Virus record (IMG/VR): IMGVR_UViG_3300015607_004160
Length of the DNA stretch: 64,000 nt
Reading direction: 5' to 3' (one strand)
Source: a virus
Taxonomy: Duplodnaviria > Caudoviricetes
Shown here: in pieces, positions 1 to 64,000 of the stretch
How positions within the stretch are numbered: position 1 is the stretch's first letter
Layout of the letters: each line of letters starts with the position of its first letter
Position numbers and translations under genes: made by a program
The notes under the pieces: model-generated
What the model was told of the DNA's origin: nothing
Database searches by the model: none
The model's input: the letters and a program-made list of their open reading frames with translations, nothing else

Positions 1-431
1 GTAATGGAGTATCACCTAAAGAAATAATTGAGACATGGGGAGCTGATACTTGTCGTATGTATATAATATTTGCCGCACCACCTGAACAGGATATGGATTG
101 GTCTGATCAAAACATTGTTGGTTCTGCACGATTTATGAATAGGTTTTGGAGCGGACAATTCAGAAATGTAGAACATATTGTTGATAAAAAATCAGAAGAA
201 ATAGCTATTCAAAAGATAGAAATGATGAAGAAAAAAATAATTAATGTATATGAAAAAACATATAAATTCAATACAATAGTTGCAGGTGCAATGGAAGTTC
301 ATAATGCGATTAGTCGTCAAACAAATCCTGATATTTATAAAGAAGGCTATAGGGTTATAATCGAAGCAATTTCTCCGATATGTCCCCATATTTGTGAAGA
401 AATAAAACAATCGTTTATTAGAGAAAAATAA
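1..431 (+). CDS. leuS: Leucyl-tRNA synthetase, C-terminal part (5' end outside window)
   Basis: Frame open from window start: NGVSPKEIIETWGADTCRMYIIFAAPPEQDMDWS...FNTIVAGAME...PICPHICEE, the post-KMSKS and anticodon-binding region of class Ia LeuRS. Confidence 0.85.
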   Translation, partial: NGVSPKEIIETWGADTCRMYIIFAAPPEQDMDWSDQNIVGSARFMNRFWSGQFRNVEHIVDKKSEEIAIQKIEMMKKKIINVYEKTYKFNTIVAGAMEVHNAISRQTNPDIYKEGYRVIIEAISPICPHICEEIKQSFIREK

Positions 432-443
432 GTAAAAAAAAGC

Positions 444-473
444 TTGTAAATTCAGGATTTTTTCGTATCTTTG
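444..473 (+). promoter_or_regulatory. Bacteroidota-type housekeeping (early) promoter
   Basis: TTG(444)-N19-TATCTTTG(466-473); part of a 22-bp direct repeat TTCGTATCTTTGTGTAACAAAT at 462-483 and 597-618. Confidence 0.7.
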
Positions 474-576
474 TGTAACAAATGAGGTAGATATAGAGGA
501 TTGATACTTTCATAATTCATTGATAATCAATATGGTAAAAATCACATAACACGTTGATTATCAGACATAAAAAAGA

Positions 577-608
577 TTTGGTGAGTATCGAAACTATTCG
601 TATCTTTG
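577..608 (+). promoter_or_regulatory. Bacteroidota-type housekeeping (early) promoter
   Basis: TTTG(577-580)-N20-TATCTTTG(601-608), 40 nt upstream of the ATG at 648. Confidence 0.8.
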
Positions 609-647
609 TGTAACAAATCAATCAAAATCATCTAAAAACTTATTACT

Positions 648-1289
648 ATGGCAACAAAAAATCTCTTTGATAAAGCAAAAAAATCAGCAACTCCTAAGAC
701 TACAAAAGCGAAAGACGAGAAAGTTCGGGTTCGTGTGAAAGACGCTGACTTCTTTGAAAAAATCCAAACTCTTGAAACTCTTCAAGAAAATATGAAGCGG
801 GATAAGGCTCAGGCTGACATGATTGCCGATGAAATCAAGGAAATCGGTAAAGTAGAGTGGGCTAACGTGTATAACAAAACAGGCAAGAATCCTGGTTCGA
901 TTATGTTAGAAGCAAAAGATGGTGCTGACACTGCTCAAACTATGTTTGTTCCTTCTGACAAGTACATCACTATCAACGAAGATCGTGCTAACTACCTTGT
1001 TGAAACTTTTGGTGAAACTGCTGTTGAAGAAAAAACAACCTTCGCATTCGATAATGAAATGGTTGATAAATATGGTGAAGTTCTGTCTGGTCTGATTGAG
1101 TCTTGTGATGAAATCAGTGATGAAGATAAAGAAAAAATCATCAAAGCCGTTACTGCTTATTCTGTAGCGAAAGGTACAATCGACAAACTGAAAGACTACA
1201 GTGAAGATACCGATATGGAAATTGTAAGTATCGTTGAAGAAGTTAAGCCTGTAATCGCACTGAAAAATGTCGAAGTAATCAAGGGATAA
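648..1289 (+). CDS. Hypothetical protein, probably highly expressed early
   Basis: 213-aa ORF with strongly biased codon usage; tandem promoters upstream and terminator downstream. Confidence 0.85.
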   Translation: MATKNLFDKAKKSATPKTTKAKDEKVRVRVKDADFFEKIQTLETLQENMKRDKAQADMIADEIKEIGKVEWANVYNKTGKNPGSIMLEAKDGADTAQTMFVPSDKYITINEDRANYLVETFGETAVEEKTTFAFDNEMVDKYGEVLSGLIESCDEISDEDKEKIIKAVTAYSVAKGTIDKLKDYSEDTDMEIVSIVEEVKPVIALKNVEVIKG

Positions 1290-1301
1290 TAATAAATTTC
1301 T

Positions 1302-1323
1302 GGACTCAAATGAGTCCTTTTTT
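1302..1323 (+). terminator. Intrinsic terminator
   Basis: GGACTCA-aa-TGAGTCC followed by a T-run, right after the 648..1289 stop. Confidence 0.75.
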
Positions 1324-1342
1324 ATTTTATGAAAAAATAATT

Positions 1343-1372
1343 TTTGTAATAAAAAAACATTTTGTATATTTG
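1343..1372 (+). promoter_or_regulatory. Bacteroidota-type early promoter
   Basis: TTTG(1343)-N18-TATATTTG(1365-1372) upstream of the MoxR ATPase. Confidence 0.6.
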
Positions 1373-1392
1373 TATAAATAAATGAATTAAAT

Positions 1393-2520
1393 ATGAGTGA
1401 TATTTCAACAAAACTGGGAGTTCTTCCCGAAGATTTAGCAAGTAAGATGAACAATCTTACTGAACGCGAACGTCTTTACTTTCAAATTATGTGGCCTAAA
1501 TCAGGGGTACTTTATATTACCTCTAAACCAGGTATCGCTAAATCTGCTATCTCACGTTCAATCGCTGAGAAGATGGGTTTCCGGTACATGGATATTCGTC
1601 TTTCAATGGTTGATGAAACTGACGTAGGTCTTTATCCTTCTGTAAGTGATACTGCTGGTGTTAAATGTCTTGACTTCGTGGTTCCTCGTTGGGCTATTGA
1701 AGCGAACAAGCAACCAACAATTATTCACTTTGAAGAATTGAACCGTGCATCTCTTCCTGTAAGAAATGCCGCTCTTCAAATTCTTCTTGAACGTCAAATC
1801 GGTACCGAATTTAGGTTCAATGATACCGTATTAATGATGTCGTCTGGTAACTTGGGTGATGAAGATGGTACTGATGTCGAAGAATTTGACAACGCTCTTA
1901 ATAACCGTCTTATTCACTTCTCACATACTTTAGGTGCTGATGAATGGATTGATAATTTCGCTAAAGAAAGGGTACATAGCACTGTTGTTTCTTACATCAG
2001 AGCGTATCCTGAAAAGCTGTATCAAAATCCTACTGAAAACACTAAGGCTTATGCTACGCCTCGTTCATGGACTTTCTTGAGTGACTTTATCTGTAAGAAT
2101 TTCGGTAAGGATGCTTCTCCAAAAGTATTCCTTCCTGTTCTGAGAAATATCGCACACTCATTTATTGGTAACGGTGCTCAACGTTTCTTACAATACTGTG
2201 AAGAAATGATCAATATCACAATCCAAGATATTATCGACCGTTACGACGCAGTGGTAAAAGAGTTGGATAAATACAACCGTGATAAAAACTCCGAGTTGAT
2301 CCAATCTCTGAAGGAATACGATATCAAGAAGTTTACCGAAAAACAACTTGATAACGTCACTAAGTTCTTGAAAAGAGTGGGTGATGATGAACTGACAGCT
2401 TATCTGTTACACGTTTTGGATAACGTTCCTGACGTATCTGATCCGAAGATTAAGAAGTTTATGATTTCGTTCAAAGATGTTCTCGTTAATATCAAACGAA
2501 TCAACAAACCAACTAAATAA
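1393..2520 (+). CDS. MoxR-like AAA+ ATPase
   Basis: Walker A variant SKPGIAKS, Walker B variant IIHFEELNRA, NAALQILLER, ALNNR Arg finger, TPRSW sensor. Confidence 0.85.
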   Translation: MSDISTKLGVLPEDLASKMNNLTERERLYFQIMWPKSGVLYITSKPGIAKSAISRSIAEKMGFRYMDIRLSMVDETDVGLYPSVSDTAGVKCLDFVVPRWAIEANKQPTIIHFEELNRASLPVRNAALQILLERQIGTEFRFNDTVLMMSSGNLGDEDGTDVEEFDNALNNRLIHFSHTLGADEWIDNFAKERVHSTVVSYIRAYPEKLYQNPTENTKAYATPRSWTFLSDFICKNFGKDASPKVFLPVLRNIAHSFIGNGAQRFLQYCEEMINITIQDIIDRYDAVVKELDKYNRDKNSELIQSLKEYDIKKFTEKQLDNVTKFLKRVGDDELTAYLLHVLDNVPDVSDPKIKKFMISFKDVLVNIKRINKPTK

Positions 2521-2537
2521 TCTTTAGTTATAAGCTT

Positions 2538-2564
2538 AAACCCCTCTTCGGAGGGGTTTTTTTT
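2538..2564 (+). terminator. Intrinsic terminator with C(UUCG)G loop
   Basis: AAACCCCTC-TTCG-GAGGGGTTT followed by a T-run. Confidence 0.9.
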
Positions 2565-2565
2565 A

Positions 2566-2593
2566 TAAACATTATAACAAAACAAAGATATAA
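2566..2593 (+). promoter_or_regulatory. Putative middle-class promoter (TAAAC-N17-ATATAA)
   Basis: The same bipartite motif with 16-17 nt spacing recurs upstream of at least 9 genes. Confidence 0.55.
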
Positions 2594-2614
2594 TGAATAA
2601 AATTTCTTATATTT

Positions 2615-2875
2615 ATGACAATACAGATGAACATAAAAAATGAGTTAGGTGATTTTTACTCAGAAAAAATGCAAGTTACATCTGATCAATATATGGAGTT
2701 AGTGGAGGTGTCTAAGAAATTTTATATAGAAGAAGCAGGATTTGAGATGTGGTTAGAAAATGGTTTCATGGTAATGTCTTCTGATATGGCACGAAGAAGT
2801 ATATTATCAATAAATATATTAGAATACGATAAAGAAGAAGATGACAAACAAACAAACAATGAGGACAAGATTTAA
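2615..2875 (+). CDS. Hypothetical protein
   Basis: 86-aa ORF, first gene of the operon after the promoter. Confidence 0.7.
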   Translation: MTIQMNIKNELGDFYSEKMQVTSDQYMELVEVSKKFYIEEAGFEMWLENGFMVMSSDMARRSILSINILEYDKEEDDKQTNNEDKI

Positions 2876-3509
2876 AAAATTTGGTGGGGAGTTTATCCCT
2901 GATATAGTTGAGTACTTAAGATCTTATATAGAAAAGGATCCTAATGTAACTATTAGTGTTGGTTGCGACTCTATTCAGAGACGCAGAAAAACTGTCTACG
3001 CAGTCACTATTATGTTATATAATGGTGATATTAAAAATGGTGCTCACGTTATTTTCTTTAGAGAAAATCTTACTAAGGTAAGAGATAATTTTGATAGACT
3101 TCAAAAGGAATCAGAGTATGCTCTTTCTGTAGCCGAGATGCTTAATGAAGAACTTGAACCTTTCTTTGAAAGAAGAGACTTAGTTGATAAAGAAAGAAAA
3201 AGGTATAAGTTTCACATAGCTAAATGTGAAGGTAAATATGATTATGTTTCGTTACATAACGAAGATTCCTTTATTAATAACCTTCCTTTAAGTGAGGTTG
3301 AGAGAACTATGCCTTTCAAACTAGTAGATATTCATGTCGATTATAATCCATTTGAAGGACACATTGACAAGAAGGGTAATGCTAAGAACAAATCAAATAT
3401 GTCTTATAGATCTATGGTTCCTTGGTTAAGGAGCTTAGGTTACCGGGTATTTGCTAAGCCTTTAGGTTTTGCGAGCACAAGTGCTGCTGATTTATTATTA
3501 CAAGATTAA
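2859..3509 (+). CDS. RNase H-like YkuK/DUF458 family protein
   Basis: ISVGCDS, RLQKE, DIHVD and KP..FASTSAAD motifs; start moved to MRTRF. Confidence 0.75.
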   Translation: MRTRFKKFGGEFIPDIVEYLRSYIEKDPNVTISVGCDSIQRRRKTVYAVTIMLYNGDIKNGAHVIFFRENLTKVRDNFDRLQKESEYALSVAEMLNEELEPFFERRDLVDKERKRYKFHIAKCEGKYDYVSLHNEDSFINNLPLSEVERTMPFKLVDIHVDYNPFEGHIDKKGNAKNKSNMSYRSMVPWLRSLGYRVFAKPLGFASTSAADLLLQD

Positions 3510-3518
3510 ATATAAATA

Positions 3519-3713
3519 ATGTTTATTATAGGAAGCCATTCAACAATAGATAAAAAATTTGAATTTAGTAATGAATATGTTTCTATGCAAGTGGATTACG
3601 ATGATGTCAATCATATTGAAGTAGATGTTGCTATAGAGTACATAAAAGAAATTCTGGATAAAAACTGGAATAATAAACTATTCGAACAAAGGTTAAAAGA
3701 AAGAAATATATGA
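3519..3713 (+). CDS. Hypothetical protein
   Basis: 64-aa ORF with ATGA coupling to the next gene. Confidence 0.65.
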   Translation: MFIIGSHSTIDKKFEFSNEYVSMQVDYDDVNHIEVDVAIEYIKEILDKNWNNKLFEQRLKERNI

Positions 3714-4297
3714 AAAAAATTAAAGTAAAAATATTAGGACTATCATATAGTCAAAGTCAAATTGGATCATATGTATTGGTTCTTTCTGAAATTAAAGGTG
3801 AGAAGCGAAAACTTCCAATGATTATTAAGCCAAATGAAGCTCAATATATCGCACTTAAAATGGAGAATATAGAAACTCCTCGACCATTGACTCAAGATTT
3901 ATTTAAGTCGTTTACAGATTCTCTTGGTGCGGAAGTAAGTGAGGTTTATATACATGCTATTGTAGAAGGTATATTTTACGCTAAGGCTATATTAACTAAT
4001 GCAATAGATAGTTATGAAATCAATTGTGGAGTTGGTGATGCTATATCACTAGCACTTATTTACAAATGTCCAATTTTAGTTTCGTCAGCAGTTATGGGAT
4101 CCGCTGGTATCTATATGTCTGATGATGGTGAGATATCAAAAGAAAACCAAGAGAAGAATCATTCAGATAGAGAAATTACACCTGGCGTAACAATTGAAAA
4201 TCTTGAGAAAATGCTTGAAAAGGCAGTTGAAAATGAAGAATATGAAATTGCTACTCAATTAAGAGATAGAATTAATCAATTAAAGTCTGGGGTTTAA
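3710..4297 (+). CDS. Bifunctional nuclease (DUF151) with C-terminal UVR motif
   Basis: LSYSQSQIGSYVLVL, RKLPMII, PRPLTQDLF, GIFYA, DAISLAL; C-terminal AVENEEYEIATQLRDRI. Confidence 0.85.
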   Translation: MKKIKVKILGLSYSQSQIGSYVLVLSEIKGEKRKLPMIIKPNEAQYIALKMENIETPRPLTQDLFKSFTDSLGAEVSEVYIHAIVEGIFYAKAILTNAIDSYEINCGVGDAISLALIYKCPILVSSAVMGSAGIYMSDDGEISKENQEKNHSDREITPGVTIENLEKMLEKAVENEEYEIATQLRDRINQLKSGV

Positions 4298-4303
4298 TAT
4301 ATA
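4295..4303 (+). promoter_or_regulatory. Putative late promoter TAATATATA
   Basis: One of more than 20 copies found just upstream of start codons; analogous to the T4 late promoter TATAAATA. Confidence 0.6.
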
Positions 4304-4307
4304 GATT

Positions 4308-4808
4308 ATGGGACACAGAATTAAAAAATTTAACGAATTAACAAATGAGCTTCAAAAAACTATTAAAGAAGCCAAAGATAAATTGTTAAATGCTATTCTA
4401 ACTGATACAGAAATATCTAAAGTAGAAAAACTTTGTTTAATAAGTGAAAATGATCTATTTAAAACAAATAGTTGGATATGTGACCCATTTCATGATGAAT
4501 ATTTTAAAGAATATGAAAGTCAATTAGCTAAAAAGGGGGTAACAAATCCATGTATTGATAGTTGGGTGCATAATAGAGATCCCTTTTCCAACAATGGAAC
4601 CGTGCTATTCAGGTTTCTGCGACATGAAACTGTTAATTTAGCGGAAATACTTGAGTACATGGATGAAGATGATAATGATGAGTTAATTACCATTTACACG
4701 AATAGAAGAACAAGTGATACACTTAAAATATCAAAATATGAATTTGTAGATACTATCTATGATTGGTGTATAAAAAATAAGTGTATCGCATTTGAAATAG
4801 ATTGGTAA
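4308..4808 (+). CDS. Hypothetical protein with N-terminal RIKKFNE tag
   Basis: 166-aa ORF starting MGHRIKKFNE. Confidence 0.75.
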   Translation: MGHRIKKFNELTNELQKTIKEAKDKLLNAILTDTEISKVEKLCLISENDLFKTNSWICDPFHDEYFKEYESQLAKKGVTNPCIDSWVHNRDPFSNNGTVLFRFLRHETVNLAEILEYMDEDDNDELITIYTNRRTSDTLKISKYEFVDTIYDWCIKNKCIAFEIDW

Positions 4809-4868
4809 ATAAAATAAATCGCAACTTTTAATACCATTCTTTATATAATTAAAAATAATTGTATTATA

Positions 4869-5825
4869 GTGCGGATTAAAAAGTTCAATGAATCATACAA
4901 TAAAGATATTTCATATTACTTATCAAAATTTACAGAAGTACATGGTGATAAATATGACTATCCTGATGTAGAAAAATTTTTTAAAAATAGTCAGTCTAAA
5001 ATTAATATACATTGTAAAAAATGTGGTAATATATTTAATCAGTCTATATCACATCATATATGGTCTAAATCTGGATGTAGAAATTGCTATGGAAATGCTC
5101 CTAATACAATTGATAAAATACTAAATAGGTCAGAAAAAATACACGGAGTTGGTCGATATTCATATCCAAATATTACCAATGAAAAAATTTCAGCATTTAG
5201 TAAAATTACAATATTGTGTAATAACTGTGGTAATTTATTTAAACAATCCGTTGCTGCTCATCTAAATAAAAAAAATGGGTGTAATAGATGTGTTAAAAGT
5301 AAAGTAGAAAATCTAATAGAAAACTACCTAATATCAAATAACATTGAATATGTTTCACAACATACATTTGATGGATGTGTATATAAGAGAAACTTATATT
5401 TTGACTTCTTCATTCCTAAATATAATTTATGTATAGAGTATGATGGTGAACAACATTTCAAATCAAGAAGAGACAGAGGTAGTCATAGTTTAGAACTACA
5501 AAGTATTAAAGATAATATTAAGAATCAATTTTGTCTTAAAAATTCCATAAATTTAGAAAGAATTATATATACAGACAACCTTTCAAAAAAACTTAAGGAA
5601 ATTTTAAATAAATATGGGTGTAAAGAAATTAAAAGTCTAAATGATGTTTCTATTTTATTTAATAAAAAGGCATCAAAATTTTGTTCCAAGTGTAAAAAAG
5701 AAAAAATTCTAGATGACTTTAACAAATCATCTAGAATGATAGATGGGTATAAATCATATTGTAGAGAATGCTCATCTGAAATGGGCAAAAAATACTATGA
5801 TACAAAAAATAAAAATAAAAAATGA
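4869..5825 (+). CDS. Putative homing endonuclease (CxxC repeats plus PD-(D/E)xK/DUF559-like domain)
   Basis: Two HGxxYxY..CxxC..H..GCxxC repeats; FDFFIP..LCIEYDGEQH..D.IKNQFC nuclease motif; C-terminal CxxC..CxxC; GTG start. Confidence 0.75.
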   Translation: MRIKKFNESYNKDISYYLSKFTEVHGDKYDYPDVEKFFKNSQSKINIHCKKCGNIFNQSISHHIWSKSGCRNCYGNAPNTIDKILNRSEKIHGVGRYSYPNITNEKISAFSKITILCNNCGNLFKQSVAAHLNKKNGCNRCVKSKVENLIENYLISNNIEYVSQHTFDGCVYKRNLYFDFFIPKYNLCIEYDGEQHFKSRRDRGSHSLELQSIKDNIKNQFCLKNSINLERIIYTDNLSKKLKEILNKYGCKEIKSLNDVSILFNKKASKFCSKCKKEKILDDFNKSSRMIDGYKSYCRECSSEMGKKYYDTKNKNKK

Positions 5826-6640
5826 TTAGCTACATTGGTGGAAAAAGCAGAATAGCTCCACAATTAATAATACCAAATATACCTAGTGATATTGAAATAT
5901 ATGTTGAACCATTTTCGGGTATGTTTTGGACCTTTTTTAAAATGGATTTGTCCAAATTTAATAAGGTAAAGACGATAGTTTATAATGATTTTAACCCATT
6001 GAATGTAAATTTATTCAACTGTGTTAGAAATTATGATAAATTTCATAGTATACTCAAAGATTATAATTCTCAAGATAGAGAATTATTTAATATTTCACAA
6101 AAAGAGATATTTGATAAAGATATAATTTTGAATATGAATACCCCAGATTATCATATAGCATCAAAATATGCATTGGTGTTGTCTCAAGTTTTCTCTGGGA
6201 CAAATCCTGAGAAAGGTAAATTTATTGACCTAAAAGGTAAATATAAATCCAAATTCGACTCATTTAAAAACAAATTAACAAATCCAAAATGGCAGGCCTA
6301 TTTCGATAAAATAACTGTTGTTGAAAATATGGATTTTGAAGATGTTATTAAGAAATATGATTCAAAGAAATCTTATTTTTATTGTGATCCTCCTTACTAT
6401 AATACTGAAAATTACTACGCTAACCATGATTTTGGATTAGAAACTCATGAAAGATTAGCAAATTGTCTTACATCTATGAAAGGTAAATTTTCATTAAGTT
6501 ATTATGACTTTCCACAACTATCTGAATGGTTTCCAAAGGATGAATATACTTGGAAAGAAAGAGAGTTCGCTAAAGCAGCAATGGCTAAAGCTGGAAAAGC
6601 ACAAACTAAAGCAGTAGAGCTTCTTATAATGAACTATTAA
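5822..6640 (+). CDS. Dam-like (D12 class) DNA N6-adenine methyltransferase
   Basis: YIGGKSR, YVEPFSG, VYNDFN, YCDPPY, ELLIMNY. Confidence 0.9.
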   Translation: MISYIGGKSRIAPQLIIPNIPSDIEIYVEPFSGMFWTFFKMDLSKFNKVKTIVYNDFNPLNVNLFNCVRNYDKFHSILKDYNSQDRELFNISQKEIFDKDIILNMNTPDYHIASKYALVLSQVFSGTNPEKGKFIDLKGKYKSKFDSFKNKLTNPKWQAYFDKITVVENMDFEDVIKKYDSKKSYFYCDPPYYNTENYYANHDFGLETHERLANCLTSMKGKFSLSYYDFPQLSEWFPKDEYTWKEREFAKAAMAKAGKAQTKAVELLIMNY

Positions 6641-6641
6641 A

Positions 6642-6869
6642 ATGATACACTGTCATATTTGTTATACTGAAAATGTTGATCCAGAATGGGTTTGTGATAG
6701 ATGTGAACAACATTATTGTGAGGATTGTTCTTATACATTTAGTCTTCATTATCAACATCAGGGAAACAGGTGTTATCAATGTGCTGATCAAAGTAGAAGA
6801 GAAAAATTACCAAATATAGATATATTAAGGGATAGGAAAATAAAAATATGGGCAAACCTTTTTTTATAA
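6642..6869 (+). CDS. Small Cys-rich zinc-finger protein with RDxKI tag
   Basis: Four CxxC pairs; C-terminal LRDRKIKIW. Confidence 0.7.
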   Translation: MIHCHICYTENVDPEWVCDRCEQHYCEDCSYTFSLHYQHQGNRCYQCADQSRREKLPNIDILRDRKIKIWANLFL

Positions 6870-6884
6870 AAATTTTCAAAATCT

Positions 6885-7079
6885 ATGAAGATAAAAGATA
6901 TATTAAAAGGTATAAGAAATAAAAGGAATAGATTAAGAGTAGGATATGTTTATGCTCCTTATGTGACAGTTCAAAGTATATCGGTGATAACAAATTTTCC
7001 GAAAAAATCATTATCTTTGAAATATTCAACAAATGATATTAATTCAAACTACTTCTCAAAAATTACGATTGAAAAATGA
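6885..7079 (+). CDS. Small protein resembling the C-terminus of T4-like major capsid protein (gp23)
   Basis: GYVYAPYV...NFPKKSLSLKY...NSNYFSKITI resembles gp23 C-terminal GxxYAPY..F.P....RY....Y..I.V. Confidence 0.55.
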   Translation: MKIKDILKGIRNKRNRLRVGYVYAPYVTVQSISVITNFPKKSLSLKYSTNDINSNYFSKITIEK

Positions 7080-7324
7080 ATCTACTCTGTAAAATGGGAT
7101 ATCATAAGTGGAAATACGACACACAACGTATGGTAATAAATCCGATGGAGGGTGAAAACTGGGGATTGGATGATATTGAAATGGATTGTACTATTCGATT
7201 ATGTGATAAATGTTGTAAAAAAGAAATTAATCGATATAGAGGTGAATGGAGAAAAACAAAATTTTACACTAAAGAAGAAAAGAGAGATATGAAGTTAAAA
7301 ATTTTAATAGGAAAAGACGTATAA
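7076..7324 (+). CDS. Small Zn-binding protein with RDxKL tag
   Basis: LLCKMGYHKW...CDKC; C-terminal KRDMKLKILI. Confidence 0.7.
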   Translation: MNLLCKMGYHKWKYDTQRMVINPMEGENWGLDDIEMDCTIRLCDKCCKKEINRYRGEWRKTKFYTKEEKRDMKLKILIGKDV

Positions 7325-7356
7325 AAAATAAATAGATAAAATGAAAGTAAATCAAC

Positions 7357-7578
7357 ATGAAATTTAAACCAGGTGATTTAGTTATTAAAAATACTGGTGG
7401 TAATAAAATGAGAATAGTTGAGTGTAAAGACGACGGTACAGTTGACTGTGTTTGGGCGACAGAAAGTTTACATGAAGGACTATTCAATGAGAATGATTTA
7501 GTTTCTATGAATGATTATAAATCAGCTATCATAAACGAAAAACGTGATGATTTAATCAATACAATACTAGGTAAATAG
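7357..7578 (+). CDS. YodC/DUF2158-like protein with RD tag
   Basis: FKPGDLV...GGNKM....VDCVW...F.ENDL; C-terminal KRDDLINTIL. Confidence 0.7.
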   Translation: MKFKPGDLVIKNTGGNKMRIVECKDDGTVDCVWATESLHEGLFNENDLVSMNDYKSAIINEKRDDLINTILGK

Positions 7579-7602
7579 TTATCTAATATTATATTTTAAA
7601 GA

Positions 7603-8361
7603 TTAGTTACTCCAATTAAACTCCTTAGCAACTTTAGATAATTCACTATCTGGCTCGTATTCCAAGACGGAAAATTTTGGATTATAATATCCACAAATTT
7701 CAGATTTATCTTTAAAGAATAATTTATATAAACTATTCTTTTCATCCCATATAGAGTCGATATTATTATCACTTATAAATTTTTTAAAATCCTCACTGTT
7801 TATAAAATGACTACCAGATCTATATCTATCTATATACGATTCAGATATTATTTTTAACAATTTATTAGATGATTTTTTCATCATAGACTCTACTACCTGA
7901 TACTTTTCATAGGCTTCTTTAGAATCAATTTTACTTGTATGATTTTCTAAAAATATTTTCAAGCTTTCTTCATCATATCCCCATTTTTCTAAAATATTAT
8001 TGATTTTATTTTCTTCTTTAATATTTAAATCTTCTATATTGATTGATTCAATTTTTTCCTCAATGGATCTCCAATCCCTATTTGTTGATTTTAAAGATTC
8101 AAGTGCTTTCACAATATCTTTATTAGATTTTTGTGAAAGTAAGTCTGTTAAAGCTTCTACAAACATTTCTTTACCAACGATTCTAGTAGGAATCATAATC
8201 TCTGGTCTAGCAACACCAAATGAACGAATGCTTAAAAAATCATCCATCAATTTCATTATTGAATTTTTAAATTCATTAACTTCTAATTCTTCATTAGTTA
8301 TTTTTACTGGGACTGGCTCTTGTCCAACTTTTGCTCCCGATACGATTGTAAATTTCCTCAT
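7603..8361 (-). CDS. Hypothetical protein (late)
   Basis: 252-aa ORF; TAATATATA at 8366-8374. Confidence 0.75.
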   Translation of the reverse strand: MRKFTIVSGAKVGQEPVPVKITNEELEVNEFKNSIMKLMDDFLSIRSFGVARPEIMIPTRIVGKEMFVEALTDLLSQKSNKDIVKALESLKSTNRDWRSIEEKIESINIEDLNIKEENKINNILEKWGYDEESLKIFLENHTSKIDSKEAYEKYQVVESMMKKSSNKLLKIISESYIDRYRSGSHFINSEDFKKFISDNNIDSIWDEKNSLYKLFFKDKSEICGYYNPKFSVLEYEPDSELSKVAKEFNWSN

Positions 8362-8388
8362 GCCTTATATATTAAATTTAATTAATTA

Positions 8389-8412
8389 AAAATCCCCATT
8401 AAAGGGGATTTT
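8389..8412 (-). terminator. Intrinsic terminator
   Basis: AAAATCCCC-attaaa-GGGGATTTT directly after the Hc1-like gene. Confidence 0.75.
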
Positions 8413-8414
8413 AT

Positions 8415-8630
8415 TTAAAGTGTTTGTTTATAAGATTGAACATCATTTCGTATTGATTCAGATGTTCTCCTTAACATTTGCATTATTTTCCTAACTCTTG
8501 TTCCTGCAGTTCTATTTCCTTTCACAAAAAATCTTTCAAATTCTTCTTCCAACTTATATTTCTTACCGTCAATTTCCACTTCTTCAGTAATTATTTTCCT
8601 AAGTTCATCGTACTTATCCATGTAGTCCAT
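8415..8630 (-). CDS. Histone H1-like Hc1 family DNA-binding protein
   Basis: FERFFVKGNRTAGTRVRK matches the Bacteroidota Hc1-like KGNKAAGTRARK motif. Confidence 0.75.
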   Translation of the reverse strand: MDYMDKYDELRKIITEEVEIDGKKYKLEEEFERFFVKGNRTAGTRVRKIMQMLRRTSESIRNDVQSYKQTL

Positions 8631-8674
8631 ATAATTATTTTATTTTTATATATTGAAGATATAAATCTACCTAG

Positions 8675-9226
8675 TTATTTTTTAGTTGATTTAGTTGCTC
8701 TTTTCTTTGTTACTCCTCCGGCCTTTCTTTCTACTCCGACTCCTTTTGCTGCTGGTTTTTTAGCAGTTTTTCTTGCAACACTAGCCGCTTTCCTAGCCTC
8801 GACCTTGGCTGCACTAGACGCATTTACAGCCTTTTTAGTTTCTGCTTTTTTATTTATATCCTTTTCATTCTTCTTATATTCTTCTTGTTGATATTCTTCT
8901 TTTAGCTTTTTAGCCTGTTCTTCAGATAGCCCAATATACCAATATGGGATTGATTTATCCCACTTAGCAACTTTAACACTAATTGATTTTAAATCAACAT
9001 TTTTATCATTTTGTATATCAGTAAAGGCTTGACTAACAATTAAACTTGTATATTTAGATAAATAGTTTTTCATACCTGCAAGTGAGTATATTCCTCTTTC
9101 ATTTGCAATGCCTTTCATCTCAACATTCGGTCTTTTCTTGAACATCTCAAGTAATTCGTCTACAACCTCTTTTTTATTTGTTCTAGCCTCGTTTAATAAA
9201 AAATCGGAGAATTTTTGAACTTCCAT
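8675..9226 (-). CDS. Hypothetical protein with N-terminal tag and K/A-rich basic tail
   Basis: MEVQKFSDFLLNEA; C-terminal histone-like KKAV..ARKTAKKPAAK; late motif at 9247-9255. Confidence 0.75.
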   Translation of the reverse strand: MEVQKFSDFLLNEARTNKKEVVDELLEMFKKRPNVEMKGIANERGIYSLAGMKNYLSKYTSLIVSQAFTDIQNDKNVDLKSISVKVAKWDKSIPYWYIGLSEEQAKKLKEEYQQEEYKKNEKDINKKAETKKAVNASSAAKVEARKAASVARKTAKKPAAKGVGVERKAGGVTKKRATKSTKK

Positions 9227-9252
9227 AAAATAATTTTTATTTTCTTTATATA

Positions 9253-10080
9253 TTAATAATTAATAACCAGAATTTCTTGGCTCTCACCCATATTTTTCTT
9301 CCTGGCCACTTTTTCATAGTCATGTTTTATATTAACCACCTTATATTTACTTAATCTATCCATAAATGGATTTTCTATGCCTTTGTGTACGGATACGCCA
9401 CTTAATGCAAATCTGATACCCTGCTTATCTAGTATATCCAATGTATCATATAGATACTTTTCACTATCTTTAGACCAATAGTTATTGTATCCAGCTTCTG
9501 TTATTCCATAATATGGTGGATCTAAATAGATAAAATCTTCCTTAGTTAACTTATAAATTGAAAAGAAATTACTAAAATGATAGTTAGTAAAGGTTATATC
9601 CTTATTCCTCAATACATTACTATAATCCCTAATTTTCTTAATAGTATTGTCATTAATGGTTCTTTTGCCAAAGGTTTGATTAAATTTAAATTTTTGATTA
9701 AATCTCATCATATTATTGGTACATGAACTAACTAATGCGAAAAATAAGTAAGGATCAAATGTCTTATTAAATTCCTCCCTCACAGAAGCATATTGTTCCG
9801 GTGATGTTTTATCTATCTTATAAGATAATATCTTTTCAATCTCTTCTTCTATATTATCATCTTTAGTTGCTTTATATAGATTATCATAGAATTTAATTAG
9901 TGGACTTAATATGTCATTAGAAACCGTCTTATTGTAATCGGTATTGATACTAACTGATAATCCACCAGCAAAAACATCATAAAAAATTTGAACACTATCT
10001 TTGGATGGAAAATGTTCAATTAATTGTGTCATTATTTTATCTTTACTTCCACTATAATTTAAAGGGCTCTTCAATATCAT
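9253..10080 (-). CDS. Dam-like (D12 class) DNA adenine methyltransferase
   Basis: SPLNYSGSK, DVFAGG, MRFNQK..FN..FGKR, YLDPPY, EILVINY (T4 Dam-like). Confidence 0.9.
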   Translation of the reverse strand: MILKSPLNYSGSKDKIMTQLIEHFPSKDSVQIFYDVFAGGLSVSINTDYNKTVSNDILSPLIKFYDNLYKATKDDNIEEEIEKILSYKIDKTSPEQYASVREEFNKTFDPYLFFALVSSCTNNMMRFNQKFKFNQTFGKRTINDNTIKKIRDYSNVLRNKDITFTNYHFSNFFSIYKLTKEDFIYLDPPYYGITEAGYNNYWSKDSEKYLYDTLDILDKQGIRFALSGVSVHKGIENPFMDRLSKYKVVNIKHDYEKVARKKNMGESQEILVINY

Positions 10081-10229
10081 TCTAAAATATCATTTATTTT
10101 TTTATTTCTAACTTGATTTTTTGCTAATGCTTTTTTTCTATCAAATGTTTCATGACAAATTGAGCAACTAAACTCATAAAATAAAACAGCATAGTCCACC
10201 CTATCAGTTAAATATACTCTACCGCTCAT
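10077..10229 (-). CDS. 50-aa protein with C-terminal RNKKINDIL tag (not in the ORF track)
   Basis: MSGRVYLTDRVDYAVLFYEFSCSICHETFDRKKALAKNQVRNKKINDILE*; fills the gap with overlapping start/stop coupling on both sides. Confidence 0.75.
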   Translation of the reverse strand: MSGRVYLTDRVDYAVLFYEFSCSICHETFDRKKALAKNQVRNKKINDILE

Positions 10230-11356
10230 TATTTTATGTTAAAATGACTTTTAATTATTTCTTTGGCTATATCTTTAGATTTCAAGAAATATTTAGCACT
10301 ACCACTAGTTCTTAATATACCCAGTGATGATAAGACCTTTACAAAGTCATTAGCATCCTTTTGTAATATATTATTACCATTTAACTTAGATAATTCAATG
10401 ATAGATTTTGTGCTTGGTGCTTTATCATTGATTTTAGTATCAACATTATAAATAAGATCAATGATAGAATCATAAAGAATCCATTTTTGATAATTAGGAT
10501 CTCTTTCGATTTTCGCTCTGAACTCATTATATGTTCTAATTTTATAATATCTATTAAAATAAACACCAGCAAGAATTACAAATTCAACCAATGTTGAAAT
10601 AATGACAAAAAATAAAGTATTATTTTTATTTTCATTTTTTTTCTCACCACTTGACTCATTTATTTTAGACTCATACTCTTTTATTTTAAAATCTAGTTCG
10701 GCCTTAATTCTATTTATAGTTGTATCATTACTAACCAAATCAGTTCTTAATTGATCCCTTTCAATTTTTAAATCTCTTACTCTATTACGTTGTTGAGGAG
10801 TTAAGGGTTGAACCGCCTCTAGTGAAGTTTGTTCTTGATCTTTTTGTTCAATTTTACCTTTTATTATTTTAGAATCTTTTTCAATATCTTGAATTTTAAT
10901 ATTATAAATATTACTTAAACTATCTTCATATTTTTTAACATCTTGCTCAGCAATTACCTGTATTTGTTTTTCTTTAGTAGCAAATTCCTTAGCACCTGTA
11001 ATAGATGCGTAAAATGATATACTAACAATTGCAAATGATAATAACATCAATGGATAGATATTTTTATGTACAAATGTCTTTAATTTAATAGCTTGTGAAC
11101 TAAATTTTTGAAATATATCTCTTTTAAGTGATTCTAATCCACTTAATAATATAATAGACGCAATAAATACAACAAATGGATTATTAGTTATTGCTCCTTC
11201 TAGTATTTTAGATAGGAAAAAATAAGCTAAGAATATAGAAGAGATGTGTCCAAAAATAGAAAGGCCGAACATTACGGCATTAATATTTTTATACTCCTTT
11301 CCGAAGCTTTCCTCCTTAATAGAATCTTCTAATTTTTTATATTCATTTATATTCAT
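10229..11356 (-). CDS. Membrane protein with coiled coil
   Basis: Three N-terminal hydrophobic helices, a long coiled coil, a fourth TM helix and a C-terminal soluble domain. Confidence 0.75.
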   Translation of the reverse strand: MNINEYKKLEDSIKEESFGKEYKNINAVMFGLSIFGHISSIFLAYFFLSKILEGAITNNPFVVFIASIILLSGLESLKRDIFQKFSSQAIKLKTFVHKNIYPLMLLSFAIVSISFYASITGAKEFATKEKQIQVIAEQDVKKYEDSLSNIYNIKIQDIEKDSKIIKGKIEQKDQEQTSLEAVQPLTPQQRNRVRDLKIERDQLRTDLVSNDTTINRIKAELDFKIKEYESKINESSGEKKNENKNNTLFFVIISTLVEFVILAGVYFNRYYKIRTYNEFRAKIERDPNYQKWILYDSIIDLIYNVDTKINDKAPSTKSIIELSKLNGNNILQKDANDFVKVLSSLGILRTSGSAKYFLKSKDIAKEIIKSHFNIK

Positions 11357-11365
11357 TTTATTTTA

Positions 11366-11683
11366 TTATTTTTTTTTACCAAGAATCCTCTCCATAAATG
11401 TAAGCTTCCGATTTCTCTCTTTATCTAATCTAGATTCTAGGTCTTTTTTAACTGAATTATATTCAATTTTAATACTATTCAACTCATTTTCAACTTTATT
11501 TAGCATCATAGTTGATTCATCTAACTGACTCTTTAACTGTTCATTCTTTGCGTAAATAGCTCTATAGAAGTTTTTATATTTTAATAATAAAAATCGAGAC
11601 TCATCTTGATTTAGTCCCTCATTAAAATCTGAGGTCATTAAATAGTCTAATATGTCCTTTTCGGTTAAAAAGTCGTTTATCAT
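11366..11683 (-). CDS. Hypothetical coiled-coil protein
   Basis: 105-aa ORF. Confidence 0.7.
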   Translation of the reverse strand: MINDFLTEKDILDYLMTSDFNEGLNQDESRFLLLKYKNFYRAIYAKNEQLKSQLDESTMMLNKVENELNSIKIEYNSVKKDLESRLDKERNRKLTFMERILGKKK

Positions 11684-11704
11684 AGTTACTATATATTTAT
11701 TTTA

Positions 11705-12766
11705 TTAAAATCCCATTTCCATAGATTTACCCTTAGTTTTTTTATTTTTCAACACCTCTATTATTCTTGGATTATGAAATTTATTCTTTTGTCCTAAATA
11801 CTTACAAATTTCATCTACTGTAGACTTTTCTAATCTATCAACTTCTATAACATCAATTAGATTATTACACTCCAATAGAGTTGGGTCTATTTCATGTTCA
11901 TCTGGTGTGTTTAATATTGTGACTATATGAAGACTATCCATATCAGAGGAAACCCCATCTACCATTTGTAATAGGTTATTAGTAAATATATTAGACTTGG
12001 TATAAGCGTGTGAGAAGAATATTTCACAATCATCTATTACAAGTATAGAATTTCTATATCTCTTAATTATATTTTTAAATTCATTACTATTTATAGTAAC
12101 ATCAATCATATTAGCAGGAACAAAAATACACAATTTATCAATATTTGAAGCAATATGTGTAATTAATGTTGTTTTACCTGATCCTCTTTCACCATATATA
12201 ATACTCAATCCCTTTTTAGCATTTTTAATTGATTTTGTCAATCTTTTCGATTTTTTCATAACACTACTATTATAATAGAGATCAATATTATCATAATCGA
12301 AGTCTATTGGATCAATTGGTTCCAATTGCAATCCATCAGGAGTTAGTGTAAGTATATTAAATTTTTGCTGTACTCCATCTTGATAGTCAACTATAAAGGG
12401 TGATAGTGATTCTATTAAATTATTTGATTCTTTTTCAAATTCAGATTTGTAATAGATTGAGATATCTGTAATTACTCCTAATTCCGATGTTTTATCATAC
12501 TCAACAAATGATAAATATATACCATCATTTATCTTTACTAATGATTTTTCGTTAATTATAGAATCATCACCAGTTGGTATTATTTCTTTGGATAAAGTTT
12601 TTGAAATTGATATTTTATTTACAAACTCAACAAATTCCTTTATTTTATAAGTACTATAAATTGATATTTTATTTGGAATACCATCAAAATCAGCGGCACA
12701 AAAGAGATAATCGTTTATTGATGGATCATCTTTATTTATATTTAAATTTAATTTATTATTAATCAT
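11705..12766 (-). CDS. AAA+ ATPase
   Basis: GERGSGKTT Walker A, LVIDDCE Walker B, NLLQMVDG; the Arg-finger region looks degenerate (DPTLLECNN). Confidence 0.8.
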   Translation of the reverse strand: MINNKLNLNINKDDPSINDYLFCAADFDGIPNKISIYSTYKIKEFVEFVNKISISKTLSKEIIPTGDDSIINEKSLVKINDGIYLSFVEYDKTSELGVITDISIYYKSEFEKESNNLIESLSPFIVDYQDGVQQKFNILTLTPDGLQLEPIDPIDFDYDNIDLYYNSSVMKKSKRLTKSIKNAKKGLSIIYGERGSGKTTLITHIASNIDKLCIFVPANMIDVTINSNEFKNIIKRYRNSILVIDDCEIFFSHAYTKSNIFTNNLLQMVDGVSSDMDSLHIVTILNTPDEHEIDPTLLECNNLIDVIEVDRLEKSTVDEICKYLGQKNKFHNPRIIEVLKNKKTKGKSMEMGF

Positions 12767-12798
12767 GTAAAAAAAGTTATTTTTATTTTTTAATATAT

Positions 12799-13008
12799 AT
12801 GGAAAAATTCACCGTCCTAAAAATGAAAAATGATGTGGAGTCTATTTTAGCAATAAATCGTTATTTACTAAATAGTAAAAATGATATTAAAAAGAAAGAA
12901 TTAGTAAGAGGATATTTAACTTCAAAACTAAATTCGATGCTAGAAAGTCCAAAAAAGGAAGTAGTAACTAGTCTTTTTAATATACCATTAACTCTACTTT
13001 CACTTTAG
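12799..13008 (+). CDS. Hypothetical protein
   Basis: 69-aa ORF; late motif at 12791-12799, so the true start may be the ATG at 12823. Confidence 0.5.
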   Translation: MEKFTVLKMKNDVESILAINRYLLNSKNDIKKKELVRGYLTSKLNSMLESPKKEVVTSLFNIPLTLLSL

Positions 13009-13217
13009 ATTTGAGGCCCTTGTCCAAGGTCAATGATTGGACCACTAACTCCGGGAATAGCGGAAACGTTATTATCAAATTTACCAGCAGCTTTTTCTCT
13101 CTCTATTAGTTCCGCAAGGAAATTTTCTTTAGCTTTTTCCAACTTTTTTTGTTGTACTTTAATTGATTCGTTTCTTTTAGCAACCCTCTTTCTATGCTCT
13201 TTTTTATTTTTACCCAT
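13005..13217 (-). CDS. Small basic hypothetical protein
   Basis: 70-aa ORF; TAAAC-N17-TTATAA at 13236-13263. Confidence 0.7.
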   Translation of the reverse strand: MGKNKKEHRKRVAKRNESIKVQQKKLEKAKENFLAELIEREKAAGKFDNNVSAIPGVSGPIIDLGQGPQI

Positions 13218-13269
13218 TGTATATTGTTTTTTATATTATAAAGATAATACTAACAGAAGTTTATATGTT

Positions 13270-14364
13270 TTAAACGGAATTTTCATTGAAAATCACCGTA
13301 TATTTACTTTTTATTTCTTCTAAGTAATCTTCACTTACGTTAGGAACAAGTGTTCCATCGGGTAAATAAACATCATATATATAACTTATCAATTCAATGT
13401 TGGCTGTTCTTACCTGAGTAATCATTGGATCAATACTATTTAAAAACTCTACACTATCATTCTCATCAAATCCATCATCGGTTATTTCGGGTATTTTATA
13501 CCCCTTTTCCATATTAGCTAATCTTTCTGTTAATTCATCAATTTCATCTTGTTTATCTTTTATTTCCTTAGCTGTTCCATTTGGTCTACGGTGTTTTCCA
13601 AATCCCTTCAACCAATTTAAATCCGCTTTAGCTGATTCAAGTTGCTTTTTAAGTGATGATATTTGTGATGATAGATTACTTGGCTTAACTTTTTTCTTTA
13701 GCTTTCCAACTAATCCACTGGCAATACTTTTTAACGATTTTACTGCACCGAAAATAGATATTAATATAGTTAGGGCTAAGTTAAGTGGAGTTGTAATGAC
13801 ATCAAACTTATTCTTAGGAAGTAAGTATGTTAAATTTTTAAGTGGATCTAAATACTGTATAACATCCATTAACTTATCTACAATTTTAGATATTGCATCT
13901 ACAATTAACATAACTAATGATATTGCTGCTGGTACATTAAAAGATGGTGGAGAAACTAAAACTGCTGCTCCAGATATTGCGGTTGATATTTGTACAGATA
14001 TTTTTATAAGATCCTGTATTAAATCCTTTTGTGATTTAACCATCAACATAGCCGCCTGCCTAGTATCATCTTTCATTTTCTTTACTTGGTCATAATATTG
14101 ACTGGTTTTTGGTAATGGGTATATATGATTATCACGGCCAAACTTTGCTAATTGTTCTTTTTCATTTGCAATTGAAGCGGTTAGTCCGCTTATTCTACCA
14201 TCAATCATCATTTCAGCATCTTCCTTACTAAGACTCGGAGTTTTCGCCCTAATTATATTCTTTGCTATTTCATTATCTGGAAGGAAATTAGAAGCAATAT
14301 CAAAGTTGATACCGTAAATAGATTCTTTTAATTTATTAATGTTATTTTCTAATTGAGTAGCCAT
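13270..14364 (-). CDS. Hypothetical protein with hydrophobic helices and coiled coil (possible virion protein)
   Basis: 364-aa ORF; AAATATATA late-like motif upstream. Confidence 0.75.
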   Translation of the reverse strand: MATQLENNINKLKESIYGINFDIASNFLPDNEIAKNIIRAKTPSLSKEDAEMMIDGRISGLTASIANEKEQLAKFGRDNHIYPLPKTSQYYDQVKKMKDDTRQAAMLMVKSQKDLIQDLIKISVQISTAISGAAVLVSPPSFNVPAAISLVMLIVDAISKIVDKLMDVIQYLDPLKNLTYLLPKNKFDVITTPLNLALTILISIFGAVKSLKSIASGLVGKLKKKVKPSNLSSQISSLKKQLESAKADLNWLKGFGKHRRPNGTAKEIKDKQDEIDELTERLANMEKGYKIPEITDDGFDENDSVEFLNSIDPMITQVRTANIELISYIYDVYLPDGTLVPNVSEDYLEEIKSKYTVIFNENSV

Positions 14365-14420
14365 TTAAGATTTATATCTTTTGGATATATATTTATTCCA
14401 CTAGTTTACAATCAAATTTT

Positions 14421-14780
14421 TTAAATTGAAACCATAATTTTAGGTGTTGTATGATAACATCCGTCAGTTATCTGTATTTTAAGGTCATGTTCCCTACAAT
14501 AAGCATTGCATAATTCATAATCCTCATTTTCATCCAAACTAGAGAAGAATCTATTACCATCATTATCATAATAAACCTCAAAATCTTGATTATAATAGTG
14601 ATTAACGTATTTAATGATATAATCAGCAGCCATCATATCACTATTAAAGCAATGTACTAAGTTATATACATCATCTATAAAGTCACTATTTCTTACTATA
14701 ACACAATATATTGTAGGATCATTATCCCACTTTTTAATCATTTCTTCAGATGAAGATTCATTAAATCTCTTTATCTTCAT
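14421..14780 (-). CDS. Hypothetical protein with N-terminal KIKRFNES tag
   Basis: Start reassigned to MKIKRFNES. Confidence 0.75.
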   Translation of the reverse strand: MKIKRFNESSSEEMIKKWDNDPTIYCVIVRNSDFIDDVYNLVHCFNSDMMAADYIIKYVNHYYNQDFEVYYDNDGNRFFSSLDENEDYELCNAYCREHDLKIQITDGCYHTTPKIMVSI

Positions 14781-16158
14781 CGGTAGTAGGTATGTTTTTT
14801 TCAGACACTCTAAAATTAAAGTCATCTGCTAGTTCAAATTTATACTTAGCTGATAATTTAGAGCTTATATCACCACCACTAAATCTAACTATAATATTAA
14901 AATTAATAAGTGGTTTGTCATCCATTTCTAAATTTACTTTAATAGTAAAATCATTATTTTCTTCTTCTTCATCAACTAACATCTTAACATGATAATCAAA
15001 ACTAACTTTTAAATCATCATATACCTGTCTAAAAAAGTCTCTTGATGGTATTTGATTAAATACATTTCCATTATTTCCCAAGTAATATGTCATTCTTTCA
15101 GAACATCCTAGTTTTTCAACTAATGTTTTGACTAATTTCATTTTAACATTACCATCAGCTAATTTGAAACCATTATCTAGCTTTTTAATGTCATCTAAGT
15201 TGTTTTTAGTTATTGATTCAGTTAATAGATGCTCCAGTATCTTAGAATTTAATATAAATACTTTTGTTTCCATCCATTCATTATAAACTCTTTCAACATC
15301 CATGAAGCAATTATCACGATTTTTCCAAATTTCACTCATTAAATCATGAAAATTAAGAATGTTTTTGTTAAACTCTTTGATAAATTCACCCAAGTGTTTA
15401 AACCTAGGATCTCTGTGTTTTATTTCAAAATATCTGAACCAATCTAAGGAATCTATTCTATCCTCGTCTATAAATTTTTCAATATGGATTTGAATATTCT
15501 TATTTGCATTGTCATATATAGTTCTAACCCATTGTTGAACTAACTTATTCCATTTCTGAATATACTCTGGTCCATATAACTTATCTATTTCATTTCCAAT
15601 TAAATCATCTGCAAATGTATTAAAGCTTGCAGTTTTATTCACAGTAATATTCTTATTTAAATAAAATGAATATTGTCTACCATCAGTTAGTTCTAAAACA
15701 ATATCTTCAGTATGGTCCTGATCTTTATTTGGACCTATCCAATATACTGCAACTACCATATCCTCGGTCACTTTACCATCTGGTAAAAGTTTATCTATAA
15801 TGTTTCTTGCTAGTATTCTAGCATTAACCAATTTATTCCAATCTTCTTCAATATTAAAACTAACCTCATCAAAAAATCCATTTAGTTTAGAAATTTCATT
15901 ATCAACTACACATTTATTATCAACAAATTGACCTAGATGTAATCTATTTTTAGCCAAAACCATATTTTTCAAATCTGTTAGAAAAACTCTTGAACTCTCA
16001 CTGTATCTAGCTTTTAATCCTTTATCTAATATACCATCTAGAAAAGAATTATTTATCAACAGCATACTTACACAAATTTCATGTATTATATTTGTTGGCT
16101 TATAGTAGCTCTTTTCAACTGATTCCAATAATAAAAAATCTAAATATTTCTTAATCAT
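14761..16158 (-). CDS. Hypothetical protein with N-terminal tag
   Basis: 465-aa ORF starting MIKKYLDFLLLES. Confidence 0.8.
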   Translation of the reverse strand: MIKKYLDFLLLESVEKSYYKPTNIIHEICVSMLLINNSFLDGILDKGLKARYSESSRVFLTDLKNMVLAKNRLHLGQFVDNKCVVDNEISKLNGFFDEVSFNIEEDWNKLVNARILARNIIDKLLPDGKVTEDMVVAVYWIGPNKDQDHTEDIVLELTDGRQYSFYLNKNITVNKTASFNTFADDLIGNEIDKLYGPEYIQKWNKLVQQWVRTIYDNANKNIQIHIEKFIDEDRIDSLDWFRYFEIKHRDPRFKHLGEFIKEFNKNILNFHDLMSEIWKNRDNCFMDVERVYNEWMETKVFILNSKILEHLLTESITKNNLDDIKKLDNGFKLADGNVKMKLVKTLVEKLGCSERMTYYLGNNGNVFNQIPSRDFFRQVYDDLKVSFDYHVKMLVDEEEENNDFTIKVNLEMDDKPLINFNIIVRFSGGDISSKLSAKYKFELADDFNFRVSEKNIPTTDEDKEI

Positions 16159-16502
16159 AATGATATTCTTGCGTCTTTTTTAATATGTGACTCTTCTTCC
16201 TTTTTATCGTGACTATATATACTTTTAACTTTATTGTATATCTTTCTTCCTTGATTCCAACTCACATCCATTTTAACATCATCAACTTCAAGAATATAAT
16301 GGCCTATTGGACTTCCCATTATATTAATATCGTACCTAATAGATATGTTAAATCCCTTCACATTGAATCGGAATTTAGAATATGATTCGTCATTGATGAT
16401 ATCTGATGATTTTAATTCATCAAGATTCTTTAATATTTTTTGCGCAATATCAGAATCTTTATTCCAAAAAGCATATTCTTTAATATATTTCATCTTATTC
16501 AA
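16155..16502 (-). CDS. Hypothetical protein
   Basis: (MNK)MKYIKEY start; coupled within the operon. Confidence 0.7.
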   Translation of the reverse strand: MNKMKYIKEYAFWNKDSDIAQKILKNLDELKSSDIINDESYSKFRFNVKGFNISIRYDINIMGSPIGHYILEVDDVKMDVSWNQGRKIYNKVKSIYSHDKKEEESHIKKDARISL

Positions 16503-17205
16503 ATTTAGTTAATTCATATACTTGACCATGATAATTACATTCTGAACAAGCAAAATTTCCGGAATAACAATCAGAGTCGAATATATCCGAATCACATTTT
16601 GGACAAACTCCAACTAAATTATCATCCCCACTTGATTCTTTAATTTTAGTAATTTTACTTAGCCCTTGCTTTTGAAAGTCATCAAAATTCATCACTCTTT
16701 TCCCTTTTGGCTCTGCTGATGTTGTGTAGTCTTGCTTCTTAGAGAAGGTACTCCTTAATGATTTTAGGTCTAATTTTCTTTCTCTACTTTTCTTACCTGT
16801 TCTAGCACCATGATTTTTACCCATTTCTTTTGCAGGTGTTTTTTGATACATTTTATCAGGACCAGGAAATGGATTAGAAATATCCCCTGATCCGATTGTT
16901 CCTCCGTTTCCAGACCAATTATTACCAATAGTTGATCCAGCATAAGATGATGGTTGTGCAGCAGTTACTGCTCCCATCCCACCAATACCAGCATTAGCAA
17001 AAGCTACTCCCCCAGATCCAACATCACCACCACTAACAGCACCCGCTGGACCACCCGTAGCACTTGTATCTTCAATTATAGAGTAGATATATTCCTTCTC
17101 TTTTTTATCAATAATTTGATTGATTTGTTTAGTAGATTTTTTCTCAAGAATCATTTGAGTTCTTAATTCTACTAACTCTTCTATGGTTAATTGATTTAAT
17201 TTCAT
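16495..17205 (-). CDS. Gly-rich protein with C-terminal zinc ribbon
   Basis: IIE|DTSATGG Gly-rich segment; CPKC..CSEC after IKES. Confidence 0.75.
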   Translation of the reverse strand: MKLNQLTIEELVELRTQMILEKKSTKQINQIIDKKEKEYIYSIIEDTSATGGPAGAVSGGDVGSGGVAFANAGIGGMGAVTAAQPSSYAGSTIGNNWSGNGGTIGSGDISNPFPGPDKMYQKTPAKEMGKNHGARTGKKSRERKLDLKSLRSTFSKKQDYTTSAEPKGKRVMNFDDFQKQGLSKITKIKESSGDDNLVGVCPKCDSDIFDSDCYSGNFACSECNYHGQVYELTKFE

Positions 17206-17261
17206 ATCCTATATATAAAAATATTATCTTCAAAAAGCAATCTATTTTTATATATAACCTT

Positions 17262-17900
17262 ATGTTGGACATAAAGAAGTTAGAGATAAATAAATTATTT
17301 AAAGAGTTTGAATATGTTAAATCTGATTATGAATATAAATCAGAAATAGTAAGAGAAGCCGATGTAGAATTTTTAAAAAGTATAGATACTATACTAAATA
17401 AAAGCGAAGAATTAAAATCAATCTACCATGATAAGGTAGATATAAAAATAAAAGACAAAATTGAAAAAAGAACACAAGATATTCATATTGAAGAAAGTGA
17501 TGATGGTAGATTCGAAGTTGAGATCAGTATTGAGGAAAATAATCATCAAACGAATATTAGACCAAATAAAATAAAAAAATTATATCGTCAAATAGTTAAG
17601 ATCACACACCCCGATAAAGTAGAACAAGAAAGACTGAACACACTTTATATAGAAGCATCTAAATTTTATAACGAAAATGATATAATTGGAATTTATAAAA
17701 TATGTGATGAGCTATCCATACCATACGAGGTAGAAGATGATGATATCTTACTGGTAAAAGAAAATATTTCAATTTTTAAAGATAGAATTTCTTTCTTAGA
17801 AAATACCTTCACTTGGAAGTGGTTTAATGAAAATGATGACAATAAAGTTGAATTAGTTTTAAAATATATAAGGAGTCAAATCATTGGTATTAAAAATTAA
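17262..17900 (+). CDS. J-domain-containing protein
   Basis: IKKLYRQIVKITHPDK (HPD motif). Confidence 0.7.
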   Translation: MLDIKKLEINKLFKEFEYVKSDYEYKSEIVREADVEFLKSIDTILNKSEELKSIYHDKVDIKIKDKIEKRTQDIHIEESDDGRFEVEISIEENNHQTNIRPNKIKKLYRQIVKITHPDKVEQERLNTLYIEASKFYNENDIIGIYKICDELSIPYEVEDDDILLVKENISIFKDRISFLENTFTWKWFNENDDNKVELVLKYIRSQIIGIKN

Positions 17901-17911
17901 ATATATACCTT

Positions 17912-18142
17912 ATGAGTAAAATAAATAAATACGAAGATTTTAAAAATGTTAATGAATCCATGACTAATGATTCAGTACAAGATCTAATACAAAAAGCCAA
18001 AAGAATGGTTTCTAAAGATCAAATCCAAAAATTCATTCAGGATAATCAATCAGAGGTTGAAAGAGTTAAAGATTTATTAACAGATGAAAATGGTGGTATA
18101 GATTATAATAAGGTCTCTAAGTTTATTCAAAAAAATATCTAA
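17912..18142 (+). CDS. Small protein with N-terminal tag
   Basis: MSKINKYEDFKNVNES; AAATATATA upstream. Confidence 0.7.
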   Translation: MSKINKYEDFKNVNESMTNDSVQDLIQKAKRMVSKDQIQKFIQDNQSEVERVKDLLTDENGGIDYNKVSKFIQKNI

Positions 18143-18144
18143 TT

Positions 18145-18951
18145 ATGCACGTTATATATTCGGTACATATCGTAGATACCATAAATCTTAAAGACGCGAA
18201 AAGTAAAATAAATGGTAAGTTATTGAATGAGACCATCTCGGAACTATTTTATGATATGGGTGGTAAATTACTAGCTATTTATAATTATGGTGCAATAAGT
18301 TTTGCTAATTATGATAAATCCAGCTCTGATGAGATAGTGAAATTAGTTAAATCTATATCCGAAGATACCGCTGAATATAATGTTACCGATGAAGAAATAA
18401 AAATTGATGTTTATAATACTGAAACAGAAGAAGAAGAAGAAAAATATGGCAAATTTTCATTTGAAGACAATATATTATATGTACCTGAAAAGATGTTTGT
18501 AGACAAAAACATGTTTAGAATAGTTATGTTTAATTTATCACAAACTGTAACTATGGATTACTATAGTTATATCGGTGATAGTCTATTAAATAATACTAAA
18601 AAATTAACCAAAGAATTAGAATTAAAAGGTAAAATAGATATATCAAAATCAGAAATGATGAAATTTATTGGTAAAAGCTTAAATGCAAAAACCAATGTTG
18701 TTGACACACTATACATTTTTGATTCACCAGATTTAACATGGGAAAATCCCGATATAGATGAATTACATAAATTTTTGGTATATGAATTTGATTTAAAATC
18801 TAGATTTAGAGAGCTAGAATACTCATTCAAAATTGTAGATGATAATCTACAAACATTCAAAGACATCTATCAACATAAGGAATCGTATGTCATGGAAACA
18901 ATTGTTATTATACTTATCTTGATTGAGGTTATTAAATCTTTTACTGAATAA
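18145..18951 (+). CDS. RMD1/DUF155 family protein
   Basis: YNYGAISF, LSQTV.MDYY, DSPDLTWE, FDLKSRF, C-terminal TM METIVIILILIEVI. Confidence 0.85.
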   Translation: MHVIYSVHIVDTINLKDAKSKINGKLLNETISELFYDMGGKLLAIYNYGAISFANYDKSSSDEIVKLVKSISEDTAEYNVTDEEIKIDVYNTETEEEEEKYGKFSFEDNILYVPEKMFVDKNMFRIVMFNLSQTVTMDYYSYIGDSLLNNTKKLTKELELKGKIDISKSEMMKFIGKSLNAKTNVVDTLYIFDSPDLTWENPDIDELHKFLVYEFDLKSRFRELEYSFKIVDDNLQTFKDIYQHKESYVMETIVIILILIEVIKSFTE

Positions 18952-18954
18952 TTA

Positions 18955-19344
18955 TTATACCTCTTCTAAACATTGAATCAATCCTTCAAAAGTATCACAT
19001 TTATAAAATCTATAGGATAATTGGTCATATACATAATACCATTCATCATCAATTTTTCTAACTGCAAATTGAGAATTCATCATTAATGAAGAAACCAGTC
19101 CATTGCAATTTTTATTACAATAACGAATCCATTTGTCGATTTCTATCATATGGTTGCCCCTTAGTCCTTGTCCAAATAGACTTTTTAATTTTTCTATTTC
19201 CATTTTTGTGAATCCGTCCAGCTTTTTGGGGCCGTTCCAATCTGTACCTGATACTATATTATCATCTCCAGCAAACTTCTCCCATTCCTCAACTTCTATT
19301 TCATGGTATAGTTTATTAAAACTTTCAAATAATTTAATTTTCAT
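18955..19344 (-). CDS. Hypothetical protein with N-terminal tag
   Basis: MKIKLFESF; C-terminal DDEWYYV..YKCDTFEGL. Confidence 0.75.
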   Translation of the reverse strand: MKIKLFESFNKLYHEIEVEEWEKFAGDDNIVSGTDWNGPKKLDGFTKMEIEKLKSLFGQGLRGNHMIEIDKWIRYCNKNCNGLVSSLMMNSQFAVRKIDDEWYYVYDQLSYRFYKCDTFEGLIQCLEEV

Positions 19345-19906
19345 CTCTCTTCCCTAAATATTTAAATAGTATATATTGAAGCTCCGGAGTATTTTCTTCC
19401 CATACTCGAATAGGATCCTCCATCAACTTATCATTCCATATTTCAACTTGACCAATTCTGTCAAGATTTCTTATTATTGAAACGTCTTCTGGTATATCAA
19501 CAGCCTTTTCAGCTTTTTGATATCTATCATATATATCCATTCCTGATAACATGCTCTTAAAGGCAGCCGTTTTATCCATTGATATTGCAATGGGGTGTTT
19601 GATCCATTTTATATTTTTATATAAGAATTTTTGATTTTTTGAATAAAAAAATCTATCAACTAATAGTATTCTATGATAATAGAAATCAAAATCATATTTA
19701 CTTATTACAATAACATCATTAAATCTATTATTTGTTTTAAGATAAATATCTATTTTATCTGCTAAACCAGGTGTAATATCATATTCTATATATAAGAAAA
19801 ATTCACCACTATCTTTTTTTGATAAATATTTTTCATCAACTTCAGATAGTAAGTAATCTAAGTATTCCTCAGCATTAAATGATTCATTAAACCTTCTTAC
19901 CCTCAT
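19334..19906 (-). CDS. Hypothetical protein with N-terminal tag
   Basis: MRVRRFNESF. Confidence 0.75.
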   Translation of the reverse strand: MRVRRFNESFNAEEYLDYLLSEVDEKYLSKKDSGEFFLYIEYDITPGLADKIDIYLKTNNRFNDVIVISKYDFDFYYHRILLVDRFFYSKNQKFLYKNIKWIKHPIAISMDKTAAFKSMLSGMDIYDRYQKAEKAVDIPEDVSIIRNLDRIGQVEIWNDKLMEDPIRVWEENTPELQYILFKYLGKRDEN

Positions 19907-19907
19907 A

Positions 19908-20603
19908 TTAATATTCTAATTTTAAAGTTTTCCCTTCATGAATTATCTCAACACCACTAAAAACACTTCTCTCATACTTATCATCATCATTCCTCTTTCT
20001 ATGTTTTAAGTTCTTAATATCTTTATATAATTGACTATCATTAGTAATTGTATCTTTAAGATACAAATATATTGTTTCTTTTCTACCATAATATCCTGAT
20101 GATCCATGCACATGATTAAAACTTGAATATTCCACATTATATTTATCTTTTAATACTGTTTTTATTATATTAGGATCTATACTTACACTACCATGATTTG
20201 ATGTAAGTGCATCTAATAATGAAAAGTTATTATCAATAAAAAAAACCTTTATATGAATTTCATTATCCCATATCTGAATTCCCCATTTATATCCAAGGTG
20301 ATCGATTCTTTTAAGCGGGGTTTTTAGTCTATTTAAAATATCCTTTTGTTCATCATATCCCTTAACTAAATTTTCAAAATCTGCAAATCCATTTGCATTT
20401 TGCACACACTCATCTTTATAAATAGTTATTCTAATATATTTCTGATCGCTGCTTAGATTACCGACCGTGCGGATTTCACAAGTAGGGTATTCTTCTCCAT
20501 CCTCAAGTTTTTGCCTTTCGTCTAGGAATTCTGTAAATATATCCTCAATCTCTTCAAACTGTTCAGTCGAATCAGACTCAAATATTTTTTTTAAATATTT
20601 CAT
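19908..20603 (-). CDS. Hypothetical protein with N-terminal tag
   Basis: MKYLKKIFES..EIEDIFTEFLD. Confidence 0.75.
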   Translation of the reverse strand: MKYLKKIFESDSTEQFEEIEDIFTEFLDERQKLEDGEEYPTCEIRTVGNLSSDQKYIRITIYKDECVQNANGFADFENLVKGYDEQKDILNRLKTPLKRIDHLGYKWGIQIWDNEIHIKVFFIDNNFSLLDALTSNHGSVSIDPNIIKTVLKDKYNVEYSSFNHVHGSSGYYGRKETIYLYLKDTITNDSQLYKDIKNLKHRKRNDDDKYERSVFSGVEIIHEGKTLKLEY

Positions 20604-21394
20604 ATTACTCTACTTCTTTTTATATGTCTGTTTGTGTAACTACAAAGAGGTTGGGTATTTGTATATTTCACTAACTCAAGTAATTCTTCCGTTGTACTAG
20701 CAGTTGACAATGGAATAATATGATCTATATCCCACCCATAATTTAAATCTCCATTATATTTCCCATAGTTTTCCCAATTCATCCATGGTTCAAATTTTGA
20801 TTCTAAATATTTTCTATATTCACTAAAAGAACAACCTAATATATCTACTGATGATTTGTTATTTTTATTTTTTAAAGATAATCTTATATAGTTTCTAACA
20901 TTCCCACTTAATCTAAAAATGATATCTCTTTCTCTTCTTTTTTTCTGATTTATTTTTGAAAAATTCTTTTGATAGTCCTTTCTTGATTGTTTACTATTTG
21001 AAATTTTTTGATACTCTTTTACCTTGTCTTTATTTAATTCCTTCCACTTTATATCATATTCAGTATAGTATTTTTGATTTTCAATTCTAAAATTCTTTTC
21101 TTTTTGTTTCACATAATCTTTTTTCCTATATTCTTTTCTCCATTCATTAAAACAATATTTGCACATATGATATAATCCATCAGCATTTTCTTTTTGTTTT
21201 TTAAAATAGGTGATGTCCTTTTCAATATTACAAATACTACAAATTTTACTTTTAATCAAAACTTCATGTATAGTGTTATTTCTTCTTTTATTTATGCATT
21301 CTCTACATCTTGAATTAAATCCATCTTTTTCTCTTTTGTCCTTATTAAAATAAGTTAAACTTTTACTCAAGTTACATCCTTTACATAATTTCAT
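20600..21394 (-). CDS. HNH-type homing endonuclease
   Basis: Two N-terminal CxxC..F..DG..CxxC repeats; WMNWENYG..WDIDHIIPL..YTNTQPLC...N. Confidence 0.8.
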   Translation of the reverse strand: MKLCKGCNLSKSLTYFNKDKREKDGFNSRCRECINKRRNNTIHEVLIKSKICSICNIEKDITYFKKQKENADGLYHMCKYCFNEWRKEYRKKDYVKQKEKNFRIENQKYYTEYDIKWKELNKDKVKEYQKISNSKQSRKDYQKNFSKINQKKRRERDIIFRLSGNVRNYIRLSLKNKNNKSSVDILGCSFSEYRKYLESKFEPWMNWENYGKYNGDLNYGWDIDHIIPLSTASTTEELLELVKYTNTQPLCSYTNRHIKRSRVI

Positions 21395-21396
21395 AA

Positions 21397-22029
21397 TTAT
21401 ATTATACTTAATTTAAATTTATTATCATTTATGAATTTTTCAAACTCATCCTTTCTAAAGTATTTTTTAAATTTATCACTCGATTTTTCAGCATTTTGTA
21501 ATATCCATTCATTACTATTACTAGATACAAATATATACTTCTCTCCATTATCATCTACTTCAATTGTTTTTGATGATAGTTTATCATAGAATTTCTTGAT
21601 GTCATCATTTACCTTATATAACTTACTATTTTCCCATTTATTTAATGTTTCATTCCAACTTTGAATTAATAAGTAATTTGGATTTTCTAATTCATTACTT
21701 TCAATATTGTAAATTAGCATAAATCGGCAAGGCTTATTTACAAAAGTTTCAAAATCATCTGATGATTGAACTCCAGATTTTTTAAGGCCAATACTTGAGA
21801 GTGAGTTAATAAATTCTATATTATCAGAAAGATATTCCAGATCTAATTTATCAATATAATCATCCTTTGGTAACTTGAAAGTATCAAATATATCTACTTC
21901 TTGTGCCCCAACAGATCCCAATAAGGCATCATACCATATACTTAGAGATTCATTAATATCAATATTAACAATGGATAGATCAAACTTTAATGACTCGGAA
22001 AATTTTTTATATCCCTTAATATATTTCAT
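21397..22029 (-). CDS. Hypothetical protein with N-terminal tag
   Basis: MKYIKGYKKFSES; late motif at 22035-22043. Confidence 0.75.
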   Translation of the reverse strand: MKYIKGYKKFSESLKFDLSIVNIDINESLSIWYDALLGSVGAQEVDIFDTFKLPKDDYIDKLDLEYLSDNIEFINSLSSIGLKKSGVQSSDDFETFVNKPCRFMLIYNIESNELENPNYLLIQSWNETLNKWENSKLYKVNDDIKKFYDKLSSKTIEVDDNGEKYIFVSSNSNEWILQNAEKSSDKFKKYFRKDEFEKFINDNKFKLSII

Positions 22030-22173
22030 AAGGATATATATTAAAATATTATATGACTTTATCTAGCTCTTCTAATTTAGACAAATCTAAATAAAAAATA
22101 TATAGTAATATATTCCAAGTGCTATTAGAAGACTTTGCCAACTCATTTTTTCATCTAAATATAAATATGGATA

Positions 22174-22464
22174 TTAATCTTTAATATGTTGATAAATGCC
22201 GTCCTCTCTTATTGTCCATTTCCGTTGTTTAAGTATTTCCATCTTATCATTAGATGATTTAGCCATATCCTCATAGGTAAATCCAGCTTTATAGGCAGCT
22301 GCATATAAGGCCAATAAACAATCTACATATTCCATAATATCAGATGATTCTTCTATAGCCTCATCTGCTTCTTCTTTTAATTTTCTAAGATGTTCGATTG
22401 GTCCTGCTTGTGGGAAAACCTTTAATGATAGGTCTCCAAGTGATTCATAAATATCTTTATTCAT
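22174..22464 (-). CDS. dATP/dGTP pyrophosphohydrolase (DUF550, MazG-like)
   Basis: GPIEHLRKLKEEADE..DIMEYVDC..KM....RKW..DG..H. Confidence 0.75.
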   Translation of the reverse strand: MNKDIYESLGDLSLKVFPQAGPIEHLRKLKEEADEAIEESSDIMEYVDCLLALYAAAYKAGFTYEDMAKSSNDKMEILKQRKWTIREDGIYQHIKD

Positions 22465-22798
22465 TTGTTATCTCGTCTATTTTATTATCCCTAATTGTTA
22501 TCCTATAAAACTCTTCCACTTTATCCATTGTTTCTTTTATACCTAGAACGTTTTTAATTATAAAATTGTAATCCGCAGTAATATTCATCGCCCTATTTCC
22601 ATTAGTCATTTTGACATAATCATCAACAAAATACTTTTTAGCTTCTTCGATATTTACTTTCTTATTTAAGAGATTAAAAAATCTATTAAAAGATTCTATA
22701 TAATCACTTGATAATATTAAGTACACCTCTTTTTCAAATAATTTAAAACTATAAGCACTAATACTAATATTAACCTCTGGAATTTCATTGTTTAACAT
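22457..22798 (-). CDS. Hypothetical protein with C-terminal RDNKIDEI tag
   Basis: Start reassigned to MLNNE, downstream of AAAAC-N17-ATATAA. Confidence 0.7.
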   Translation of the reverse strand: MLNNEIPEVNISISAYSFKLFEKEVYLILSSDYIESFNRFFNLLNKKVNIEEAKKYFVDDYVKMTNGNRAMNITADYNFIIKNVLGIKETMDKVEEFYRITIRDNKIDEITNE

Positions 22799-22803
22799 AT
22801 GAC

Positions 22804-22858
22804 TTATATACATGACTTATAATAGAGTTTTAAACATTGATGATTATTATAGATATAA
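22804..22858. promoter_or_regulatory. Back-to-back middle-class promoters
   Basis: GTTTTAAAC core (22827-22835) supplies the AAAC element on both strands, each followed by N17-ATATAA. Confidence 0.55.
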
Positions 22859-22865
22859 TACATGT

Positions 22866-23390
22866 ATGAAAACAGAAAAAATTGTAATTGTAGGTAAATC
22901 CGGATCAGGAAAAGATCATTTACTGAGAGGATTGATTAAAAAAGAACTCAAATATCAACCCAAGATAACAACCCGTCCCAAAAGAAAATTAGAAAAACAA
23001 GGTATAGAATATAGCTTCTTAAGTAATCAAAATTTTAACAAAATGTTAGAATCTAATGAAATTAAGGTTTATCAGCACTTCGTTATAGACAATAGTGATT
23101 GGTATTATTCTATTAGTAATCAAAACTTTGAAAATAATCAATTATTTATAATGACTCCTCATGAAATATCTACCTTAAACAAGGAAGATAGGAAAAAATG
23201 TTTCGTGGTTTATTTGGACATAGATGAATCTATAAGAAGAGCTCGAATCACAAAAAGGAATGATGATAATGACTCTATTAATCGAAGAATGGAAGCTGAT
23301 GAAGCAGACTTTAAATATTTTGTTGATTATGATTTAAAAATCACAGATCCAGACTTTGAAACTGATATGGTTTATGATCTTATGAACTAA
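22866..23390 (+). CDS. gmk: Guanylate kinase
   Basis: GKSGSGKD, TTRPKR..E..G.EYSF, WYY, RRMEADEADF; start reassigned to MKTEK. Confidence 0.8.
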   Translation: MKTEKIVIVGKSGSGKDHLLRGLIKKELKYQPKITTRPKRKLEKQGIEYSFLSNQNFNKMLESNEIKVYQHFVIDNSDWYYSISNQNFENNQLFIMTPHEISTLNKEDRKKCFVVYLDIDESIRRARITKRNDDNDSINRRMEADEADFKYFVDYDLKITDPDFETDMVYDLMN

Positions 23391-23694
23391 CTTTCCTTAA
23401 CATTGCTTTAAAGATAGTACTCATTCGTTTGCTCTCTATTGGATCGCACTGTAAAAATATCCTATGTGAGTAATCGCCTTCTTTTTGTTTTTCAAAACAC
23501 AAATCATATATTGGTATGCATTTATCAGAAAGAGGTTGTTTGGTTCTAGTGCAGTCCGAGTTAAGGAAATATCTTTCTATTTCAATAGAAAAGCCAGCAT
23601 CTATCATCTCTAGTGCAATATCGCTGATATCCTCATCAGAAATAGGATGGTATGAACTATAATCAGCTGATTCATTAAATCTTTTAATACGCAT
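23380..23694 (-). CDS. Hypothetical protein with N-terminal tag
   Basis: MRIKRFNES..DISDIALEMIDAGF. Confidence 0.7.
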   Translation of the reverse strand: MRIKRFNESADYSSYHPISDEDISDIALEMIDAGFSIEIERYFLNSDCTRTKQPLSDKCIPIYDLCFEKQKEGDYSHRIFLQCDPIESKRMSTIFKAMLRKVSS

Positions 23695-24416
23695 TATGGT
23701 TCTTTATATGTTTTGCCCCCATCATGAAATATTAACCCTTTCAACTGTCCATTAATAGAATTACAAACTTCTTCACTGTGTTGTATTGTATTTTCTAATA
23801 TAGAAAGCATAATATTTAAAATAGAATAGACTTTTAGTAGATTATTTTCTGATTTATAAAATTGACTACTACAAATACCTTCTATTAAATCTATGGTTAA
23901 AGAGATAGTATCATTATTTTTAGATTTCATCTTTTCAATGATTATTTCTGGTATACCAGCATCCTTCATTTCCCTTTCATATTCATATACAATATTATTA
24001 GTTAAAGAAAGAAAATTTTTCCATAACTCAGAATCATCCATAGTTTCAAATTTCTTAGAAGTAATAAAATCCATAAGACTTTCCTTATGTTTCTTTAAAT
24101 ATATAGATAGGTATTTTCGAAATACGACAGTTCTATAATCAGTTGAAAAGTGAAATGTTGGAATTCTAGAATACATCCAAAAATCCACATAGTTAAATAT
24201 GTCATGATTTTCTATATCAGATGGAGTAACATCCACATTTAATCCCTTTCCCTTTTTTTTCATAAAGTATTCAATATATTTTTCAGAAACTTTAGTAGCC
24301 ATTTTATTGAAAAAGGAAGATTTCAATAAATAATATAAAATTGATATTAAAAATACTACTATTCCACTTTTAATTCCATACTTTTCTAATAAAGAAATTA
24401 TATCACCAACTCCCAT
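23694..24416 (-). CDS. Membrane-anchored hypothetical protein (possibly lysis-related)
   Basis: Single N-terminal TM helix; late-like motif upstream. Confidence 0.7.
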   Translation of the reverse strand: MGVGDIISLLEKYGIKSGIVVFLISILYYLLKSSFFNKMATKVSEKYIEYFMKKKGKGLNVDVTPSDIENHDIFNYVDFWMYSRIPTFHFSTDYRTVVFRKYLSIYLKKHKESLMDFITSKKFETMDDSELWKNFLSLTNNIVYEYEREMKDAGIPEIIIEKMKSKNNDTISLTIDLIEGICSSQFYKSENNLLKVYSILNIMLSILENTIQHSEEVCNSINGQLKGLIFHDGGKTYKEP

Positions 24417-24524
24417 AATACGAATTATTTTTTACATAGTATATATAAATGAAAAAATATACTTTTTTAATGCGAGATATGAATTTTAATATATATAAAC
24501 AACATAATAAAAAATTAATAACAG

Positions 24525-26243
24525 ATGAAATTTGTAGAAATTTCTTTCAGTAAAATAAAAGCTGAGATCGAATCATTTTTAAGACAAGAGCATTCCAAAG
24601 CAGACTTATTATATTCATCCAGTTCACCCTATGGACAAATATTATCGGTAATTGAGAATCTTTTTCAATTGTCCTTTTTATATCTAAAAAACTCAATAAA
24701 ACAATTTGATATAACAGACCCAACATCTGTCAACGAAAGAGTTATTAAAAATGCCGCAATTTATGTAGGTCATATCCCAACAAGACCTATAAGTGCAACA
24801 GGGACAATTAAAATATCTATACGAACAAATGCTGATGTTGAAAAAGATGTTCCGGGTGGTAGAATAACCTTTTCAAATAGACAATTACTTAAAAATAAAA
24901 CTAACGGATTAGACTATTCAATAAACCTAGGATCAGATAAACAAACATATAAAATAACCACTTCATCACTAATGTTTTTACCTATAATACAAGGTAAGTG
25001 GGAAAGAAAAACATTCACAGGAGATGGGACGGAAAATCAAACTCTTCAAGTTACAATTAGGTCTAAACAACAAGGTGTAGAAAATTTTAATTATGAGGTG
25101 CTTGTAGATGGAGAATTTATAACTATTAAAAAACATATTTATGATATGCTTCCTGATGAAAAAGCTTGTGTAGTTAGAACCGGATTTAATGGTGGTATAG
25201 ATATAATATTTGGAAATAGTGGATTTGGATTTATTCCTAAAATTGCATCATTGATAGAAGTTAATTACATTGTTAGTGATGGTGGAGTTGGTTCTATTTT
25301 CAGAAGAACTCCTAATGACTGGACATTTGTTGATCCAGCTATTGATGGATATGGTGAAACTATTGACATTCCAAAAATATTTGATGTTCAAATCTATACA
25401 GATATTAACTTTGGCGCTGATGCCGAAAATGTGCAGTTTACAAAAAATATACTACCTATTGCAAGTAATAATTTTGTGCTAGGTCTTCCACAACAATATG
25501 CCTATCATATAAAAAGACTAGGAGTATTCTCACACGTAAATGCCTATGAAGATAATGGTGTAATATATATTGTAGCAACGCCTAATATTAAATTATTCAA
25601 AAATCAAAACTCTAATTACTTCACAATTGATATCAGAGCTTTTGATTTAGACTCATATGAAATAAGTAAAGTAGACAAATACCTTAAAACAGGCGGAAAC
25701 TTAATGCTAACTCAAAAATATCAAATATCATCTCCATCACTTGCTTATTATGTTATCAATGTATTCATAATGACTTGGTCTGATGCTATTGATGAGAATG
25801 TTAACTCTCAAATAGTTGACACTATTTCTGAATACTTTTTAGATTTAAACAAGATAGATAGAATTCCAAAAAGTGAAATAATAAGTAAATTAAGCACTAT
25901 ACAAGATATACATTCTGTTGATATATCTTTTGTTTGTAGAGAGAATGAAGATTATCATAGGCAAGCAATGTTAGATGACCAGAATAGGAGAAATCAATTC
26001 GCGGCTCAAGATTCTTTAAATTTAGATAGACCTTCTTCTACATATGATTCTAAAAAGATGATCGGTATAGATTCTACTTTAGGTGATATAGTGTTTAACC
26101 CAAGTGATATTCCTATTATTAGAGGTGGTTGGTATGATAGAAATAACATTTACTACTCTGATGATATTGAAAGCAGTGGATTAAAGTCAGTTAATATAAT
26201 TAAGAAGGGTACAGTAGATATTAAAAATAAAAGTCAAGTCTAA
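24525..26243 (+). CDS. Baseplate wedge subunit, T4 gp6-like
   Basis: SFSKIKAEI..FL, A...GHIPTRPISA, IIFGNSGFGFIP..IEVNYIVSDG..G, FGADAE motifs; late motif at 24487-24495. Confidence 0.8.
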   Translation: MKFVEISFSKIKAEIESFLRQEHSKADLLYSSSSPYGQILSVIENLFQLSFLYLKNSIKQFDITDPTSVNERVIKNAAIYVGHIPTRPISATGTIKISIRTNADVEKDVPGGRITFSNRQLLKNKTNGLDYSINLGSDKQTYKITTSSLMFLPIIQGKWERKTFTGDGTENQTLQVTIRSKQQGVENFNYEVLVDGEFITIKKHIYDMLPDEKACVVRTGFNGGIDIIFGNSGFGFIPKIASLIEVNYIVSDGGVGSIFRRTPNDWTFVDPAIDGYGETIDIPKIFDVQIYTDINFGADAENVQFTKNILPIASNNFVLGLPQQYAYHIKRLGVFSHVNAYEDNGVIYIVATPNIKLFKNQNSNYFTIDIRAFDLDSYEISKVDKYLKTGGNLMLTQKYQISSPSLAYYVINVFIMTWSDAIDENVNSQIVDTISEYFLDLNKIDRIPKSEIISKLSTIQDIHSVDISFVCRENEDYHRQAMLDDQNRRNQFAAQDSLNLDRPSSTYDSKKMIGIDSTLGDIVFNPSDIPIIRGGWYDRNNIYYSDDIESSGLKSVNIIKKGTVDIKNKSQV

Positions 26244-26998
26244 TGCTTAATTGGAGTTCATTTAATGAGTCGAAATCCGTAGTAATATACAAAAAAAAGC
26301 CGGATTACCCCTCTAGCAATCATGAGCTAAATCTTGAGTTACTGCAAGATTACTTTCTAAGTATAGAAGACTTGGGGTATAAGTTACTTTTCGAATTAGC
26401 AGTTTATCAAAACAATGAGTGGATGAGTATAAGTTATTGTAATAATGAAACAGTGAATGGAGTTGGATTTTATGTTCATGTTGAAGATATTCTTAACGAT
26501 TCAAAATGGGAAATGCCAGACCTAGAAAGCTTTTCAAAACTAATATCAGAAATAACTGGTATATGTAAAAGAATAACAATAAATTATAAATGTGAATTAT
26601 CGGCAAGTATTGATGACTGGTCCATAAACATTTTTTTTATAAAGTCAGGGACATTATATGATGCCTGTTATATTAGTTATAAGTTTCTAATGGATTACGC
26701 CTCAGAAATATTCAGTACTATTAACTTTCTATTAAACTCAAAAGAATTAGATGAATCAGACATATACTTTATAAAAAAAATCGACTTTATCGAAAGAAAC
26801 AAAAATTATTTTATTGAACTTATCATAAAGGATGAATATATAAAAAATTCAATCTCTGCAAATACTTTTAAATCAATGTTTGAAGAAAATATGGATGATA
26901 TATATGATACACATTATAAATTCGATTCAATTAGCAAAGAGGGAAACAAATATATAATAAAGAACTTCATCTCATCCGATATAAAATTTCAATATTAA
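26243..26998 (+). CDS. Hypothetical protein with N-terminal tag
   Basis: MLNWSSFNES..LQDYFLSIEDLGY. Confidence 0.75.
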   Translation: MLNWSSFNESKSVVIYKKKPDYPSSNHELNLELLQDYFLSIEDLGYKLLFELAVYQNNEWMSISYCNNETVNGVGFYVHVEDILNDSKWEMPDLESFSKLISEITGICKRITINYKCELSASIDDWSINIFFIKSGTLYDACYISYKFLMDYASEIFSTINFLLNSKELDESDIYFIKKIDFIERNKNYFIELIIKDEYIKNSISANTFKSMFEENMDDIYDTHYKFDSISKEGNKYIIKNFISSDIKFQY

Positions 26999-27000
26999 AT

Positions 27001-27255
27001 ATGTTATACGAAGAAAGACAATTACCTGAATTATATTATATGAAACATCGTCATGATAATGATACTGACTATGTTGATTATGAAAAAAATGTATTAGATA
27101 AATCCTTATCTCCCTATTTATTTAATAATGATTTAATGAATTCTTTTCTTAAAAAATTAAGAAAACTAGTTTCAATTTTATTTGATCAACATAATGTAAT
27201 TAAGAATTTTAAAAATTATATGGTAGATAAATATTATTTTAAAAACAAAAGCTAA
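27001..27255 (+). CDS. Hypothetical protein (possibly baseplate-associated)
   Basis: 84-aa ORF in the gp6-like operon. Confidence 0.65.
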   Translation: MLYEERQLPELYYMKHRHDNDTDYVDYEKNVLDKSLSPYLFNNDLMNSFLKKLRKLVSILFDQHNVIKNFKNYMVDKYYFKNKS

Positions 27256-27274
27256 TATATATTATAAAAGTTAT

Positions 27275-28924
27275 ATGATATTAACCAAAGAGCTCGAAAT
27301 AAAAGTACAAGCCCCAACACTTAAATACTATAGAACACTGAAATATGATGTTTCAATAGGTGACATAATTATAGTACCCATAAAAAACATAAGGAAATCA
27401 TCAAATTTAAAAATAATGGTTTCTTGTGATGAGTGTGGAATATCCAAAGAGTGTATATATAAAGCATATAATAAACAAATATCTAAATCAATAGATAATA
27501 AATATCGTTGTATCAAATGCTCAATTCCTCATAAAATGATGATTAAATATGGTGTAGATCATTATTCAAAAACGGAAAAATTTAAACAGAAATATAAGAA
27601 TACTTGTTTAGAAAAATATGGTGGACATTATAATAAGCTAGATGAATTTAAGGAAAAAATATTTAGCACAAATTTAGAAAGATATGGGAGTGAATATGTT
27701 ATGCAAAATAGTGAAGTAAAAGATAAGCAGCAGCAAAAAATGATTGATTTATATGGATATACCTGCCCATTAAAAAACCCAAAAATCATTGAAAAGTCTA
27801 ATAATACAATGATGATGAAATATGGGTCAACCTATAGCATGCAAATTAGTGAAATTAAAGATAAAATCATAAAAAATTCATCAGATACTAAAATAAAAAA
27901 AATATTATTAAACTCAAGTATTATTGATGTTGACTATATAAAAAATCTATATAAAGTAAATTGTGAAAGATGTAATAGTATTTATGAAATATCACCACAT
28001 ATGTATTCTATGAGGAAGAAATACAATACCACTATGTGTACCAATTGTAATAAAATAGGAAAATCTGGACATCAAACCTTACTATATGACTTCATTAGGG
28101 AAAATTATGATAAAAATATCATATTAAATACTCGTAGTGTTATAGGTCCTTTAGAATTAGATGTCTATCTACCAGATATAAATATAGCTTTTGAATTTAA
28201 TGGTCTATATTGGCATTCTGAAATATATGTTGATAAGGATTATCATAAATTAAAATCAGATATGTGTAGAAAAATTGGAATACAACTAATACACATATGG
28301 GAAGATGATTGGATATATAAAAGAAATATAGTTAAGTCAATGATTTTAAATAAAATAGGAAAAACAAAAAATCGAATATATGCTAGGAAATGTGAGATTA
28401 AGGAAATAGATGATGTTAAATTAGTAAAAAATTTCCTAGAAGAAAATCACCTTCAAGGATTTATCGGATCAAATATAAAAATTGGACTATTTTATGATAA
28501 GGATTTGGTTAGTTTGATGACCTTTGGAGGACTCAGAAAATCACTTGGACAAACAGGTAAAGAAGGATATTATGAGATGTTGAGGTTGTGTACTGTTCTA
28601 AATACAAATATTATTGGAGGTCCTTCTAAACTATTTAAATATTTCCTGAATAATTATAACCCCAAAGAAATTATTAGTTATGCTGATATATCACATTCTA
28701 TTGGCGGTGTTTATAGAAAAATTGGATTTAATTTTCTATCATATACTTCACCAAACTACTATTATATAGTAGATGGGGTTAGACAACATAGATATAAGTT
28801 TAGAAAGGATAGATTAGTAGAGGATGGTGAAAATATAGATAAATCAGAAAGCGAAATAATGGCTAATCGCGGAATATTTAGAATATATAACTCTGGTAAT
28901 ATTAAATTTACATATAAAAACTAA
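27275..28924 (+). CDS. Hef-like homing endonuclease
   Basis: CDEC Zn ribbon, KYG repeats, ELDVYLP..AFEFNGLYWH nuclease, IYARKCEIK C-terminal domain; own late motif at 27253-27261. Confidence 0.75.
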   Translation: MILTKELEIKVQAPTLKYYRTLKYDVSIGDIIIVPIKNIRKSSNLKIMVSCDECGISKECIYKAYNKQISKSIDNKYRCIKCSIPHKMMIKYGVDHYSKTEKFKQKYKNTCLEKYGGHYNKLDEFKEKIFSTNLERYGSEYVMQNSEVKDKQQQKMIDLYGYTCPLKNPKIIEKSNNTMMMKYGSTYSMQISEIKDKIIKNSSDTKIKKILLNSSIIDVDYIKNLYKVNCERCNSIYEISPHMYSMRKKYNTTMCTNCNKIGKSGHQTLLYDFIRENYDKNIILNTRSVIGPLELDVYLPDINIAFEFNGLYWHSEIYVDKDYHKLKSDMCRKIGIQLIHIWEDDWIYKRNIVKSMILNKIGKTKNRIYARKCEIKEIDDVKLVKNFLEENHLQGFIGSNIKIGLFYDKDLVSLMTFGGLRKSLGQTGKEGYYEMLRLCTVLNTNIIGGPSKLFKYFLNNYNPKEIISYADISHSIGGVYRKIGFNFLSYTSPNYYYIVDGVRQHRYKFRKDRLVEDGENIDKSESEIMANRGIFRIYNSGNIKFTYKN

Positions 28925-28975
28925 AAACCATTATATTTTTTTAATATATAATTTAAATAAAATCAATAAGAACAT

Positions 28976-29632
28976 ATGATTAAGAAGAATGGAGAGACAG
29001 GGAAGGATGTTAAAAGTTCCTTTAAGAGGTTTTCAGATATAAATAAGGGTACAAAGGTTTCTGCAACAGAAGATGACCCTTCTTTAGAAGTTATTCCTGA
29101 AGAGGAAAAGGATTTACCTGCTAATCCAAATCTTCCTGTTGAATCAACAAAGAGGCAGAAAAATAGTTCTACTAGAAGTTTCAAACCACTTGCTGATAAA
29201 CAAAACTACGACAAAGAAGAATCTAATGATTCTATAGATGAAGTTAGTGAAGATCATAAAGTTAAATTATATGGTAAAGTTGCTAAACTTCCTAAAGGAA
29301 CAAAGGCATCTAAAGGATTTAATTTCTTAGAAAATGTTAAAATATCAAAAAATTCCATTTGGTATATCATGGTTGAAAGAGATAATGAATTACAGATGGT
29401 TAAGTATAATTATAAAAAAGGTGTTGATCTTAATAAATTCATAAATGAGTTAAAATCATATTACATATCTAAAAATAAAGGGAACAAAATAATTTGTGAG
29501 CATATATCAAAAATTGCAATTGATGGTAATGATAAGTACTCCATGATTCGAAATATACCTCTTCTTGAACTTGATGGTAAAAAACTAATAACTAAAATTA
29601 CAGAAGATCTAATAAAGCTTCTAAGTAAATAA
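28976..29632 (+). CDS. Hypothetical protein (late)
   Basis: 218-aa ORF; late motif at 28942-28950. Confidence 0.75.
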   Translation: MIKKNGETGKDVKSSFKRFSDINKGTKVSATEDDPSLEVIPEEEKDLPANPNLPVESTKRQKNSSTRSFKPLADKQNYDKEESNDSIDEVSEDHKVKLYGKVAKLPKGTKASKGFNFLENVKISKNSIWYIMVERDNELQMVKYNYKKGVDLNKFINELKSYYISKNKGNKIICEHISKIAIDGNDKYSMIRNIPLLELDGKKLITKITEDLIKLLSK

Positions 29633-29681
29633 TGTCAAAAAAAGTATGTATAGACCACCGGTTCAATAAATTTTTACCTTG

Positions 29682-29708
29682 AAAAAACACACCTTTGGTG
29701 TGTTTTTT
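29682..29708. terminator. Bidirectional intrinsic terminator
   Basis: AAAAAACACACC-ttt-GGTGTGTTTTTT between convergent genes. Confidence 0.85.
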
Positions 29709-29955
29709 ATAGTAAACTATCAATTTTCTTATCTCTCTCAAGTGAACTCAGATATAATTTATATTCATCTTCATAATAAATCTTATTAGCAAGTTCCATA
29801 ACTGATTCAAACGCATCTTGTGGATGCGTCATTCCACCAAATTTACCGGATTTAATATCCTCACATTTAATTGAAGTAAGTATAGCAAGAGCAGCTAATA
29901 ACATCTTGCCTTCATCAGTTTCTTGGCTAAATTTTGCAAATTCTATATTTATCAT
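29707..29955 (-). CDS. Hypothetical protein with C-terminal RDKKIDSLL tag
   Basis: 82-aa ORF. Confidence 0.7.
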   Translation of the reverse strand: MINIEFAKFSQETDEGKMLLAALAILTSIKCEDIKSGKFGGMTHPQDAFESVMELANKIYYEDEYKLYLSSLERDKKIDSLL

Positions 29956-30503
29956 AAACTTTCTAATACATATTTAACCCTATCTTCTAACTTAATATCT
30001 GATAAGTCGGTATATTCTATATTTTCAATATCTAAATATGAACGAATACATCTGTCTAATTTTATAATTTGATCTTTATCTTGAAATCTAATCCCGTCTT
30101 CTGTATTATCTAATATTGGATTAACATAATAAATACTACTCCAATAGTTAATTGTTTTAAGTATTTCCTTTTGCATATGATTTATGGTGGCTATCTCTTT
30201 ATTAGTTAACTTACTTGAAAATAAAGATCTAAAATAGAAATAATTTAATAATGAACTAGAATCACAAATAACATAATCTTTAGTACCAAGATACATTCTT
30301 TCACGGTTTAATTGCTTATAGAATATGATCATTTGATCTAATGGTGAGTCCGGAACCCCATATTCAGCTATGAAGTCAGTTGCTGCCTCTGTAACAAATA
30401 TAGAGTTCTTACCAGTCCTTTTCAGTTCTGAATGGATCTGAGAAGCCAAGGTGGACTTTCCAGAACTTGGAGCACCCATTATAGATATCAACCTAGATTT
30501 CAT
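29952..30503 (-). CDS. P-loop kinase, NadR/Ttd14 (AAA_28)-like
   Basis: GAPSSGKST, VTEAA, VICDSSSL, DGIRFQ. Confidence 0.75.
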   Translation of the reverse strand: MKSRLISIMGAPSSGKSTLASQIHSELKRTGKNSIFVTEAATDFIAEYGVPDSPLDQMIIFYKQLNRERMYLGTKDYVICDSSSLLNYFYFRSLFSSKLTNKEIATINHMQKEILKTINYWSSIYYVNPILDNTEDGIRFQDKDQIIKLDRCIRSYLDIENIEYTDLSDIKLEDRVKYVLESL

Positions 30504-31682
30504 TTACTTAAAGAATTGTGCGTTGGAATTTATTTTTTGAATATCTTCTGGTGAGAATAAATTTGGACTCTTTCTTACTACATCCATTAGTTCAGTATAG
30601 TTAGCTCTCGCCTCATCTATTCTACCTGTATAGTAACAAGCCGCTGCGTGAGCTTCTAATATTCTCCAAACATATAATGACTCATCAATAAAGAGTAATC
30701 TTTGTGGATAAGGATTCTTATTAAAGAAATTAACCTTACAGAATTTAGAGTATAAGTAAGCCATGTGCCATTCACCAACACTTAGATAATGATCAATTAT
30801 TAATTTAATAGACTCTGCTCTTAAGTTATCCATAGAATAAGCTTTGAGTAAAGCTTGATGTGTTTCATTCCATGGCATCTCCATCATTTTCATAATAGAA
30901 CCAATTCTTAATTGAGAGTAATACCTCTCTTCTTCATATCCATCAGTTCTATTTACCCTTTCTTGATAATATTTTAAAGCTCTTCTCCATCTCTCTTCAT
31001 TCTCTTCACGATTGTTTGGAACAGATGCTGAATCATGATATGATTGAGCAGTATAAAAAATCCATCTTGGATCACGATTAGTTTTATTAATATAGTCTTC
31101 AAGAATAGTCGCGTGACTTTTATATTTTTCAGAAATGTCACTCTTCCAGGATCCACCATCCATCTTAACAATTACTTCAACACCTTCCATTAATCCAGAT
31201 GTAACTTGTTCTTTGCCATCGTAGATGATAAATTCGTGAACAGGTCCATAAAATTTAAATGGCTTATCCAAACGATAAAATTCATTCCTTGTATATTTCA
31301 TTGCTCCAATAGAAGTGTTGAACATATATAAGTCCTTATCGCATTTTTCTTTATTGAAAGTTGGACCAACTACAAGTTGTTCATCAAAATCTAACCATAC
31401 TCCATAGTAAGTATGTCCATCTTTTTTACTAAGAAAAATTTCTCTAGCTTTATCTAAAGAATGGTTTCTTGAATTTTCAAAATTATCAAAGGGTCTAGGT
31501 ATAACATGAGTTTCAATTCCATTATCCTTTCCCCATTTTTCAACAATTTGTATTGAGTCATCTGTTGAACCCGTATCAACTACAACAATACCATCTACAA
31601 AATTTTTTATAGAATTTAACATCCTTTCAGCTACGTGAGCCTCATTTTTCATAATTTGAGTTAATATAATCTTAACAGCCAT
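30504..31682 (-). CDS. GT2 glycosyltransferase with TPR repeats
   Basis: IMKNE, VDTGSTD, NFENSRN, LDFDE (DxD), GPVHE; C-terminal TPR-like helices (PRWIFYTAQSY). Confidence 0.85.
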   Translation of the reverse strand: MAVKIILTQIMKNEAHVAERMLNSIKNFVDGIVVVDTGSTDDSIQIVEKWGKDNGIETHVIPRPFDNFENSRNHSLDKAREIFLSKKDGHTYYGVWLDFDEQLVVGPTFNKEKCDKDLYMFNTSIGAMKYTRNEFYRLDKPFKFYGPVHEFIIYDGKEQVTSGLMEGVEVIVKMDGGSWKSDISEKYKSHATILEDYINKTNRDPRWIFYTAQSYHDSASVPNNREENEERWRRALKYYQERVNRTDGYEEERYYSQLRIGSIMKMMEMPWNETHQALLKAYSMDNLRAESIKLIIDHYLSVGEWHMAYLYSKFCKVNFFNKNPYPQRLLFIDESLYVWRILEAHAAACYYTGRIDEARANYTELMDVVRKSPNLFSPEDIQKINSNAQFFK

Positions 31683-31725
31683 TTTAAATCTTATTTTTTA
31701 TTTATATGAATCCTTAAAATTAAGT

Positions 31726-31956
31726 TTAGAAATCATATTTATTTATATCCATGTTTACCTCTTTAACTGAATACTCAGTAGTAGTTTTTTGATAACCATC
31801 TATTTCAATTATCATATCTTTGGTGACCTTTACTCTAATATTTTCAAAATTGTCAAATATTAATTGACATGCATTATAGACTTTTTCTTCCATTTCAAAC
31901 ATTTCCATATCACTATCAAAAGACATATCAATTGTTATATTAAACTGTGATGGCAT
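31726..31956 (-). CDS. Hypothetical protein
   Basis: Start reassigned to MPSQF to reduce overlap with rmlA. Confidence 0.55.
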   Translation of the reverse strand: MPSQFNITIDMSFDSDMEMFEMEEKVYNACQLIFDNFENIRVKVTKDMIIEIDGYQKTTTEYSVKEVNMDINKYDF

Positions 31957-32817
31957 ATTGTTCAATAATTTTTTTAAGATATTCACCATATCCACTTTTA
32001 TGCATGGAGTCTGATATCTTTTCTAGTTGCCACTCATTTATAAATCCATTTCTATAGGCAACTTCTTCTATACATCCTATTTTATTACCTTGACGCTTTT
32101 CAATCACACGAACAAATTCACTAGCATCACTTAAAGAATCAAATGTTCCAGTATCTAACCAAGCAGTGCCTCTATCTAAAACCGATACTTTTAATTTACC
32201 TTGTTGTAAATACGCCTTATTAACATCTGTTATTTCATATTCACCTCTTGCAGATGGCTCAAGATTTTTTGCAATCTCAATTACACTATTATCATAAAAA
32301 TATAAACCAGGAACAGCATAATTAGATTTTGGCTTTTTTGGCTTTTCCTCAATAGACTTAACCTTCATATTTTTATCAAAATCAACCACCCCATATCTTT
32401 GTGGATCGGAAACATGATAGGCAAAAACGCATCCACCATCAACATCAGTTAGTTTTTTTAATTGGCCTTCCATTTCTGCACCATAGAAAATATTATCACC
32501 TAATATTAAAGCAACACTATCACTACCTATGAATGATTCACCAATAGTAAAAGCATGAGCTAATCCATCTGGCACATGCTGAATAGCATATTCAAATTTA
32601 CATCCCAATTGACTACCATCACCTAATAATCTTTTGAAGTTTTCATTATCTTGTGGTGTAGTTTAATAAGTATCTCACGAATACCCGCCATCATCAATGT
32701 AGATAATGGGTAATATATCATTGGCTTATCATAAATAGGCATTAATTGCTTACTTATTGCCATTGTTATGGGATAAAGCCTGGTGCCACTACCTGCAGCA
32801 AGTATAATTCCTTTCAT
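31940..32817 (-). pseudogene. rmlA: Glucose-1-phosphate thymidylyltransferase, split by a 1-nt deletion near 32663 (pseudogene or sequence error)
   Basis: [31 protein letters not shown] continues in another frame as [43 protein letters not shown]. Confidence 0.9.
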
Positions 32818-33926
32818 TATTTTTTAAATTCTGTTTTATCATTTGATATGTAAAAGTTATCGAATTTGTAATGTTTATCATAGATATCTCTTATTTGTTT
32901 AAATGTTACATCTTCAATAATATCACTAACTGAAAATTCTTTTGGATCGATCCACTTTCTTACACTCATGTATCGGTTAATCTTTTCTTTTTTCTTTTGT
33001 ATAATGTATCCTTCTTTAATTGTATCAAATCTTTCCTTTAGTAAATATTTGCTAGGATTGTTGATAATTTTCTTCACACAATCCACAACTTGTTCTACAT
33101 TCTTATTAGAAGTTTGTGTAGAAATAGCCGATAATCCTTGCTTATTTACTCTAGATAGATAGCAATGAACATAATAAACAAGACCTCTCTTTTCTCTAAT
33201 TTCACTATAAAGTGGAGATTGCAATCCACCACCGATCATTTCATTAATAATTTTGATGTAACCAAAATCTTCATTAATAACAGGAGATAAAATTGAGATA
33301 GATGTCTTGTCCTTAAAATCATTATTTAACTCTAAAGGAACATCATGACTACCGTATTCTAACTTCTTATCAATTTTTAAATCAGAAAATACGACACCAT
33401 CATGTTTAAATTTTTTCTTATTTGATACGTTAATGATCTTTGTTGGATTCATATATTGTAATTCAAAAAATTTGATACAATCCATGAATTTTAAATTTTC
33501 TAGATCGGATCTTAATCCAATTGCATCATAATCACCAAATAATTTTCTCGACAAATTCAACATATGTGAGTTTGTCTGGTCATTAAATGTGTCTGAGTAT
33601 TCTTCAAGAATAATTTGCCTTTCATTTTCAAATTGCTTCTTAGTAATATTAAACTCAGCCATTCTATCTACTAAGATAGTTCTATATTTAGATAAGTTTT
33701 CTTCTAATCCTGTAAAATAAAAAACGATTTCATTAGAAGATGTATAAGCGTTCCAATCAATTCCTTCCCTATCAAAATCATCTCTAAGATCATCAAACAA
33801 TTTACACATTAGATGTTCCATAAGATGACTAATTCCATACCATCCTGGTTTTTCAATATTAGTTGATCCCTCATAGACAATATAAAATCCAGAAAAATCT
33901 GTTGGGCTTTTTAAATTTATAATCAT
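32817..33926 (-). CDS. M16 family zinc peptidase
   Basis: GISHLMEH (HxxEH), [26 protein letters not shown]. Confidence 0.9.
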
Positions 33927-34019
33927 AAAAAAATATATTTTGTTTTTTATAGTCCTAAATTTAAAAATTGTTTACTTAAAAAATTAGATACAGAAACTAC
34001 ATATGTTTATATATAACAT

Positions 34020-34799
34020 ATGGAAAAATGGTATGTATATAAACACATAAGAATAGATAAAAATCAAGTTTTTTATATTGGAATAGGATCATCTCCGAAT
34101 TTTGCAAGAGCTTATAGTAAAGATGACAGAAATGATATATGGAAAAAAATAACAAATAAAACGGATTACAAGGTTGAAATTTTATATGAAAATATTTCAT
34201 TTGATGATGCAAAAGATAAAGAAATTCAACTTATTAAAGAATATGGAAAAATTAAAAATGGTGGAACCTTATCCAATATGACAGATGGGGGTGATGGTAT
34301 ATCTGGTTATATACATACGGATGAAACAAAAAAAGTTATAAAAGAAAAAAGAAAATATCAAGTTTTTTCACAAGAAACAAAAGATATATGGTCCAAAAAT
34401 AGAATGGGTAACAAAAAGGCTTTTGGTAAAAAACACTCACCTGAAAAAAATAAAAATAAATCAATAAATCAAAGAGGTAAATTTGGTGGAATAATAATTA
34501 GGACAGATGAAAAAGGAAACTCCATAGAATTCATGGGAATAAAAAATGCTGCTGAATCAATAGGTGTAAGTTATAAAGATATATGGTATGCTTGTATTAA
34601 AAGACACGGTAAGATATATAAAGGATTCTATTGGATGTATAAAGATACAAGGCAACTAAAAAACAATGATGTAATAACAGAAGAATTCTTATATCAAGAG
34701 TATGTTGTTGGTAAAAAATCTGGTGATAAGATAGGAAAGGAATTAAATTGTTCCGGAAATAAAATATATAGACTATTAAAGAAATATAACCTAATGTGA
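34020..34799 (+). CDS. GIY-YIG homing endonuclease with NUMOD3-like repeats
   Basis: YVYKH..FYIGIG..RAY, E..LIKEYG, LSNMTDGGDG, HTDETK, GKKHS. Confidence 0.85.
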   Translation: MEKWYVYKHIRIDKNQVFYIGIGSSPNFARAYSKDDRNDIWKKITNKTDYKVEILYENISFDDAKDKEIQLIKEYGKIKNGGTLSNMTDGGDGISGYIHTDETKKVIKEKRKYQVFSQETKDIWSKNRMGNKKAFGKKHSPEKNKNKSINQRGKFGGIIIRTDEKGNSIEFMGIKNAAESIGVSYKDIWYACIKRHGKIYKGFYWMYKDTRQLKNNDVITEEFLYQEYVVGKKSGDKIGKELNCSGNKIYRLLKKYNLM

Positions 34800-35587
34800 T
34801 TAAAATAAAATATTTAGAATTTTTAAAAGAACACAAATTTTGGGGCAAATCTATTTCAGAATTTTTAAGTTGGTTAGATTCAAAATCTAACAAATATTTC
34901 ACAATTTTAGATTGTGAAAGCACAGGATTGCCAAGTGATCCATATGATATACAATTAACACAAGTTTCTTGCTTAGTTGTAAAATATAATTCTAAAACAA
35001 ATACATTCGAAGAGATTGATTCCTTTGATAAAAAAATTAAATTAACATCAGATACTATTTCACTGATGAAGAATCCTAATTCCAGGATAGCAAAAGTTTT
35101 ATCATTTAATCACTATGGTAAATCTGGATTAAAATATCATGAAGAAAAGAATGTACTATCTGAGTTTTTTGATTTTATTTCACAATATGACAGGCCGATG
35201 TTAGTAATTCAAAATGCTGAATTTGATATGAGGTACCTTAATATTAGAAATCCAATAGTCAAATTTGATAATGAGGTTTTAGATACAAAACAAGTTTTAC
35301 AACTATTTTATTTACCAACTTTACAGAAATTGGCTGAAACAGATGAACAAAGTGCTAACACAGTTAGTAAAATTGGAACATCCGAGAGAGATAATGGACT
35401 AATTTCTTCATCTATGGGTAAAATCGGCCCAGCACTTGGTATTAATATGACAGGATACCATGATGCACTTACTGATTGTAGATTGGCAATGCAGATGCTA
35501 CAAAAAATAGTTGATTTCTTAAAAGAGAATAAAGAAGTTGATATAAAGAAATATCAAGGTGAAAGAATAAATACTAAGAGACAGTAG
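34796..35587 (+). CDS. DEDDh 3'-5' exonuclease (DnaQ-like) with N-terminal tag
   Basis: ILDCESTG, QNAEFD, HDALTD; MIKIKYLEFLKE. Confidence 0.85.
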   Translation: MIKIKYLEFLKEHKFWGKSISEFLSWLDSKSNKYFTILDCESTGLPSDPYDIQLTQVSCLVVKYNSKTNTFEEIDSFDKKIKLTSDTISLMKNPNSRIAKVLSFNHYGKSGLKYHEEKNVLSEFFDFISQYDRPMLVIQNAEFDMRYLNIRNPIVKFDNEVLDTKQVLQLFYLPTLQKLAETDEQSANTVSKIGTSERDNGLISSSMGKIGPALGINMTGYHDALTDCRLAMQMLQKIVDFLKENKEVDIKKYQGERINTKRQ

Positions 35588-36434
35588 CTTTAATATCACC
35601 TGTAGTAACAACTATAGCTTTTAATTCAAATTTTAATAACATATTTACTATAATATCATCAAATTGACTTTGAGATAATGAGAGTAATTTTTCCTTCTCT
35701 ATAGGTGTGCCATGTCTTTCGCTAGAATATAAAGATCTTCTAGAAGGTGATAATTCTTTTAATTCACTAAATAGATTATCAGAGTCAATGTATATCTCAT
35801 TAATATCTTTATCAAAAAAGAAGTTTTTTATTATTTTTTCTTTTTGTTCTTCAGTAAAATCTAAACTATACATACTAGTTACTCTGCCGAAGATACATAA
35901 ATGAATGTATTTAAAAGATGTTAAAATAAAATCTTTAATACTTTTCATATTTTGTAAAATAGCTAACTTGCCATATCTAGTTTTATGCCATCCATATGAA
36001 AATCTAATAACAAATTCATTGATCTCTGGATCCGGGTCATCCATTTGGCGAAGATCCCATTCATATCCTTGTAAAGGAAACTCTTCATTTGTTATCTTAT
36101 ATAAATAATAATCAATAGCTGCTGTTCTACTAATATTTTCCCTTTCTATTTTTTCTGTGAAATTTGAAACACCATCAACCAACTGATTAACATTTTCTAA
36201 GTCCCATCCATTTTCAGACATATATTCATTTATCTCACTAAAATCTATCTCTGGGTCTAAATCACCTCTATTTTCTTGAGAAACATAACTATAACTACTA
36301 TATGCTCTACTATTTGAATTATGACTAAGGTAATCTTGGCAATCTATTAAAGTTTCACAAAAAATTTTGAAAGCTCTTTCACTAGATAACTTAATAGTAA
36401 TACTCTCAAAGAAAGATTGGTATTTTTTAATCAT
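35574..36434 (-). CDS. Hypothetical protein with N-terminal tag
   Basis: MIKKYQSFFES; late motif at 36439-36447. Confidence 0.75.
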   Translation of the reverse strand: MIKKYQSFFESITIKLSSERAFKIFCETLIDCQDYLSHNSNSRAYSSYSYVSQENRGDLDPEIDFSEINEYMSENGWDLENVNQLVDGVSNFTEKIERENISRTAAIDYYLYKITNEEFPLQGYEWDLRQMDDPDPEINEFVIRFSYGWHKTRYGKLAILQNMKSIKDFILTSFKYIHLCIFGRVTSMYSLDFTEEQKEKIIKNFFFDKDINEIYIDSDNLFSELKELSPSRRSLYSSERHGTPIEKEKLLSLSQSQFDDIIVNMLLKFELKAIVVTTGDIKATVS

Positions 36435-36448
36435 ATTCTATATATTAA

Positions 36449-37405
36449 TTAAAACTTTCTGTTTTTTAAATATTTAATAAAATTAAAATTATCTTCTAGA
36501 TTATCAATCATATTCATAGTTATTCTTATATCCGCTATATCATTTAAACCCAAACCATTTTGAAAAATGTGTTCCGAAGCATCTTTTGAATGATTACTAA
36601 TAACAGTTTTGTTGTGAATACCACTTACATTAAAAAATTTATGTAAAATTAACCCAGTTTTTAAACCAACATTATCATTATCACAAAAGATAACAATTGA
36701 TTTTGGCTTCTTTTCTAATAATTTATATAACTGAATACCTGACCACATTGCACTTGATACAGAGGCAGATTTTAATCCAATGCTCCTAAGTGCCATCATA
36801 TCAAATAACCCCTCTGTTATCCAAACTTCCTCACCTGAAATATCATCTAACCCCCATACATCAATATCAGGACATGAAAGTGAATATTTTAACTTACCTA
36901 TATCTGATAACTTCCTGATTGCACAATTTATTAATTTATCATTTTTAAATAATGGAATTATTATACCCCCTCCTTCTATTCCATCTTCTAGAATAGGCTT
37001 TAGAACCGGATGACAAGTGGCGTTTAAAACTTCTAAATCTTTATAATCGGTAATTGATGATAATCCACCTATATACCATTGATCTATGATATTTTGTTTT
37101 ATTCCTCTATTTAGAAGATATTCTAGTTCTGTGCCAGACAAATTTAGATGAGATGATTTAACTACATTAGTTAAATTTTGTATGGCAATAGGTGTTACAT
37201 TAATGTCTTCACAATTTTCATCTACTTCATCTCTATTAATTTCAACAAATTTTTGACTATTAAATATTTTCTTATAGTGGTCTAATTTATTCTCAATATC
37301 GTTAAGCTTAAATGCATCTATATTGGTAGGAATGAAGTTTTTAACAACTCCATTGACACTTCTATTATTATAAAGTATAAATGATAATTCCTCTATTGTG
37401 TACAT
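36449..37405 (-). CDS. DNA primase-like TOPRIM protein
   Basis: YLLNRGI, IIIPL, KY, VWITEGLFD, IFCDNDNVG, KDASE; no N-terminal Zn-binding domain evident. Confidence 0.8.
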   Translation of the reverse strand: MYTIEELSFILYNNRSVNGVVKNFIPTNIDAFKLNDIENKLDHYKKIFNSQKFVEINRDEVDENCEDINVTPIAIQNLTNVVKSSHLNLSGTELEYLLNRGIKQNIIDQWYIGGLSSITDYKDLEVLNATCHPVLKPILEDGIEGGGIIIPLFKNDKLINCAIRKLSDIGKLKYSLSCPDIDVWGLDDISGEEVWITEGLFDMMALRSIGLKSASVSSAMWSGIQLYKLLEKKPKSIVIFCDNDNVGLKTGLILHKFFNVSGIHNKTVISNHSKDASEHIFQNGLGLNDIADIRITMNMIDNLEDNFNFIKYLKNRKF

Positions 37406-37435
37406 AATAGTGATATAAAATATAATTATGTATGT

Positions 37436-37996
37436 TTATTGAATTGTAATTTTTAATTGACTTTCTCCCTTATTAATGTATTCACTATCTGATACAAATA
37501 TTTCCTTTTTTGTGAAATTTTTTAAACGATTAATGATATGTATAGAATTAGTAAGTAACTTAGCATACTCTGGAATATTTATATAATTTTTAATAAAAAT
37601 ATTCATTGATTGATCTCTAAATTCGTATTCAATTTCATACCCCTCATCTAAATAACTCAACAGGCAATCTTCCATTTCATAAAATCTAGGAAATCCTTCC
37701 ATTGCTACACTTATTAATTGAAATAATTGTATTAAGGTTTCTCTTAATTTATAATAAATTCCATCCTCTTCTAATTTACCCTTTACCTCTTTGTAGATTT
37801 TATCAATATTATCTTCTTCCAACTCTATAGATAGCCCAATTTCAGGTAAAATAAGTTCTATCTTTCCTATATTTAGTAATATGTCAGACTGAATATTAAC
37901 AGAAAACCACCTAAACGATAAAACTTCCTTTATCATATCCCTTGTTATAAGTTCTTGATTTTCAGACTCATTAAATTTACTCCACTTTAGTATCAT
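37436..37996 (-). CDS. Hypothetical protein with N-terminal tag
   Basis: MILKWSKFNES..EMEDCLLSYLDEGY; late motif at 38001-38009. Confidence 0.75.
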   Translation of the reverse strand: MILKWSKFNESENQELITRDMIKEVLSFRWFSVNIQSDILLNIGKIELILPEIGLSIELEEDNIDKIYKEVKGKLEEDGIYYKLRETLIQLFQLISVAMEGFPRFYEMEDCLLSYLDEGYEIEYEFRDQSMNIFIKNYINIPEYAKLLTNSIHIINRLKNFTKKEIFVSDSEYINKGESQLKITIQ

Positions 37997-38011
37997 ATAC
38001 TATATATTAAT

Positions 38012-38043
38012 TTTGTTTATTTAGGAAATATTTCGTATCTTTG
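38012..38043 (+). promoter_or_regulatory. Bacteroidota-type early promoter
   Basis: TTTG(38012)-N20-TATCTTTG(38036-38043). Confidence 0.8.
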
Positions 38044-38060
38044 TGTATAAATTATTGACT

Positions 38061-38687
38061 ATGATTAAAGTAGGATTAACAGGTAATGTTTGCTCAGGAT
38101 ATGAGAAAGTAGGATTACACTTTAAATCACTCGGTGTTCCTGTTTTTGATGCGGATATTGCATTAAAATTTCTGATCAACTACCGTGAGGATATTATCCG
38201 TAATATTAAAATTCAATTCGGTGAAGGTATTTATGAAAAAGGTGCCATCAATCCAAATAAATTTAATACAACTGAAAAATTTGATAGATTAATTTCTGTT
38301 GCTGAATTAGAACTGATGCGTCTTTATGAGTCTTGGAGATTTTATAATAAAGATGCTTCATATACAATTTTCAAATCAAGTATTCTTTTTGAAAGAAAAT
38401 TAAATGATAGCATGAACTACATCATTTCTACTTTTAGACCAAGGGACGAAAGAGCCTTAAGCTTAACAAAACTTGGTATGAAAATGGCTGAAGCATACGA
38501 TGTTGTTGAATCTGAAATGGACGAACTTTTAAAGAATCAACGATCAGAATGGATTATTCATAACTATAGTGATTCATTATCATTGATTAGCCAAGTTAAA
38601 CAAATACACGAAAAAATTGAAGCAAAGTCTATTAAAAAGCTTCTAGATAATGCAGATTTTGGAACAGTTAGGAATATTTTTACTTAA
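38061..38687 (+). CDS. coaE: Dephospho-CoA kinase homolog with degenerate P-loop
   Basis: MIKVGLTGN..SG, LGVPVFDAD..K, FGEGIY, SSILFE, IIHN; Walker A Lys replaced (SGYEK). Confidence 0.75.
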   Translation: MIKVGLTGNVCSGYEKVGLHFKSLGVPVFDADIALKFLINYREDIIRNIKIQFGEGIYEKGAINPNKFNTTEKFDRLISVAELELMRLYESWRFYNKDASYTIFKSSILFERKLNDSMNYIISTFRPRDERALSLTKLGMKMAEAYDVVESEMDELLKNQRSEWIIHNYSDSLSLISQVKQIHEKIEAKSIKKLLDNADFGTVRNIFT

Positions 38688-38883
38688 CCTTTATCATAAA
38701 GTTTTTGCCTTGAGTGAACTTTTCCTCAAGGCAATCTAATGCTTTAGCGACTATTGCCCTATCTAAGTCATTAAAATGTGGTTTATCAAAGGAAGATTGA
38801 ACTGCACTTATCAATATATTTACTGCAGTTGTGGGGTCAATATCTTTCTCTAAGATATCTTTTACCTCTTGAAGTTTATCCAT
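38680..38883 (-). CDS. Hypothetical protein
   Basis: Start MDKLQ downstream of a late-like GATATATA. Confidence 0.65.
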   Translation of the reverse strand: MDKLQEVKDILEKDIDPTTAVNILISAVQSSFDKPHFNDLDRAIVAKALDCLEEKFTQGKNFMIKVK

Positions 38884-38903
38884 ATTATTATATATCAACA
38901 TTT

Positions 38904-38935
38904 TTTGTTTGTTTTTAAATAATTTTGTATCTTTG
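38904..38935 (+). promoter_or_regulatory. Bacteroidota-type early promoter
   Basis: TTTG(38904)-N20-TATCTTTG(38928-38935), only 5 nt before the ATG (near-leaderless). Confidence 0.75.
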
Positions 38936-38940
38936 TAATT

Positions 38941-39498
38941 ATGATTAAAGACTTTACAGGAAAAATCTACTCAATTAATGGGACTAATGATACAGGTGTA
39001 ACTAGTTTGAATGAACTATTAGTTACTATAACCTTTATCTTATATAAGCCCGGAACACAAAAACTCGCACTTGTAAAAGCAATTAAATTCGTTACAGGAT
39101 TAGGATTGAAAGATTCTAAAGATATTGTGGATGAATCATCAGATCATCCTGTTATGTTTAGGCAAAGGCTAACTTTAGGTCAACTTGATGAATTTAGAAA
39201 TAATCTATCAAGTACAGATGCTGAGTATGATTTGGATGATCGTGAAAGAATTCGTAATAAAAAGCTAATTGATTTAGGAGTTTGTGATAAATCAGACTTA
39301 GTTGAAGAATTGACCAATATGAATATACAAAAAGTATTCATTGGTGGATTTTCTACAAATAAATTACGCGATATCCTCATGGAAGCATATTCACACATTG
39401 ATGAGGATAAATTAATGGAAATTTACAGTAATTTCGAATATGATAATGATCACTTTAAAACTTATAATACTTATAACCCACCACTAAAACTTGATTAA
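38941..39498 (+). CDS. Ribosomal protein bL12 (L7/L12) C-terminal-domain-containing protein
   Basis: GTQKLALVKAIKFVTGLGLKDSKDIVD matches bL12 CTD KIAVIKAVRxxTGLGLKEAKDLVE. Confidence 0.8.
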   Translation: MIKDFTGKIYSINGTNDTGVTSLNELLVTITFILYKPGTQKLALVKAIKFVTGLGLKDSKDIVDESSDHPVMFRQRLTLGQLDEFRNNLSSTDAEYDLDDRERIRNKKLIDLGVCDKSDLVEELTNMNIQKVFIGGFSTNKLRDILMEAYSHIDEDKLMEIYSNFEYDNDHFKTYNTYNPPLKLD

Positions 39499-39501
39499 TA
39501 T

Positions 39502-40236
39502 ATGAAAGTACTTTGTATTAAAAATAACTCTAAGTTAGTTAAAGGGGCTACTTATGATGTCTTATCTATAAATACCCTTCAGCCAACAAACGGACCAACT
39601 GTTAGAACATCTGTTGGACTTTTTAGTGCTAACTACTTTAAATCAGTAGATAATAGCGACCTACCACAGATAAATTGGGAATCACCAGAATACACAAATA
39701 GTAAAAATGAAAATTCATCCTATATTAAAGACGTAAGAGGTCTCAAAAAAGGTGATATTGTAGTTTGTAAATGGGGGAGCAGTAAATTTTTTGAAAAGGG
39801 TAAGATGTATAAAATTAGTGATATTTTATACAAAGTAGAACAAAAAACAAACTATAACGGGCAACCATATAATAACATTGAGCAAAAAATAAAAATTGAG
39901 GGATATAACAGATGGTTAATGATTTATCGCTTTAGGGAATGTAACGCTCAAGAAAAAAGAAATATATCATTGAGTGGATTATTTGATGAAGAAGTAAAAA
40001 CCGTTGACTTAACAACCATCAAAAAATCAAGAAAAATTGACCGATTAGAAGATAGTGAAAAAAATCGTGTATTGCTATCTACACTTTTATCAGGTATTGT
40101 AGATCCATCTAGAAACACCTTATCAGCAACTGAGTGGGCGGCTCAAAAGAAGGGTAAAAATTATGATATAACCGAAAAAGATTTTAAACCATTACTTAAT
40201 AAAAAATTAAGTGATATAATTAAAATGTTTGATTAA
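39502..40236 (+). CDS. Hypothetical protein with two SH3-like modules
   Basis: KVLCI..LVKGATYDV and KKGDIVVC..FEKGKMYKI repeats. Confidence 0.7.
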   Translation: MKVLCIKNNSKLVKGATYDVLSINTLQPTNGPTVRTSVGLFSANYFKSVDNSDLPQINWESPEYTNSKNENSSYIKDVRGLKKGDIVVCKWGSSKFFEKGKMYKISDILYKVEQKTNYNGQPYNNIEQKIKIEGYNRWLMIYRFRECNAQEKRNISLSGLFDEEVKTVDLTTIKKSRKIDRLEDSEKNRVLLSTLLSGIVDPSRNTLSATEWAAQKKGKNYDITEKDFKPLLNKKLSDIIKMFD

Positions 40237-40242
40237 TGACTT

Positions 40243-41037
40243 TTGAAAATACATTTTAAAATAAACTATTATCCACCATTTGAATATAAAACCTCAATGG
40301 TGGATTTTATTTTAGAAAAACTTAATACATACAACGCTGACCCAGGATTTAAATTCGATCCTGTAAGACATCTATACACATACAACGGTGATAAATTCAT
40401 TTCAGTAACACAATTCATTTCTTTATTTCACCAAGATTTTGATGATGATTATTGGTCAAAGTATAAGTCTGAAGAAACTGGCAAGTCACAGGAAGAAATA
40501 TTAGCAGAGTGGAAGATTTTAAATGATAGAGCCAATGTTATTGGATCATCTACACACAATTGGATAGAAAATTACTTCAATAAAGTCTATCAAGAGATTC
40601 CAACAGATATAGATATAGTAGATAGAATAAACAAATTCAATGTTGCTTATGTTAAATATTTATATAAGTTAACCCCAATAAAATTTGAACAACGGATTTT
40701 CTCTAAAAAATGGAAAATAGCCGGAATGATTGATTCCTTATTTCTGTATAAAGATAAGGTTATAATGATAGATTGGAAAACCAATAAACTATTTACAGAT
40801 GATGATCACTACAAAGGTAAATTTGAAAAGTTACTACCACCATTTGATAATTATTGGAAAAATCATTATAATGAATATTCTATTCAAGTTTCATTATATA
40901 GATTGATACTTAGAGAAATTGGCATTGATGTGAAAGCTTGTTATTTACTACATATTGGTCCCGATGGTGAGGCAAAGATGCATACAGCTAGAGACTTCAC
41001 ATCAATATTAGAAACACATTTAAATAGTTTAGTTTAA
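40243..41037 (+). CDS. PD-(D/E)xK exonuclease (RecB/Cas4-like)
   Basis: SVTQ, GSSTHNWIE, IAGMIDSL, IDWKT, YSIQVSLY; start uncertain. Confidence 0.8.
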   Translation: MKIHFKINYYPPFEYKTSMVDFILEKLNTYNADPGFKFDPVRHLYTYNGDKFISVTQFISLFHQDFDDDYWSKYKSEETGKSQEEILAEWKILNDRANVIGSSTHNWIENYFNKVYQEIPTDIDIVDRINKFNVAYVKYLYKLTPIKFEQRIFSKKWKIAGMIDSLFLYKDKVIMIDWKTNKLFTDDDHYKGKFEKLLPPFDNYWKNHYNEYSIQVSLYRLILREIGIDVKACYLLHIGPDGEAKMHTARDFTSILETHLNSLV

Positions 41038-41558
41038 CGAGAAGTCGTTGTTGTAGTTGTAGTTGTACTAGTTGTGGTTGTTGTAGTTGTAGGGGCATAG
41101 TTTAACAAAAATCCAATTGATGATTGATATTTACTTAATAACGATGCAGTTGGACTTCCAGAAAATGTACTACCAGTTGCGCTAAAAGCTCTCAATTCTA
41201 AAACATTATTATTCGTTTCAGTTTCTATTATTCTGCCTATGTTATATCCATATCGGTAAACATATTGTCCCATTTGAATCACATTTACAGAATCACAAAA
41301 CTTCTTTAAGTCTTCCTGAAATTTTGAATTAGTTTGAAATCTAATCTGATCAAATGTTTTCTTTTTAACATAATCAACATTTGATATATCAATAGTATCA
41401 ATTGAATATTTTCTTAATAATGTATCTTGAAATGTAGAATATAGTCCATCTTTAAAAAGTTCATCAACATACTGATAGTATTCAATTCTACCGAGCTCTC
41501 CTTTTTTAGCAATGGCGTCTATCTTAGAATAGATTTTATTGACTTTTTTAATATTCAT
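41034..41558 (-). CDS. Hypothetical protein with C-terminal poly-Thr tract
   Basis: Start MNIKK; ends PTTTTTTTSTTTTTTTSR. Confidence 0.7.
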   Translation of the reverse strand: MNIKKVNKIYSKIDAIAKKGELGRIEYYQYVDELFKDGLYSTFQDTLLRKYSIDTIDISNVDYVKKKTFDQIRFQTNSKFQEDLKKFCDSVNVIQMGQYVYRYGYNIGRIIETETNNNVLELRAFSATGSTFSGSPTASLLSKYQSSIGFLLNYAPTTTTTTTSTTTTTTTTSR

Positions 41559-41562
41559 CTTA

Positions 41563-42642
41563 TTACTGATTTTGTTCTGGTGTTGGTGTCTTCTCACCCT
41601 CTGGTCTAATTAATGCATCAACTTCAGCTATCTTATCTCTTTGGGCAGTTTGTAAAAAGTCTGTATAATTTTTAACTGCTTTTAGTTTATCCTTATCATT
41701 TTTGATGTTCTTTAAATTATTTGTGATTTCTTCAGCAGTTTTATCCTGCTCTTGTGGAGCAGCACCCAAAATATCTTCATATTTTTTCTTAAAGTTAGTA
41801 CCGTCTTCTGCTTTAAATCCAACATTACCTTGATCATCAAGTGTGTCAATTACTTTAGTTCCGACTCTATCTTTTTGTTCTTCGGGTTTCTTGTTTTCAT
41901 CAAATCCATCCATTTTATACATTACCTTTACCTTCTTATCAAAGAATTCTTTTAATTTTTCATAATTCATTGTAGCAACTTGACCACCTCCTTTTTTAAT
42001 TGCTTCATCATATATTTTCTTCATTTCTTCCTCAGTTAATTCCTTATCTAACTGCATTGACATGTCTTTTTGAAAACTATCAAAGAATTTAAAAGATGTA
42101 TCCTGAGCCACTTTTAATTGTTGTGCATCAGCTTTTCCTTTAACCGCATTATTAATGGCTTCTGTATATTTAGTAGATCCGAATTTATAATTTGGATCTG
42201 ATAATAATCCATAAATTCCTTTCCATCCAGCTTCTTTATTACCAATTAAGATAGATTTGGCAACTGCTGCTGCGGCAGATGATTTTCCCTTATCACCTAT
42301 TGCCGAACCAAAATCTTTTCCTATACCTTCTGCCAATTGAGTTAAACTACTCTTAAATTGTTCCATTATACCGATAACATCTGAAACATTTGTAATATTT
42401 TTATCACGAAGTCCCTTCTGAGCAGAATCAATCGCTTGATTTAAATTACTCATTACAATTCCCTTAATAGAATTTGGATCGTCTTCTTTAAAAGATTTTT
42501 TGATATCATCTACCAAATCCTTAAATGGTGCAGAAAAAGTTTGAAAAAGCTTTCCTAAAGCTCCCTTTACTAACTTTCCAATAAATTCCTCATTTATCAT
42601 TTCATGATTTTTATGAGATTCATATGTTTTGATATATTTCAT
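41563..42642 (-). CDS. Hypothetical (probable virion) protein with N-terminal tag
   Basis: MKYIKTYESHKNHEMINEEF; late motif at 42659-42667. Confidence 0.8.
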   Translation of the reverse strand: MKYIKTYESHKNHEMINEEFIGKLVKGALGKLFQTFSAPFKDLVDDIKKSFKEDDPNSIKGIVMSNLNQAIDSAQKGLRDKNITNVSDVIGIMEQFKSSLTQLAEGIGKDFGSAIGDKGKSSAAAAVAKSILIGNKEAGWKGIYGLLSDPNYKFGSTKYTEAINNAVKGKADAQQLKVAQDTSFKFFDSFQKDMSMQLDKELTEEEMKKIYDEAIKKGGGQVATMNYEKLKEFFDKKVKVMYKMDGFDENKKPEEQKDRVGTKVIDTLDDQGNVGFKAEDGTNFKKKYEDILGAAPQEQDKTAEEITNNLKNIKNDKDKLKAVKNYTDFLQTAQRDKIAEVDALIRPEGEKTPTPEQNQ

Positions 42643-42713
42643 TATAGTTTTTTATTTCTATATATTAAAATGAAAAACTACAATTTATAATAATATTTAT
42701 TAAATCATTTTCA

Positions 42714-43043
42714 TTATACACTAAAGCTCGAACCACATCCACAAACGCGGGAAGCATTGGGGTTAATCCATTCAAAACCTTTACCATTTAATCCATCCGA
42801 ATAGGTAAGTTCAGTGCCCCATAAGTATAGAATACTTTTTTTATCACAGACAATATTAATAGCACCGTTATCAAATATTTCATCGTGTTCATTTATCTTA
42901 TCATCAAAATCCATTTTATATGATAATCCTGAGCAACCACCACCAGTAACACTAACTCTCAAATTGTGTGTATCGGGAGTAATACCATCACTCATCATTA
43001 ATTCAATAACATGGTCCATCGCTTTTTCACTAATAGTAATCAT
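42714..43043 (-). CDS. iscA: Fe-S cluster assembly A-type carrier (IscA/HesB)
   Basis: GGGCSGLSY, NPNA..CGCGSSF. Confidence 0.95.
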   Translation of the reverse strand: MITISEKAMDHVIELMMSDGITPDTHNLRVSVTGGGCSGLSYKMDFDDKINEHDEIFDNGAINIVCDKKSILYLWGTELTYSDGLNGKGFEWINPNASRVCGCGSSFSV

Positions 43044-43354
43044 AATAATATCATATCTAATTTTTTATCTCTCGTGTATGAGTAGAATTTACTATAGGTC
43101 TCACTTTTAAATTTTGATGTAAATTTCTTTTCATATGAAACTTTATATTTATAATTTTTCTTTTCTTTTTTAGTAGAAAAGTCGAAATATCGATTTTCTG
43201 ATATCTCAACAACTACACAGTTATAAAATACGAAATGTCTTTCGGAATGTTTTGAATATTCTATAGTTGATGGTATTTCACATTTCTCCTCAAGAATAAA
43301 GTGAAACATATTATCCTCATATGAAGATCCTATTATATTAAGCTTAGTAGTCAT
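43040..43354 (-). CDS. Hypothetical protein with C-terminal RDKKLDMIL tag
   Basis: Start reassigned to MTTKL; the upstream Met-rich extension is a shadow of the acidic tail of the neighbouring gene. Confidence 0.7.
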   Translation of the reverse strand: MTTKLNIIGSSYEDNMFHFILEEKCEIPSTIEYSKHSERHFVFYNCVVVEISENRYFDFSTKKEKKNYKYKVSYEKKFTSKFKSETYSKFYSYTRDKKLDMILL

Positions 43355-43628
43355 ATTCATCATCCTCATCATCATCCTCATCTTCATAGTCTTCATCTTC
43401 GTAATACTCTTCATAGTCTGGGTATTCAATAACATCATTATCCTTGAAGAAGAGGAGTAAGTCTTTTTTTTCTTTTAAATTTAATCCAGTATTTTTTAAT
43501 TTTATAACTTCATCACCTTTGAAAAAGGAAAATTCAATTTTAGCATCATTTTCTAGATCTTTTAATTTTTCAAAAATTAAATCTTTTTCGTGACATTCGT
43601 CTAAGCTATAGTACTTACATAGTTTCAT
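43344..43628 (-). CDS. Hypothetical protein with acidic C-terminal tail
   Basis: Ends YEEYYEDEDYEDEDDDEDDEYDY; late motif at 43657-43665. Confidence 0.7.
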   Translation of the reverse strand: MKLCKYYSLDECHEKDLIFEKLKDLENDAKIEFSFFKGDEVIKLKNTGLNLKEKKDLLLFFKDNDVIEYPDYEEYYEDEDYEDEDDDEDDEYDY

Positions 43629-43636
43629 TTGAATAA

Positions 43637-44374
43637 TTATATTTTTTTCATCTTTCTATATATTAATGTATTTGATAAAATTGGTTTATCTTCATTATCC
43701 TCCCATTTAGCAGATATAACTAATTCACCCCCTATCAAACTGACGCTAAAATACTTATTTTTTCCTATGCGAAATGTTGCATATGTATCTTCTATTTTTA
43801 TTGGTTCGACTTCTATCTCGTCATCTCCATCAAAATTTTTCATTGATTTCACAAAATCAAATCTCTCATTACCTTTATAATATTCTTTTTTTAAGAGTTT
43901 TAAAAATGGATCATGAATCTTTAAAACCTCATTTTTTCTAACACCAAATACATCCTTCCATTTGAATCCCAATGTTATATGTAAGTCCATTTCTGGAAGA
44001 CCAAATATCTTTCTTAGCTCCTGCAAATCATCAGACTTAACTACGACAAAATATGTCCTATTTTCATTTCTTTCAGCTGTTCCAACCCCCATTAAATTAA
44101 TTTCAAATTCAGTATCAAAGTATTTTTCTAATGAATTAATAAATTTATCAAATCCAACTTCTTTTGATATTTTGTTATATTCCATAACATTGATGACAGT
44201 TATATGATGCTTACCATGGTCCCTATTAGACTGATTGGTTATATAGGTATCATAATCATCTTCTAATATTTCTTCTAATTGAGATAGGTAAGGTGTTACT
44301 ATATCAGTATAGATATTAACTCCTATATAATTATTACCGACTATATCTTTTAAATATTCTAATCTTACTTTCAT
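43637..44374 (-). CDS. 2H phosphoesterase
   Basis: Two H-x-T motifs, HHITVI and LHITLG, about 80 aa apart. Confidence 0.8.
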   Translation of the reverse strand: MKVRLEYLKDIVGNNYIGVNIYTDIVTPYLSQLEEILEDDYDTYITNQSNRDHGKHHITVINVMEYNKISKEVGFDKFINSLEKYFDTEFEINLMGVGTAERNENRTYFVVVKSDDLQELRKIFGLPEMDLHITLGFKWKDVFGVRKNEVLKIHDPFLKLLKKEYYKGNERFDFVKSMKNFDGDDEIEVEPIKIEDTYATFRIGKNKYFSVSLIGGELVISAKWEDNEDKPILSNTLIYRKMKKI

Positions 44375-44817
44375 TTTCCTTTAAATTTTAATTTACCGAC
44401 TACTAAGGCAGGAGTAGTATACAATAATTTTTTTAATTTACCTATATATCTTTTATCAGATATTAATATTTCAAAATCTAGAGATTCACTATCTTTTGAT
44501 AGACCAATATAAGCGGATTCGAATCCATAGTCTTTACCCATACCCTCTATTTCAGCTATTGCGTATTTGCTAATATCAACGGTTTTAAATTTTCGTTTTG
44601 AGTCTGATCTAAAACTATCTAATACATAGTCAACTGCTGCTAATATACTATTAAATTTTTCTTCCTTTCCATTATAATTTCCAACTACAGATACCTTAGT
44701 TATCTTTCTTCGTATATCTCCTATAAAATTGGTTAATCTGTGATCAGCTAAATCCTTTGTTAAGGCCGACGCAACTTTACTAGCACTAAATAACTCATTG
44801 AACTTTTTAATTTTCAT
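44371..44817 (-). CDS. Hypothetical protein with N-terminal tag
   Basis: MKIKKFNELF. Confidence 0.75.
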   Translation of the reverse strand: MKIKKFNELFSASKVASALTKDLADHRLTNFIGDIRRKITKVSVVGNYNGKEEKFNSILAAVDYVLDSFRSDSKRKFKTVDISKYAIAEIEGMGKDYGFESAYIGLSKDSESLDFEILISDKRYIGKLKKLLYTTPALVVGKLKFKGK

Positions 44818-44833
44818 AGGATTATATATTTAA

Positions 44834-46843
44834 TTAAAATCCATTATTTTTTAACCAAACGATAAAATCATGAGCATATAAATGTTTTTTACCTTCATAT
44901 TTGCTATCGGTTCCTTTTATTCCATATAAACCATACCCTGGATCAGAAAGTTTCATTTTTTTATGTTCTTCTATTACTCTTTCCTTTAATGACCTATCCC
45001 TAGTATTATTAGCTGAAATTATATTAAAATTTCTTTCATCAATATTAAAATCACATACTTTAGTCCATGTTTTTGTTAGAACCGACATTTGTTTATTTAA
45101 ACTATAAAAGTCTTTTCCACTTGTATTATTTGGGTGTTTTCTACCAAGAGGTTCCGGCTTTTGAGTACATATAATATAATCTTTAGTTTCCATAACTATC
45201 GCCCTTGACCCAACTTGAAATCCTAGACTTTCTAAGTATTCATCATTTAATTGTTTATCTTCTTCATAGTTATACTTATCATTGACCATCATTCTAATAT
45301 TTAACACCTTGTCTGAATATTCTAATTTACCATTATCACAATAGACTGTAATAGTTTTTATTTCTTTTATTCCTTTTAACCTGTTCATAACTTGTTGAAT
45401 ATCAGAATAGAAACTAGCAGATTTTAAAAACTCAATGTGATTCGAATACCCAACTGGTAATCCATATCCTTTAAGTGACATGGTAAAGTAGTAGTTGTTA
45501 TCAGCATAATCGTTAGTTTTGGTATCATTTAGATATAAATTGTAAGTTCCCTGAGCAAATTCACTACGAGGAGGTGCTTTACTCAAACTATCAGTTACAT
45601 ATAAAAAAGCATCTTCAATTTCGGATAATAAGGCATATTTATCTATTTCCTTTGGTATATCATATTCACCAACTCCATATTTATTCAGGAATTTTTTTGC
45701 AAATTCTACATTTCCTTCTCTTTCCTTCTCTTCCTCTTCATGTTCCATAATATCTTTACATATTTCAATAGCTCCATCTATATAAGATTGGTCAAATTTA
45801 GTTATACCAAGCCTTGTTCTTTTTTCATCACTTAACATAGCATATATGTTTGATGAAGAAGATATTGGGTAATAAGCATGATATGGTTCTTTGTATTCTT
45901 CTGGTTGTTTACCAGTTCTCTCTGCATATAGATTTTTAATTATTTGATCAATATCTATATCTAAATCATCATCATCTTCCACATCGTCAGATATCAAATT
46001 TTGGTCTTTTATTTTACCCAAAAACATACTTTTCCATTTTTCTTTTTCAGCTTTTTCTTTGTCCTCTCTTTCCTTTTTAAGCTTAGAAATATGTTGATTT
46101 GCCGCATCAATAGTCATGGCAACTTGGGGTATATTTAATATTCTATTTACAACCTCTTGTATTTGTGGGGCAAATTTTGCATTTTGCCAATCTCCATATC
46201 CTGCCAGGTCTTGGTCTGCACCACCTGCTTCTTCTATGATAAATCCATCTTTATTCCATCCATACCCTGTTCCTATAGTACATAATAGGTTATCTGATAT
46301 GGATCTTCTATTAGAATAAAGAGATTTATATTTATAATTAGGATCTAGTTTAATTTCAACCCAATCTTCAAGTGTTTTGTTAATCTTTAACATCTTCTTT
46401 TCTAGTTCACTCAGTGGTTTGCCATTTTTAATTAAATTAAAAAATGTTTTACTGTCTTTAACATTATCTCTACCATTGGTAACATGCATCGCCCACGCAT
46501 CATAGATTAGATTTTCTATTTCATTGTTTTGGGGATTACACATTTCAATTTTATATTTAGGATTATCTTCACAATCCCAATAACCGGTTTCCTCACCATC
46601 TTCATCTGTAGTTGTAGCTCCATCTCTAAGAATGCCATCACCTCCCCAACAAACTCTACCATCATACCATAAGGTATTATACATATATCCTAGCTTGGCT
46701 AATTGTGGTAAATTCTCTGATTGAGTTAGGTACTCTTGATTTTCCCTAATACAAATAAGTATAGGATCAATTACATTTTCCTCAAATTTGAAATGTTTGT
46801 CATTGACGAAACTTTCATATGTTTTAACTATTTTCTTTGCCAT
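44834..46843 (-). CDS. Large hypothetical protein with N-terminal tag
   Basis: Start reassigned to MAKKIVKTYESF; C-terminal half paralogous to 46845..47663. Confidence 0.8.
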   Translation of the reverse strand: MAKKIVKTYESFVNDKHFKFEENVIDPILICIRENQEYLTQSENLPQLAKLGYMYNTLWYDGRVCWGGDGILRDGATTTDEDGEETGYWDCEDNPKYKIEMCNPQNNEIENLIYDAWAMHVTNGRDNVKDSKTFFNLIKNGKPLSELEKKMLKINKTLEDWVEIKLDPNYKYKSLYSNRRSISDNLLCTIGTGYGWNKDGFIIEEAGGADQDLAGYGDWQNAKFAPQIQEVVNRILNIPQVAMTIDAANQHISKLKKEREDKEKAEKEKWKSMFLGKIKDQNLISDDVEDDDDLDIDIDQIIKNLYAERTGKQPEEYKEPYHAYYPISSSSNIYAMLSDEKRTRLGITKFDQSYIDGAIEICKDIMEHEEEEKEREGNVEFAKKFLNKYGVGEYDIPKEIDKYALLSEIEDAFLYVTDSLSKAPPRSEFAQGTYNLYLNDTKTNDYADNNYYFTMSLKGYGLPVGYSNHIEFLKSASFYSDIQQVMNRLKGIKEIKTITVYCDNGKLEYSDKVLNIRMMVNDKYNYEEDKQLNDEYLESLGFQVGSRAIVMETKDYIICTQKPEPLGRKHPNNTSGKDFYSLNKQMSVLTKTWTKVCDFNIDERNFNIISANNTRDRSLKERVIEEHKKMKLSDPGYGLYGIKGTDSKYEGKKHLYAHDFIVWLKNNGF

Positions 46844-46844
46844 T

Positions 46845-47663
46845 TTATAACCCATTATTTTTTAGCCATAATAAAAAATCTGTTGCATAAAGGTCTTTAG
46901 TACCTTCTTTTTTACTTTTGTTTATACCATATGTCCCATAAGACTTATCTGATAATTTCATTTTTTTGTGTTCTTGAAAAATTTGGTGAATAAAATTTTC
47001 CAATTTTTTATCTGAAATCTTATATTCATTTTCATTATACAATAAATTAAATCCCCTCTCGTCTATTGTAAGATCAAATAATTTATTCCATTTTTTATCA
47101 CATATTTCAAGTGATTTCACTTGAGGTTCTATATTATTTACTACATAAATATTATATGAATTTAATTTCATACCGATAAATGTATCTGATATTTCAAATC
47201 CTTTTTTTGATAATTCATTTTCCCTTTTTAACCTTTTACTATACCCATGATTATCATTGACTATCATCTTTATTTCTATATTTGCATCTAAATCATCTAA
47301 ATCAACTTCCTCACTTTCAGGTATATTTGAATAATAGAAAAAAACAAACTTTAGATCCTTTATTAATCGAAGTCGATGTAATACATTTTTAATATCGTTA
47401 TAAAATGCAGCCCCACTAAGTGATTCAATATCATTTGAAAATCCAAAAGGCAATTTATCAATATCACCTAATTTTAGATAAAAGTAATAATTATTATCAT
47501 CATATGCCTCATTTATATATAATGTATATTCCCCAGCTTTCATTTCTGAGGTATAGAAAGATTTAGTTCTCTTAAAAGAATCGGTTAAATAGAGAAAACA
47601 ATCTTCTATTTCACTCAACAACTTATATTTAAATAAATCTCTAACTTTTTTAATTTTAGCCAT
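46845..47663 (-). CDS. Hypothetical protein, paralog of the C-terminal half of 44834..46843
   Basis: Shared KY.LLSEIED.FLY.TDS, DNNYYF, IDER.FN, HKKMKLSD, WLKNNG blocks. Confidence 0.8.
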   Translation of the reverse strand: MAKIKKVRDLFKYKLLSEIEDCFLYLTDSFKRTKSFYTSEMKAGEYTLYINEAYDDNNYYFYLKLGDIDKLPFGFSNDIESLSGAAFYNDIKNVLHRLRLIKDLKFVFFYYSNIPESEEVDLDDLDANIEIKMIVNDNHGYSKRLKRENELSKKGFEISDTFIGMKLNSYNIYVVNNIEPQVKSLEICDKKWNKLFDLTIDERGFNLLYNENEYKISDKKLENFIHQIFQEHKKMKLSDKSYGTYGINKSKKEGTKDLYATDFLLWLKNNGL

Positions 47664-47683
47664 GTTTATTAATTATTTTTTAT

Positions 47684-48871
47684 TTATAACATTCGTTTAA
47701 ATTTTTCTATTTCTAATCTTTTAATTTCTGCACCTAGCTGGGCGCCTTGAAATCCCTTATCCATTAACTTTTTTGAATCAACAGATGGTTTATATTTTAA
47801 AAATGCCATATGAATCTTATCTGATATGTTATTAACTTTATACCAGTCTAGTATCACATCATCAGAAACCCTAGCGATTTGTTTTTTCTTGTAAAGGTCA
47901 ATTACATTATTAATATCTAAATTAATTAGGGATATCAAGAATACAATTTTTCTTGCCATATCTACTTCAATCTTAAATTTTTGAACAAGTTTATTTAACA
48001 ATTTATCTGGGTTGTTATTAATTAGTATATTAGATAAATAAACTTCTAAAAATTTAGAGTCTTTAATATCTTCATTGATATTAACTCCTGGTAAAATTTG
48101 AGGCCACATATTATATTCATTTAATAGTGTTAAATAAATAGAAAAATTTTTACATTGGGCAAACGATTTTTTAACTTCATCCCATATTCTTTCTGCTGAT
48201 ACATCTTCTTTTGGACCAACACCTATTAGTCTATTATCTGATTTTATAGCATCTGAAGTCTGTTTGTCAATTTTTCCATTTGATCTGGCAGTAAATCTAA
48301 AAATACGGCAAATTCTTAATCTATCTTCCTTGAATCTCTCAATGGGATTTCCAACTGCTTTAATAACATTATTTTTTATATCATTAACACCACCAACAAT
48401 ATCTACAATTTCCTTTTTTTCTATATTATAAAATAAAGCATTAATAGTAAGATCCCTTCTCATACAATCGTCCTCTATCGTTATATGATTACCCATTTCG
48501 ACCTTTTGATCATTCCCTTTTGTATCCCTACCCATAGATATATCCTTTCTATAAGATGCAATTTCATAGCCATTTGGCTCATCTTTTGTATAGACTCTTA
48601 TCACACCAAAATTTTTACCTTGCTCATCAGATACATTAAATTCGTTTAATATTTTTTTGGACTCACTCGGCAATGCGTTTGTAACTAAATCATAATCCTT
48701 TGGTGTTTTACCTTGTAGAAAATCCCTGACAGCCCCACCTACAACAAATATATTTTTTCCATTTTTTATATACTGATTTGAGATATTAATTATATCATAT
48801 GGTAAGGGCATTTCTATTTTAATAGAATTATTTTCTAGTAAAAAATCTTTATAATTTTTAATTTTTTTCAT
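47684..48871 (-). CDS. cca: tRNA nucleotidyltransferase (class II, CCA-adding) with N-terminal tag
   Basis: VGGAVRD..KDYDL, RRDLTINA, RFKEDRLRICR..RF, VSAERIWDE; no HD domain. Confidence 0.9.
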   Translation of the reverse strand: MKKIKNYKDFLLENNSIKIEMPLPYDIINISNQYIKNGKNIFVVGGAVRDFLQGKTPKDYDLVTNALPSESKKILNEFNVSDEQGKNFGVIRVYTKDEPNGYEIASYRKDISMGRDTKGNDQKVEMGNHITIEDDCMRRDLTINALFYNIEKKEIVDIVGGVNDIKNNVIKAVGNPIERFKEDRLRICRIFRFTARSNGKIDKQTSDAIKSDNRLIGVGPKEDVSAERIWDEVKKSFAQCKNFSIYLTLLNEYNMWPQILPGVNINEDIKDSKFLEVYLSNILINNNPDKLLNKLVQKFKIEVDMARKIVFLISLINLDINNVIDLYKKKQIARVSDDVILDWYKVNNISDKIHMAFLKYKPSVDSKKLMDKGFQGAQLGAEIKRLEIEKFKRML

Positions 48872-49724
48872 TTATTTTATCTATTATTATTTTTCCTATA
48901 TTTTCCCTACATTTATATATTTCATTCTCCCACAAAAATAATGATTTTATATTATTATCTGATAGGTATTTTTCCTTTTTTTTATCCCTTTCTTTATTTT
49001 TTAGCTGAATTTCATTTAGAGTCAGAAATATATTTGGATTCCCATGCCAATAATCTCCCTGACATTCTATCACAAAGTTGTAATCTATAAGATAAAAGTC
49101 AAATATAAATCTATTACATCTATAGTTTTTGATAAATTTAATATTTAGGTCTATTAATTTTTCTCTTATTATAATTTCTATTTTGGTATCTTTTTTTGCC
49201 TTATTTGACGCTAATGATAGATCACCTATTCTTTTATCTTTTTCCTCATTAGATAGTGACTTCCAAATATTAGACCTTATTTTAGATAGTTTTATTGCAG
49301 ATTCCATCAATCTAACATCATTATATTTCGTCTTTCCTTTAGACCATGGTTCCTTTCCATACATGCCATTATTTTTACCAGAAGTATCTAATAACCCCTT
49401 CTTATACATTTCCTTTTTTGTTGAAGATATTTTTTTTGATGATTCCATTAAAATATCACAGTCGAATTTCGTTTTTCCTTTAGACCAAGACTCCTTTCCA
49501 TACATACCATTTCCTGATCCACTATATAATCTAGATTTTATATTTGATGTTTGCTCTTTGGTGTGTTTTAGTTTAAGTTTTTTAATCTTTATTTTAATGG
49601 CTGTTTTTGTTCGATTGGGGTATTTTAAGATATAATCATTAAAAAATTCAGATATAGAAAGTCCCATTTCTAAATATAAATATTTTAAATAAATAATTTC
49701 ATCTTCTGACCAATATATTCTCAT
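48858..49724 (-). CDS. Putative homing endonuclease (NUMOD-like repeats plus DUF559/Vsr-like domain)
   Basis: Two SG.NNGMYGKEPWSKGKTK-type repeats; TKIE, FDFYL..VIECQGDYWH, LWE; own late motif at 49729-49737. Confidence 0.8.
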   Translation of the reverse strand: MRIYWSEDEIIYLKYLYLEMGLSISEFFNDYILKYPNRTKTAIKIKIKKLKLKHTKEQTSNIKSRLYSGSGNGMYGKESWSKGKTKFDCDILMESSKKISSTKKEMYKKGLLDTSGKNNGMYGKEPWSKGKTKYNDVRLMESAIKLSKIRSNIWKSLSNEEKDKRIGDLSLASNKAKKDTKIEIIIREKLIDLNIKFIKNYRCNRFIFDFYLIDYNFVIECQGDYWHGNPNIFLTLNEIQLKNKERDKKKEKYLSDNNIKSLFLWENEIYKCRENIGKIIIDKINEKN

Positions 49725-49818
49725 AAACTATATATTAAATTTCATTACCGGAAAAGTCGAATAGTTCTAAATGGATCTTTTATTTAAAATATACGTAAAA
49801 ATTTAATATATATATTAA

Positions 49819-50277
49819 ATGGATAATTCTGAAATAATAGTTAGGAAATTTGAGAGCTTCAATGATAATACTTGGGAAGAGGATTTACTTTCACTATATG
49901 ATATTTTTTGTGAATTAGAAGATACTAAAATATGTCGGATTGATTACCAAGGGGGGTATAGAACATCCAGTGGAAGTAATAGTTATACTTGCTTTTTAAA
50001 AAATGAGAAAATAGAAGGCGACAAAGATCATATTAATTATATGATCAGAGTCAATTCTAAATCCTTATTAAGAGTTAGTTTACTCGAAATAGAATATAAA
50101 GGAGGATATTCACCATTTAGCCAAACAAATGCTCCTTCTTTTTATGCGGAAGATGCAGATATATTTCTTCAAATAATGAGATATGTGGATGCTGCTAAAA
50201 AAAGAATGCCTAAGTACAATCTTGGAATAACATTGGATGAAAATGTAGTTTACCTTGACTTTTTGGAAAACAGATAA
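49819..50277 (+). CDS. Hypothetical protein with N-terminal tag
   Basis: VRKFESF..LYDIFCELED; late motif at 49804-49812. Confidence 0.75.
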   Translation: MDNSEIIVRKFESFNDNTWEEDLLSLYDIFCELEDTKICRIDYQGGYRTSSGSNSYTCFLKNEKIEGDKDHINYMIRVNSKSLLRVSLLEIEYKGGYSPFSQTNAPSFYAEDADIFLQIMRYVDAAKKRMPKYNLGITLDENVVYLDFLENR

Positions 50278-50290
50278 TAATATATAGAAT

Positions 50291-52333
50291 ATGCCAACTT
50301 ATCCACTAACAGAAATAGAAAAAAAAGCTTGGGACTTTGCTGAAAAAGCTCACTATGGAGTATTTAGAAAATTTCGTAATGCAACCTATTTTGATGGACA
50401 CGTTAGAAAAGTCTTTGGATTAGTTAAACAATATGACACGACCCCTGAGGTTGGCGCAGCTGCCTTACTACACGATTGTGTAGAAGATGTTGATGATATT
50501 ACATATGAAACAATACTAAGTGAGTTTGGTAAAGAAATTGCAGATTTAGTTAAAGAATTAACATCATGTGAAGAGTATATAGATGTAATGGGTAAGCCTG
50601 ATTATCTACTAGATAAAATGGTAACTATGTCCGACAAGGCATTGATTATCAAGTTATGTGATAGATGGCAGAATGTATCTGATTCGTTTAGTCAGCAAGA
50701 GTCATTTAGGGATAAGTACTATAAAGAAACTAGATATATTATGAATGGATTAAAATCCAATCGTCAATTAAATCAGGTTCATAAGAGGATAATTGAGCAA
50801 ATTGAGGGAATATTAGGCAACTTAAAATCAAGGTATAAATATGAATCTAAACATGTTTTAATGTTTGAAGATTTTAAGCAAAAAAATGTAACAATAGAAG
50901 ATATTATTAAATGTATAGAAGGGGGTGGGGTTATTTATGCTACTACGATTAATGATTTCCCAGATAATGATCCAGAAATACCCTTAAATCCTCTTAGTAT
51001 TGATGATGAAGGAACAATCACAGTAGAATTAGATGGTAGTAATCATGAGGTAGAGCTAAAAAATGTTGATAAAATAGAATGGAAAAATATAAATGAGAGA
51101 ATGTACTTTAGTGATGGAATGCAGAGCGTACTAATCTATTTGTCTAATCAAAAAAAGGATAAGGTAGCTAATTTTATATGGTCTATTCAATCATATGATT
51201 ACTATAAAGATACGGAGATCATAAATTACATTGGTCTTGATAAGCTGGATAATATGATTAGTTATTTACCAACTAATAAGAGAACAGAAGAGGATTTGGA
51301 TGGAAATTTTAATAGTACTCAAAAGGTATCCATCAGAGTTGGTAGAGCAATTAAAAGAATATATGAAATTCTTAAGCCAAAGTTGAACTATAAGAAATCA
51401 ACCAATGCTAGGATTTTTAAACATCAAGATAGATATCTTATTAATATACCGGAAAAAATATCAAATGAGATTATTACATTCTCAAATGATAGTCATATAA
51501 AAAATAGTGAATGTATTATCAAGGGAACGGATTTTAAAATAGAAGGTCAAGTTTATGATATAAATCAATTTTGGACTGAATTTGAGACAATAGATATTAT
51601 TGTTTCACAAAATGTAACAAAGGACTTTCCAATACTAAGAAGATATTATGATATAAGCGAAATAAAAAAGTATAAAATGGATATTCCAGTTGAAATTGAG
51701 ATAAAAAATGATTTTGAATTAAGTGATTCTGATATAGAAAAATTTGTCAATGAATACATATCATATGTTAAGTACAGCAAATCTGATGAGACATCTACTA
51801 TCAAAGAGGTCAAAGGTGAAGACATAAGAGTATGGTATAGTAAAGAGAACTATCAGTCAGAGATGGGAAAGTTGGGAAATTCGTGTATGTCTCATGAGGA
51901 ATGTGGTGAATATTTTGATATTTATACAAATAATCCAGATTCCATTTCTTTATTAATACTAACTAATAAGAATAATAAATTGGTTGGAAGAGCTCTTCTA
52001 TGGAAATTAGATAGTGGTGAATTTTTCATGGATAGAGTATACACATCAAATGATTCGGATGATAATATCTTTATCAATTATGCTATTGAAAAGGGATATT
52101 TATATAGAGATACTCCAGCAAGTGGATTTAAATATTTTATAAACTCAAAAGAAGTAGACCCCGGCACTATTTCAGTAACATTAGATGAGGTACATTTTAA
52201 TAATTATCCGTTTATAGACACACTTTGCTATCTTGATGGTTATAAGCTAAATAACACGAAGGGTGAAAGAACATTTAAGGACACTGACGGACATTGGAGT
52301 GAGTACTATGAGAGTGAAAATGATTATGATTAA
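50291..52333 (+). CDS. Multidomain protein: N-terminal RelA/SpoT-type HD hydrolase (Mesh1/SAH-like) plus unknown domains
   Basis: FAEKAH...R..Y..H, AALLHDCVED, IKLCDRWQN; C-terminal domain with GNSCM..GRALLW..MDRVY; late motif at 50278-50286. Confidence 0.8.
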   Translation: MPTYPLTEIEKKAWDFAEKAHYGVFRKFRNATYFDGHVRKVFGLVKQYDTTPEVGAAALLHDCVEDVDDITYETILSEFGKEIADLVKELTSCEEYIDVMGKPDYLLDKMVTMSDKALIIKLCDRWQNVSDSFSQQESFRDKYYKETRYIMNGLKSNRQLNQVHKRIIEQIEGILGNLKSRYKYESKHVLMFEDFKQKNVTIEDIIKCIEGGGVIYATTINDFPDNDPEIPLNPLSIDDEGTITVELDGSNHEVELKNVDKIEWKNINERMYFSDGMQSVLIYLSNQKKDKVANFIWSIQSYDYYKDTEIINYIGLDKLDNMISYLPTNKRTEEDLDGNFNSTQKVSIRVGRAIKRIYEILKPKLNYKKSTNARIFKHQDRYLINIPEKISNEIITFSNDSHIKNSECIIKGTDFKIEGQVYDINQFWTEFETIDIIVSQNVTKDFPILRRYYDISEIKKYKMDIPVEIEIKNDFELSDSDIEKFVNEYISYVKYSKSDETSTIKEVKGEDIRVWYSKENYQSEMGKLGNSCMSHEECGEYFDIYTNNPDSISLLILTNKNNKLVGRALLWKLDSGEFFMDRVYTSNDSDDNIFINYAIEKGYLYRDTPASGFKYFINSKEVDPGTISVTLDEVHFNNYPFIDTLCYLDGYKLNNTKGERTFKDTDGHWSEYYESENDYD

Positions 52334-52362
52334 ACAAAGTCAAAAAAATTTATATACAAATT

Positions 52363-52695
52363 ATGGCAGCATTTGAATTACTTACCCAATCAGGAGGACT
52401 GGTTGAGATGAGTGTAAATAGATCCGGAATGAGTGGGACAAGTCTTTATTTTCATATTGATCAAAGTGCAAATATCAGAAATGGAGAAAGTGAGGCATCT
52501 ATATTATTAACCACAAAGGAGTGCAAAGATATCATAGGTGCTTTAAATGATTTCATAAAATTCATGGAAAATAAAGACTATGTATTTACAAGTGAAAGTG
52601 TTGTTCGATTAATAGCAACACCAGAAATGCAAAAAGCCCTAACTGATTTGGGATATCACACTCATAAAAATGAAGAAATAAAAAAAGAGGACTAA
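52363..52695 (+). CDS. Hypothetical protein
   Basis: 110-aa ORF; TAAAC-N16-ATATAC upstream. Confidence 0.7.
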   Translation: MAAFELLTQSGGLVEMSVNRSGMSGTSLYFHIDQSANIRNGESEASILLTTKECKDIIGALNDFIKFMENKDYVFTSESVVRLIATPEMQKALTDLGYHTHKNEEIKKED

Positions 52696-52708
52696 ATTAG
52701 TCCTCTTT
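52684..52708. terminator. Bidirectional terminator hairpin
   Basis: AAAGAGGACTAA-a-TTAGTCCTCTTT between convergent genes. Confidence 0.75.
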
Positions 52709-52737
52709 GGCGTTACCGCTATATTGGTTCCTGACTG

Positions 52738-54279
52738 TTAATCTTCTTTTTCAATAAGGATTTGTTTTACCTTATTGTTTGTTCTTGAGATAGGTACTTT
52801 TGTACCAATTGAAATCAGAAGTACATTGCCTTTAATCTTAGACAGGTCTAAGTGGTCACAGTATCCATCAGTCAATACGAGTGTATTGAATTGATTGAAG
52901 TGTTCAGCCACATAGTTAATAGCTGGTTGAAGAACAGTACCCCCTAATCCTTTGATAGGAATAGATTCTAAGTGTCTCTTAGATTTGATATTCTGAACCC
53001 ATTTTACTTGTGTATCTGCTTCGATCAAGTTTACTTCAATATCATTACGATAGATGTAAGACAATACACGTTCAAATGTACCACCCATAGAACCAGATGT
53101 ATCAAGGATACAGTTGATCTTCGTCTTGATCTTACGATTGCCTTTTAGACCTTGAATTTGACGACGGTTAGGTTTGGTAACAGTCTTTTGTTTCTTAGTT
53201 CCGAAGATAAGATTTGATACTGAACGTTTGATATGTTTTAAATAATCTTTTCTCTTCTTACGAAGTTTGTTAAGGGTTTGTTCAATATTACCACCTTGAA
53301 GGCCACGTGCCTGGAGTCTTTCCATAGCATCTTTAACCATTGATTCTCGCATTTCTTCTGGAACTTCATCACCCATGTGTACGTCCATGTATTGACCTTC
53401 ATTATTTTCTATATTATCAAAGATTTGATCAAGAGAATATGTGTCAATAGTTCCTTTTTCATTTTTAGGGTCTTTACCGTAAGCACCGTATGAAGGGTTG
53501 CCTTGTGAGTCTTTACCACTCTCACCACCAGTTCCATTACAATCTGGACAAGGTTCGCCTTTACCATGTTGGTGTCCACCTGATTGTTGACCACCACCTT
53601 GTGATTGGTCTTGTGATTGTTGGTCACCTTGACCCTGACCTTCACCTTGTTCGCCTTGGCCTTCACCTTTTTCTTTTCCTTGACCACCTTCTGATGGACC
53701 TTGTTGTCCGGGTTGATTACCTTTACCGCTCTGAGGTTTCTGACCTGTTCCGTTACAAGTAGAACATTTACCGTTCTTTTGCTGCTTTTTACGATGTTCT
53801 TCTTGTTTATCACGAAGCCACTCATAAACTTCTTCAAAGATAAGTTTTCCTTTGTATTCTTTAGGAATAAACAAAGCCATGTTACGTCCTGAGTCATCCT
53901 TAGGAATTTCAACGAAAGTGTTAGGAATATCTTCCCAAATGATATGATTGATAATCATATCTTGAGCAATGTTAGAAAGTTTGTGGTCGTACTGACCAGT
54001 GATAGTACGTTTTGGGTGATTCCAAAGTAAGTGGAAGTCCTCATGAAGAGTAATAAAGTTTACTTCTTTTTGAGAAAGTTTTTCTAGGAATTCAGAATTG
54101 TAATAAAACTGCATTCCTTTTGTGGTCATATTAACGCCACAAGTGGGAAGACTTTTACTCTCATGGAAAGTAACAAAAAGGTTGAAGTTACCGTAGTAGG
54201 GTAAGTTCACCTTAGTATCAATCAACATAACTTGGATTGATTCCATTAACTTTTCGTGAATGTTTTTTAATTGAGTCAT
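52738..54279 (-). CDS. Metallopeptidase-like (HExxH) plus VWA domain protein (DUF2201 type), typical MoxR partner
   Basis: LHEDFHLLWNH, NIAQDMIIN, PNRR, LDTSGSM MIDAS, GLGGT, VLTDG. Confidence 0.85.
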   Translation of the reverse strand: MTQLKNIHEKLMESIQVMLIDTKVNLPYYGNFNLFVTFHESKSLPTCGVNMTTKGMQFYYNSEFLEKLSQKEVNFITLHEDFHLLWNHPKRTITGQYDHKLSNIAQDMIINHIIWEDIPNTFVEIPKDDSGRNMALFIPKEYKGKLIFEEVYEWLRDKQEEHRKKQQKNGKCSTCNGTGQKPQSGKGNQPGQQGPSEGGQGKEKGEGQGEQGEGQGQGDQQSQDQSQGGGQQSGGHQHGKGEPCPDCNGTGGESGKDSQGNPSYGAYGKDPKNEKGTIDTYSLDQIFDNIENNEGQYMDVHMGDEVPEEMRESMVKDAMERLQARGLQGGNIEQTLNKLRKKRKDYLKHIKRSVSNLIFGTKKQKTVTKPNRRQIQGLKGNRKIKTKINCILDTSGSMGGTFERVLSYIYRNDIEVNLIEADTQVKWVQNIKSKRHLESIPIKGLGGTVLQPAINYVAEHFNQFNTLVLTDGYCDHLDLSKIKGNVLLISIGTKVPISRTNNKVKQILIEKED

Positions 54280-54305
54280 TTTTATCTTTTATTTTAAATA
54301 TATCA

Positions 54306-54337
54306 CAAAGATATGAAAAGTTTTGATTATAACCAAA
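54306..54337 (-). promoter_or_regulatory. Bacteroidota-type early promoter
   Basis: TTTG-N20-TATCTTTG on the minus strand. Confidence 0.8.
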
Positions 54338-54456
54338 ACTTTATTAAAGTATTTATTTGATAACTAATTGTAAATCAATCAATTATTTCCAGTCTTTTAA
54401 ATTTTTTTTCATTTGTAAGGAATTTTTTCAAATATACAAAATTTTTGGCAAATAAA

Positions 54457-54482
54457 AAAGGGTGACTTTTACATCACCCTTT
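54457..54482 (-). terminator. Intrinsic terminator after fusA
   Basis: AAAGGGTGA-N8-TCACCCTTT with a T-run on the minus strand. Confidence 0.8.
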
Positions 54483-54485
54483 CAT

Positions 54486-56456
54486 TTAGGCTTTTTCATA
54501 ATGAGAGAAACTCATGTTGAAATCTCCTCGACCAGAAGTATTGCTTCTATGTGTTGTCATATATCCAAACATATTAGATACTGGAACTTTTCCACTAATA
54601 TACTTGATGTTTCCTTTGGTATCAACCTCAGATATGACTCCCTTTCTTCTACTGAAATCACTAATTACCAACCCCATGAATTCTTCAGGTGTTATAATAG
54701 TTATTTTCATTATAGGTTCTAATAAATCAACGCCACATTGCTCTAATACAGAACGATAGGCTTCCTTCGCTACCAATTCAAATGAATAAGAGTCTGAGTC
54801 AACATTATGGAAACTACCATCAAATAATCTAACCTTCATAGATTCAACAGGATATCCATAAACCCCACTCGACATTGAAGTTTTAAATCCCTTTTCAATT
54901 GCAGGAATATATTCTTTTGGAATACTACCACCAACAATTTCATTTATAAATTGCAATCCTTCAACACCTTCGTCAACCGGACCAATTTCAAATTCTATAT
55001 CTGCAAACTTTCCTCTACCACCAGTTTGCTTACTTAAGACTTCTCTGTGAGTAACTGATCTCTTCAATCTTTCTCTATGTGCCACTTTCGGAGCACCTTT
55101 ATTAACCTCGACGTTAAAATCAGTCTTAAGTCTATCAACGATAACTTCCAAGTGAAGCTCTCCCATACCACTAAGAATAGTTTGACCTAGTTCCTCGTCA
55201 CTTCTGACGATTAACGTAGGATCCTCTTCTGTTAATTTATATAAAGCCATTGATATCTTATCAAAGTCAGCCTTTGTCTTAGGCTCAATAGCAATTGATA
55301 TAACCGGATCAGGAAAATTCATAGATTCTAATTGAACAGGATTGTTTGGGTCACATATAGTATCACCAGTTTTATAATCTTTAGATCCAACTATAGCTAC
55401 GATATCTCCAGCAAATGCTTCAGGAATACTATTCTTCACTTGAGCATGCATCTGATATATACGAGATACCCTTTCAACTTTATCACTATTAGAGTTAAGG
55501 ACATAATCTCCTACTTTTAACTTACCAGAATATAATCTGACAAATGTTAATTTACCATGAGTGTCGGATATTATCTTAAACACCAACCCACTAAAAGGAT
55601 CAGAATCGTTATTACCTTTGTCCACTGGACTAGGAAGAATATCTACAACATAGTCAAGTAAAGATTGAACACCTTTATTTTTAAACGCAGACCCACAAAG
55701 AACAGGAACAATAGAATTAGATAAACATCCTTTTCTAAGTGCATCAAGAATATCTTGATTGGTTATCTCTTGTTCATATAAATACTTTTCCATCAGTGAT
55801 AAATCTATATTAGATAAAGATTCTATCATGATATGACGATACTGATTAGACATTTCTTGATATTCATCAGGTATATCTAAATATTCAATATATTCACCAT
55901 TTTCACCATTTTGTATAACAGCCTTCATTTTAATTAGATCAATTATACCAGTGAAATTATCTTCAGCACCAATTGGAAGTTGAATAGCGATTGGATTAGC
56001 ATTCAATTTATCTTTAATCTGTTTTACAACATTTAGATAATCAGATCCAATTCTATCCATTTTATTAACGAATGCAATACGGCTTACACCATACTCATTA
56101 GCTAATCTCCAGTTAGTTTCAGATTGAGGTTCAACACCATCAACCGCAGAGAATAAGAAAACTAATCCATCTAACACACGAAGAGATCTATTCACCTCAA
56201 CAGTAAAGTCAACGTGACCTGGGGTATCAATGATATTAACTTTATTGTCATTCCAATAGCAAGTAGTCGCTGCTGAGGTAATAGTTATACCTCTTTCTTT
56301 TTCTTGCTTAGTATAATCCATGGACGTGTCACCATCATGTACTTCACCCATTTTGTGATTTACACCTGTGTAATAAAGTATTCTTTCAGTTAAAGTAGTT
56401 TTTCCTGAATCAATGTGCGCAACTATCCCAATATTTCTCGTTTTAAGAGTTTTCAT
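54486..56456 (-). CDS. fusA: Translation elongation factor G
   Basis: [57 protein letters not shown]. Confidence 0.97.
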
Positions 56457-56577
56457 AATTTTGTTTTTGTGTTTTTAGACACAATAATCCTGAGGCCCAA
56501 CCTTTCGGTTATAGTGTTACAGTAAATTTTTTGAAAATAGGATTCCGAGCCAATCATCGGGGATTTTGATGATTGGA

Positions 56578-56613
56578 TTATACAACAGCGCGTATTCTTC
56601 GATTCGTTTTCAT
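56578..56613 (-). promoter_or_regulatory. Putative leader peptide MKTNRRIRAVV* in the structured fusA leader
   Basis: 11-codon uORF whose stop abuts a 9-bp hairpin (CCAATCATC/GATGATTGG, 56550-56576). Confidence 0.55.
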
Positions 56614-56685
56614 TTTTAAAGAGAAAGTGGTCATTTTTAACCACTTTTATAATATGTATATATTAAATTATTTTTCCTAAGTTTA

Positions 56686-56716
56686 CAAAGATACGAATAT
56701 TTTTGAAAATAACAAA
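56686..56716 (-). promoter_or_regulatory. Bacteroidota-type early promoter for fusA
   Basis: TTTG-N19-TATCTTTG; a late motif also lies at 56657-56665. Confidence 0.75.
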
Positions 56717-56887
56717 TTATTTTTTGACTATTTGTTCAACACCATCAAGGGTATTCTAAAATATCAAATCCTTTATCACCATTACTTAATTTACATGTAA
56801 ATACTATAAACCAATTAATATCAGATCATTTTGACTATGACTGTCATCATAGTCAAGATATTCTTGCGCGAAATTTTTTTAAATATT

Positions 56888-57460
56888 TCATAGTGATTTT
56901 ATAGATTGATTTAGCACTTCAATTGGACTTAACTCTGCATTCACTTCACAAAGCTTTCCACTTCTTTCATAAAAATCAACTAGTGGTTTGGTTTGTTCTT
57001 CAAATTCTTTAAATCTCCTTTCTATTACCTCATCACTCATATCATCTTTTCTATTTTCCTTCTCAGCTCTTTTTTTTATTCTTTCTTTAGCTGTCTTTTC
57101 CGATAGCTTAAGATATATAACAGATTTTAAATCAATATTGATTTCCTCTAATAGTGACTCTAACTGATGTGCTTGATTTATAGTTCTTGGAAAACCATCT
57201 AAGATAATATTCTTACTTGAATCCTTTTTTATTTCATCTTTAAGTAGTCTAAAAATAATGTTATCTGGAACAAGTGTTCCCTGTGCCCTATAGACACTTT
57301 TTAATTCTGGATCATTTGAATTTCTAATTAAATCACCAGTGGATATATGAACAAAGTTATCTATTGGAATTAATGCTTTAGCAAGTGTTCCTTTACCCGA
57401 CCCAGGAGACCCAACTAATGAAACACAATATTTTTTGAAAAATGGTTTAATATATTTCAT
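56888..57460 (-). CDS. adk: Adenylate kinase (short-LID type)
   Basis: GSPGSGKGT, HISTGDLIR, GTLVPD, LDGFPRT..QA, RKDD. Confidence 0.93.
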   Translation of the reverse strand: MKYIKPFFKKYCVSLVGSPGSGKGTLAKALIPIDNFVHISTGDLIRNSNDPELKSVYRAQGTLVPDNIIFRLLKDEIKKDSSKNIILDGFPRTINQAHQLESLLEEINIDLKSVIYLKLSEKTAKERIKKRAEKENRKDDMSDEVIERRFKEFEEQTKPLVDFYERSGKLCEVNAELSPIEVLNQSIKSL

Positions 57461-57918
57461 ATATTTAAGTTTCGACTAATTTTAATAAAATTAACTGATT
57501 CCGAATAATATCCGTTTGACTCACCCAACCATCTTAAAGTAACATATCCTTTAATTGTAGCCAAATTATAAAATGTCCATGTGTATGAGTCATTGCCATA
57601 CCCCACATTATCTGGCTCATCACCTACATCCTCAGAAGACTTAAGTATTGGATTACCAATTAAATCTTCTAGATCTCCTACAATATCATATAATCGAACA
57701 TACTCACAACAGTCTTGATCGTGATACATACAATAATTATTACCACTTTCACAATAAAATGCAATTTCTGTACTATTCCTATTTATTACAATGTCAAAAA
57801 TCGTTTCACCAATTAAAGATGATACCTCACATCTTCCTAATTTTCTATAAACTAGTGAATGTTGGTGCCCAATAAATTCGTCATTAGATTTTGATTCGTA
57901 ATATTTTATATATTTCAC
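57457..57918 (-). CDS. Phage protein with HDQDCCE motif and N-terminal tag
   Basis: MKYIKYYES; HDQDCCE.V, TWTFY..T.KG.V..RW.GESNGYYSE, a common phage family. Confidence 0.75.
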   Translation of the reverse strand: MKYIKYYESKSNDEFIGHQHSLVYRKLGRCEVSSLIGETIFDIVINRNSTEIAFYCESGNNYCMYHDQDCCEYVRLYDIVGDLEDLIGNPILKSSEDVGDEPDNVGYGNDSYTWTFYNLATIKGYVTLRWLGESNGYYSESVNFIKISRNLNI

Positions 57919-57922
57919 AGCA

Positions 57923-58726
57923 TTATATCTTGACTTTTATGATATCACCAACAAATGATACATATTCAACTCCAATTGATTTCAACTCAGTATCTAAATT
58001 AAACTTCTCAGATGCCCTTAACTCTTTTTTAAAGACTAAGGTCTTTTCAGGTTTGTCACCATCCAAGTTAGCTTTAGATTCTTCTACTAACTTTTCTTCA
58101 ATTTGGAATTTCTTAAGAATATCAGATACTTTCTCTGTCAGTGTTTTTTCTGATAATTCTTTTGGTCTCCATCTGCTTCCCTTCCATTCACCTTCATATG
58201 ATTTTTGAAATTCAATTTCCTTTCCTGTGTTATTTGAAAAATAAGCATCTAGAATATATGGTGAATTTTCGGAATAAACCCAACCATCTTCATCAATTAT
58301 ATCTTTTACTATATCCCAATAGTTAAATTTTCCATTTGGGTCAGAATAGGCCCTTTCAAATCTATTATCAAATTCTACTGATTCATTTACTAATTGAATA
58401 TCTTCATTTGATTCTAAAGATTCAAAGTAAGCTGAGTCCATTTTCTTTTTAGATAAGATTTCAAATATATCATTAGCAGCATTTTCGATATTTGATTTAC
58501 GTTCAATTTTATCAGAAGACTCATTGATTGGATTTACATAATAAGACCATTTAACAACATTGTTATTAAGTTCAGGCTTAGAAATTTCTACCTTAACTTG
58601 TGCTTTTTTAGAAGATGCAACTACCTCAAAAAAATAGTTACCCTTATTTGATTTTTCTGAAATTCTTACAGATTCAAATAAATTTTTTAAATCATAATCG
58701 ATTTTATTGATGTTTTCTTTTATCAT
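57923..58726 (-). CDS. Hypothetical protein
   Basis: 267-aa ORF with several L/V-x-E-S sites. Confidence 0.75.
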   Translation of the reverse strand: MIKENINKIDYDLKNLFESVRISEKSNKGNYFFEVVASSKKAQVKVEISKPELNNNVVKWSYYVNPINESSDKIERKSNIENAANDIFEILSKKKMDSAYFESLESNEDIQLVNESVEFDNRFERAYSDPNGKFNYWDIVKDIIDEDGWVYSENSPYILDAYFSNNTGKEIEFQKSYEGEWKGSRWRPKELSEKTLTEKVSDILKKFQIEEKLVEESKANLDGDKPEKTLVFKKELRASEKFNLDTELKSIGVEYVSFVGDIIKVKI

Positions 58727-58730
58727 ATCT

Positions 58731-59183
58731 TTATTTCTTTTTTATTATTTCTTTTTTAAGCTCAGTGGATATCCATATATATTTTTCATCATTTACGACA
58801 TCTCCAATTTCTAATAATATGTCCTCCAAATAATCTTCTTTTTCGTTATTACCACAAGACAAAAAATCATTAACATATCCATTTAAATTGGGATTTTTTA
58901 ATGAATATAGGTACTCTATAACATTTTTATTTTCTTTTATCATAAAAAATTCATTGAATTTAATAACACTTTCTGCATACAAAGGCAGTCCATCATGTTT
59001 AGTTTTGGCGAAAGATTTTAAATTTTTTAATCCGTTCTTTTTATTTTTCTTTGTAAACGATTTTGCAATATCTCTTATACTGTCAGGACAATTATCTGCT
59101 TTTCCAGTAGCGCAAGCATAGGCATACCCCATAAGTTTTCTTTGTTGCACAGAAACTGCTTTTTTTCTTTTTGCTTTACTCAT
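58731..59183 (-). CDS. DUF3008-like protein followed by an internal tag
   Basis: AVSVQQRKLMG.A..IAKS..LKSFAKTKHDGLP, then VIKFNEF; late motif at 59189-59197. Confidence 0.7.
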   Translation of the reverse strand: MSKAKRKKAVSVQQRKLMGYAYACATGKADNCPDSIRDIAKSFTKKNKKNGLKNLKSFAKTKHDGLPLYAESVIKFNEFFMIKENKNVIEYLYSLKNPNLNGYVNDFLSCGNNEKEDYLEDILLEIGDVVNDEKYIWISTELKKEIIKKK

Positions 59184-59241
59184 AAAGATATATATTAAAA
59201 AGATAAAATTGCATTTTAAATGCTCTCTATCTAACATCTCT

Positions 59242-59847
59242 TTATGATATATTTATGATAGATTCAATGTGTGATCGTTTTCTATTTTCAAGTGTGGTAA
59301 ATCTTTTCTCTTGTTCTTTATCAAAGTAAAGGGTCATTTCACGAGCGTGAATATGTGGAATATAAACTTCATAATATAAATTTCGATCACCGGTGTCAAT
59401 TAGAGTGAACCCGTTTTCATTACTACTTGATTGTAAAACAACTAGAAGAGATCCTCGTTGAATAGATCTTTTAATATAAATAGATTTATAAAAACTATAG
59501 TTTAATTGAGTTGATTTATCTTTTAATAGAATATCCCAATTTATGATAGATTTTTCCTGTAAGGTACTCAATTCGGTCTTTTCACTATTGATTGTAAAGT
59601 CTATCTTTTTAAACATCTTATTTAGTCTAAGTACTTTCCTAAGTAAGTAAAATTTTAGTACTCTTATATTTCTAAACTTAAGTTTATATAAGGCTATTAG
59701 AAATAGGGAGTATCCTAAAAAATAATAACCCAATGGTATCATATACCATTGGGGATCATTAGATCTAAATAAGTGTTCTATTCCTGAGGTAAGAAAGGAT
59801 AAAACGCCTGAAATAATAGTTATTATTAAGAATAGAATAATCTGCAT
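59242..59847 (-). CDS. Membrane protein
   Basis: Two N-terminal TM helices. Confidence 0.7.
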   Translation of the reverse strand: MQIILFLIITIISGVLSFLTSGIEHLFRSNDPQWYMIPLGYYFLGYSLFLIALYKLKFRNIRVLKFYLLRKVLRLNKMFKKIDFTINSEKTELSTLQEKSIINWDILLKDKSTQLNYSFYKSIYIKRSIQRGSLLVVLQSSSNENGFTLIDTGDRNLYYEVYIPHIHAREMTLYFDKEQEKRFTTLENRKRSHIESIINIS

Positions 59848-59874
59848 GTTAATTATAGTACGAATTAAAAAAGT

Positions 59875-61632
59875 TTATTTTATTACATCATCAATCTTAA
59901 TATCACGAAGAACCTCAACAGGAAGACTAAGATCATCATTTAATTTGATAATATTAAATCCACCTGGAATATTAATCACAACATCACAACCACCTCTAAC
60001 TTGATGTTGAATATAATCCGATAAATCGAATTTGGTATTATATATAGCAGTATTAGTTTGATTATAGATAACTGCCGCGATTCCAATAGTTCCCCTAAAA
60101 TTCGGAATTAAAACTCCTCCTACAATTTCGCATTCAGTCATTTCGTCACCTTTTTCTTCTTGTAATTTTTGATACTCTTTTAATGTCATAACCGATCCGA
60201 ATCCAGTTGAACTTAGATATCTAACAATTTTTTTATCATTTTGATGAATTTCAAATGAGGTTTCATCATCTGTTATTTCAAATTTAGTACCAACGTCCTG
60301 ATAATCACCAAGAATTACTATATCTGTAGGTGTGCCGAATTCAACAAGACTTTTAAATTTTTCTTCCGTACCTTCTTCTAGTTTATTAATTAGTTTTTCT
60401 TCGTTTTGTTTTTCAGCAGACTCGTTGGTGTCGTCACTTCCATACATAGCAAAGTAGGAATTACTACCACACATTTTATCAAATTCCGGATCTTGTGAAA
60501 ATCCGTACTTAATCATTTTATCAACAATATCATGCCATTTAAGATCCCCGTTATAGACCAATTTTTCATTATCAAGAGAAGTCCCAATTTTCTGCAATGA
60601 TAATTTAATATCGTCAGGTAAACTATTGTAGTCAGTAATTTCAGCCAGTACATCTATGCTTTTAGCACCAATTCTGATTTGATATTCACCCGCCTCAAAC
60701 AACTTCATAAAAGCATCAGCATTAATACTTTTGAGTTTAGATACCTTATCATAAATTAATTTGGCAGTTGCTTCGTCTAATACAATTTTTTCATTTAATT
60801 GTTCAGATACAAAAAAGTAATATCCATTAGGTTCTGTAGGCGGCTGAAGTGAATCAATCCTTGATTCTAATACTCGAATATCAGTTTTTGCGGTTTCAAT
60901 CTTCCCTTCAGCTTGAACTTTTTCATACTGATACCTTTTCAACTCTTGGGTTTGTTGGTCAAGCCTGTTTTTTAATTCGTTTAGTTTTTCTTCTTTCATT
61001 TTAGCAAAAGATTCTTCCATAGCCTTCTGTGCATCAGATTTAATTTCTTCATCTGACTCTCCCTCAAACTCACGATTGATTTCTTCATCATTTTCGGATG
61101 AAAGTAAAGTTTCAGCGAGTGATTGTTCTCCCTCATCAAACATTGATAGAAGGTCGCTTAATTTTGAATTCTGCTCATCAGAAACCTCAATAGTATCTTC
61201 ATCATCAAAAATAGATGCTAATTTAGAAATGGGAGTTTGATATTCAACCGCGAGATAGAGGCTGATTTCTTTATCTTTAATTTTCTGAACTGATTTAAAT
61301 GGAAGTTCAGTAACAACCATATTGTTGTTAAACATACTGATTGTTTTTTCAGAAATCACATCTAAAAGACGTTCTCTTTGTTCAACAGTAGTTTTATTTG
61401 TATCAACTTCATCAAAGTTAACAGTTCCTTCATCACAAATAGTTAATTTGAGTGTGATACCATCCATATCCAATCCGGATAAGTGCTTAGCTTCAATAAG
61501 TGCTTCATCTGCGTGAAATTGAATGTTTCCACGTCCACCAACAAATTCAAGAAACTTTTCCTTTGGTTTGAATTGACCAATTACCTTTTCTTTCGGTTGA
61601 TCTTGTACTTGTTCTGTGTTTACATTATCCAT
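59875..61632 (-). CDS. Large acidic coiled-coil protein with C-terminal RDIKIDDVI tag
   Basis: 585-aa ORF; TATCTTTG at 61652-61659 upstream. Confidence 0.8.
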   Translation of the reverse strand: MDNVNTEQVQDQPKEKVIGQFKPKEKFLEFVGGRGNIQFHADEALIEAKHLSGLDMDGITLKLTICDEGTVNFDEVDTNKTTVEQRERLLDVISEKTISMFNNNMVVTELPFKSVQKIKDKEISLYLAVEYQTPISKLASIFDDEDTIEVSDEQNSKLSDLLSMFDEGEQSLAETLLSSENDEEINREFEGESDEEIKSDAQKAMEESFAKMKEEKLNELKNRLDQQTQELKRYQYEKVQAEGKIETAKTDIRVLESRIDSLQPPTEPNGYYFFVSEQLNEKIVLDEATAKLIYDKVSKLKSINADAFMKLFEAGEYQIRIGAKSIDVLAEITDYNSLPDDIKLSLQKIGTSLDNEKLVYNGDLKWHDIVDKMIKYGFSQDPEFDKMCGSNSYFAMYGSDDTNESAEKQNEEKLINKLEEGTEEKFKSLVEFGTPTDIVILGDYQDVGTKFEITDDETSFEIHQNDKKIVRYLSSTGFGSVMTLKEYQKLQEEKGDEMTECEIVGGVLIPNFRGTIGIAAVIYNQTNTAIYNTKFDLSDYIQHQVRGGCDVVINIPGGFNIIKLNDDLSLPVEVLRDIKIDDVIK

Positions 61633-61691
61633 ATTTTTAGTTTTATTTTTACAAAGATACGATTATAAATTCACATCTTAAAATTTATAAG

Positions 61692-62096
61692 TTATTGATT
61701 ATCAATTATTTCGTCAATACCAATCTCTCTTCTCTTAATAAGAGCTTCTTCATCACTTAAGGGAGGTGGTATTTTTTCGCCTTTGGAATTAATAAGATTT
61801 TGTACTTTAATAAATTTATCACCAGTTTCTTTACCAAGCTCTATCATATCCGTGTCTGCTATTTCAAAATCATCACCAGATAAGTCAGGAAGACAATCAT
61901 ATATAATTTGTAATTCCGGTCCAAATTTTTCAAAGTTCTTCATAACAACTGGATCATCATCATCATAAGAGTCAGTGGATAAAACTAAAAGAAGAAGCAA
62001 TTCTTTTCTACTTAGCTGCTTCATCTTTTCCACTTGACTAATTACATTAAAATTTTGATAAATGTCAATAAATAAGTCACTTACTTCTTTATTCAT
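61692..62096 (-). CDS. Hypothetical protein with C-terminal RREIGIDEII tag variant
   Basis: 134-aa ORF. Confidence 0.7.
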   Translation of the reverse strand: MNKEVSDLFIDIYQNFNVISQVEKMKQLSRKELLLLLVLSTDSYDDDDPVVMKNFEKFGPELQIIYDCLPDLSGDDFEIADTDMIELGKETGDKFIKVQNLINSKGEKIPPPLSDEEALIKRREIGIDEIIDNQ

Positions 62097-62427
62097 TTTC
62101 TAATAGTTTTGATATTACGTAATCACGGTATTCTTTTGGAACATCTTTGGATCCAATAGTTTTACCTGCTTCACCAGTGACGGAACCTAATTCAAATGCC
62201 TTACGGAAAAATGCCTCAAAAATGGTATCATTCTCAAGTTCTTTAGCTGCCATTGCTCGGTTGATTGCTTTAGTTTCATCAGTAATTAAATTAGCCTGAC
62301 GATAAGCCAGTTGTTCCTCAACTTTCTTATCACCACCGGCTTTTGTAATTATATCCTTAACGCGAGTATAATTTTTTAAAAATTCTTTCTCTGATTGACC
62401 TTTGATTTTTTTTGATCTTGTTGCCAT
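62089..62427 (-). CDS. Hypothetical protein with C-terminal RDYVISKLL tag variant
   Basis: 112-aa ORF; promoter variant TATCTTTA at 62480-62487. Confidence 0.75.
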   Translation of the reverse strand: MATRSKKIKGQSEKEFLKNYTRVKDIITKAGGDKKVEEQLAYRQANLITDETKAINRAMAAKELENDTIFEAFFRKAFELGSVTGEAGKTIGSKDVPKEYRDYVISKLLENE

Positions 62428-62497
62428 AATGTTTATTTAAATTAATTTTAACGCAATTTGGTCGCAATTTTTCATCTTATAAAGATACGAAGATTTT

Positions 62498-62917
62498 TTA
62501 ATAAATGAAAAAATCTTTTAGATGTGAGACATCTTCACAGATAATTGATATATCGAGGCTTCTTCTGAAATCGGGATTATATTTATATCTATTGGTATTT
62601 TTTAGGAAATTTAAAATTGTATTCATTTCGGATGTAGAATCAGTGACCTTATCATACACTGTTATTTCTTGTATATAGTCAGTGGTGTCTGAAAAAAATT
62701 GATATTCCTTTACATTAAAAACTGTACCAAGCGTTATATCTACATCTAATTCTGACCTATTGATAATACCAAATGTTAGGTTTTGTGTTATATAACCAAC
62801 TTTATCGTTTTCTATTTCACATATAATATATTTTGTTCCATAGTCAAATAGCCGATAATGAATTAATCCTTTATCAACTAATATGTATCTATTTTCAAAC
62901 AAAAATTTACTATTCAT
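62498..62917 (-). CDS. Hypothetical protein
   Basis: 139-aa ORF coupled to the upstream gene. Confidence 0.65.
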   Translation of the reverse strand: MNSKFLFENRYILVDKGLIHYRLFDYGTKYIICEIENDKVGYITQNLTFGIINRSELDVDITLGTVFNVKEYQFFSDTTDYIQEITVYDKVTDSTSEMNTILNFLKNTNRYKYNPDFRRSLDISIICEDVSHLKDFFIY

Positions 62918-63284
62918 CAAAATCTGCTAAAGGTGTATCTTGAAGTAATCTTTTTCTATCCTTATTTCTCGCCTTCTTTGTATCTGTAGAAGTATACATA
63001 GTGGAGGGAACCATATAAGTTTGATTTAGATCAACTGGCTGACGATAAGACTCTAATTTGAAATTATCATTTGCTAATTCTTTAACTATTGATAACATGT
63101 GTTGTCTAATGTCTAAACTATTTAGCACATCTAGAGCATATCCGTATTTGTGTGCCATATAGTTTATAAAAGACATAGGAATATAAAGATATCCGTTGTC
63201 TTTGACATTATACCAAAAGTCTAAATTAACAGCAAGTTCTTTTGGAACAAGTATTGATAATTCTGTTTTAATTGTTTCTAACAT
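62910..63284 (-). CDS. Hypothetical protein immediately downstream of the RNase P RNA
   Basis: Start reassigned to MLETIK; the ORF-track N-terminal 58 aa overlap the structured RNA. Confidence 0.7.
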   Translation of the reverse strand: MLETIKTELSILVPKELAVNLDFWYNVKDNGYLYIPMSFINYMAHKYGYALDVLNSLDIRQHMLSIVKELANDNFKLESYRQPVDLNQTYMVPSTMYTSTDTKKARNKDRKRLLQDTPLADFDE

Positions 63285-63299
63285 ATTTATATTTTTAAA

Positions 63300-63520
63300 A
63301 AGATGATGAGCGTGCCCGCGATTCTGTTTTATTCTATCATTTATCTCACCTTGCGGTGGCCTTTCGGCTGCCCTAACCCGACCATTATTGAGAAACCGAC
63401 ACTCTAGGTCTGTACAGGTTGCTACTTCTTTGGTATAACGACTTATTAGGTCTTCCAAATTAGGTTTTGTAGTCGCGAAGTTCCTCTAGTTTTCACCAGC
63501 GATAGATCCTCTTTCATCTT
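63300..63520 (-). ncRNA. rnpB: Minimal RNase P RNA (catalytic domain intact, specificity domain nearly deleted)
   Basis: GC-rich island: P1 AAGAUGA/UCAUCUU, P2 UCUAUC/GAUAGA, P3 CUGGU-GAAA-ACUAG, CR-I GAGGAACUUCGCGAC, CR-V ACAGAAUCGCGGGCA, P5 CUAC/GUAG, P6 AACC/GGUU, P7 UUUGG/CCAAA, P15-17 with L15 GGU, CR-IV AGAUAAAU. Confidence 0.85.
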
Positions 63521-63978
63521 GATAATATTTCGAGATTAAATTCTCGTCGATTACGTTCTTTGTAATTATCAATAAATTTTCTTAATAAAGGATGAATATG
63601 CTTATATTCAATCGGTGTGACATCATCAATTTTTCCTATATATTCTTCAAAGACATAGAAAAGATTCTCAGGAGTGACCTTCATTGTATTAATCATACAT
63701 AGATAGTTTAACACCCTTTCCTTTTTTGGATCTATTGTTTCATTACTTCTATTCCATTTTGCCATCCAGGCTAGCTTTAATGACATTGCTTCAAAGTCTC
63801 TCAAAACAACTCCTTGCCACCAATCGGAAAATTCATCATTCCGAACAATTGGGTCAAATCCAATCATAGATTGATATTTTTCCCAAATATAACTTATATG
63901 AGAATTAACAAGGTATGAATCTTTGACAACCTTGTGAAATAATAAAGAAAATGCTATTATGTTATTTGTCTTACTCAT
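63514..63978 (-). CDS. Hypothetical protein with C-terminal RREFNLEIL tag variant
   Basis: 154-aa ORF; its stop codon overlaps the 5' end of the RNase P RNA. Confidence 0.75.
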   Translation of the reverse strand: MSKTNNIIAFSLLFHKVVKDSYLVNSHISYIWEKYQSMIGFDPIVRNDEFSDWWQGVVLRDFEAMSLKLAWMAKWNRSNETIDPKKERVLNYLCMINTMKVTPENLFYVFEEYIGKIDDVTPIEYKHIHPLLRKFIDNYKERNRREFNLEILSR

Positions 63979-63985
63979 TTAAATA

Positions 63986-63993
63986 CAAAGATA
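63986..63993 (-). promoter_or_regulatory. Bacteroidota-type early promoter -7 element
   Basis: TTTTTCGTATCTTTGT on the minus strand; the -33 element lies outside the window. Confidence 0.7.
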
Positions 63994-64000
63994 CGAAAAA

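Follow-up and report, generated by a model that had tools for sequence, protein, structure and literature searches.

A short N-terminal tag on unrelated late proteins of a huge phage resembles the T4 capsid-targeting sequence and most likely loads protein cargo into the head

Introduction

The capsid-targeting sequence (CTS) of bacteriophage T4 was reportedly the subject of work by Mullaney and Black in 1996, which later reviews cover. The sequence is carried by IPI, IPII, IPIII, and Alt, and is removed by the prohead protease gp21 (PMC9026906, PMC5694885, PMC3012670); in IPIII, residues 4 and 7 function in targeting and residues 8 and 10 in processing (PMC9026906). In the giant phiKZ-like phages SPN3US and 201phi2-1, ejection and inner-head proteins have long N-terminal propeptides with A/S/G-x-E sites at which a gp21-related protease cuts (PMC5694885, PMC7411985), and in the Dar anti-restriction system of phage P1, the entry of DarB, Ulx, and others into the head depends on DarA/Hdf (PMC9024508, PMC12810830).

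Here we describe an N-terminal peptide of 8–13 residues common to about 20 unrelated late proteins encoded by a 64-kb stretch of DNA (hereafter, the window) of an uncultivated phage of about 640 kb, from a clade of huge phages of the LR756502 type (460–735 kb). A literature search found no paper that describes this tag. The phiKZ-like phages are alike in that a homologous protease cleaves many head-internal or ejected proteins, enzymes included, behind a Glu, as is predicted here, and in that a prohead-targeting role is assumed for their propeptides, as we propose for the tag; they differ in that the propeptides are mostly 80–130 residues long without a shared short consensus, and in that cleavage is known for about 8 proteins, among about 50 head proteins in total. 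P1 resembles the clade, if the tagged proteins are indeed packaged, in placing accessory anti-defence proteins in a myovirus head for co-injection, but its proteins are incorporated hierarchically via partner proteins, with no common short N-terminal tag.

Results

Occurrence of the tag in the window and in LR756502

A preliminary description of this DNA had listed 22 genes as sharing the tag, and all 22 of its N-terminal readings were reproduced from the translations (Table 1). Eighteen of these tags are clear, and three, on the genes starting at 26243, 20603, and 22029, are weaker (3.8–5.3 bits with a profile of the window tags). The remaining one, on the adenylate kinase gene, is doubtful and was left uncounted, because Glu is absent and the ADK domain (E = 4e-37), which begins at residue 15, leaves no room for a removable peptide. 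The tag is composed of a basic lead, a Tyr or Phe, often a second Phe three residues later, an Ile or Leu, and a Glu; it ends at residues 8–16, at the extreme N-terminus of the precursors, and is found on about 20% of the genes in the window.

Table 1. Tagged genes of the window. A slash marks the predicted cut; the late-motif column gives the distance upstream of the ATG.
Position	Strand	Length (aa)	N-terminus	Score (bits)	Late motif (nt)	Remarks
4308..4808	+	166	MGHRIKKFNE/L	12.8	4 (AATATATA)	weak DUF7020 match
4869..5825	+	318	(GTG)RIKKFNE/S	17.1		treble-clef zinc-finger protein
8675..9226	-	183	MEVQKFSDFLLNE/A	20.2		long T4-like form
14421..14780	-	119	MKIKRFNE/S	16.0		no Pfam family, no LR756502 homologue
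14761..16158	-	465	MIKKYLDFLLLE/S	21.4		clade-wide conserved protein, no PDB fold match
17912..18142	+	76	MSKINKYEDFKNVNE/S	19.1	5	
18955..19344	-	129	MKIKLFE/S	11.3		
19334..19906	-	190	MRVRRFNE/S	15.0		then long-form motif EYLDYLLSE
19908..20603	-	231	MKYLKKIFE/S	4.5		weaker; then IFTEFLDE
21397..22029	-	210	MKYIKGYKKFSE/S	3.8	5	weaker; LR756502 match at 62% identity
23380..23694	-	104	MRIKRFNE/S	17.0		
26243..26998	+	251	MLNWSSFNE/S	5.3		weaker, without basic lead; missing from syntenic LR756502 position after baseplate-wedge gene
34796..35587	+	263	(GTG)IKIKYLEFLKE/H			DEDD-type exonuclease
35574..36434	-	286	MIKKYQSFFE/S	15.8	4	
37436..37996	-	186	MILKWSKFNE/S	12.3	4	
41563..42642	-	359	MKYIKTYE/S	10.5		second candidate site MINE/E at residue 18; LR756502 relative starts MKHLRNFDKF
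44371..44817	-	148	MKIKKFNE/L	15.3	5	
44834..46855	-	673 (669 with start at 46843)	MAKKIVKTYE/S	9.5		
47684..48871	-	395	MKKIKNYKDFLLE/N			CCA-adding enzyme / poly(A) polymerase family
49819..50277	+	152	MDNSEIIVRKFE/S	9.0	6	tag offset 8 residues
56888..57460	-	190	MKYIKPFFKKY	4.1		adenylate kinase, doubtful, uncounted
57457..57918	-	153	(GTG)KYIKYYE/S	8.0		DUF7448

The first 14 residues of the window proteins were enriched over protein interiors 16-fold in FNE, 12-fold in [FYW][NE]?E[SF], and 18-fold in [KR][FYW].?E[SF]. A two-part regular expression matched 25 of the 90 called genes, compared with 3.7 on average and 9 at most in 200 trials in which residues 2–22 of every N-terminus were shuffled; the excess thus persists beyond the K/F/E-rich composition that the preliminary description had named among the explanations that would undo its claim. 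The tag profile reached at least 8 bits in 18 window genes against 0.15 expected from shuffles, a comparison that is circular since the profile was trained on those tags. LR756502 provided an independent replication: 107 genes scored at least 6 bits (expected, 8) and 65 at least 8 bits (expected from shuffles, 1.8); matches of at least 5 bits were N-terminal in 37 cases and internal in 4. About 100 proteins, or some 10% of the genes, are tagged in that genome.

The carriers are otherwise unrelated. All-against-all BLASTP with the first 16 residues removed revealed no paralogue family among them and a single related pair, the C-terminal half of 44834..46855 and the adjoining untagged 46845–47663 (39% identity). 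An LR756502 homologue was found for 6 of 22 tagged and 38 of 69 untagged window genes (p = 0.03), indicating that the carriers evolve fast. The LR756502 homologue of 4869..5825 is untagged and aligns from residue 17 here to its own residue 6, and therefore the tag on this protein is an add-on. The LR756502 orthologue of 8675..9226 begins MEVKRYNQFINE/A, with different residues in the same pattern, and among the 1136 homologues of 14761..16158, orthologues alternate between MIKKYLDFLLLES and MRYLRNYKLFKEA, so that short and long forms of the tag interconvert inside one family. The tag is thus modular and transferable between unrelated, fast-changing proteins.

Comparison with the T4 capsid-targeting sequence

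The likeness to the T4 CTS proposed in the preliminary description was borne out in four ways: the four positions critical in T4 are conserved, the T4 internal proteins are retrieved by the tag profile, relatives encode a T4-type head module with a gp21 homologue (below), and the scaffold repeat of relatives is tag-like. Among 282 T4 N-termini scored with a profile made from the window tags alone, IPIII ranked 3rd, gp61.1 4th, IPII 6th, and IPI 8th. The T4 CTS and the clade tag are both N-terminal peptides of 10–19 residues on otherwise unrelated, fast-evolving late proteins, and the rapid evolution of the carriers resembles that of the T4 internal-protein loci. The long-form tag M-K-K-I-K-N-Y-K-D-F-L-L-E has the layout of the T4 sequence M-K-T-Y-Q-E-F-I-A-E and shares its four critical positions. 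Long-form tags possess and conserve both aromatics, equivalent to Tyr4 and Phe7 of IPIII, whereas the short form keeps one. The putative cut site, hydrophobic-x-Glu, may also correspond to that of T4: Glu is found in 21 of the 22 tags and a hydrophobic P3 in 18, although the most frequent form has Phe there, and 18 tags combine a hydrophobic P3 with Glu at P1. The I-F-E at the end of the 19908..20603 tag is compatible with [LI]-x-E.

Two enzymes allowed the critical positions to be followed through 118–120 orthologues, where the conserved Tyr, Phe(+3), [ILV](+4), and Glu(+6) correspond to T4 CTS positions 4, 7, 8, and 10. The enzymes that the preliminary description had recognised among the carriers fared unequally: the CCA-adding enzyme is firm (PF01743, E = 1e-31, domain from residue 41), the exonuclease shows weak Pfam matches (DNA_pol_B_exo1, E = 4e-5; RNase_T, E = 0.003) and has orthologues carrying RNase_T, and the adenylate kinase was dropped. 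The 120 orthologues of the CCA-adding enzyme conserve Tyr7 (114/118), Phe10 (117/118), [ILV]11, and Glu13, with free variation at positions 8, 9, and 12; across 118 orthologues of the exonuclease, Tyr (97/112), Phe(+3) (102/118), and Ile/Leu(+4) are kept and Glu(+6) is invariant, with variable residues in between. The tag was a low-confidence appendage on two well-folded AlphaFold models, those of the CCA-adding enzyme (mean pLDDT 86.7; residues 1–13 below 50) and of 14761..16158 (residues 1–20 about 50, with a confident body for which a PDB fold search gave no match).

The carriers nevertheless share with the T4 internal proteins the tag and not a protein family. IPI–III are small, basic, DNA-associated proteins present in hundreds of copies, a description that the window carriers do not fit: these range from 76 to 673 aa, are acidic (median pI 5.1), and include enzymes, and in none of 20 was a TM-like segment found, consistent with soluble proteins. 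Also unlike T4, in which 4–5 proteins carry the CTS, the clade has about 100 carriers (about 20 in the window), and the shorter one-aromatic form K-F-N-E-S dominates. Among the 19 Pfam families in 61 strongly tagged LR756502 proteins there was no tail, terminase, or portal family; NUDIX, 2H/Acb1-like, methyltransferase, HNH, GNAT, and lysozyme domains were present.

Late-type promoters and the head module of relatives

The reported link between the tag and late-type operons was confirmed. By promoter motif, 21 tagged window genes were late and none early, compared with 35 late and 18 early among untagged genes (p = 0.0017), and the same held in LR756502 (tagged, 101 late and 11 early; untagged, 381 and 181; p = 3e-7). 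Searching the proteome with a tag profile and correlating it with late promoters, as the preliminary description had proposed, thus yielded an N-terminal excess and a late association in both the window and LR756502. In LR756502, the AATATATA-type late motif also lies upstream of the portal, protease, and capsid genes, which suggests, as judged from the promoter motif, that tagged genes are expressed late together with prohead genes.

The head genes of the phage itself fall outside the window, and a gp21-family protease with a scaffolding core was seen in the relatives LR756502, LR756501, LR756504, and LR756500. The head module of LR756502 is of the T4 type (Portal_T4, E = 1e-57; Gp23, E = 4e-28), and its protease aligns with T4 gp21 through NRNxRxY, GExxHP, and VSSRxxG. 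This protease is fused to a scaffold that contains 11 tag-like repeats, YSEY[IL]AE, with a repeat unit of 14 residues; LR756501 has 13 and LR756504 has 12 such repeats, which T4 gp22 lacks. Elsewhere the repeat pattern matched mostly tagged N-termini, and in T4 it matched IPII, IPIII, gp61.1, and FGSFLTE (gp23 residues 59–65), the last of which we take to be the gp23 maturation cleavage site.

Discussion

Taken together, these data lead us to favor, with a probability of roughly 0.65, the reading that the tag is a capsid-targeting propeptide, an expanded homologue of the T4 CTS, cut by the prohead protease. Tagged genes would be co-transcribed with head genes from AATATATA-type late promoters, and the tag would dock the new protein on the prohead scaffolding core, probably by imitating the 14-residue scaffold repeat (YSEY[IL]AE...). 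The gp21-type protease would then cut after the tag Glu and free the mature protein inside the head, where it would be retained until it exits together with the DNA when the next cell is infected. Judged from its sequence, the tag most likely serves to bring a very large set of proteins into the head; that this cargo acts before any phage transcription is speculation.

Several observations speak against this reading. Three tags (TYE, TYE, and KFE) have no hydrophobic P3, and the majority in the window are short, with a single aromatic residue and Phe in the P3 position, where T4 gp21 prefers Leu or Ile. The carriers are acidic, the LR756502 protease matches Pfam S77 below the curated cut-off, and the maturation site of the LR756502 capsid protein gave no confident alignment with that of T4. 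To our knowledge, the scale of tagging, about 20% of window genes and 10% of LR756502 genes, is without precedent.

Some of these points would suit a label for another late destination or partner, such as an assembly, chaperone, protease adaptor, or compartment, with a convergent resemblance to the T4 CTS: instead of basic DNA-binding internal proteins, the tag is borne by acidic enzymes and orphans, about 100 carriers per genome far exceeds known head cargo, and most tags have the short one-aromatic form. We consider this unlikely, as it leaves unexplained the coincidence of the four conserved positions with the functional ones of T4, the retrieval of T4 internal proteins by the window profile, the occurrence of the tag pattern, terminating in [IL]-A-E, in the scaffold repeat, and the interconversion of short and long forms within one orthologue family.

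It is also quite improbable that the tag targets the prohead core but that the carriers are accessory scaffold or filler, needed in assembly only and later degraded or expelled, with no active payload. The tag does resemble the repeat of a scaffold that is destroyed at maturation, two carriers (19334..19906 and 19908..20603) have a second motif a few residues downstream, and acidic charge is awkward beside packed DNA; however, some carriers are folded enzymes on which purifying selection acts along the whole length, such as the CCA-adding enzyme with 69% mean column identity, and filler would have no need of the enzymatic domains found in LR756502.

Very little probability remains for a feature of late mRNAs or their translation, many of these genes being seemingly near-leaderless. 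Of the tagged LR756502 genes with a late motif of their own, 80% have it ending 4–6 nt upstream of the ATG, and the tag codons are A/U-rich, but 78 untagged LR756502 genes have equally short spacing, about half of the tagged genes lie inside operons without a late motif of their own, and amino-acid positions, not bases, are conserved. Moreover, codon choice for the conserved Glu, Ser, Phe, Tyr, Lys, and Arg does not depart from bulk usage, with all six Ser codons (TCN and AGY) in use, and therefore selection acts on the protein. Chance arising from K/F/N/E-rich composition in a genome of 27% G+C with Lys-rich N-termini was tested and is rejected by the shuffled controls in the window and LR756502 and by a motif 12–18 times rarer in protein interiors.

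Within the capsid-targeting reading, we tentatively raise a further idea, which we hold to be possible but short of probable: the tag may be a single copy of the scaffold repeat, and the 11–13 tandem repeats fused to the protease may act as a multivalent array for docking and cleavage; between them, tag and array would allow the largest known phages to pack at least 100 different proteins (10–25% of their genes). If this is true, the cargo would consist mostly of fast-evolving orphans together with RNA-repair, nucleotide, and anti-defence enzymes, and the virion would deliver a ready-made proteome along with its DNA.

N-Terminal Tag of the Window Proteins

All 22 N-termini that the preliminary description had listed as sharing a peptide of 8–13 residues (the tag) read as given there. 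Simple tag patterns were 12–18 times more common in the first 14 residues than in protein interiors of the window, and a two-part regular expression matched 25 of the 90 called genes, against a mean of 3.7 and a maximum of 9 after shuffling of each N-terminus. This comparison led us to reject the explanation that the motif is no commoner than a K/F/E-rich composition predicts, which the preliminary description had named as its refutation. When the first 16 residues were removed, the tagged proteins (carriers) showed no mutual similarity, one pair excepted, so that one peptide is common to unrelated proteins. The existence of a shared N-terminal tag is confirmed.

Eighteen of the listed tags were clear and three were weaker (26243, 20603 and 22029), while the remaining one, that of adenylate kinase (57460), was not credible, because it has no Glu and its ADK domain begins as early as residue 15. 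The cut-off of the profile built from the window tags was raised to 7 bits or more after chance matches at 4 bits or more; RecA-like and gp32-like proteins proved on inspection to be such matches, located away from the N-terminus. The tag occurs in a short form, with a basic lead, Phe/Tyr, an optional residue and Glu-Ser (MKIKRFNES, MKIKLFES), and in a long form, in which two residues separate Tyr/Phe from Phe and Leu/Ile, and one or two more separate these from Glu (MKKIKNYKDFLLEN, MIKKYLDFLLLES). We consider the two forms to be one element, because orthologues of the 14761–16158 protein alternate between MIKKYLDFLLLES and MRYLRNYKLFKEA. In both 19334–19906 and 19908–20603, the short form is followed by a long-form motif.

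Occurrence of the Tag in Related Phages

The window has a G+C content of 27–33%. Its baseplate-wedge protein (24525–26243, 572 aa) shares 66% identity with that of the uncultured phage LR756502 (642 kb), 62% with that of LR745206 (635 kb), likewise uncultured, 39–41% with LR756504 and LR756501/3 (636–735 kb), and 23–29% with LR756500 and cultivated Bacteroidota jumbo phages such as Tenacibaculum PTm1/pT24 and Flavobacterium MaF61. The LR accessions are among the huge phages collected by Al-Shayeb et al. 2020. The full genome of LR756502 was taken as a proxy for the window's phage, and the head module was examined in the relatives.

The window-only profile retrieved 107 of the 980 LR756502 N-termini at 6 bits or more, where shuffles expect 8, and, at the stricter 8 bits or more, still 65, where shuffles expect 1.8; matches at 5 bits or more were N-terminal in 37 cases and internal in 4. 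Whole arrays of neighbouring LR756502 genes start with MKHLKxYNES or MKHLKTYKIFES. Tagged window genes were conserved in LR756502 less often than untagged ones (6 of 22 vs 38 of 69, p 0.03). In orthologue pairs the tag residues differ and the pattern is kept (MEVQKFSDFLLNEA vs MEVKRYNQFINEA); the LR756502 homologue of 4869–5825 lacks the tag entirely, indicating that the tag is modular. The weakly tagged 26243–26998 separates the baseplate-wedge gene from the conserved gene downstream of it, and looks like a recent insertion, since it is missing from the same place in LR756502. PTm1 is nearly tagless: only ORF-187 and ORF-188 start with such peptides (MKLFETINESF and MKELIKHIQESF), and these may be its few head proteins of the capsid-targeting type. 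They form an adjacent pair (39854–42505) downstream of structural genes.

Properties of the Carriers

Most window carriers are orphan proteins. The recognisable ones include a treble-clef zinc-finger protein, a DUF7448 protein and, among the enzymes that had been proposed as cargo, the CCA-adding enzyme (E 1e-31) and a DEDD exonuclease, which matches weakly here and as RNase_T in its orthologues; adenylate kinase drops out of that list. No match to the exonuclease (34796–35587) was found in a PDB sequence search. The 61 strongly tagged LR756502 proteins represent 19 Pfam families, including CCA enzyme, lysozyme, NUDIX, SAM methyltransferase, 2H/Acb1-like phosphoesterase, HNH, GNAT and PQ-loop, and none of the 19 is a tail, terminase or portal family. 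Transmembrane-like segments were found in 0 of 20 carriers. The carriers are acidic, with a median pI of 5.1 vs 6.5 in the window and 5.1 vs 5.9 in LR756502 (p 2e-5).

The tagged 14761–16158 protein (465 aa) has more than 1100 metagenome homologues, with 65–97% identity among the 120 listed, and belongs to the conserved core of the clade. It has no Pfam domain, and a Foldseek search of the PDB with its model found no fold match at an E of 0.001 or lower. Over its last 260 residues, tagged 44834–46855 (673 aa) is 39% identical to the adjoining untagged 46845–47663 (272 aa), a local duplication with the tag on one copy only.

AlphaFold models were obtained for the CCA enzyme (pLDDT 86.7) and the 14761–16158 protein (78.2). 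In both, the tag is a short helix, its pLDDT at most about 50, that stands apart from a body modelled with confidence. Being conserved yet unstructured in these models, the tag looks like a linear targeting motif.

Likeness to the T4 Capsid-Targeting Sequence

The likeness of the tag to the T4 capsid-targeting sequence (CTS), which the gp21 protease removes after Glu, was borne out: when 282 T4 N-termini were ranked by the window-only profile, the internal proteins IPIII, IPII and IPI came 3rd, 6th and 8th. The 4th was gp61.1, a 54-aa hypothetical protein (NC_000866 18966–19130) whose start, MKTFKEFIKED, is a near-perfect CTS; with such a start, gp61.1 could be a head-targeted peptide that has gone unnoticed.

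Amber-suppressor work on IPIII assigned residues 4 and 7 to targeting and residues 8 and 10 to processing (PMC9026906). Among 120 orthologues of the CCA-adding enzyme (60–100% identity), Tyr7, Phe10 and Glu13 are near-fixed (entropy 0.24, 0.07 and 0.49) and position 11 is I/L/V only; positions 8, 9 and 12, at 1.8–2.7 bits, are among the most variable of the protein. The tagged exonuclease family is conserved in the same way, with Glu in 118 of 118. Thus, in two orthologue sets, exactly the T4-critical positions are conserved. Orthologues of both enzymes, and of the 14761–16158 protein, are frequent in public metagenomes.

Promoter Classes and Timing

AATATATA was found upstream of 22 of the 90 window genes and 191 of the 980 LR756502 genes, 17 times over background. 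We treated it as the late class, because it precedes the baseplate-wedge gene in the window and, in LR756502, the genes for portal, protease-scaffold and capsid. A second class carries a Bacteroidota-type TAnnTTTG element; the window genes behind it form a separate set, none tagged, and are presumably early and read by the host polymerase. When each gene was assigned to its nearest same-strand upstream motif, a crude operon call, tagged window genes came out as 21 late and 0 early, against 35 late and 18 early among the untagged (p 0.0017); the LR756502 figures were 101/11 and 381/181 (p 3e-7). By promoter motif, this upholds the placement of the tags in late-motif operons.

Promoter motifs located in the window
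Motif	Position	Strand
Late motif, ending 4–6 nt before ATG	4293–4307	
Late motif, ending 4–6 nt before ATG	36435–36449	
Late motif, ending 4–6 nt before ATG	37997–38011	
Late motif, ending 4–6 nt before ATG	49725–49739	
Late motif, ending 4–6 nt before ATG	50276–50290	
GTATCTTTG (TAnnTTTG -7 element)	upstream of 1393	
GTATCTTTG (TAnnTTTG -7 element)	upstream of 38043	
GTATCTTTG (TAnnTTTG -7 element)	upstream of 38941	
GTATCTTTG (TAnnTTTG -7 element)	upstream of 54279	-
GTATCTTTG (TAnnTTTG -7 element)	upstream of 61632	-
GTATCTTTG (TAnnTTTG -7 element)	upstream of 63978	-

The late-type motif (T)TAATATATA often ends 4–6 nt upstream of the start codon, whether or not the gene is tagged, and many late mRNAs may thus have almost no leader. 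Should the motif be a -10-like element, corresponding to TATAAATA in T4, the leader of many late mRNAs would be very short or absent. The explanation of the tag as a feature of mRNA or translation was rejected on two grounds. Among LR756502 genes with their own motif, the short spacing occurs in 39 of the 49 tagged and 78 of the 144 untagged genes; it fails to explain the tag, since those 78 genes have it without a tag and half the tagged genes lack their own motif. Codons at the conserved tag residues follow bulk usage (Ser by all six codons, Arg by AGR and CGN, and Glu by GAA in 69% vs 61% in bulk), and selection therefore acts on the peptide, not the RNA.

Head Module and Scaffold Repeats

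In LR756502, a T4-type portal gene (Portal_T4, E 1e-57) is followed by a gene for a 699-aa protein and one for a capsid protein of the gp23 type (E 4e-28). In its N-terminal domain, the 699-aa protein (225272–227371) aligns with T4 gp21 via NRNxRxY, GExxHP and VSSRxxG; its Pfam S77 score is under the cut-off, and PDB sequence searches with the protease domain gave no match. This gp21-homologue prohead protease is fused to a scaffold-like region of 11 tandem 14-residue repeats, YSEY[IL]AExLDKxI, each with an [IL]-A-E site. There are 13 such repeats in LR756501, 12 in LR756504 and a degenerate set in LR756500; PTm1 also has the fusion, with different repeats.

When whole LR756502 proteins were scanned with the tag profile, the repeats were missed because they have no basic lead, and they were seen with an aromatic/Ile/Glu core pattern only. 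Of the LR756502 matches to the pattern aromatic-x-polar-aromatic-[LIV]-x(1-2)-Glu, about 22 lie at tagged N-termini and 11 in the scaffold, while about 25 are spread over the other 190,000 residues. In T4 it is present in IPII, IPIII, gp61.1 and FGSFLTE (gp23 residues 59–65), which we take to be the gp23 maturation cleavage site. This distribution suggests that the tag imitates the scaffold repeat and would be cut at a similar site. When the LR756502 capsid protein was aligned with T4 gp23, its maturation site was not reliably placed.

Discussion

Capsid targeting is the best-supported reading of the tag, and we hold it with a probability of roughly 0.65 on the basis of homology and internal consistency; packaging, cleavage and injection of the carriers are predicted. 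The main doubts are the scale, which is without precedent, the acidic carriers, Phe at P3 in the short-form tags and the examination of the head module in relatives only. The closest known systems are the T4 CTS and, in phiKZ-like phages, long propeptides, and no description of an expanded CTS in huge phages was found in the phage literature searched. New here are the retrieval of T4 internal proteins by a window-only profile, the match between conservation in two orthologue sets and the T4 mutational map, the likeness, in three relatives, of tag and scaffold repeat, the controls for codon use and promoter spacing, and model-based structural evidence that the tag is a free appendage.

The tag-like array of scaffold repeats suggests a mode of CTS recognition, and the tag could be used for loading proteins into capsids. 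If the tag acts like its T4 counterpart, the injected proteome of a huge phage would be readable straight from its genome. There would then be about 100 injected proteins per phage, most without known function, and the tagged proteins would be leading candidates for anti-defence and first-minute takeover factors, giving a partial account of how the largest phage genomes use their coding capacity.

Follow-up and report, generated by a model that had tools for sequence, protein, structure and literature searches.

A Portable C-Terminal Helix on Unrelated Proteins of a Huge-Phage Clade and Its Candidate Readers

Introduction

The window analysed here, a stretch of 64,000 nucleotides from a virus of the Caudoviricetes, encodes unrelated proteins that finish in much the same short amphipathic segment, and this poses a question: What is such an ending for, and is it read by a single partner? 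A sequence-only reading of the window had listed 11 C-termini of this kind and considered them a short linear motif that docks varied cargo domains on one hub. All 11 endings were found at the ORFs to which they had been assigned. In the clade to which this phage belongs, a portable terminal helix is carried by about one tenth of the proteins. We consider it rather probable that this helix is an address tag with one co-evolving reader, the existence and role of which we infer from the evidence presented below.

The Terminal Motif in the Window

The core motif was defined as R[DNE]..[ILV]..[ILV][ILVM] and counted as terminal when starting within the last 16 residues of a protein. Among 92 greedy ORF calls encompassing 20,399 aa, it is terminal in eight ORFs (7076, 7357, 10077, 29707, 43040, 59875, 61692, and 62089) and internal only twice at 18,927 positions (Fisher p 1.6e-10); from composition, 0.07 C-terminal and 1.9 internal matches would be expected. 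The strict form of the motif, with K and [IL], occurs five times at C-termini and never internally, while ORFs 22457 and 63514 have a looser form with T or S at the last motif position. The enrichment at C-termini is thus present in the window, and also in its complete relative LR756502 (see below). The internal copies reported earlier in ORFs 38941 (IRNKKLIDL) and 39502 (KRNISLSGL) did not hold, being loose matches of a kind that occurs internally at about the frequency of chance (12 seen, 7.5 expected). The terminal copies in the window are as follows.

6828..6866, + strand: marginal tag-like RDRKIKIW followed by ANLFL, 75-aa ORF 6642-6869; R-D-x-K-I only
7283..7321, + strand: tag RDMKLKILI followed by GKDV, 82-aa ORF 7076-7324; strict match, R 13 residues from the end
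7543..7575, + strand: tag RDDLINTIL followed by GK, 73-aa ORF 7357-7578 (phrog_3261 body); core match
10080..10109, - strand: tag RNKKINDIL followed by E, 50-aa zinc-ribbon-like ORF 10077-10229; strict match
22460..22492, - strand: looser tag RDNKIDEIT followed by NE, 118-aa ORF 22457-22813; loose-regex match, T at the last hydrophobic position
29710..29736, - strand: tag RDKKIDSLL, 82-aa ORF 29707-29955; strict match ending exactly at the stop codon
40195..40233, + strand: degenerate tag LNKKLSDII followed by KMFD, 244-aa ORF 39502-40236; motif match without Arg
43043..43072, - strand: tag RDKKLDMIL followed by L, 132-aa ORF 43040-43438; strict match
59878..59907, - strand: tag RDIKIDDVI followed by K, 585-aa ORF 59875-61632; strict match
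61695..61730, - strand: tag REIGIDEII followed by DNQ, 134-aa ORF 61692-62096; core match
62092..62127, - strand: tag RDYVISKLL followed by ENE, 112-aa ORF 62089-62427; core match
63517..63546, - strand: looser tag REFNLEILS followed by R, 154-aa ORF 63514-63978; loose match

Judging from their residues, two of these copies appear to be doubtful members: that of ORF 6642-6869, which lacks the distal hydrophobic pair, and the terminal copy of ORF 39502-40236, which had not previously been listed as terminal. Other endings recur in LR756502, where the homologue of ORF 7357-7578 retains the tag (REDKINNILK) and a distant homologue of ORF 63514-63978 ends in RDYKLSLLV. ORF 10077-10229 is the last gene of a block with an AAA+ protein (11705-12766) and proteins of 105 and 375 aa, and in the equivalent block of LR756502 the last gene is tagged too.

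Distribution, Conservation, and Predicted Structure

The complete genome of LR756502 (642 kb) bears the tag on 104 of its 997 ORFs, a 44-fold enrichment (p 1.4e-102). Counted back from the C-terminus, the Arg is at a distance of 10 residues in 42 ORFs and of 9-12 residues in 84, and 13 copies start farther in, at 18-27 residues; as controls, the mirror search at N-termini and the reversed motif at C-termini gave one match each. With 20 of 106 ORFs tagged in LR745206, the tagged share in tag-positive genomes ranges from 10% to 19%. The tag is absent from three other huge phages, among which is the composition-matched Lak-A1 (26% GC; 0-1 of 185 ORFs); LR756503 and LR756508 are among the tag-free genomes. 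Tagged proteins are mostly small orphans, with a median of 124 aa in LR756502, where the 104 proteins form 99 BLAST components with unrelated bodies. The Pfam matches of the 20 largest are confined to DUF6011 and riboflavin kinase, an enzyme to which the tail has been added. The proposal of a short linear motif on varied proteins is therefore borne out, the more so as orthologues conserve the tag and the tag is portable.

Conservation and portability emerge from the comparison of individual families, three of which retain the tag at 30-56% identity. The pattern R-[DEN]-x-K-[IL]-x-x-[IL]-L is kept in five of the six full-length homologues of ORF 43040 (30-52% identity), and a C-terminus of RD.KI..II type is found in 55 of 120 homologues of ORF 59875. 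In truncated members of the latter family the tag follows the linker directly; P0035-type proteins, for instance, have lost about 170 residues of the C-terminal domain and retained RDIKIDTIIK, a tag that is missing from their sisters P0037 and P0040. In the 21 members of the ORF 62089 family, EYRDYVISKLL is nearly invariant after a linker of 0-12 residues that is prone to indels. Since ORF 61692 and its homologue in LR756502 differ in their tails, the latter having a different end and no tag, the tag has been gained or lost between orthologues, in this one pair at least.

AlphaFold2 models place the tag in a helix that is detached from the body of the protein, with a low-confidence linker in between. 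In ORF 59875 it is the terminal helix 572-584, and in ORF 62089 a four-helix body is followed by a disordered stretch (82-95) and then by helix 98-110. The conserved residues of the sequence logo lie on one helix face, with the variable positions x2 and x6 on the opposite face. The tag is thus predicted to be a helical stretch, about 10-13 residues long and of the form [ILV]-R-[D/E/N]-x-K-[I/L]-[N/D]-x-[I/L/V]-[L/I], on a flexible linker. In the consensus 0-3 polar residues come after it; across type A copies, this polar extension is variable and has 0-7 residues (D, K, N, G, S, E). It acts at the level of protein: the codons for R, I, L, and K vary among the copies of the window, and synonymous codons at tag positions of LR756502 match the genome background, except for Ile at +7. 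Because codons vary and follow background use, the tag is not a DNA element.

A Separate Regulatory Class

The same genomes have a second label, the CTS-like N-terminal tag MK[YH][LI]K..F-E, on at least 60 ORFs. The mutual exclusion claimed for the two tags stands in LR756502, where none of 60 N-tagged ORFs has the C-terminal tag (P = 0.0011), although it does not reach significance in the window alone. The two groups also differ in what precedes their genes. In LR756502, TAATATATA, which is probably a late promoter, lies upstream of 32 of 60 N-tagged ORFs and of 133 of 833 other ORFs, but of only one of the 104 C-tagged ORFs (p 1.8e-6), and the genes around that for the gp23-like capsid protein belong to the TAATATATA class, as do N-tagged genes. 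C-tagged and N-tagged genes belong to separate regulatory classes. The few C-tagged genes having their own upstream region show an excess of TATATTT(G) (12 of 19 vs. 54 of 286), a sequence that resembles the Bacteroidota -7 box, and tagged genes adjoin each other in 23 pairs, against 10.8 expected. The assignment of tagged proteins to early or middle promoters goes beyond these results, which show only a separate class, nearly devoid of TAATATATA and enriched in TATATTT(G).

Is There a Single Reader?

In the sister lineage LR756504 the tag is changed in concert. It has the form F.T[LI].E[HY]-R-K-x-I-I-x-[ED]-L-[LI]-COOH there and occurs on 30 of 204 ORFs, which fall into 21 unrelated groups; some of the carriers are tandem paralogues in small groups. 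Position +1 is K in 63% of copies in LR756504 versus 2% in LR756502, and position +3 is I in 67% versus K in 61%. This switch from type A to type B is lineage-wide, type B being sampled from one genome only (LR756504, 100 kb). A concerted change of this sort lends indirect support to the idea of a single hub, even if none of the hubs named earlier can be tied to the tag. MoxR has no AAA_3 match in LR756502 despite its 104 tags, and the DUF2201 metallopeptidase-VWA protein of the window (52738-54279) is matched by relatives in LR756503 and Lak-A1, both of them tag-free. A docking peptide of the vWA-MoxR or NorD-NorQ kind was considered too and rejected on the same two results. Family checks yielded no phage-encoded reader. 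Our interpretation is that one helix face, with R, D, K, and three hydrophobic residues, would dock on one common reader protein, that this reader would co-evolve with the tag, and that all tagged proteins would then be handled as one group.

How might they be handled? Our best guess, a tentative one, is timed disposal or tethering by a phage Clp machine, consisting of a ClpC without N-domain and two ClpP paralogues; second to it we would place localisation to some assembly or capture by a hub of the host. On circumstantial grounds, this ClpC and ClpP pair is the best candidate that can be named as reader. Each of the three tag-positive complete genomes has a ClpC-like unfoldase together with two strong ClpP paralogues, and the unfoldase of LR756502, which lacks the N-domain, has the UVR coil and VGF loop; this genome also encodes ClpS. 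The gene directly upstream of LR756502 ClpC has a conserved tag-like end, ERR[DE]EI[IL]D.[LV]LNN, in six genomes, which amount to a single orthologous event, and directly downstream of one ClpP lies a tagged gene. Since 10% of all genes bear the tag, such neighbours are close to what chance would give, and any gene specific to the clade would track the tag just as well. The link to Clp is weak, Clp genes occurring also in phages free of the tag: ClpP and an AAA_2 protein in Lak-A1, ClpC-like genes in LR756503 and LR756508. It is unlikely, in our estimate, that the tag serves as the code by which a virus-encoded proteolysis programme selects its substrates. In such a programme, the ClpC without N-domain and ClpP1/ClpP2 would recognise the helix and clear the early proteins at a predetermined time, perhaps with the help of the adjoining tagged small proteins, types A and B being lineage dialects.

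Comparably unlikely is a reader outside the phage genome, the helix docking early phage proteins on a single abundant protein of the host, for example RNA polymerase, the ribosome, an AAA+ unfoldase, or a chaperone. The separation of tagged genes from TAATATATA and their enrichment in TATATTT(G) would suit early takeover proteins, the family checks are compatible with a reader of the host, and the phage ClpS is an adaptor for the N-domain of host-type ClpA/ClpC. Yet some 100 proteins competing for one host site are hard to square with diverse takeover functions, and a lineage-wide switch of the tag would require a matching difference between hosts. Lower in probability comes the loading of proteins into a phage-built assembly or compartment, in the manner of BMC encapsulation peptides, encapsulin cargo peptides, or capsid-binding tails of scaffold-like type. 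Such peptides have the same physical form, a short amphipathic terminal helix after a poorly conserved linker on unrelated cargo, and exclusion of the N-tag, which is similar to the CTS of T4, is what two alternative addresses would produce; however, the three tag-positive genomes lack BMC shell proteins (PF00936) and encapsulins (PF04454), and we know of no compartment in this phage clade. Loading into the head is unlikely because tagged genes avoid the TAATATATA class, to which N-tagged genes and those of the gp23-like capsid region belong.

Two further explanations dispense with a reader altogether. That the helix acts within or between tagged proteins, by self-association, clustering, or as a stabilising or solubilising cap, we regard as very improbable: an amphipathic helix could pair with itself, and the proteins are small, but one face has an invariant Arg beside conserved D/E/N and K while the other tolerates variation, which points to a specific pocket. 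Moreover, the modelled helix is not packed on the body after its disordered linker, and promiscuous pairing among about 100 proteins seems harmful. Barely credible, finally, is a scar of shared descent or recombination, the tails being functionless remnants of one C-terminal module or of a DNA cassette junction. The excess of adjacent tagged pairs and the small tandem paralogue groups, especially in LR756504, are what such a scar might leave; against it stand the background use of synonymous codons with no conserved DNA element, the strong purifying selection on the tag beside indel-prone linkers, its survival after domain loss, the unrelated bodies, and the fixed position relative to the C-terminus.

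If the proposal of one co-evolving reader is true, a single reader for 10-19% of the proteome would give one handle on about 100 proteins of unknown function per 0.6-Mb phage, and its identity would reveal their common fate, be it destruction, concentration, or delivery. Our search of the literature found no published description of a shared tag with a single reader, and the tag would then rank as the first sorting or disposal code of proteome scale to be described for a bacterial virus. In practical terms, the tag could serve as a small portable module for protein control in Bacteroidota-type hosts and as an easy sequence marker of a non-late gene class in the genomes of phages not yet cultured.

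Comparison with Known Systems

Clp degrons and tethers, namely ssrA (via ClpX, ClpA, and SspB), C-motif 2 of MuA type, and the XB tail of SspB on the ClpX N-domain, are likewise short transferable C-terminal peptides that bring unrelated proteins to one machine. The tag shares their autonomy, as it sits on 99 unrelated bodies, survives domain loss, and is gained or lost between orthologues, but its sequence is unrelated, helical, and has conserved charged residues. In contrast to ssrA, it is encoded in the gene and not added by tmRNA. Degrons of ssrA type are read at the free carboxyl end, which is nonpolar (e.g., LAA-COOH), whereas 0-7 polar residues follow the tag and some copies lie 17-27 residues from the end. 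Encapsulation peptides of BMCs (the N-termini of PduP, PduD, and EutC, the C-terminus of CcmN) and the cargo peptides of encapsulins direct unrelated cargo to one shell protein. They too have an amphipathic segment at one terminus, about two to four helical turns long, with a poorly conserved linker, an arrangement found in the ORF 62089 family. The tag differs from them in its far more numerous clients, which are small orphans rather than pathway enzymes, and no cognate shell protein is encoded in LR756502, LR756504, or LR745206.

Among phages, the CTS of T4 is an address peptide common to unrelated proteins too, but it is N-terminal, cleaved after (L/I)-x-E, and borne by late proteins; the present tag is C-terminal, follows TAATATATA in 1 of 104 cases, and never coexists with the N-tag in one ORF. 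The clients of the T4 gp45 clamp and the acidic tails of T7 gp2.5 and gp4 similarly dock several phage proteins on one hub by a C-terminal peptide. Those peptides lie on a handful of DNA enzymes and are unrelated in sequence, the logo resembling neither the clamp motif QL[SD]LF nor the acidic/hydrophobic tail of T4 type, whereas the tag lies on about 100 small orphans and a riboflavin kinase. Eukaryotic short linear motifs of LxxLL type (nuclear-receptor boxes) have the residue pattern basic-[IL]-x-x-[IL]-L in common with the tag and present it on one helix face to a groove with flanking charge contacts; there is no evolutionary link, and the likeness concerns only a possible working mode. As to Clp itself, Gp53 of phage SPO1 is a single protein acting on host ClpC, with neither a shared tag nor a phage-encoded ClpC or ClpP; this adaptor-like modulator of host ClpCP is nonetheless a precedent for the steering of ClpC-ClpP proteolysis by a phage (PMC6873191).

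Enrichment of the Tag at Protein C-Termini

The C-terminal tag, a motif of about ten residues with the core R-[DNE]-x-x-[ILV]-x-x-[ILV]-[ILVM] on otherwise unrelated ORFs, is genuine. It is portable, helical, and conserved, and it is lineage-specific. The tag was studied in the window, a densely coding stretch (code 11) of 27-33% GC with 92 greedy ORF calls, and in its closest relatives within the phage collection, the uncultured 634-642-kb phages LR756502 and LR745206. LR756502, stitched from 13 overlapping 50-kb pieces, served as the independent complete relative for the census.

All the C-termini cited in the sequence-only reading are present in the ORFs to which they had been ascribed. Of the 92 window ORFs, 8 have a core motif that begins among their last 16 residues, versus 2 of 18,927 internal positions (Fisher p 1.6e-10), the internal matches being at the level that composition predicts. 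A strict form (K plus [IL]) occurs five times at the terminus and never internally, while a looser one also fits ORFs 22457 and 63514, ORF 6642 being marginal. The internal copies that had been claimed to follow domains are no different from chance, with 12 loose matches seen versus 7.5 expected. The enrichment extends to a related genome: the core motif ends 104 of 997 ORFs of LR756502 (10.4%) and has 56 matches at 187,027 internal positions, a 44-fold terminal enrichment (p 1.4e-102). The motif at N-termini and the reversed motif at C-termini give one match each in this genome, and the same tag is found on 20 of the 106 ORFs in the first 50 kb of LR745206. Chance or AT-rich composition is ruled out as the cause by the internal, N-terminal, and reversed-motif controls, together with the composition-matched phage Lak-A1 (26% GC), in which 0-1 of 185 ORFs match.

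The copies in the window spell Arg, Ile, Leu, and Lys with different codons, and the tag positions of LR756502, with one exception, use synonymous codons as the genome at large does. Because the codons vary and track the background, the tag is selected at the protein level, and a DNA-level signal (an in-frame promoter or ribosome-binding site belonging to the gene that follows, or a recombination junction between cassettes) is ruled out. The sole codon-biased position in LR756502 is the Ile at tag position +7, for which ATA is used 54 times versus 35 expected (p 2e-5).

Sequence, Carriers, and Predicted Structure

In LR756502 the distance from the tag's Arg to the end of the protein is exactly 10 residues for 42 ORFs and 9-12 residues for 84. 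The sequence logo of this genome reads [ILV]-R-[D 58%, E 22%, N 20%]-x-K(63%)-[I 58%, L 40%] in its first half, continuing with [N/D/S/E]-x-[I 66%, L, V]-[L 75%, I] and 0-3 polar residues. On a helical wheel R0, D1, K3, I4, I7, and L8 share one face, with the freely variable x2 and x6 opposite.

The LR756502 carriers are small (median 124 aa), and their 104 bodies, once the tail is removed, fall into 99 BLAST components, which rules out a single paralogous family as the origin of the tag. Annotation of tagged proteins by Pfam and PHROGs yielded almost nothing; among the 20 largest LR756502 carriers, Pfam recognized only riboflavin kinase, whose domain spans residues 2-128 of 214 and is followed by an extra tail with the tag, and DUF6011. 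AlphaFold2 predicts the tag to be a terminal helix at residues 572-584 of the 585-aa protein 59875-61632, and in ORF 62089-62427 it predicts a disordered stretch (82-95) followed by the tag helix (98-110). Placement of the helix has low confidence, as expected of a tethered motif, and a fold search with the model of the 585-aa protein returned no match.

A pair of adjacent window ORFs, without Pfam or PHROG match, has a common tail of its own, ...K.LYA.DF..WLKNNG[FL]; the two are apparently paralogues:
44834-46855, minus strand, 673 aa
46845-47663, minus strand, 272 aa

Conservation and Portability

The tag is retained across considerable divergence. The ending ...RDIKIDxIIK is shared by 55 of 120 homologues of the 585-aa protein, some with as little as about 40% identity. 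Four of these homologues (P0035, P0036, P0039, and P0056) have lost the whole C-terminal domain of about 170 residues and keep RDIKIDTIIK right after a short acidic linker; P0037 and P0040, sisters of the P0035 subgroup, are truncated in the same way but lack the tag. In the family of 62089-62427, the nearly invariant EYRDYVISKLL is joined to a four-helix body by a linker whose length ranges from 0 to 12 residues, and five of six full-length relatives of 43040-43438 keep the tag at 30-52% identity. For the six tagged window proteins with a homologue in LR756502, the tag is present in both genomes in four cases; one of the remaining pairs differs in tag presence, and in the other the loose pattern had matched falsely. 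Directly downstream of the tagged ORF 43040-43438, with a 4-nt overlap, lies a gene of a different kind:
42714-43043, minus strand, IscA/HesB-type iron-sulphur cluster assembly protein (PF01521, E 8e-15)

Distribution and the Type B Tag

Three other huge phages are free of the tag: besides Lak-A1, LR756508 (484 kb) gave one spurious match in 207 ORFs and LR756503 (735 kb) none in 204. In LR756504 (636 kb), of which 100 kb provide the evidence from this one genome, 30 of 204 ORFs in 21 unrelated groups bear an altered tag, type B, with the sequence F-x-T-[LI]-x-E-[HY]-R-K-x-I-I-x-[ED]-L-[LI], mostly ending exactly at the stop codon. When it was compared with the tag of LR756502 (type A) with a pattern unconstrained at +1 to +3, K occupied position +1 in 63% of LR756504 tags versus 2% in LR756502, where D/E/N account for 84%, and position +3 was I in 67% versus K in 61%. 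Because this concerted change spans many unrelated proteins, it argues for one common, co-evolving partner protein, here called the reader, and the switch between types is the strongest indirect argument for such a partner.

Positions 221-5305 and 21754-24789 of LR756504 hold tandem ORFs of 70-110 aa, all ending in ...F.T[LI].E[HY]RK.II.[ED]L[LI]; the presence of paralogues among them, in BLAST groups of 5 and 4, points to local expansion of tagged genes.

Candidates for a Proposed Common Reader

The best-supported mechanism is that one face of the tag helix docks on a single co-evolving reader, by which all tagged proteins would be handled alike. What this handling consists of can be weighed against the gene content of the phages. 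The phage Clp machine might dispose of the tagged proteins or tether them. LR756502 encodes two strong ClpP paralogues and a weaker one, plus ClpS and a ClpC-like unfoldase:

Clp genes of LR756502
58607-59281, ClpP-like
112095-112817, ClpP-like
205085-205279, ClpS
364437-365003, ClpP-like
440544-442667, ClpC

The unfoldase (707 aa) has about 45 acidic low-complexity residues in place of the N-domain and keeps the AAA, lid, UVR coil, AAA_2, and D2-small domains as well as the VGF loop; two strong ClpP genes and a ClpC-like gene are likewise encoded by LR745206 and LR756504. Immediately upstream of ClpC, LR756502 and five other large contigs have a gene with the conserved tag-like end ERR[DE]EI[IL]D.[LV]LNN, and the gene just downstream of one ClpP of LR756502 is tagged. 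These are weak links, near chance at a tag frequency of 10%, the ClpC neighbor representing one orthologous event; moreover, Clp genes are also found in tag-free phages. When the N-domain-less ClpC (alignment A2) was modelled in complex with the C-terminal 51 residues of the 585-aa protein, the prediction scored zero and counts neither way. Lon and MecA had no match in LR756502, and ARAGORN found 46 tRNA genes but no tmRNA in that genome, the only one in which resemblance to the tmRNA tag was checked. Handling by the Clp machine appears unlikely; handling through a host hub ranks just after it, as an improbable route, and handling by way of assembly or a compartment, with genes for BMC shells and encapsulins absent from LR756502, LR756504, and LR745206, is the least probable of these.

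Candidate hubs named from the sequence alone also included MoxR and an M16 peptidase. Two peptidase-like ORFs of the window are:
52738-54279, minus strand, DUF2201 putative metallopeptidase fused to a VWA-like domain
32817-33926, minus strand, half-size M16 (insulinase-type) peptidase

The MoxR proposal fails in LR756502, which has no MoxR AAA_3 match, and the DUF2201 protein has relatives in both tag-positive and tag-free huge phages; a MoxR-VWA reader was rejected on these two grounds. No other candidate stood out either; a lead for the reader comes from a block that recurs in LR756502:
10077-12766, minus strand, conserved block of an AAA+ ATPase (11705-12766, 353 aa), a 105-aa protein, a 375-aa orphan protein (10229-11356), and a small tagged ORF

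A search of 50,697 phage records placed the 375-aa protein in the three tag-positive genomes and nowhere else; in LR756504 its gene lies directly downstream of the ClpC-like gene. As a lead it cannot be told apart from clade membership. Look-ups of this protein and of the AAA+ protein in Atlas, PDB, and PHROG gave no function. No account of the tag turned up in the literature searched; an overview of jumbo phages mentions phage ClpP, ClpS, and ClpA/ClpX, and no tag (PMC7824862).

Regulatory Class and the N-Terminal Motif

A second motif, MK[YH][LI]K..(YK)[IL]FE[SD], opens at least 60 ORFs of LR756502 (N-tag). It is also seen at about 15 ORF starts of the window besides these:
21397-22029
41563-42642
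47684-48871
57457-57918

The mutual exclusion of the two tags was confirmed: none of the 60 N-tagged ORFs of LR756502 carries the C-tag, versus 6.3 expected (P = 0.0011). The upstream 9-mer TAATATATA occurs within 80 nt of 32 of the 60 N-tagged genes, 133 of 833 others, and 1 of 104 C-tagged genes in LR756502 (p 1.8e-6), and upstream of none of the tagged genes of the window. It sits 10-35 nt ahead of start codons and is common around the gp23-like capsid gene. TAATATATA is probably the late promoter, although the gp23-like gene itself lacks the exact 9-mer; five genes nearby have it. Two window genes for homing/HNH endonuclease-like proteins also have it upstream:
27275-28924, plus strand, phrog_3339 (E 3e-120)
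48858-49724, minus strand, phrog_559

In LR756502, 70% of C-tagged genes directly abut the preceding gene. TATATTT(G), which resembles the Bacteroidota -7 box TAnnTTTG, precedes 12 of the 19 C-tagged genes with their own upstream region, versus 54 of 286. With regard to the earlier assignment of C-tagged genes to early or middle promoters, depletion of TAATATATA shows that they are not late; early expression is at most suggested. The C-tag marks proteins of a non-late class, from which N-tagged proteins are excluded. The N-tag, for its part, resembles the capsid-targeting sequence of T4 with its (L/I)-x-E cleavage site, and looks like a T4-type capsid-targeting sequence on late genes.

Follow-up and report, generated by a model that had tools for sequence, protein, structure and literature searches.

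As far as we are aware, RNase P RNA is regarded as a universal cellular ribozyme. Its bacterial versions are about 330-400 nt in length, the E. coli M1 RNA (encoded by rnpB) having 377 nt, and combine a catalytic domain (C-domain), which is the part that binds the protein subunit RnpA, with a specificity domain (S-domain) formed by P8-P14, which reads the T-loop/D-loop elbow of the tRNA; loss of the S-domain hence removes the check on this elbow. The archaeal type T RNA (Rfam: RF02357) of Pyrobaculum and other Thermoproteaceae is about 200 nt long and has kept the catalytic domain while losing most of the S-domain; its C-domain is archaeal, with a P2 helix of 3 bp and a linker of 2 nt between P5 and P15 (PMC3579882). 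Likewise, the C-domain of the E. coli RNA by itself ('Eco CP RPR') cleaves substrates with reduced efficiency, is active both alone and with the C5 protein, depends on a P6-like contact and can dispense with P18 (PMC5839562). Full-text searches of the literature, a comprehensive review from 2024 included, yielded no account of an RNase P RNA encoded by a virus, and Rfam 15 contains no family that detects an S-domain-less phage form. Here we describe a 221-nt RNase P-like RNA from a large uncultured phage, which retains P1-P5, P7, P15-P17, the P4 and P6 pseudoknots and the conserved regions CR-I, CR-IV and CR-V, and in which P8-P14 is reduced to a 21-nt stub.

The RNA lies at positions 63300..63520 on the minus strand of the window, the whole 64-kb stretch of DNA that was analysed (RNA position i corresponds to window position 63521 - i), and the genome of the phage spans at least 204 kb. 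It is housed in an intergenic gap of 229 nt flanked by two orphan genes on the same strand. The upstream gene, taken from the list of open reading frames and syntenic in related huge phages, codes for 154 aa (63514..63978, minus strand), and its TGA stop (63516-63514) falls within the 5' strand of P1; the downstream gene codes for 124 aa (62910..63284, minus strand) and begins with an ATG at 63284, 15 nt past the RNA. Searches with six flanking proteins, that of the upstream gene included, recovered no Pfam or PHROGs family. Two public contigs (L163 and L164) are identical to the window across the at least 10 kb compared, and on the identical public contigs the downstream gene is likewise called as a 124-aa product with an ATG start, leaving the 229-nt gap empty. 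A preliminary description of this DNA had held the RNA to be masked by a spurious ORF extension: a TTG-started ORF (62910-63458) that overlaps 159 nt of the RNA does exist, but it is mechanical only, the public gene calls using the ATG. The RNA sequence is the same in four independent public assemblies. The G+C content of the gap is 0.42 as against ~0.25-0.33 in the flanks, and thus the enrichment, which had been described as a GC-rich island, is real but modest. A promoter and terminator scan at the RNA gave no signal beyond chance, with a weak promoter-like site ending at 63522. The minimum-free-energy z-score of the RNA is -0.26; since thermodynamic folding alone is unremarkable, we left it out as support for the RNA. 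No more than 10 kb from the RNA, L163/L164 also carry a gene for an EF-G-like translation GTPase of 656 aa with the complete EF-G domain set (17523-19493), as well as genes for gyrase B and topoisomerase IV A-like subunits and an adenylate kinase (1-1578, 4110-5453 and 16519-17091). The EF-G-like factor is a further sign of a large phage with translation-related genes of its own.

Examination of the minus strand located every helix and motif of the preliminary description at its proposed place. P1, identified from sequence and covariation, pairs AAGAUGA (63514..63520) with UCAUCUU (63300..63306) and is extended by GAG/CUC; P2 is a 6-bp helix of UCUAUC (63501..63506) and GAUAGA (63333-63338); and P3 is the hairpin CUGGU-GAAA-ACUAG (63486..63499), an element that ranges from 10 to 57 nt among full-length members of the family described below. 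CR-I (GAGGAA) is followed by the 5' strand of P4, ACU[U]CGCGA (together 63473..63486, with the bulged U at 63478), which pairs with UCGCG-GGC (63314..63321); CR-V, AAAACAGAA, which contains ACAGAA, is situated just 5' of the latter strand (63322-63330). P4 of the window RNA thus consists of three positions, the bulged U and five base pairs, the outermost P4a position being an A.C mismatch, which we count against our main reading. The P4 of E. coli, AAG[U]CCGGG/CCCGGCUU, read at the rnpB locus itself, has the same layout, in agreement with the earlier statement that the pairing and the bulged U are kept. P5 joins CUAC (63469..63472) to GUAG (63422-63425) and is followed by the J5/15 CAA (63419-63421), the equivalent of C247-A248-A249 of E. 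coli, while the P6 pseudoknot joins AACC (63463..63466) to GGUU (63394-63397) in the loop of P17. The arm made up of P15 (CCUG/UAGG), P16 (GACC/GGUC) and P17 (GAG/CUC) extends over 63372..63418, and the GGGU on the 3' side of L15 (63376-63379) is equivalent to G291-U294 of E. coli. Two GNRA hairpins, GCC-GAAA-GGC and CACC-GCAA-GGUG, take the position of P18 (63347..63368), and are followed by CR-IV, AGAUAAAUG (63338..63346). Finally, P7 (UUUGG/CCAAA, 63429..63459) encloses a stub of 21 nt (63434-63454) with a 3-bp GAC/GUC hairpin at the place where P8-P14 would be expected.

Partial blastn matches to this RNA were recovered from two uncultured huge phages, LR745206 (634 kb) and LR756501 (735 kb; LR756503 is a duplicate record), whose copies, when read by eye, keep the architecture while both sides of P1, P2 and P4 are changed. 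Motif scans of IMG/VR yielded further copies, and from ten phage copies we derived a covariance model, R1, that contains the nested helices only, to the exclusion of P4 and P6. R1 matches the window at 63297-63523 with 208.6 bits (E = 1.6e-54) and recovers 79 relatives (66 of them distinct) from large phage contigs, the uncut copies ranging from ~196 to 372 nt. Many of these come from contigs 300-520 kb long, among them several with terminal repeats. When ten sequences were aligned with MAFFT and the result checked by hand, 91.7% of the cells pair as against 33-43% with slid partners, and 37 of the 56 pairs are changed on both sides. Likewise, pairing as proposed occurs in 96.5% of cells across the 66 distinct sequences (34-40% with slid partners), with both-sided changes in 1019 cells (86-169 with slid partners); this alignment was fitted to the nested helices of R1 and is biased towards them, whereas P4 and P6 were absent from R1. 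For these two helices the pairing is 98.0% and 93.4%, with four of eight pairs of P4 changed on both sides and all four pairs of P6 covarying; the latter occurs in variants such as AACC/GGUU, CAGCU/AGCUG, CUGCA/UGCAG and AUUGCU/AGCAAU. In the same 66 sequences P1 is paired at 95% (7/7 pairs changed on both sides), P2 at 97% (5/6 pairs covarying), and P15, P16 and P17 at 92%, 94-99% and 99.5% respectively, all of them covarying.

Superimposed on this variation are nucleotides that hardly change. The bulged U of P4 is found in 64 of the 66 sequences, GAGGAA in 60-65, the GCAA of J5/15 in 64-66, the CGGGU of L15 in 60-65 and the near-invariant ACA.AA of CR-V in 61-66; eight of the nine positions of CR-IV (AGAU.AAUG) are conserved in 65-66 of the 66, the variable one being a G in E. 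coli. Among them are the nucleotides that, in the E. coli M1 RNA, form the active site and the loop that binds the CCA. We take homology, structural conservation and selection on the structure as demonstrated. In one relative (L020:8614-9318, minus strand) an insertion of ~480 nt interrupts the RNA gene in the region of P16/P17, and a second (L072) is arranged likewise. Both halves of the split L020 gene match R1, and the insertion carries an ORF for a 136-aa homing endonuclease with HNH_3 and NUMOD4 domains (L020:8707-9114, minus strand; Pfam E = 2.7e-14). An Rfam search of this insertion matched no group I intron model; it might be an intron capable of self-splicing or else an insertion that disrupts the gene.

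The preliminary description had expected the RNA to score poorly against standard models, and this proved accurate: the whole window searched against Rfam at the gathering threshold recovered no RNase P family, and the segment 63200-63620 (421 nt) searched at E<=10 recovered no RNase P match, RF02357 included. The window RNA and its relatives fall below the gathering threshold of the bacterial type A model RF00010 (100 bits), relatives scoring 41-54 bits. Nevertheless, three members of the family match RF00010 over the full model, at E-values spanning 1e-13 to 2e-9 (L049, 53.7 bits, E = 1e-13; L061, 46.8 bits; L092, 41.1 bits), and the RF00010-matching members are detected by R1 at E = 5e-27 to 8e-28. 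In the case of L049 the alignment to RF00010 runs through P1-P5, J5/15, P15-P17, CR-IV and CR-V, while ~140 S-domain positions of the model are skipped. Other members match the archaeal model RF00373. The reverse test consisted of scanning prokaryotic genome contigs for the phage motif and searching the hits with R1 and then with RF00010. Here R1, which derives from mini RNAs only, matched five RNAs with E-values between 5e-12 and 7e-5, all of which exceed the gathering threshold of RF00010 (249.8, 197.1, 174.2, 127.1 and 123.4 bits). The best of this set, L152, has 162 nt inside P5, as compared to 51 model positions in R1 and 43 nt in the window RNA; its core is near-identical in sequence to the window RNA and carries GAGGAACUUCCGGACUAC, UAGAUAAAUG and ACAGAAUCCGG. 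These reciprocal matches tie the family to RF00010 in both directions, the link of the window RNA itself being transitive through its relatives. Together with the covariation, they bear out the earlier proposal of a phage-encoded, bacterial-type, catalytic-domain RNase P RNA.

R1 did not match E. coli rnpB, even with filters off, and an nhmmer search with a family HMM placed its top match on the correct stretch of M1 in rnpB, though weakly, with only 6.3 bits. RF00010 searched against four whole phage records returned no match and hence no canonical RNase P RNA in them. Most pattern matches in the genomes of cultured bacteria (Ruegeria, Lonsdalea and Bacteroides, among others) were rejected as chance occurrences, those tested matching neither R1 nor RF00010. 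Two of the full-size RNAs recovered by the reverse test (L116:2615-3021 and L119:310-711; ~400 nt, with 127 and 123 bits for RF00010) are closely bordered by tRNA genes on two short contigs (4.8 and 5.4 kb) that had been binned to Anaerolineae; these RNAs may be full-length copies carried by phages, and hence intermediates between the cellular and the mini forms. RNAs of the phage type were also observed on contigs binned into bacterial or archaeal metagenome-assembled genomes (L155, L105, L127, L138, L142, L150 and L154). Among these, L155 (JBBACR010000001.1; 425,361 bp; R1 score 165.1 bits), labelled as a Candidatus Pacearchaeota genome, matches the IMG/VR huge phage 3300035208_004923 in both size and R1 score (165.1 bits) and is probably a mis-binned phage.

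Across the family the interior of P7 ranges from 6 to 131 nt with a median of 29 nt, and in the few long inserts, which are mostly AU-rich hairpins, CR-II/III could not be identified. In the window RNA P8-P14 and CR-II/III are absent; the preliminary description had named P9-P14 and CR-II/III as lost. The element at the position of P18 is also optional, with a family median of 4 nt. The lengths of P3, of the P7 insert and of the P18 region vary freely by non-multiples of three, and in 71 of the 79 family members each of the six frames is interrupted by stop codons; on these two grounds we consider the RNA to be non-coding.

Many copies of the RNA are associated with tRNA genes, which are present in 38 of the 60 family loci and in many of them adjoin the RNA at a distance of 0-4 nt. 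Certain copies (e.g. in L036, L046, L066 and L074) are wedged between two tRNAs, and these would be freed by tRNA processing itself. The genomes of four of the five relatives have 41-66 tRNA genes. Only ~19-28% of the 414 tRNA genes in the family loci encode the CCA, which would have suited the conserved GGU of L15; we list this against the main reading, but regard it as uninformative on how that loop is used. For the window copy, no tRNA gene was found in the 64 kb of the window or in the 10 kb past its end. Homologs of its upstream orphan gene occur directly upstream of the RNA in L001 (LR745206), L042/L082, L008, L025 and L016. In this syntenic group 59-61 tRNA genes were counted in the genomes G001 and LR745206 and only four in G004. 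Several loci with the mini RNA include tRNAs with a CTA anticodon (labelled 'Pyl' by ARAGORN; amber suppressors), namely L035:8347-8420, L051:3246-3318, L053:3664-3735, L058:1869-1941, L077:4924-4996 and L083:7677-7748, which hints at a recoding of TAG in those phages. In L100 a match to the HDV-like ribozyme RF02682 (1366-1434, plus strand; 40 bits against a gathering score of 44) was observed directly 3' of a tRNA, in a tRNA array that also contains a mini RNase P RNA. The match is similar to the theta ribozymes described in association with tRNAs (PMC10879173).

A gene for RnpA (Pfam: PF00825; 46-50 bits; 99-115 aa) was detected in three of the 20 phage records checked, all of which have the mini RNA, and is absent from the remaining 17. 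The three are LR745206 (L031:1501-1809, plus strand), G001 (L032:1501-1797, minus strand) and G004 (L101), with genome sizes of 476-635 kb, and all of them share the upstream gene of the window and so belong to the syntenic group. In the two proteins that were translated, those of LR745206 and G001, the RNR motif is present within KRAVDRNRIKR. The rnpA gene is far from that of the mini RNA in LR745206 and G004. Neither the 64 kb of the window nor the gene calls for the 10 kb past it include an RnpA. The earlier suggestion that the RNA may borrow the RnpA of the host has to be modified, since three related huge phages encode their own; the other 17 records do not.

Taken together, we consider it probable that the gap encodes a bacterial type-A RNase P RNA that has been reduced to its catalytic domain and acts as follows. 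The RNA would be excised from a longer transcript of the same strand, fold around P4 and bind RnpA, either encoded by the phage, as in the closest huge-phage relatives, or supplied by the host. It would then trim the 5' leaders from pre-tRNAs, mainly those of the phage itself, recognizing its substrates solely via acceptor stem, leader and 3' end, with no contact to the elbow. In our reading the RNA is an active catalytic subunit for pre-tRNAs, its catalysis, partner and substrates being inferred. More tentatively, and with rather less confidence, one may entertain that large phages possess a self-sufficient minimal RNase P, with a C-domain-only ribozyme and, in some lineages, an RnpA of their own; such an enzyme might mature the set of phage tRNAs independently of both the host enzyme and elbow recognition.

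The gap might instead contain no RNA gene at all, the sequence being an N-terminal extension of the downstream protein or an unrelated structured RNA with chance motifs. Although the TTG-started ORF overlaps 159 nt of the RNA, the minimum-free-energy z-score is unremarkable and the window has no Rfam match, we regard this as extremely improbable: the coding version is rejected in light of the six-frame stops, the length changes that are not in triplets and the gene calls at the ATG on identical contigs, and the reciprocal detection between R1 and RF00010 argues against both versions. It is also unlikely, if less so, that the RNA is a non-catalytic derivative of RNase P which serves as a decoy or sponge for host RnpA or for the 3' ends of pre-tRNAs, and which would throttle the maturation of host tRNAs or redirect the host protein. 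Such a role would suit a domain that binds RnpA, the lack of rnpA in 17 of the 20 records with the mini RNA and the position of the window copy away from tRNA genes. A decoy, however, has no need for a near-invariant bulged U in P4, the adenosines of J5/15, CR-IV and ACAGAA, nor for covariation in P6; moreover, many relatives are within tRNA operons, and RnpA is encoded in the genomes of some. We disfavor an inactive decoy because the active-site nucleotides are conserved.

An active ribozyme need not have tRNAs as its main substrates, and might act on phage or host mRNAs or on structured RNAs, in the control of expression or in host shut-off. The loss of the S-domain, with which the elbow check is dropped, and the placement of the window copy among orphan protein genes, away from tRNAs, would agree with this. 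There is also precedent in bacterial RNase P, which cuts several non-tRNA substrates (review: PMC11143913). At the level of the family, however, the RNA goes together with tRNA arrays; the GGU loop that binds the CCA is conserved, and no candidate target was identified, and on balance we hold this version to be improbable. Should the more tentative reading of a self-sufficient minimal RNase P of large phages be true, this enzyme would be the first RNase P known to be encoded by a virus, and no natural bacterial-type RNase P would have been shown before it to function in the absence of a specificity domain. The phages would then mature a tRNA set of their own (~40-66 genes in the relatives), inclusive of suppressor and odd-shaped tRNAs, and the range of sizes in the family (~196 to 372 nt in uncut copies) would amount to a natural deletion series on the purpose of the S-domain. 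A natural bacterial-type form that lacks the S-domain bears on the long-standing question of the share of the C-domain in substrate recognition and catalysis, and the many covarying natural variants make up a directly assayable set. The RNA also adds to the translation-related functions of huge phages, alongside tRNAs, RnpA and the EF-G-like factor in the phage of the window, and exposes a blind spot of genome annotation. What the window copy in particular contributes is the synteny with a conserved orphan gene, a site outside tRNA arrays and the connection with a phage rnpA.

Comparison with type A (RF00010) reveals a common order and topology of P1-P5, P7 and P15-P17, the P4 and P6 pseudoknots and the motifs GAGGAA, GCAA, CGGGU, AGAU.AAUG and ACAGAA. 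The features of membership in type A that are present comprise a P4 with the bulged U and CR-I/CR-V, a P15-L15(GGU)-P16-P17 arm whose P17 loop forms P6, a CR-IV (AGAUNAAUG) that runs into the 3' strand of P2, and the J5/15 adenosines equivalent to A248. Placing the E. coli and the window sequences side by side, CR-I with the 5' strand of P4 reads GAGGAAAG[U]CCGGG and GAGGAACU[U]CGCGA, J5/15 GGAGCAAGG and GUAGCAACC, L15 CCCGGGUAGG and GUCGGGUUAGG, CR-IV AGAUGAAUGA and AGAUAAAUGA (in short form AGAUGAAUG and AGAUAAAUG), and CR-V ACAGAACCCGG and ACAGAAUCGCG, respectively. The window RNA differs from type A in having 21 nt in place of P8-P14 and CR-II/III, in its length of 221 nt versus ~330-400 nt, in being encoded by a phage, and in P18, which is represented by two small GNRA hairpins in the window and is missing from most relatives. 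The full-size RNAs of L116, L119 and L152 have a core very close to that of the phage RNA, but possess a complete S-domain, with lengths of 328-413 nt and RF00010 scores of 123-250 bits. In contrast to type T, P2 of the phage RNA comprises 6 bp, the linker is the 3-nt CAA, and the P15-P16-P17/P6 arm, with the GGU, is of the bacterial kind; given these differences in P2, linker and arm, and the lack of a match to RF02357, we rejected membership in type T, and read the two as independent, convergent reductions. Eco CP RPR and the phage family are both S-domain-less versions of type A, with the phage family keeping a covarying P6 and being mostly devoid of P18; however, Eco CP RPR is a laboratory deletion construct, whereas the phage RNA is a natural form under selection.
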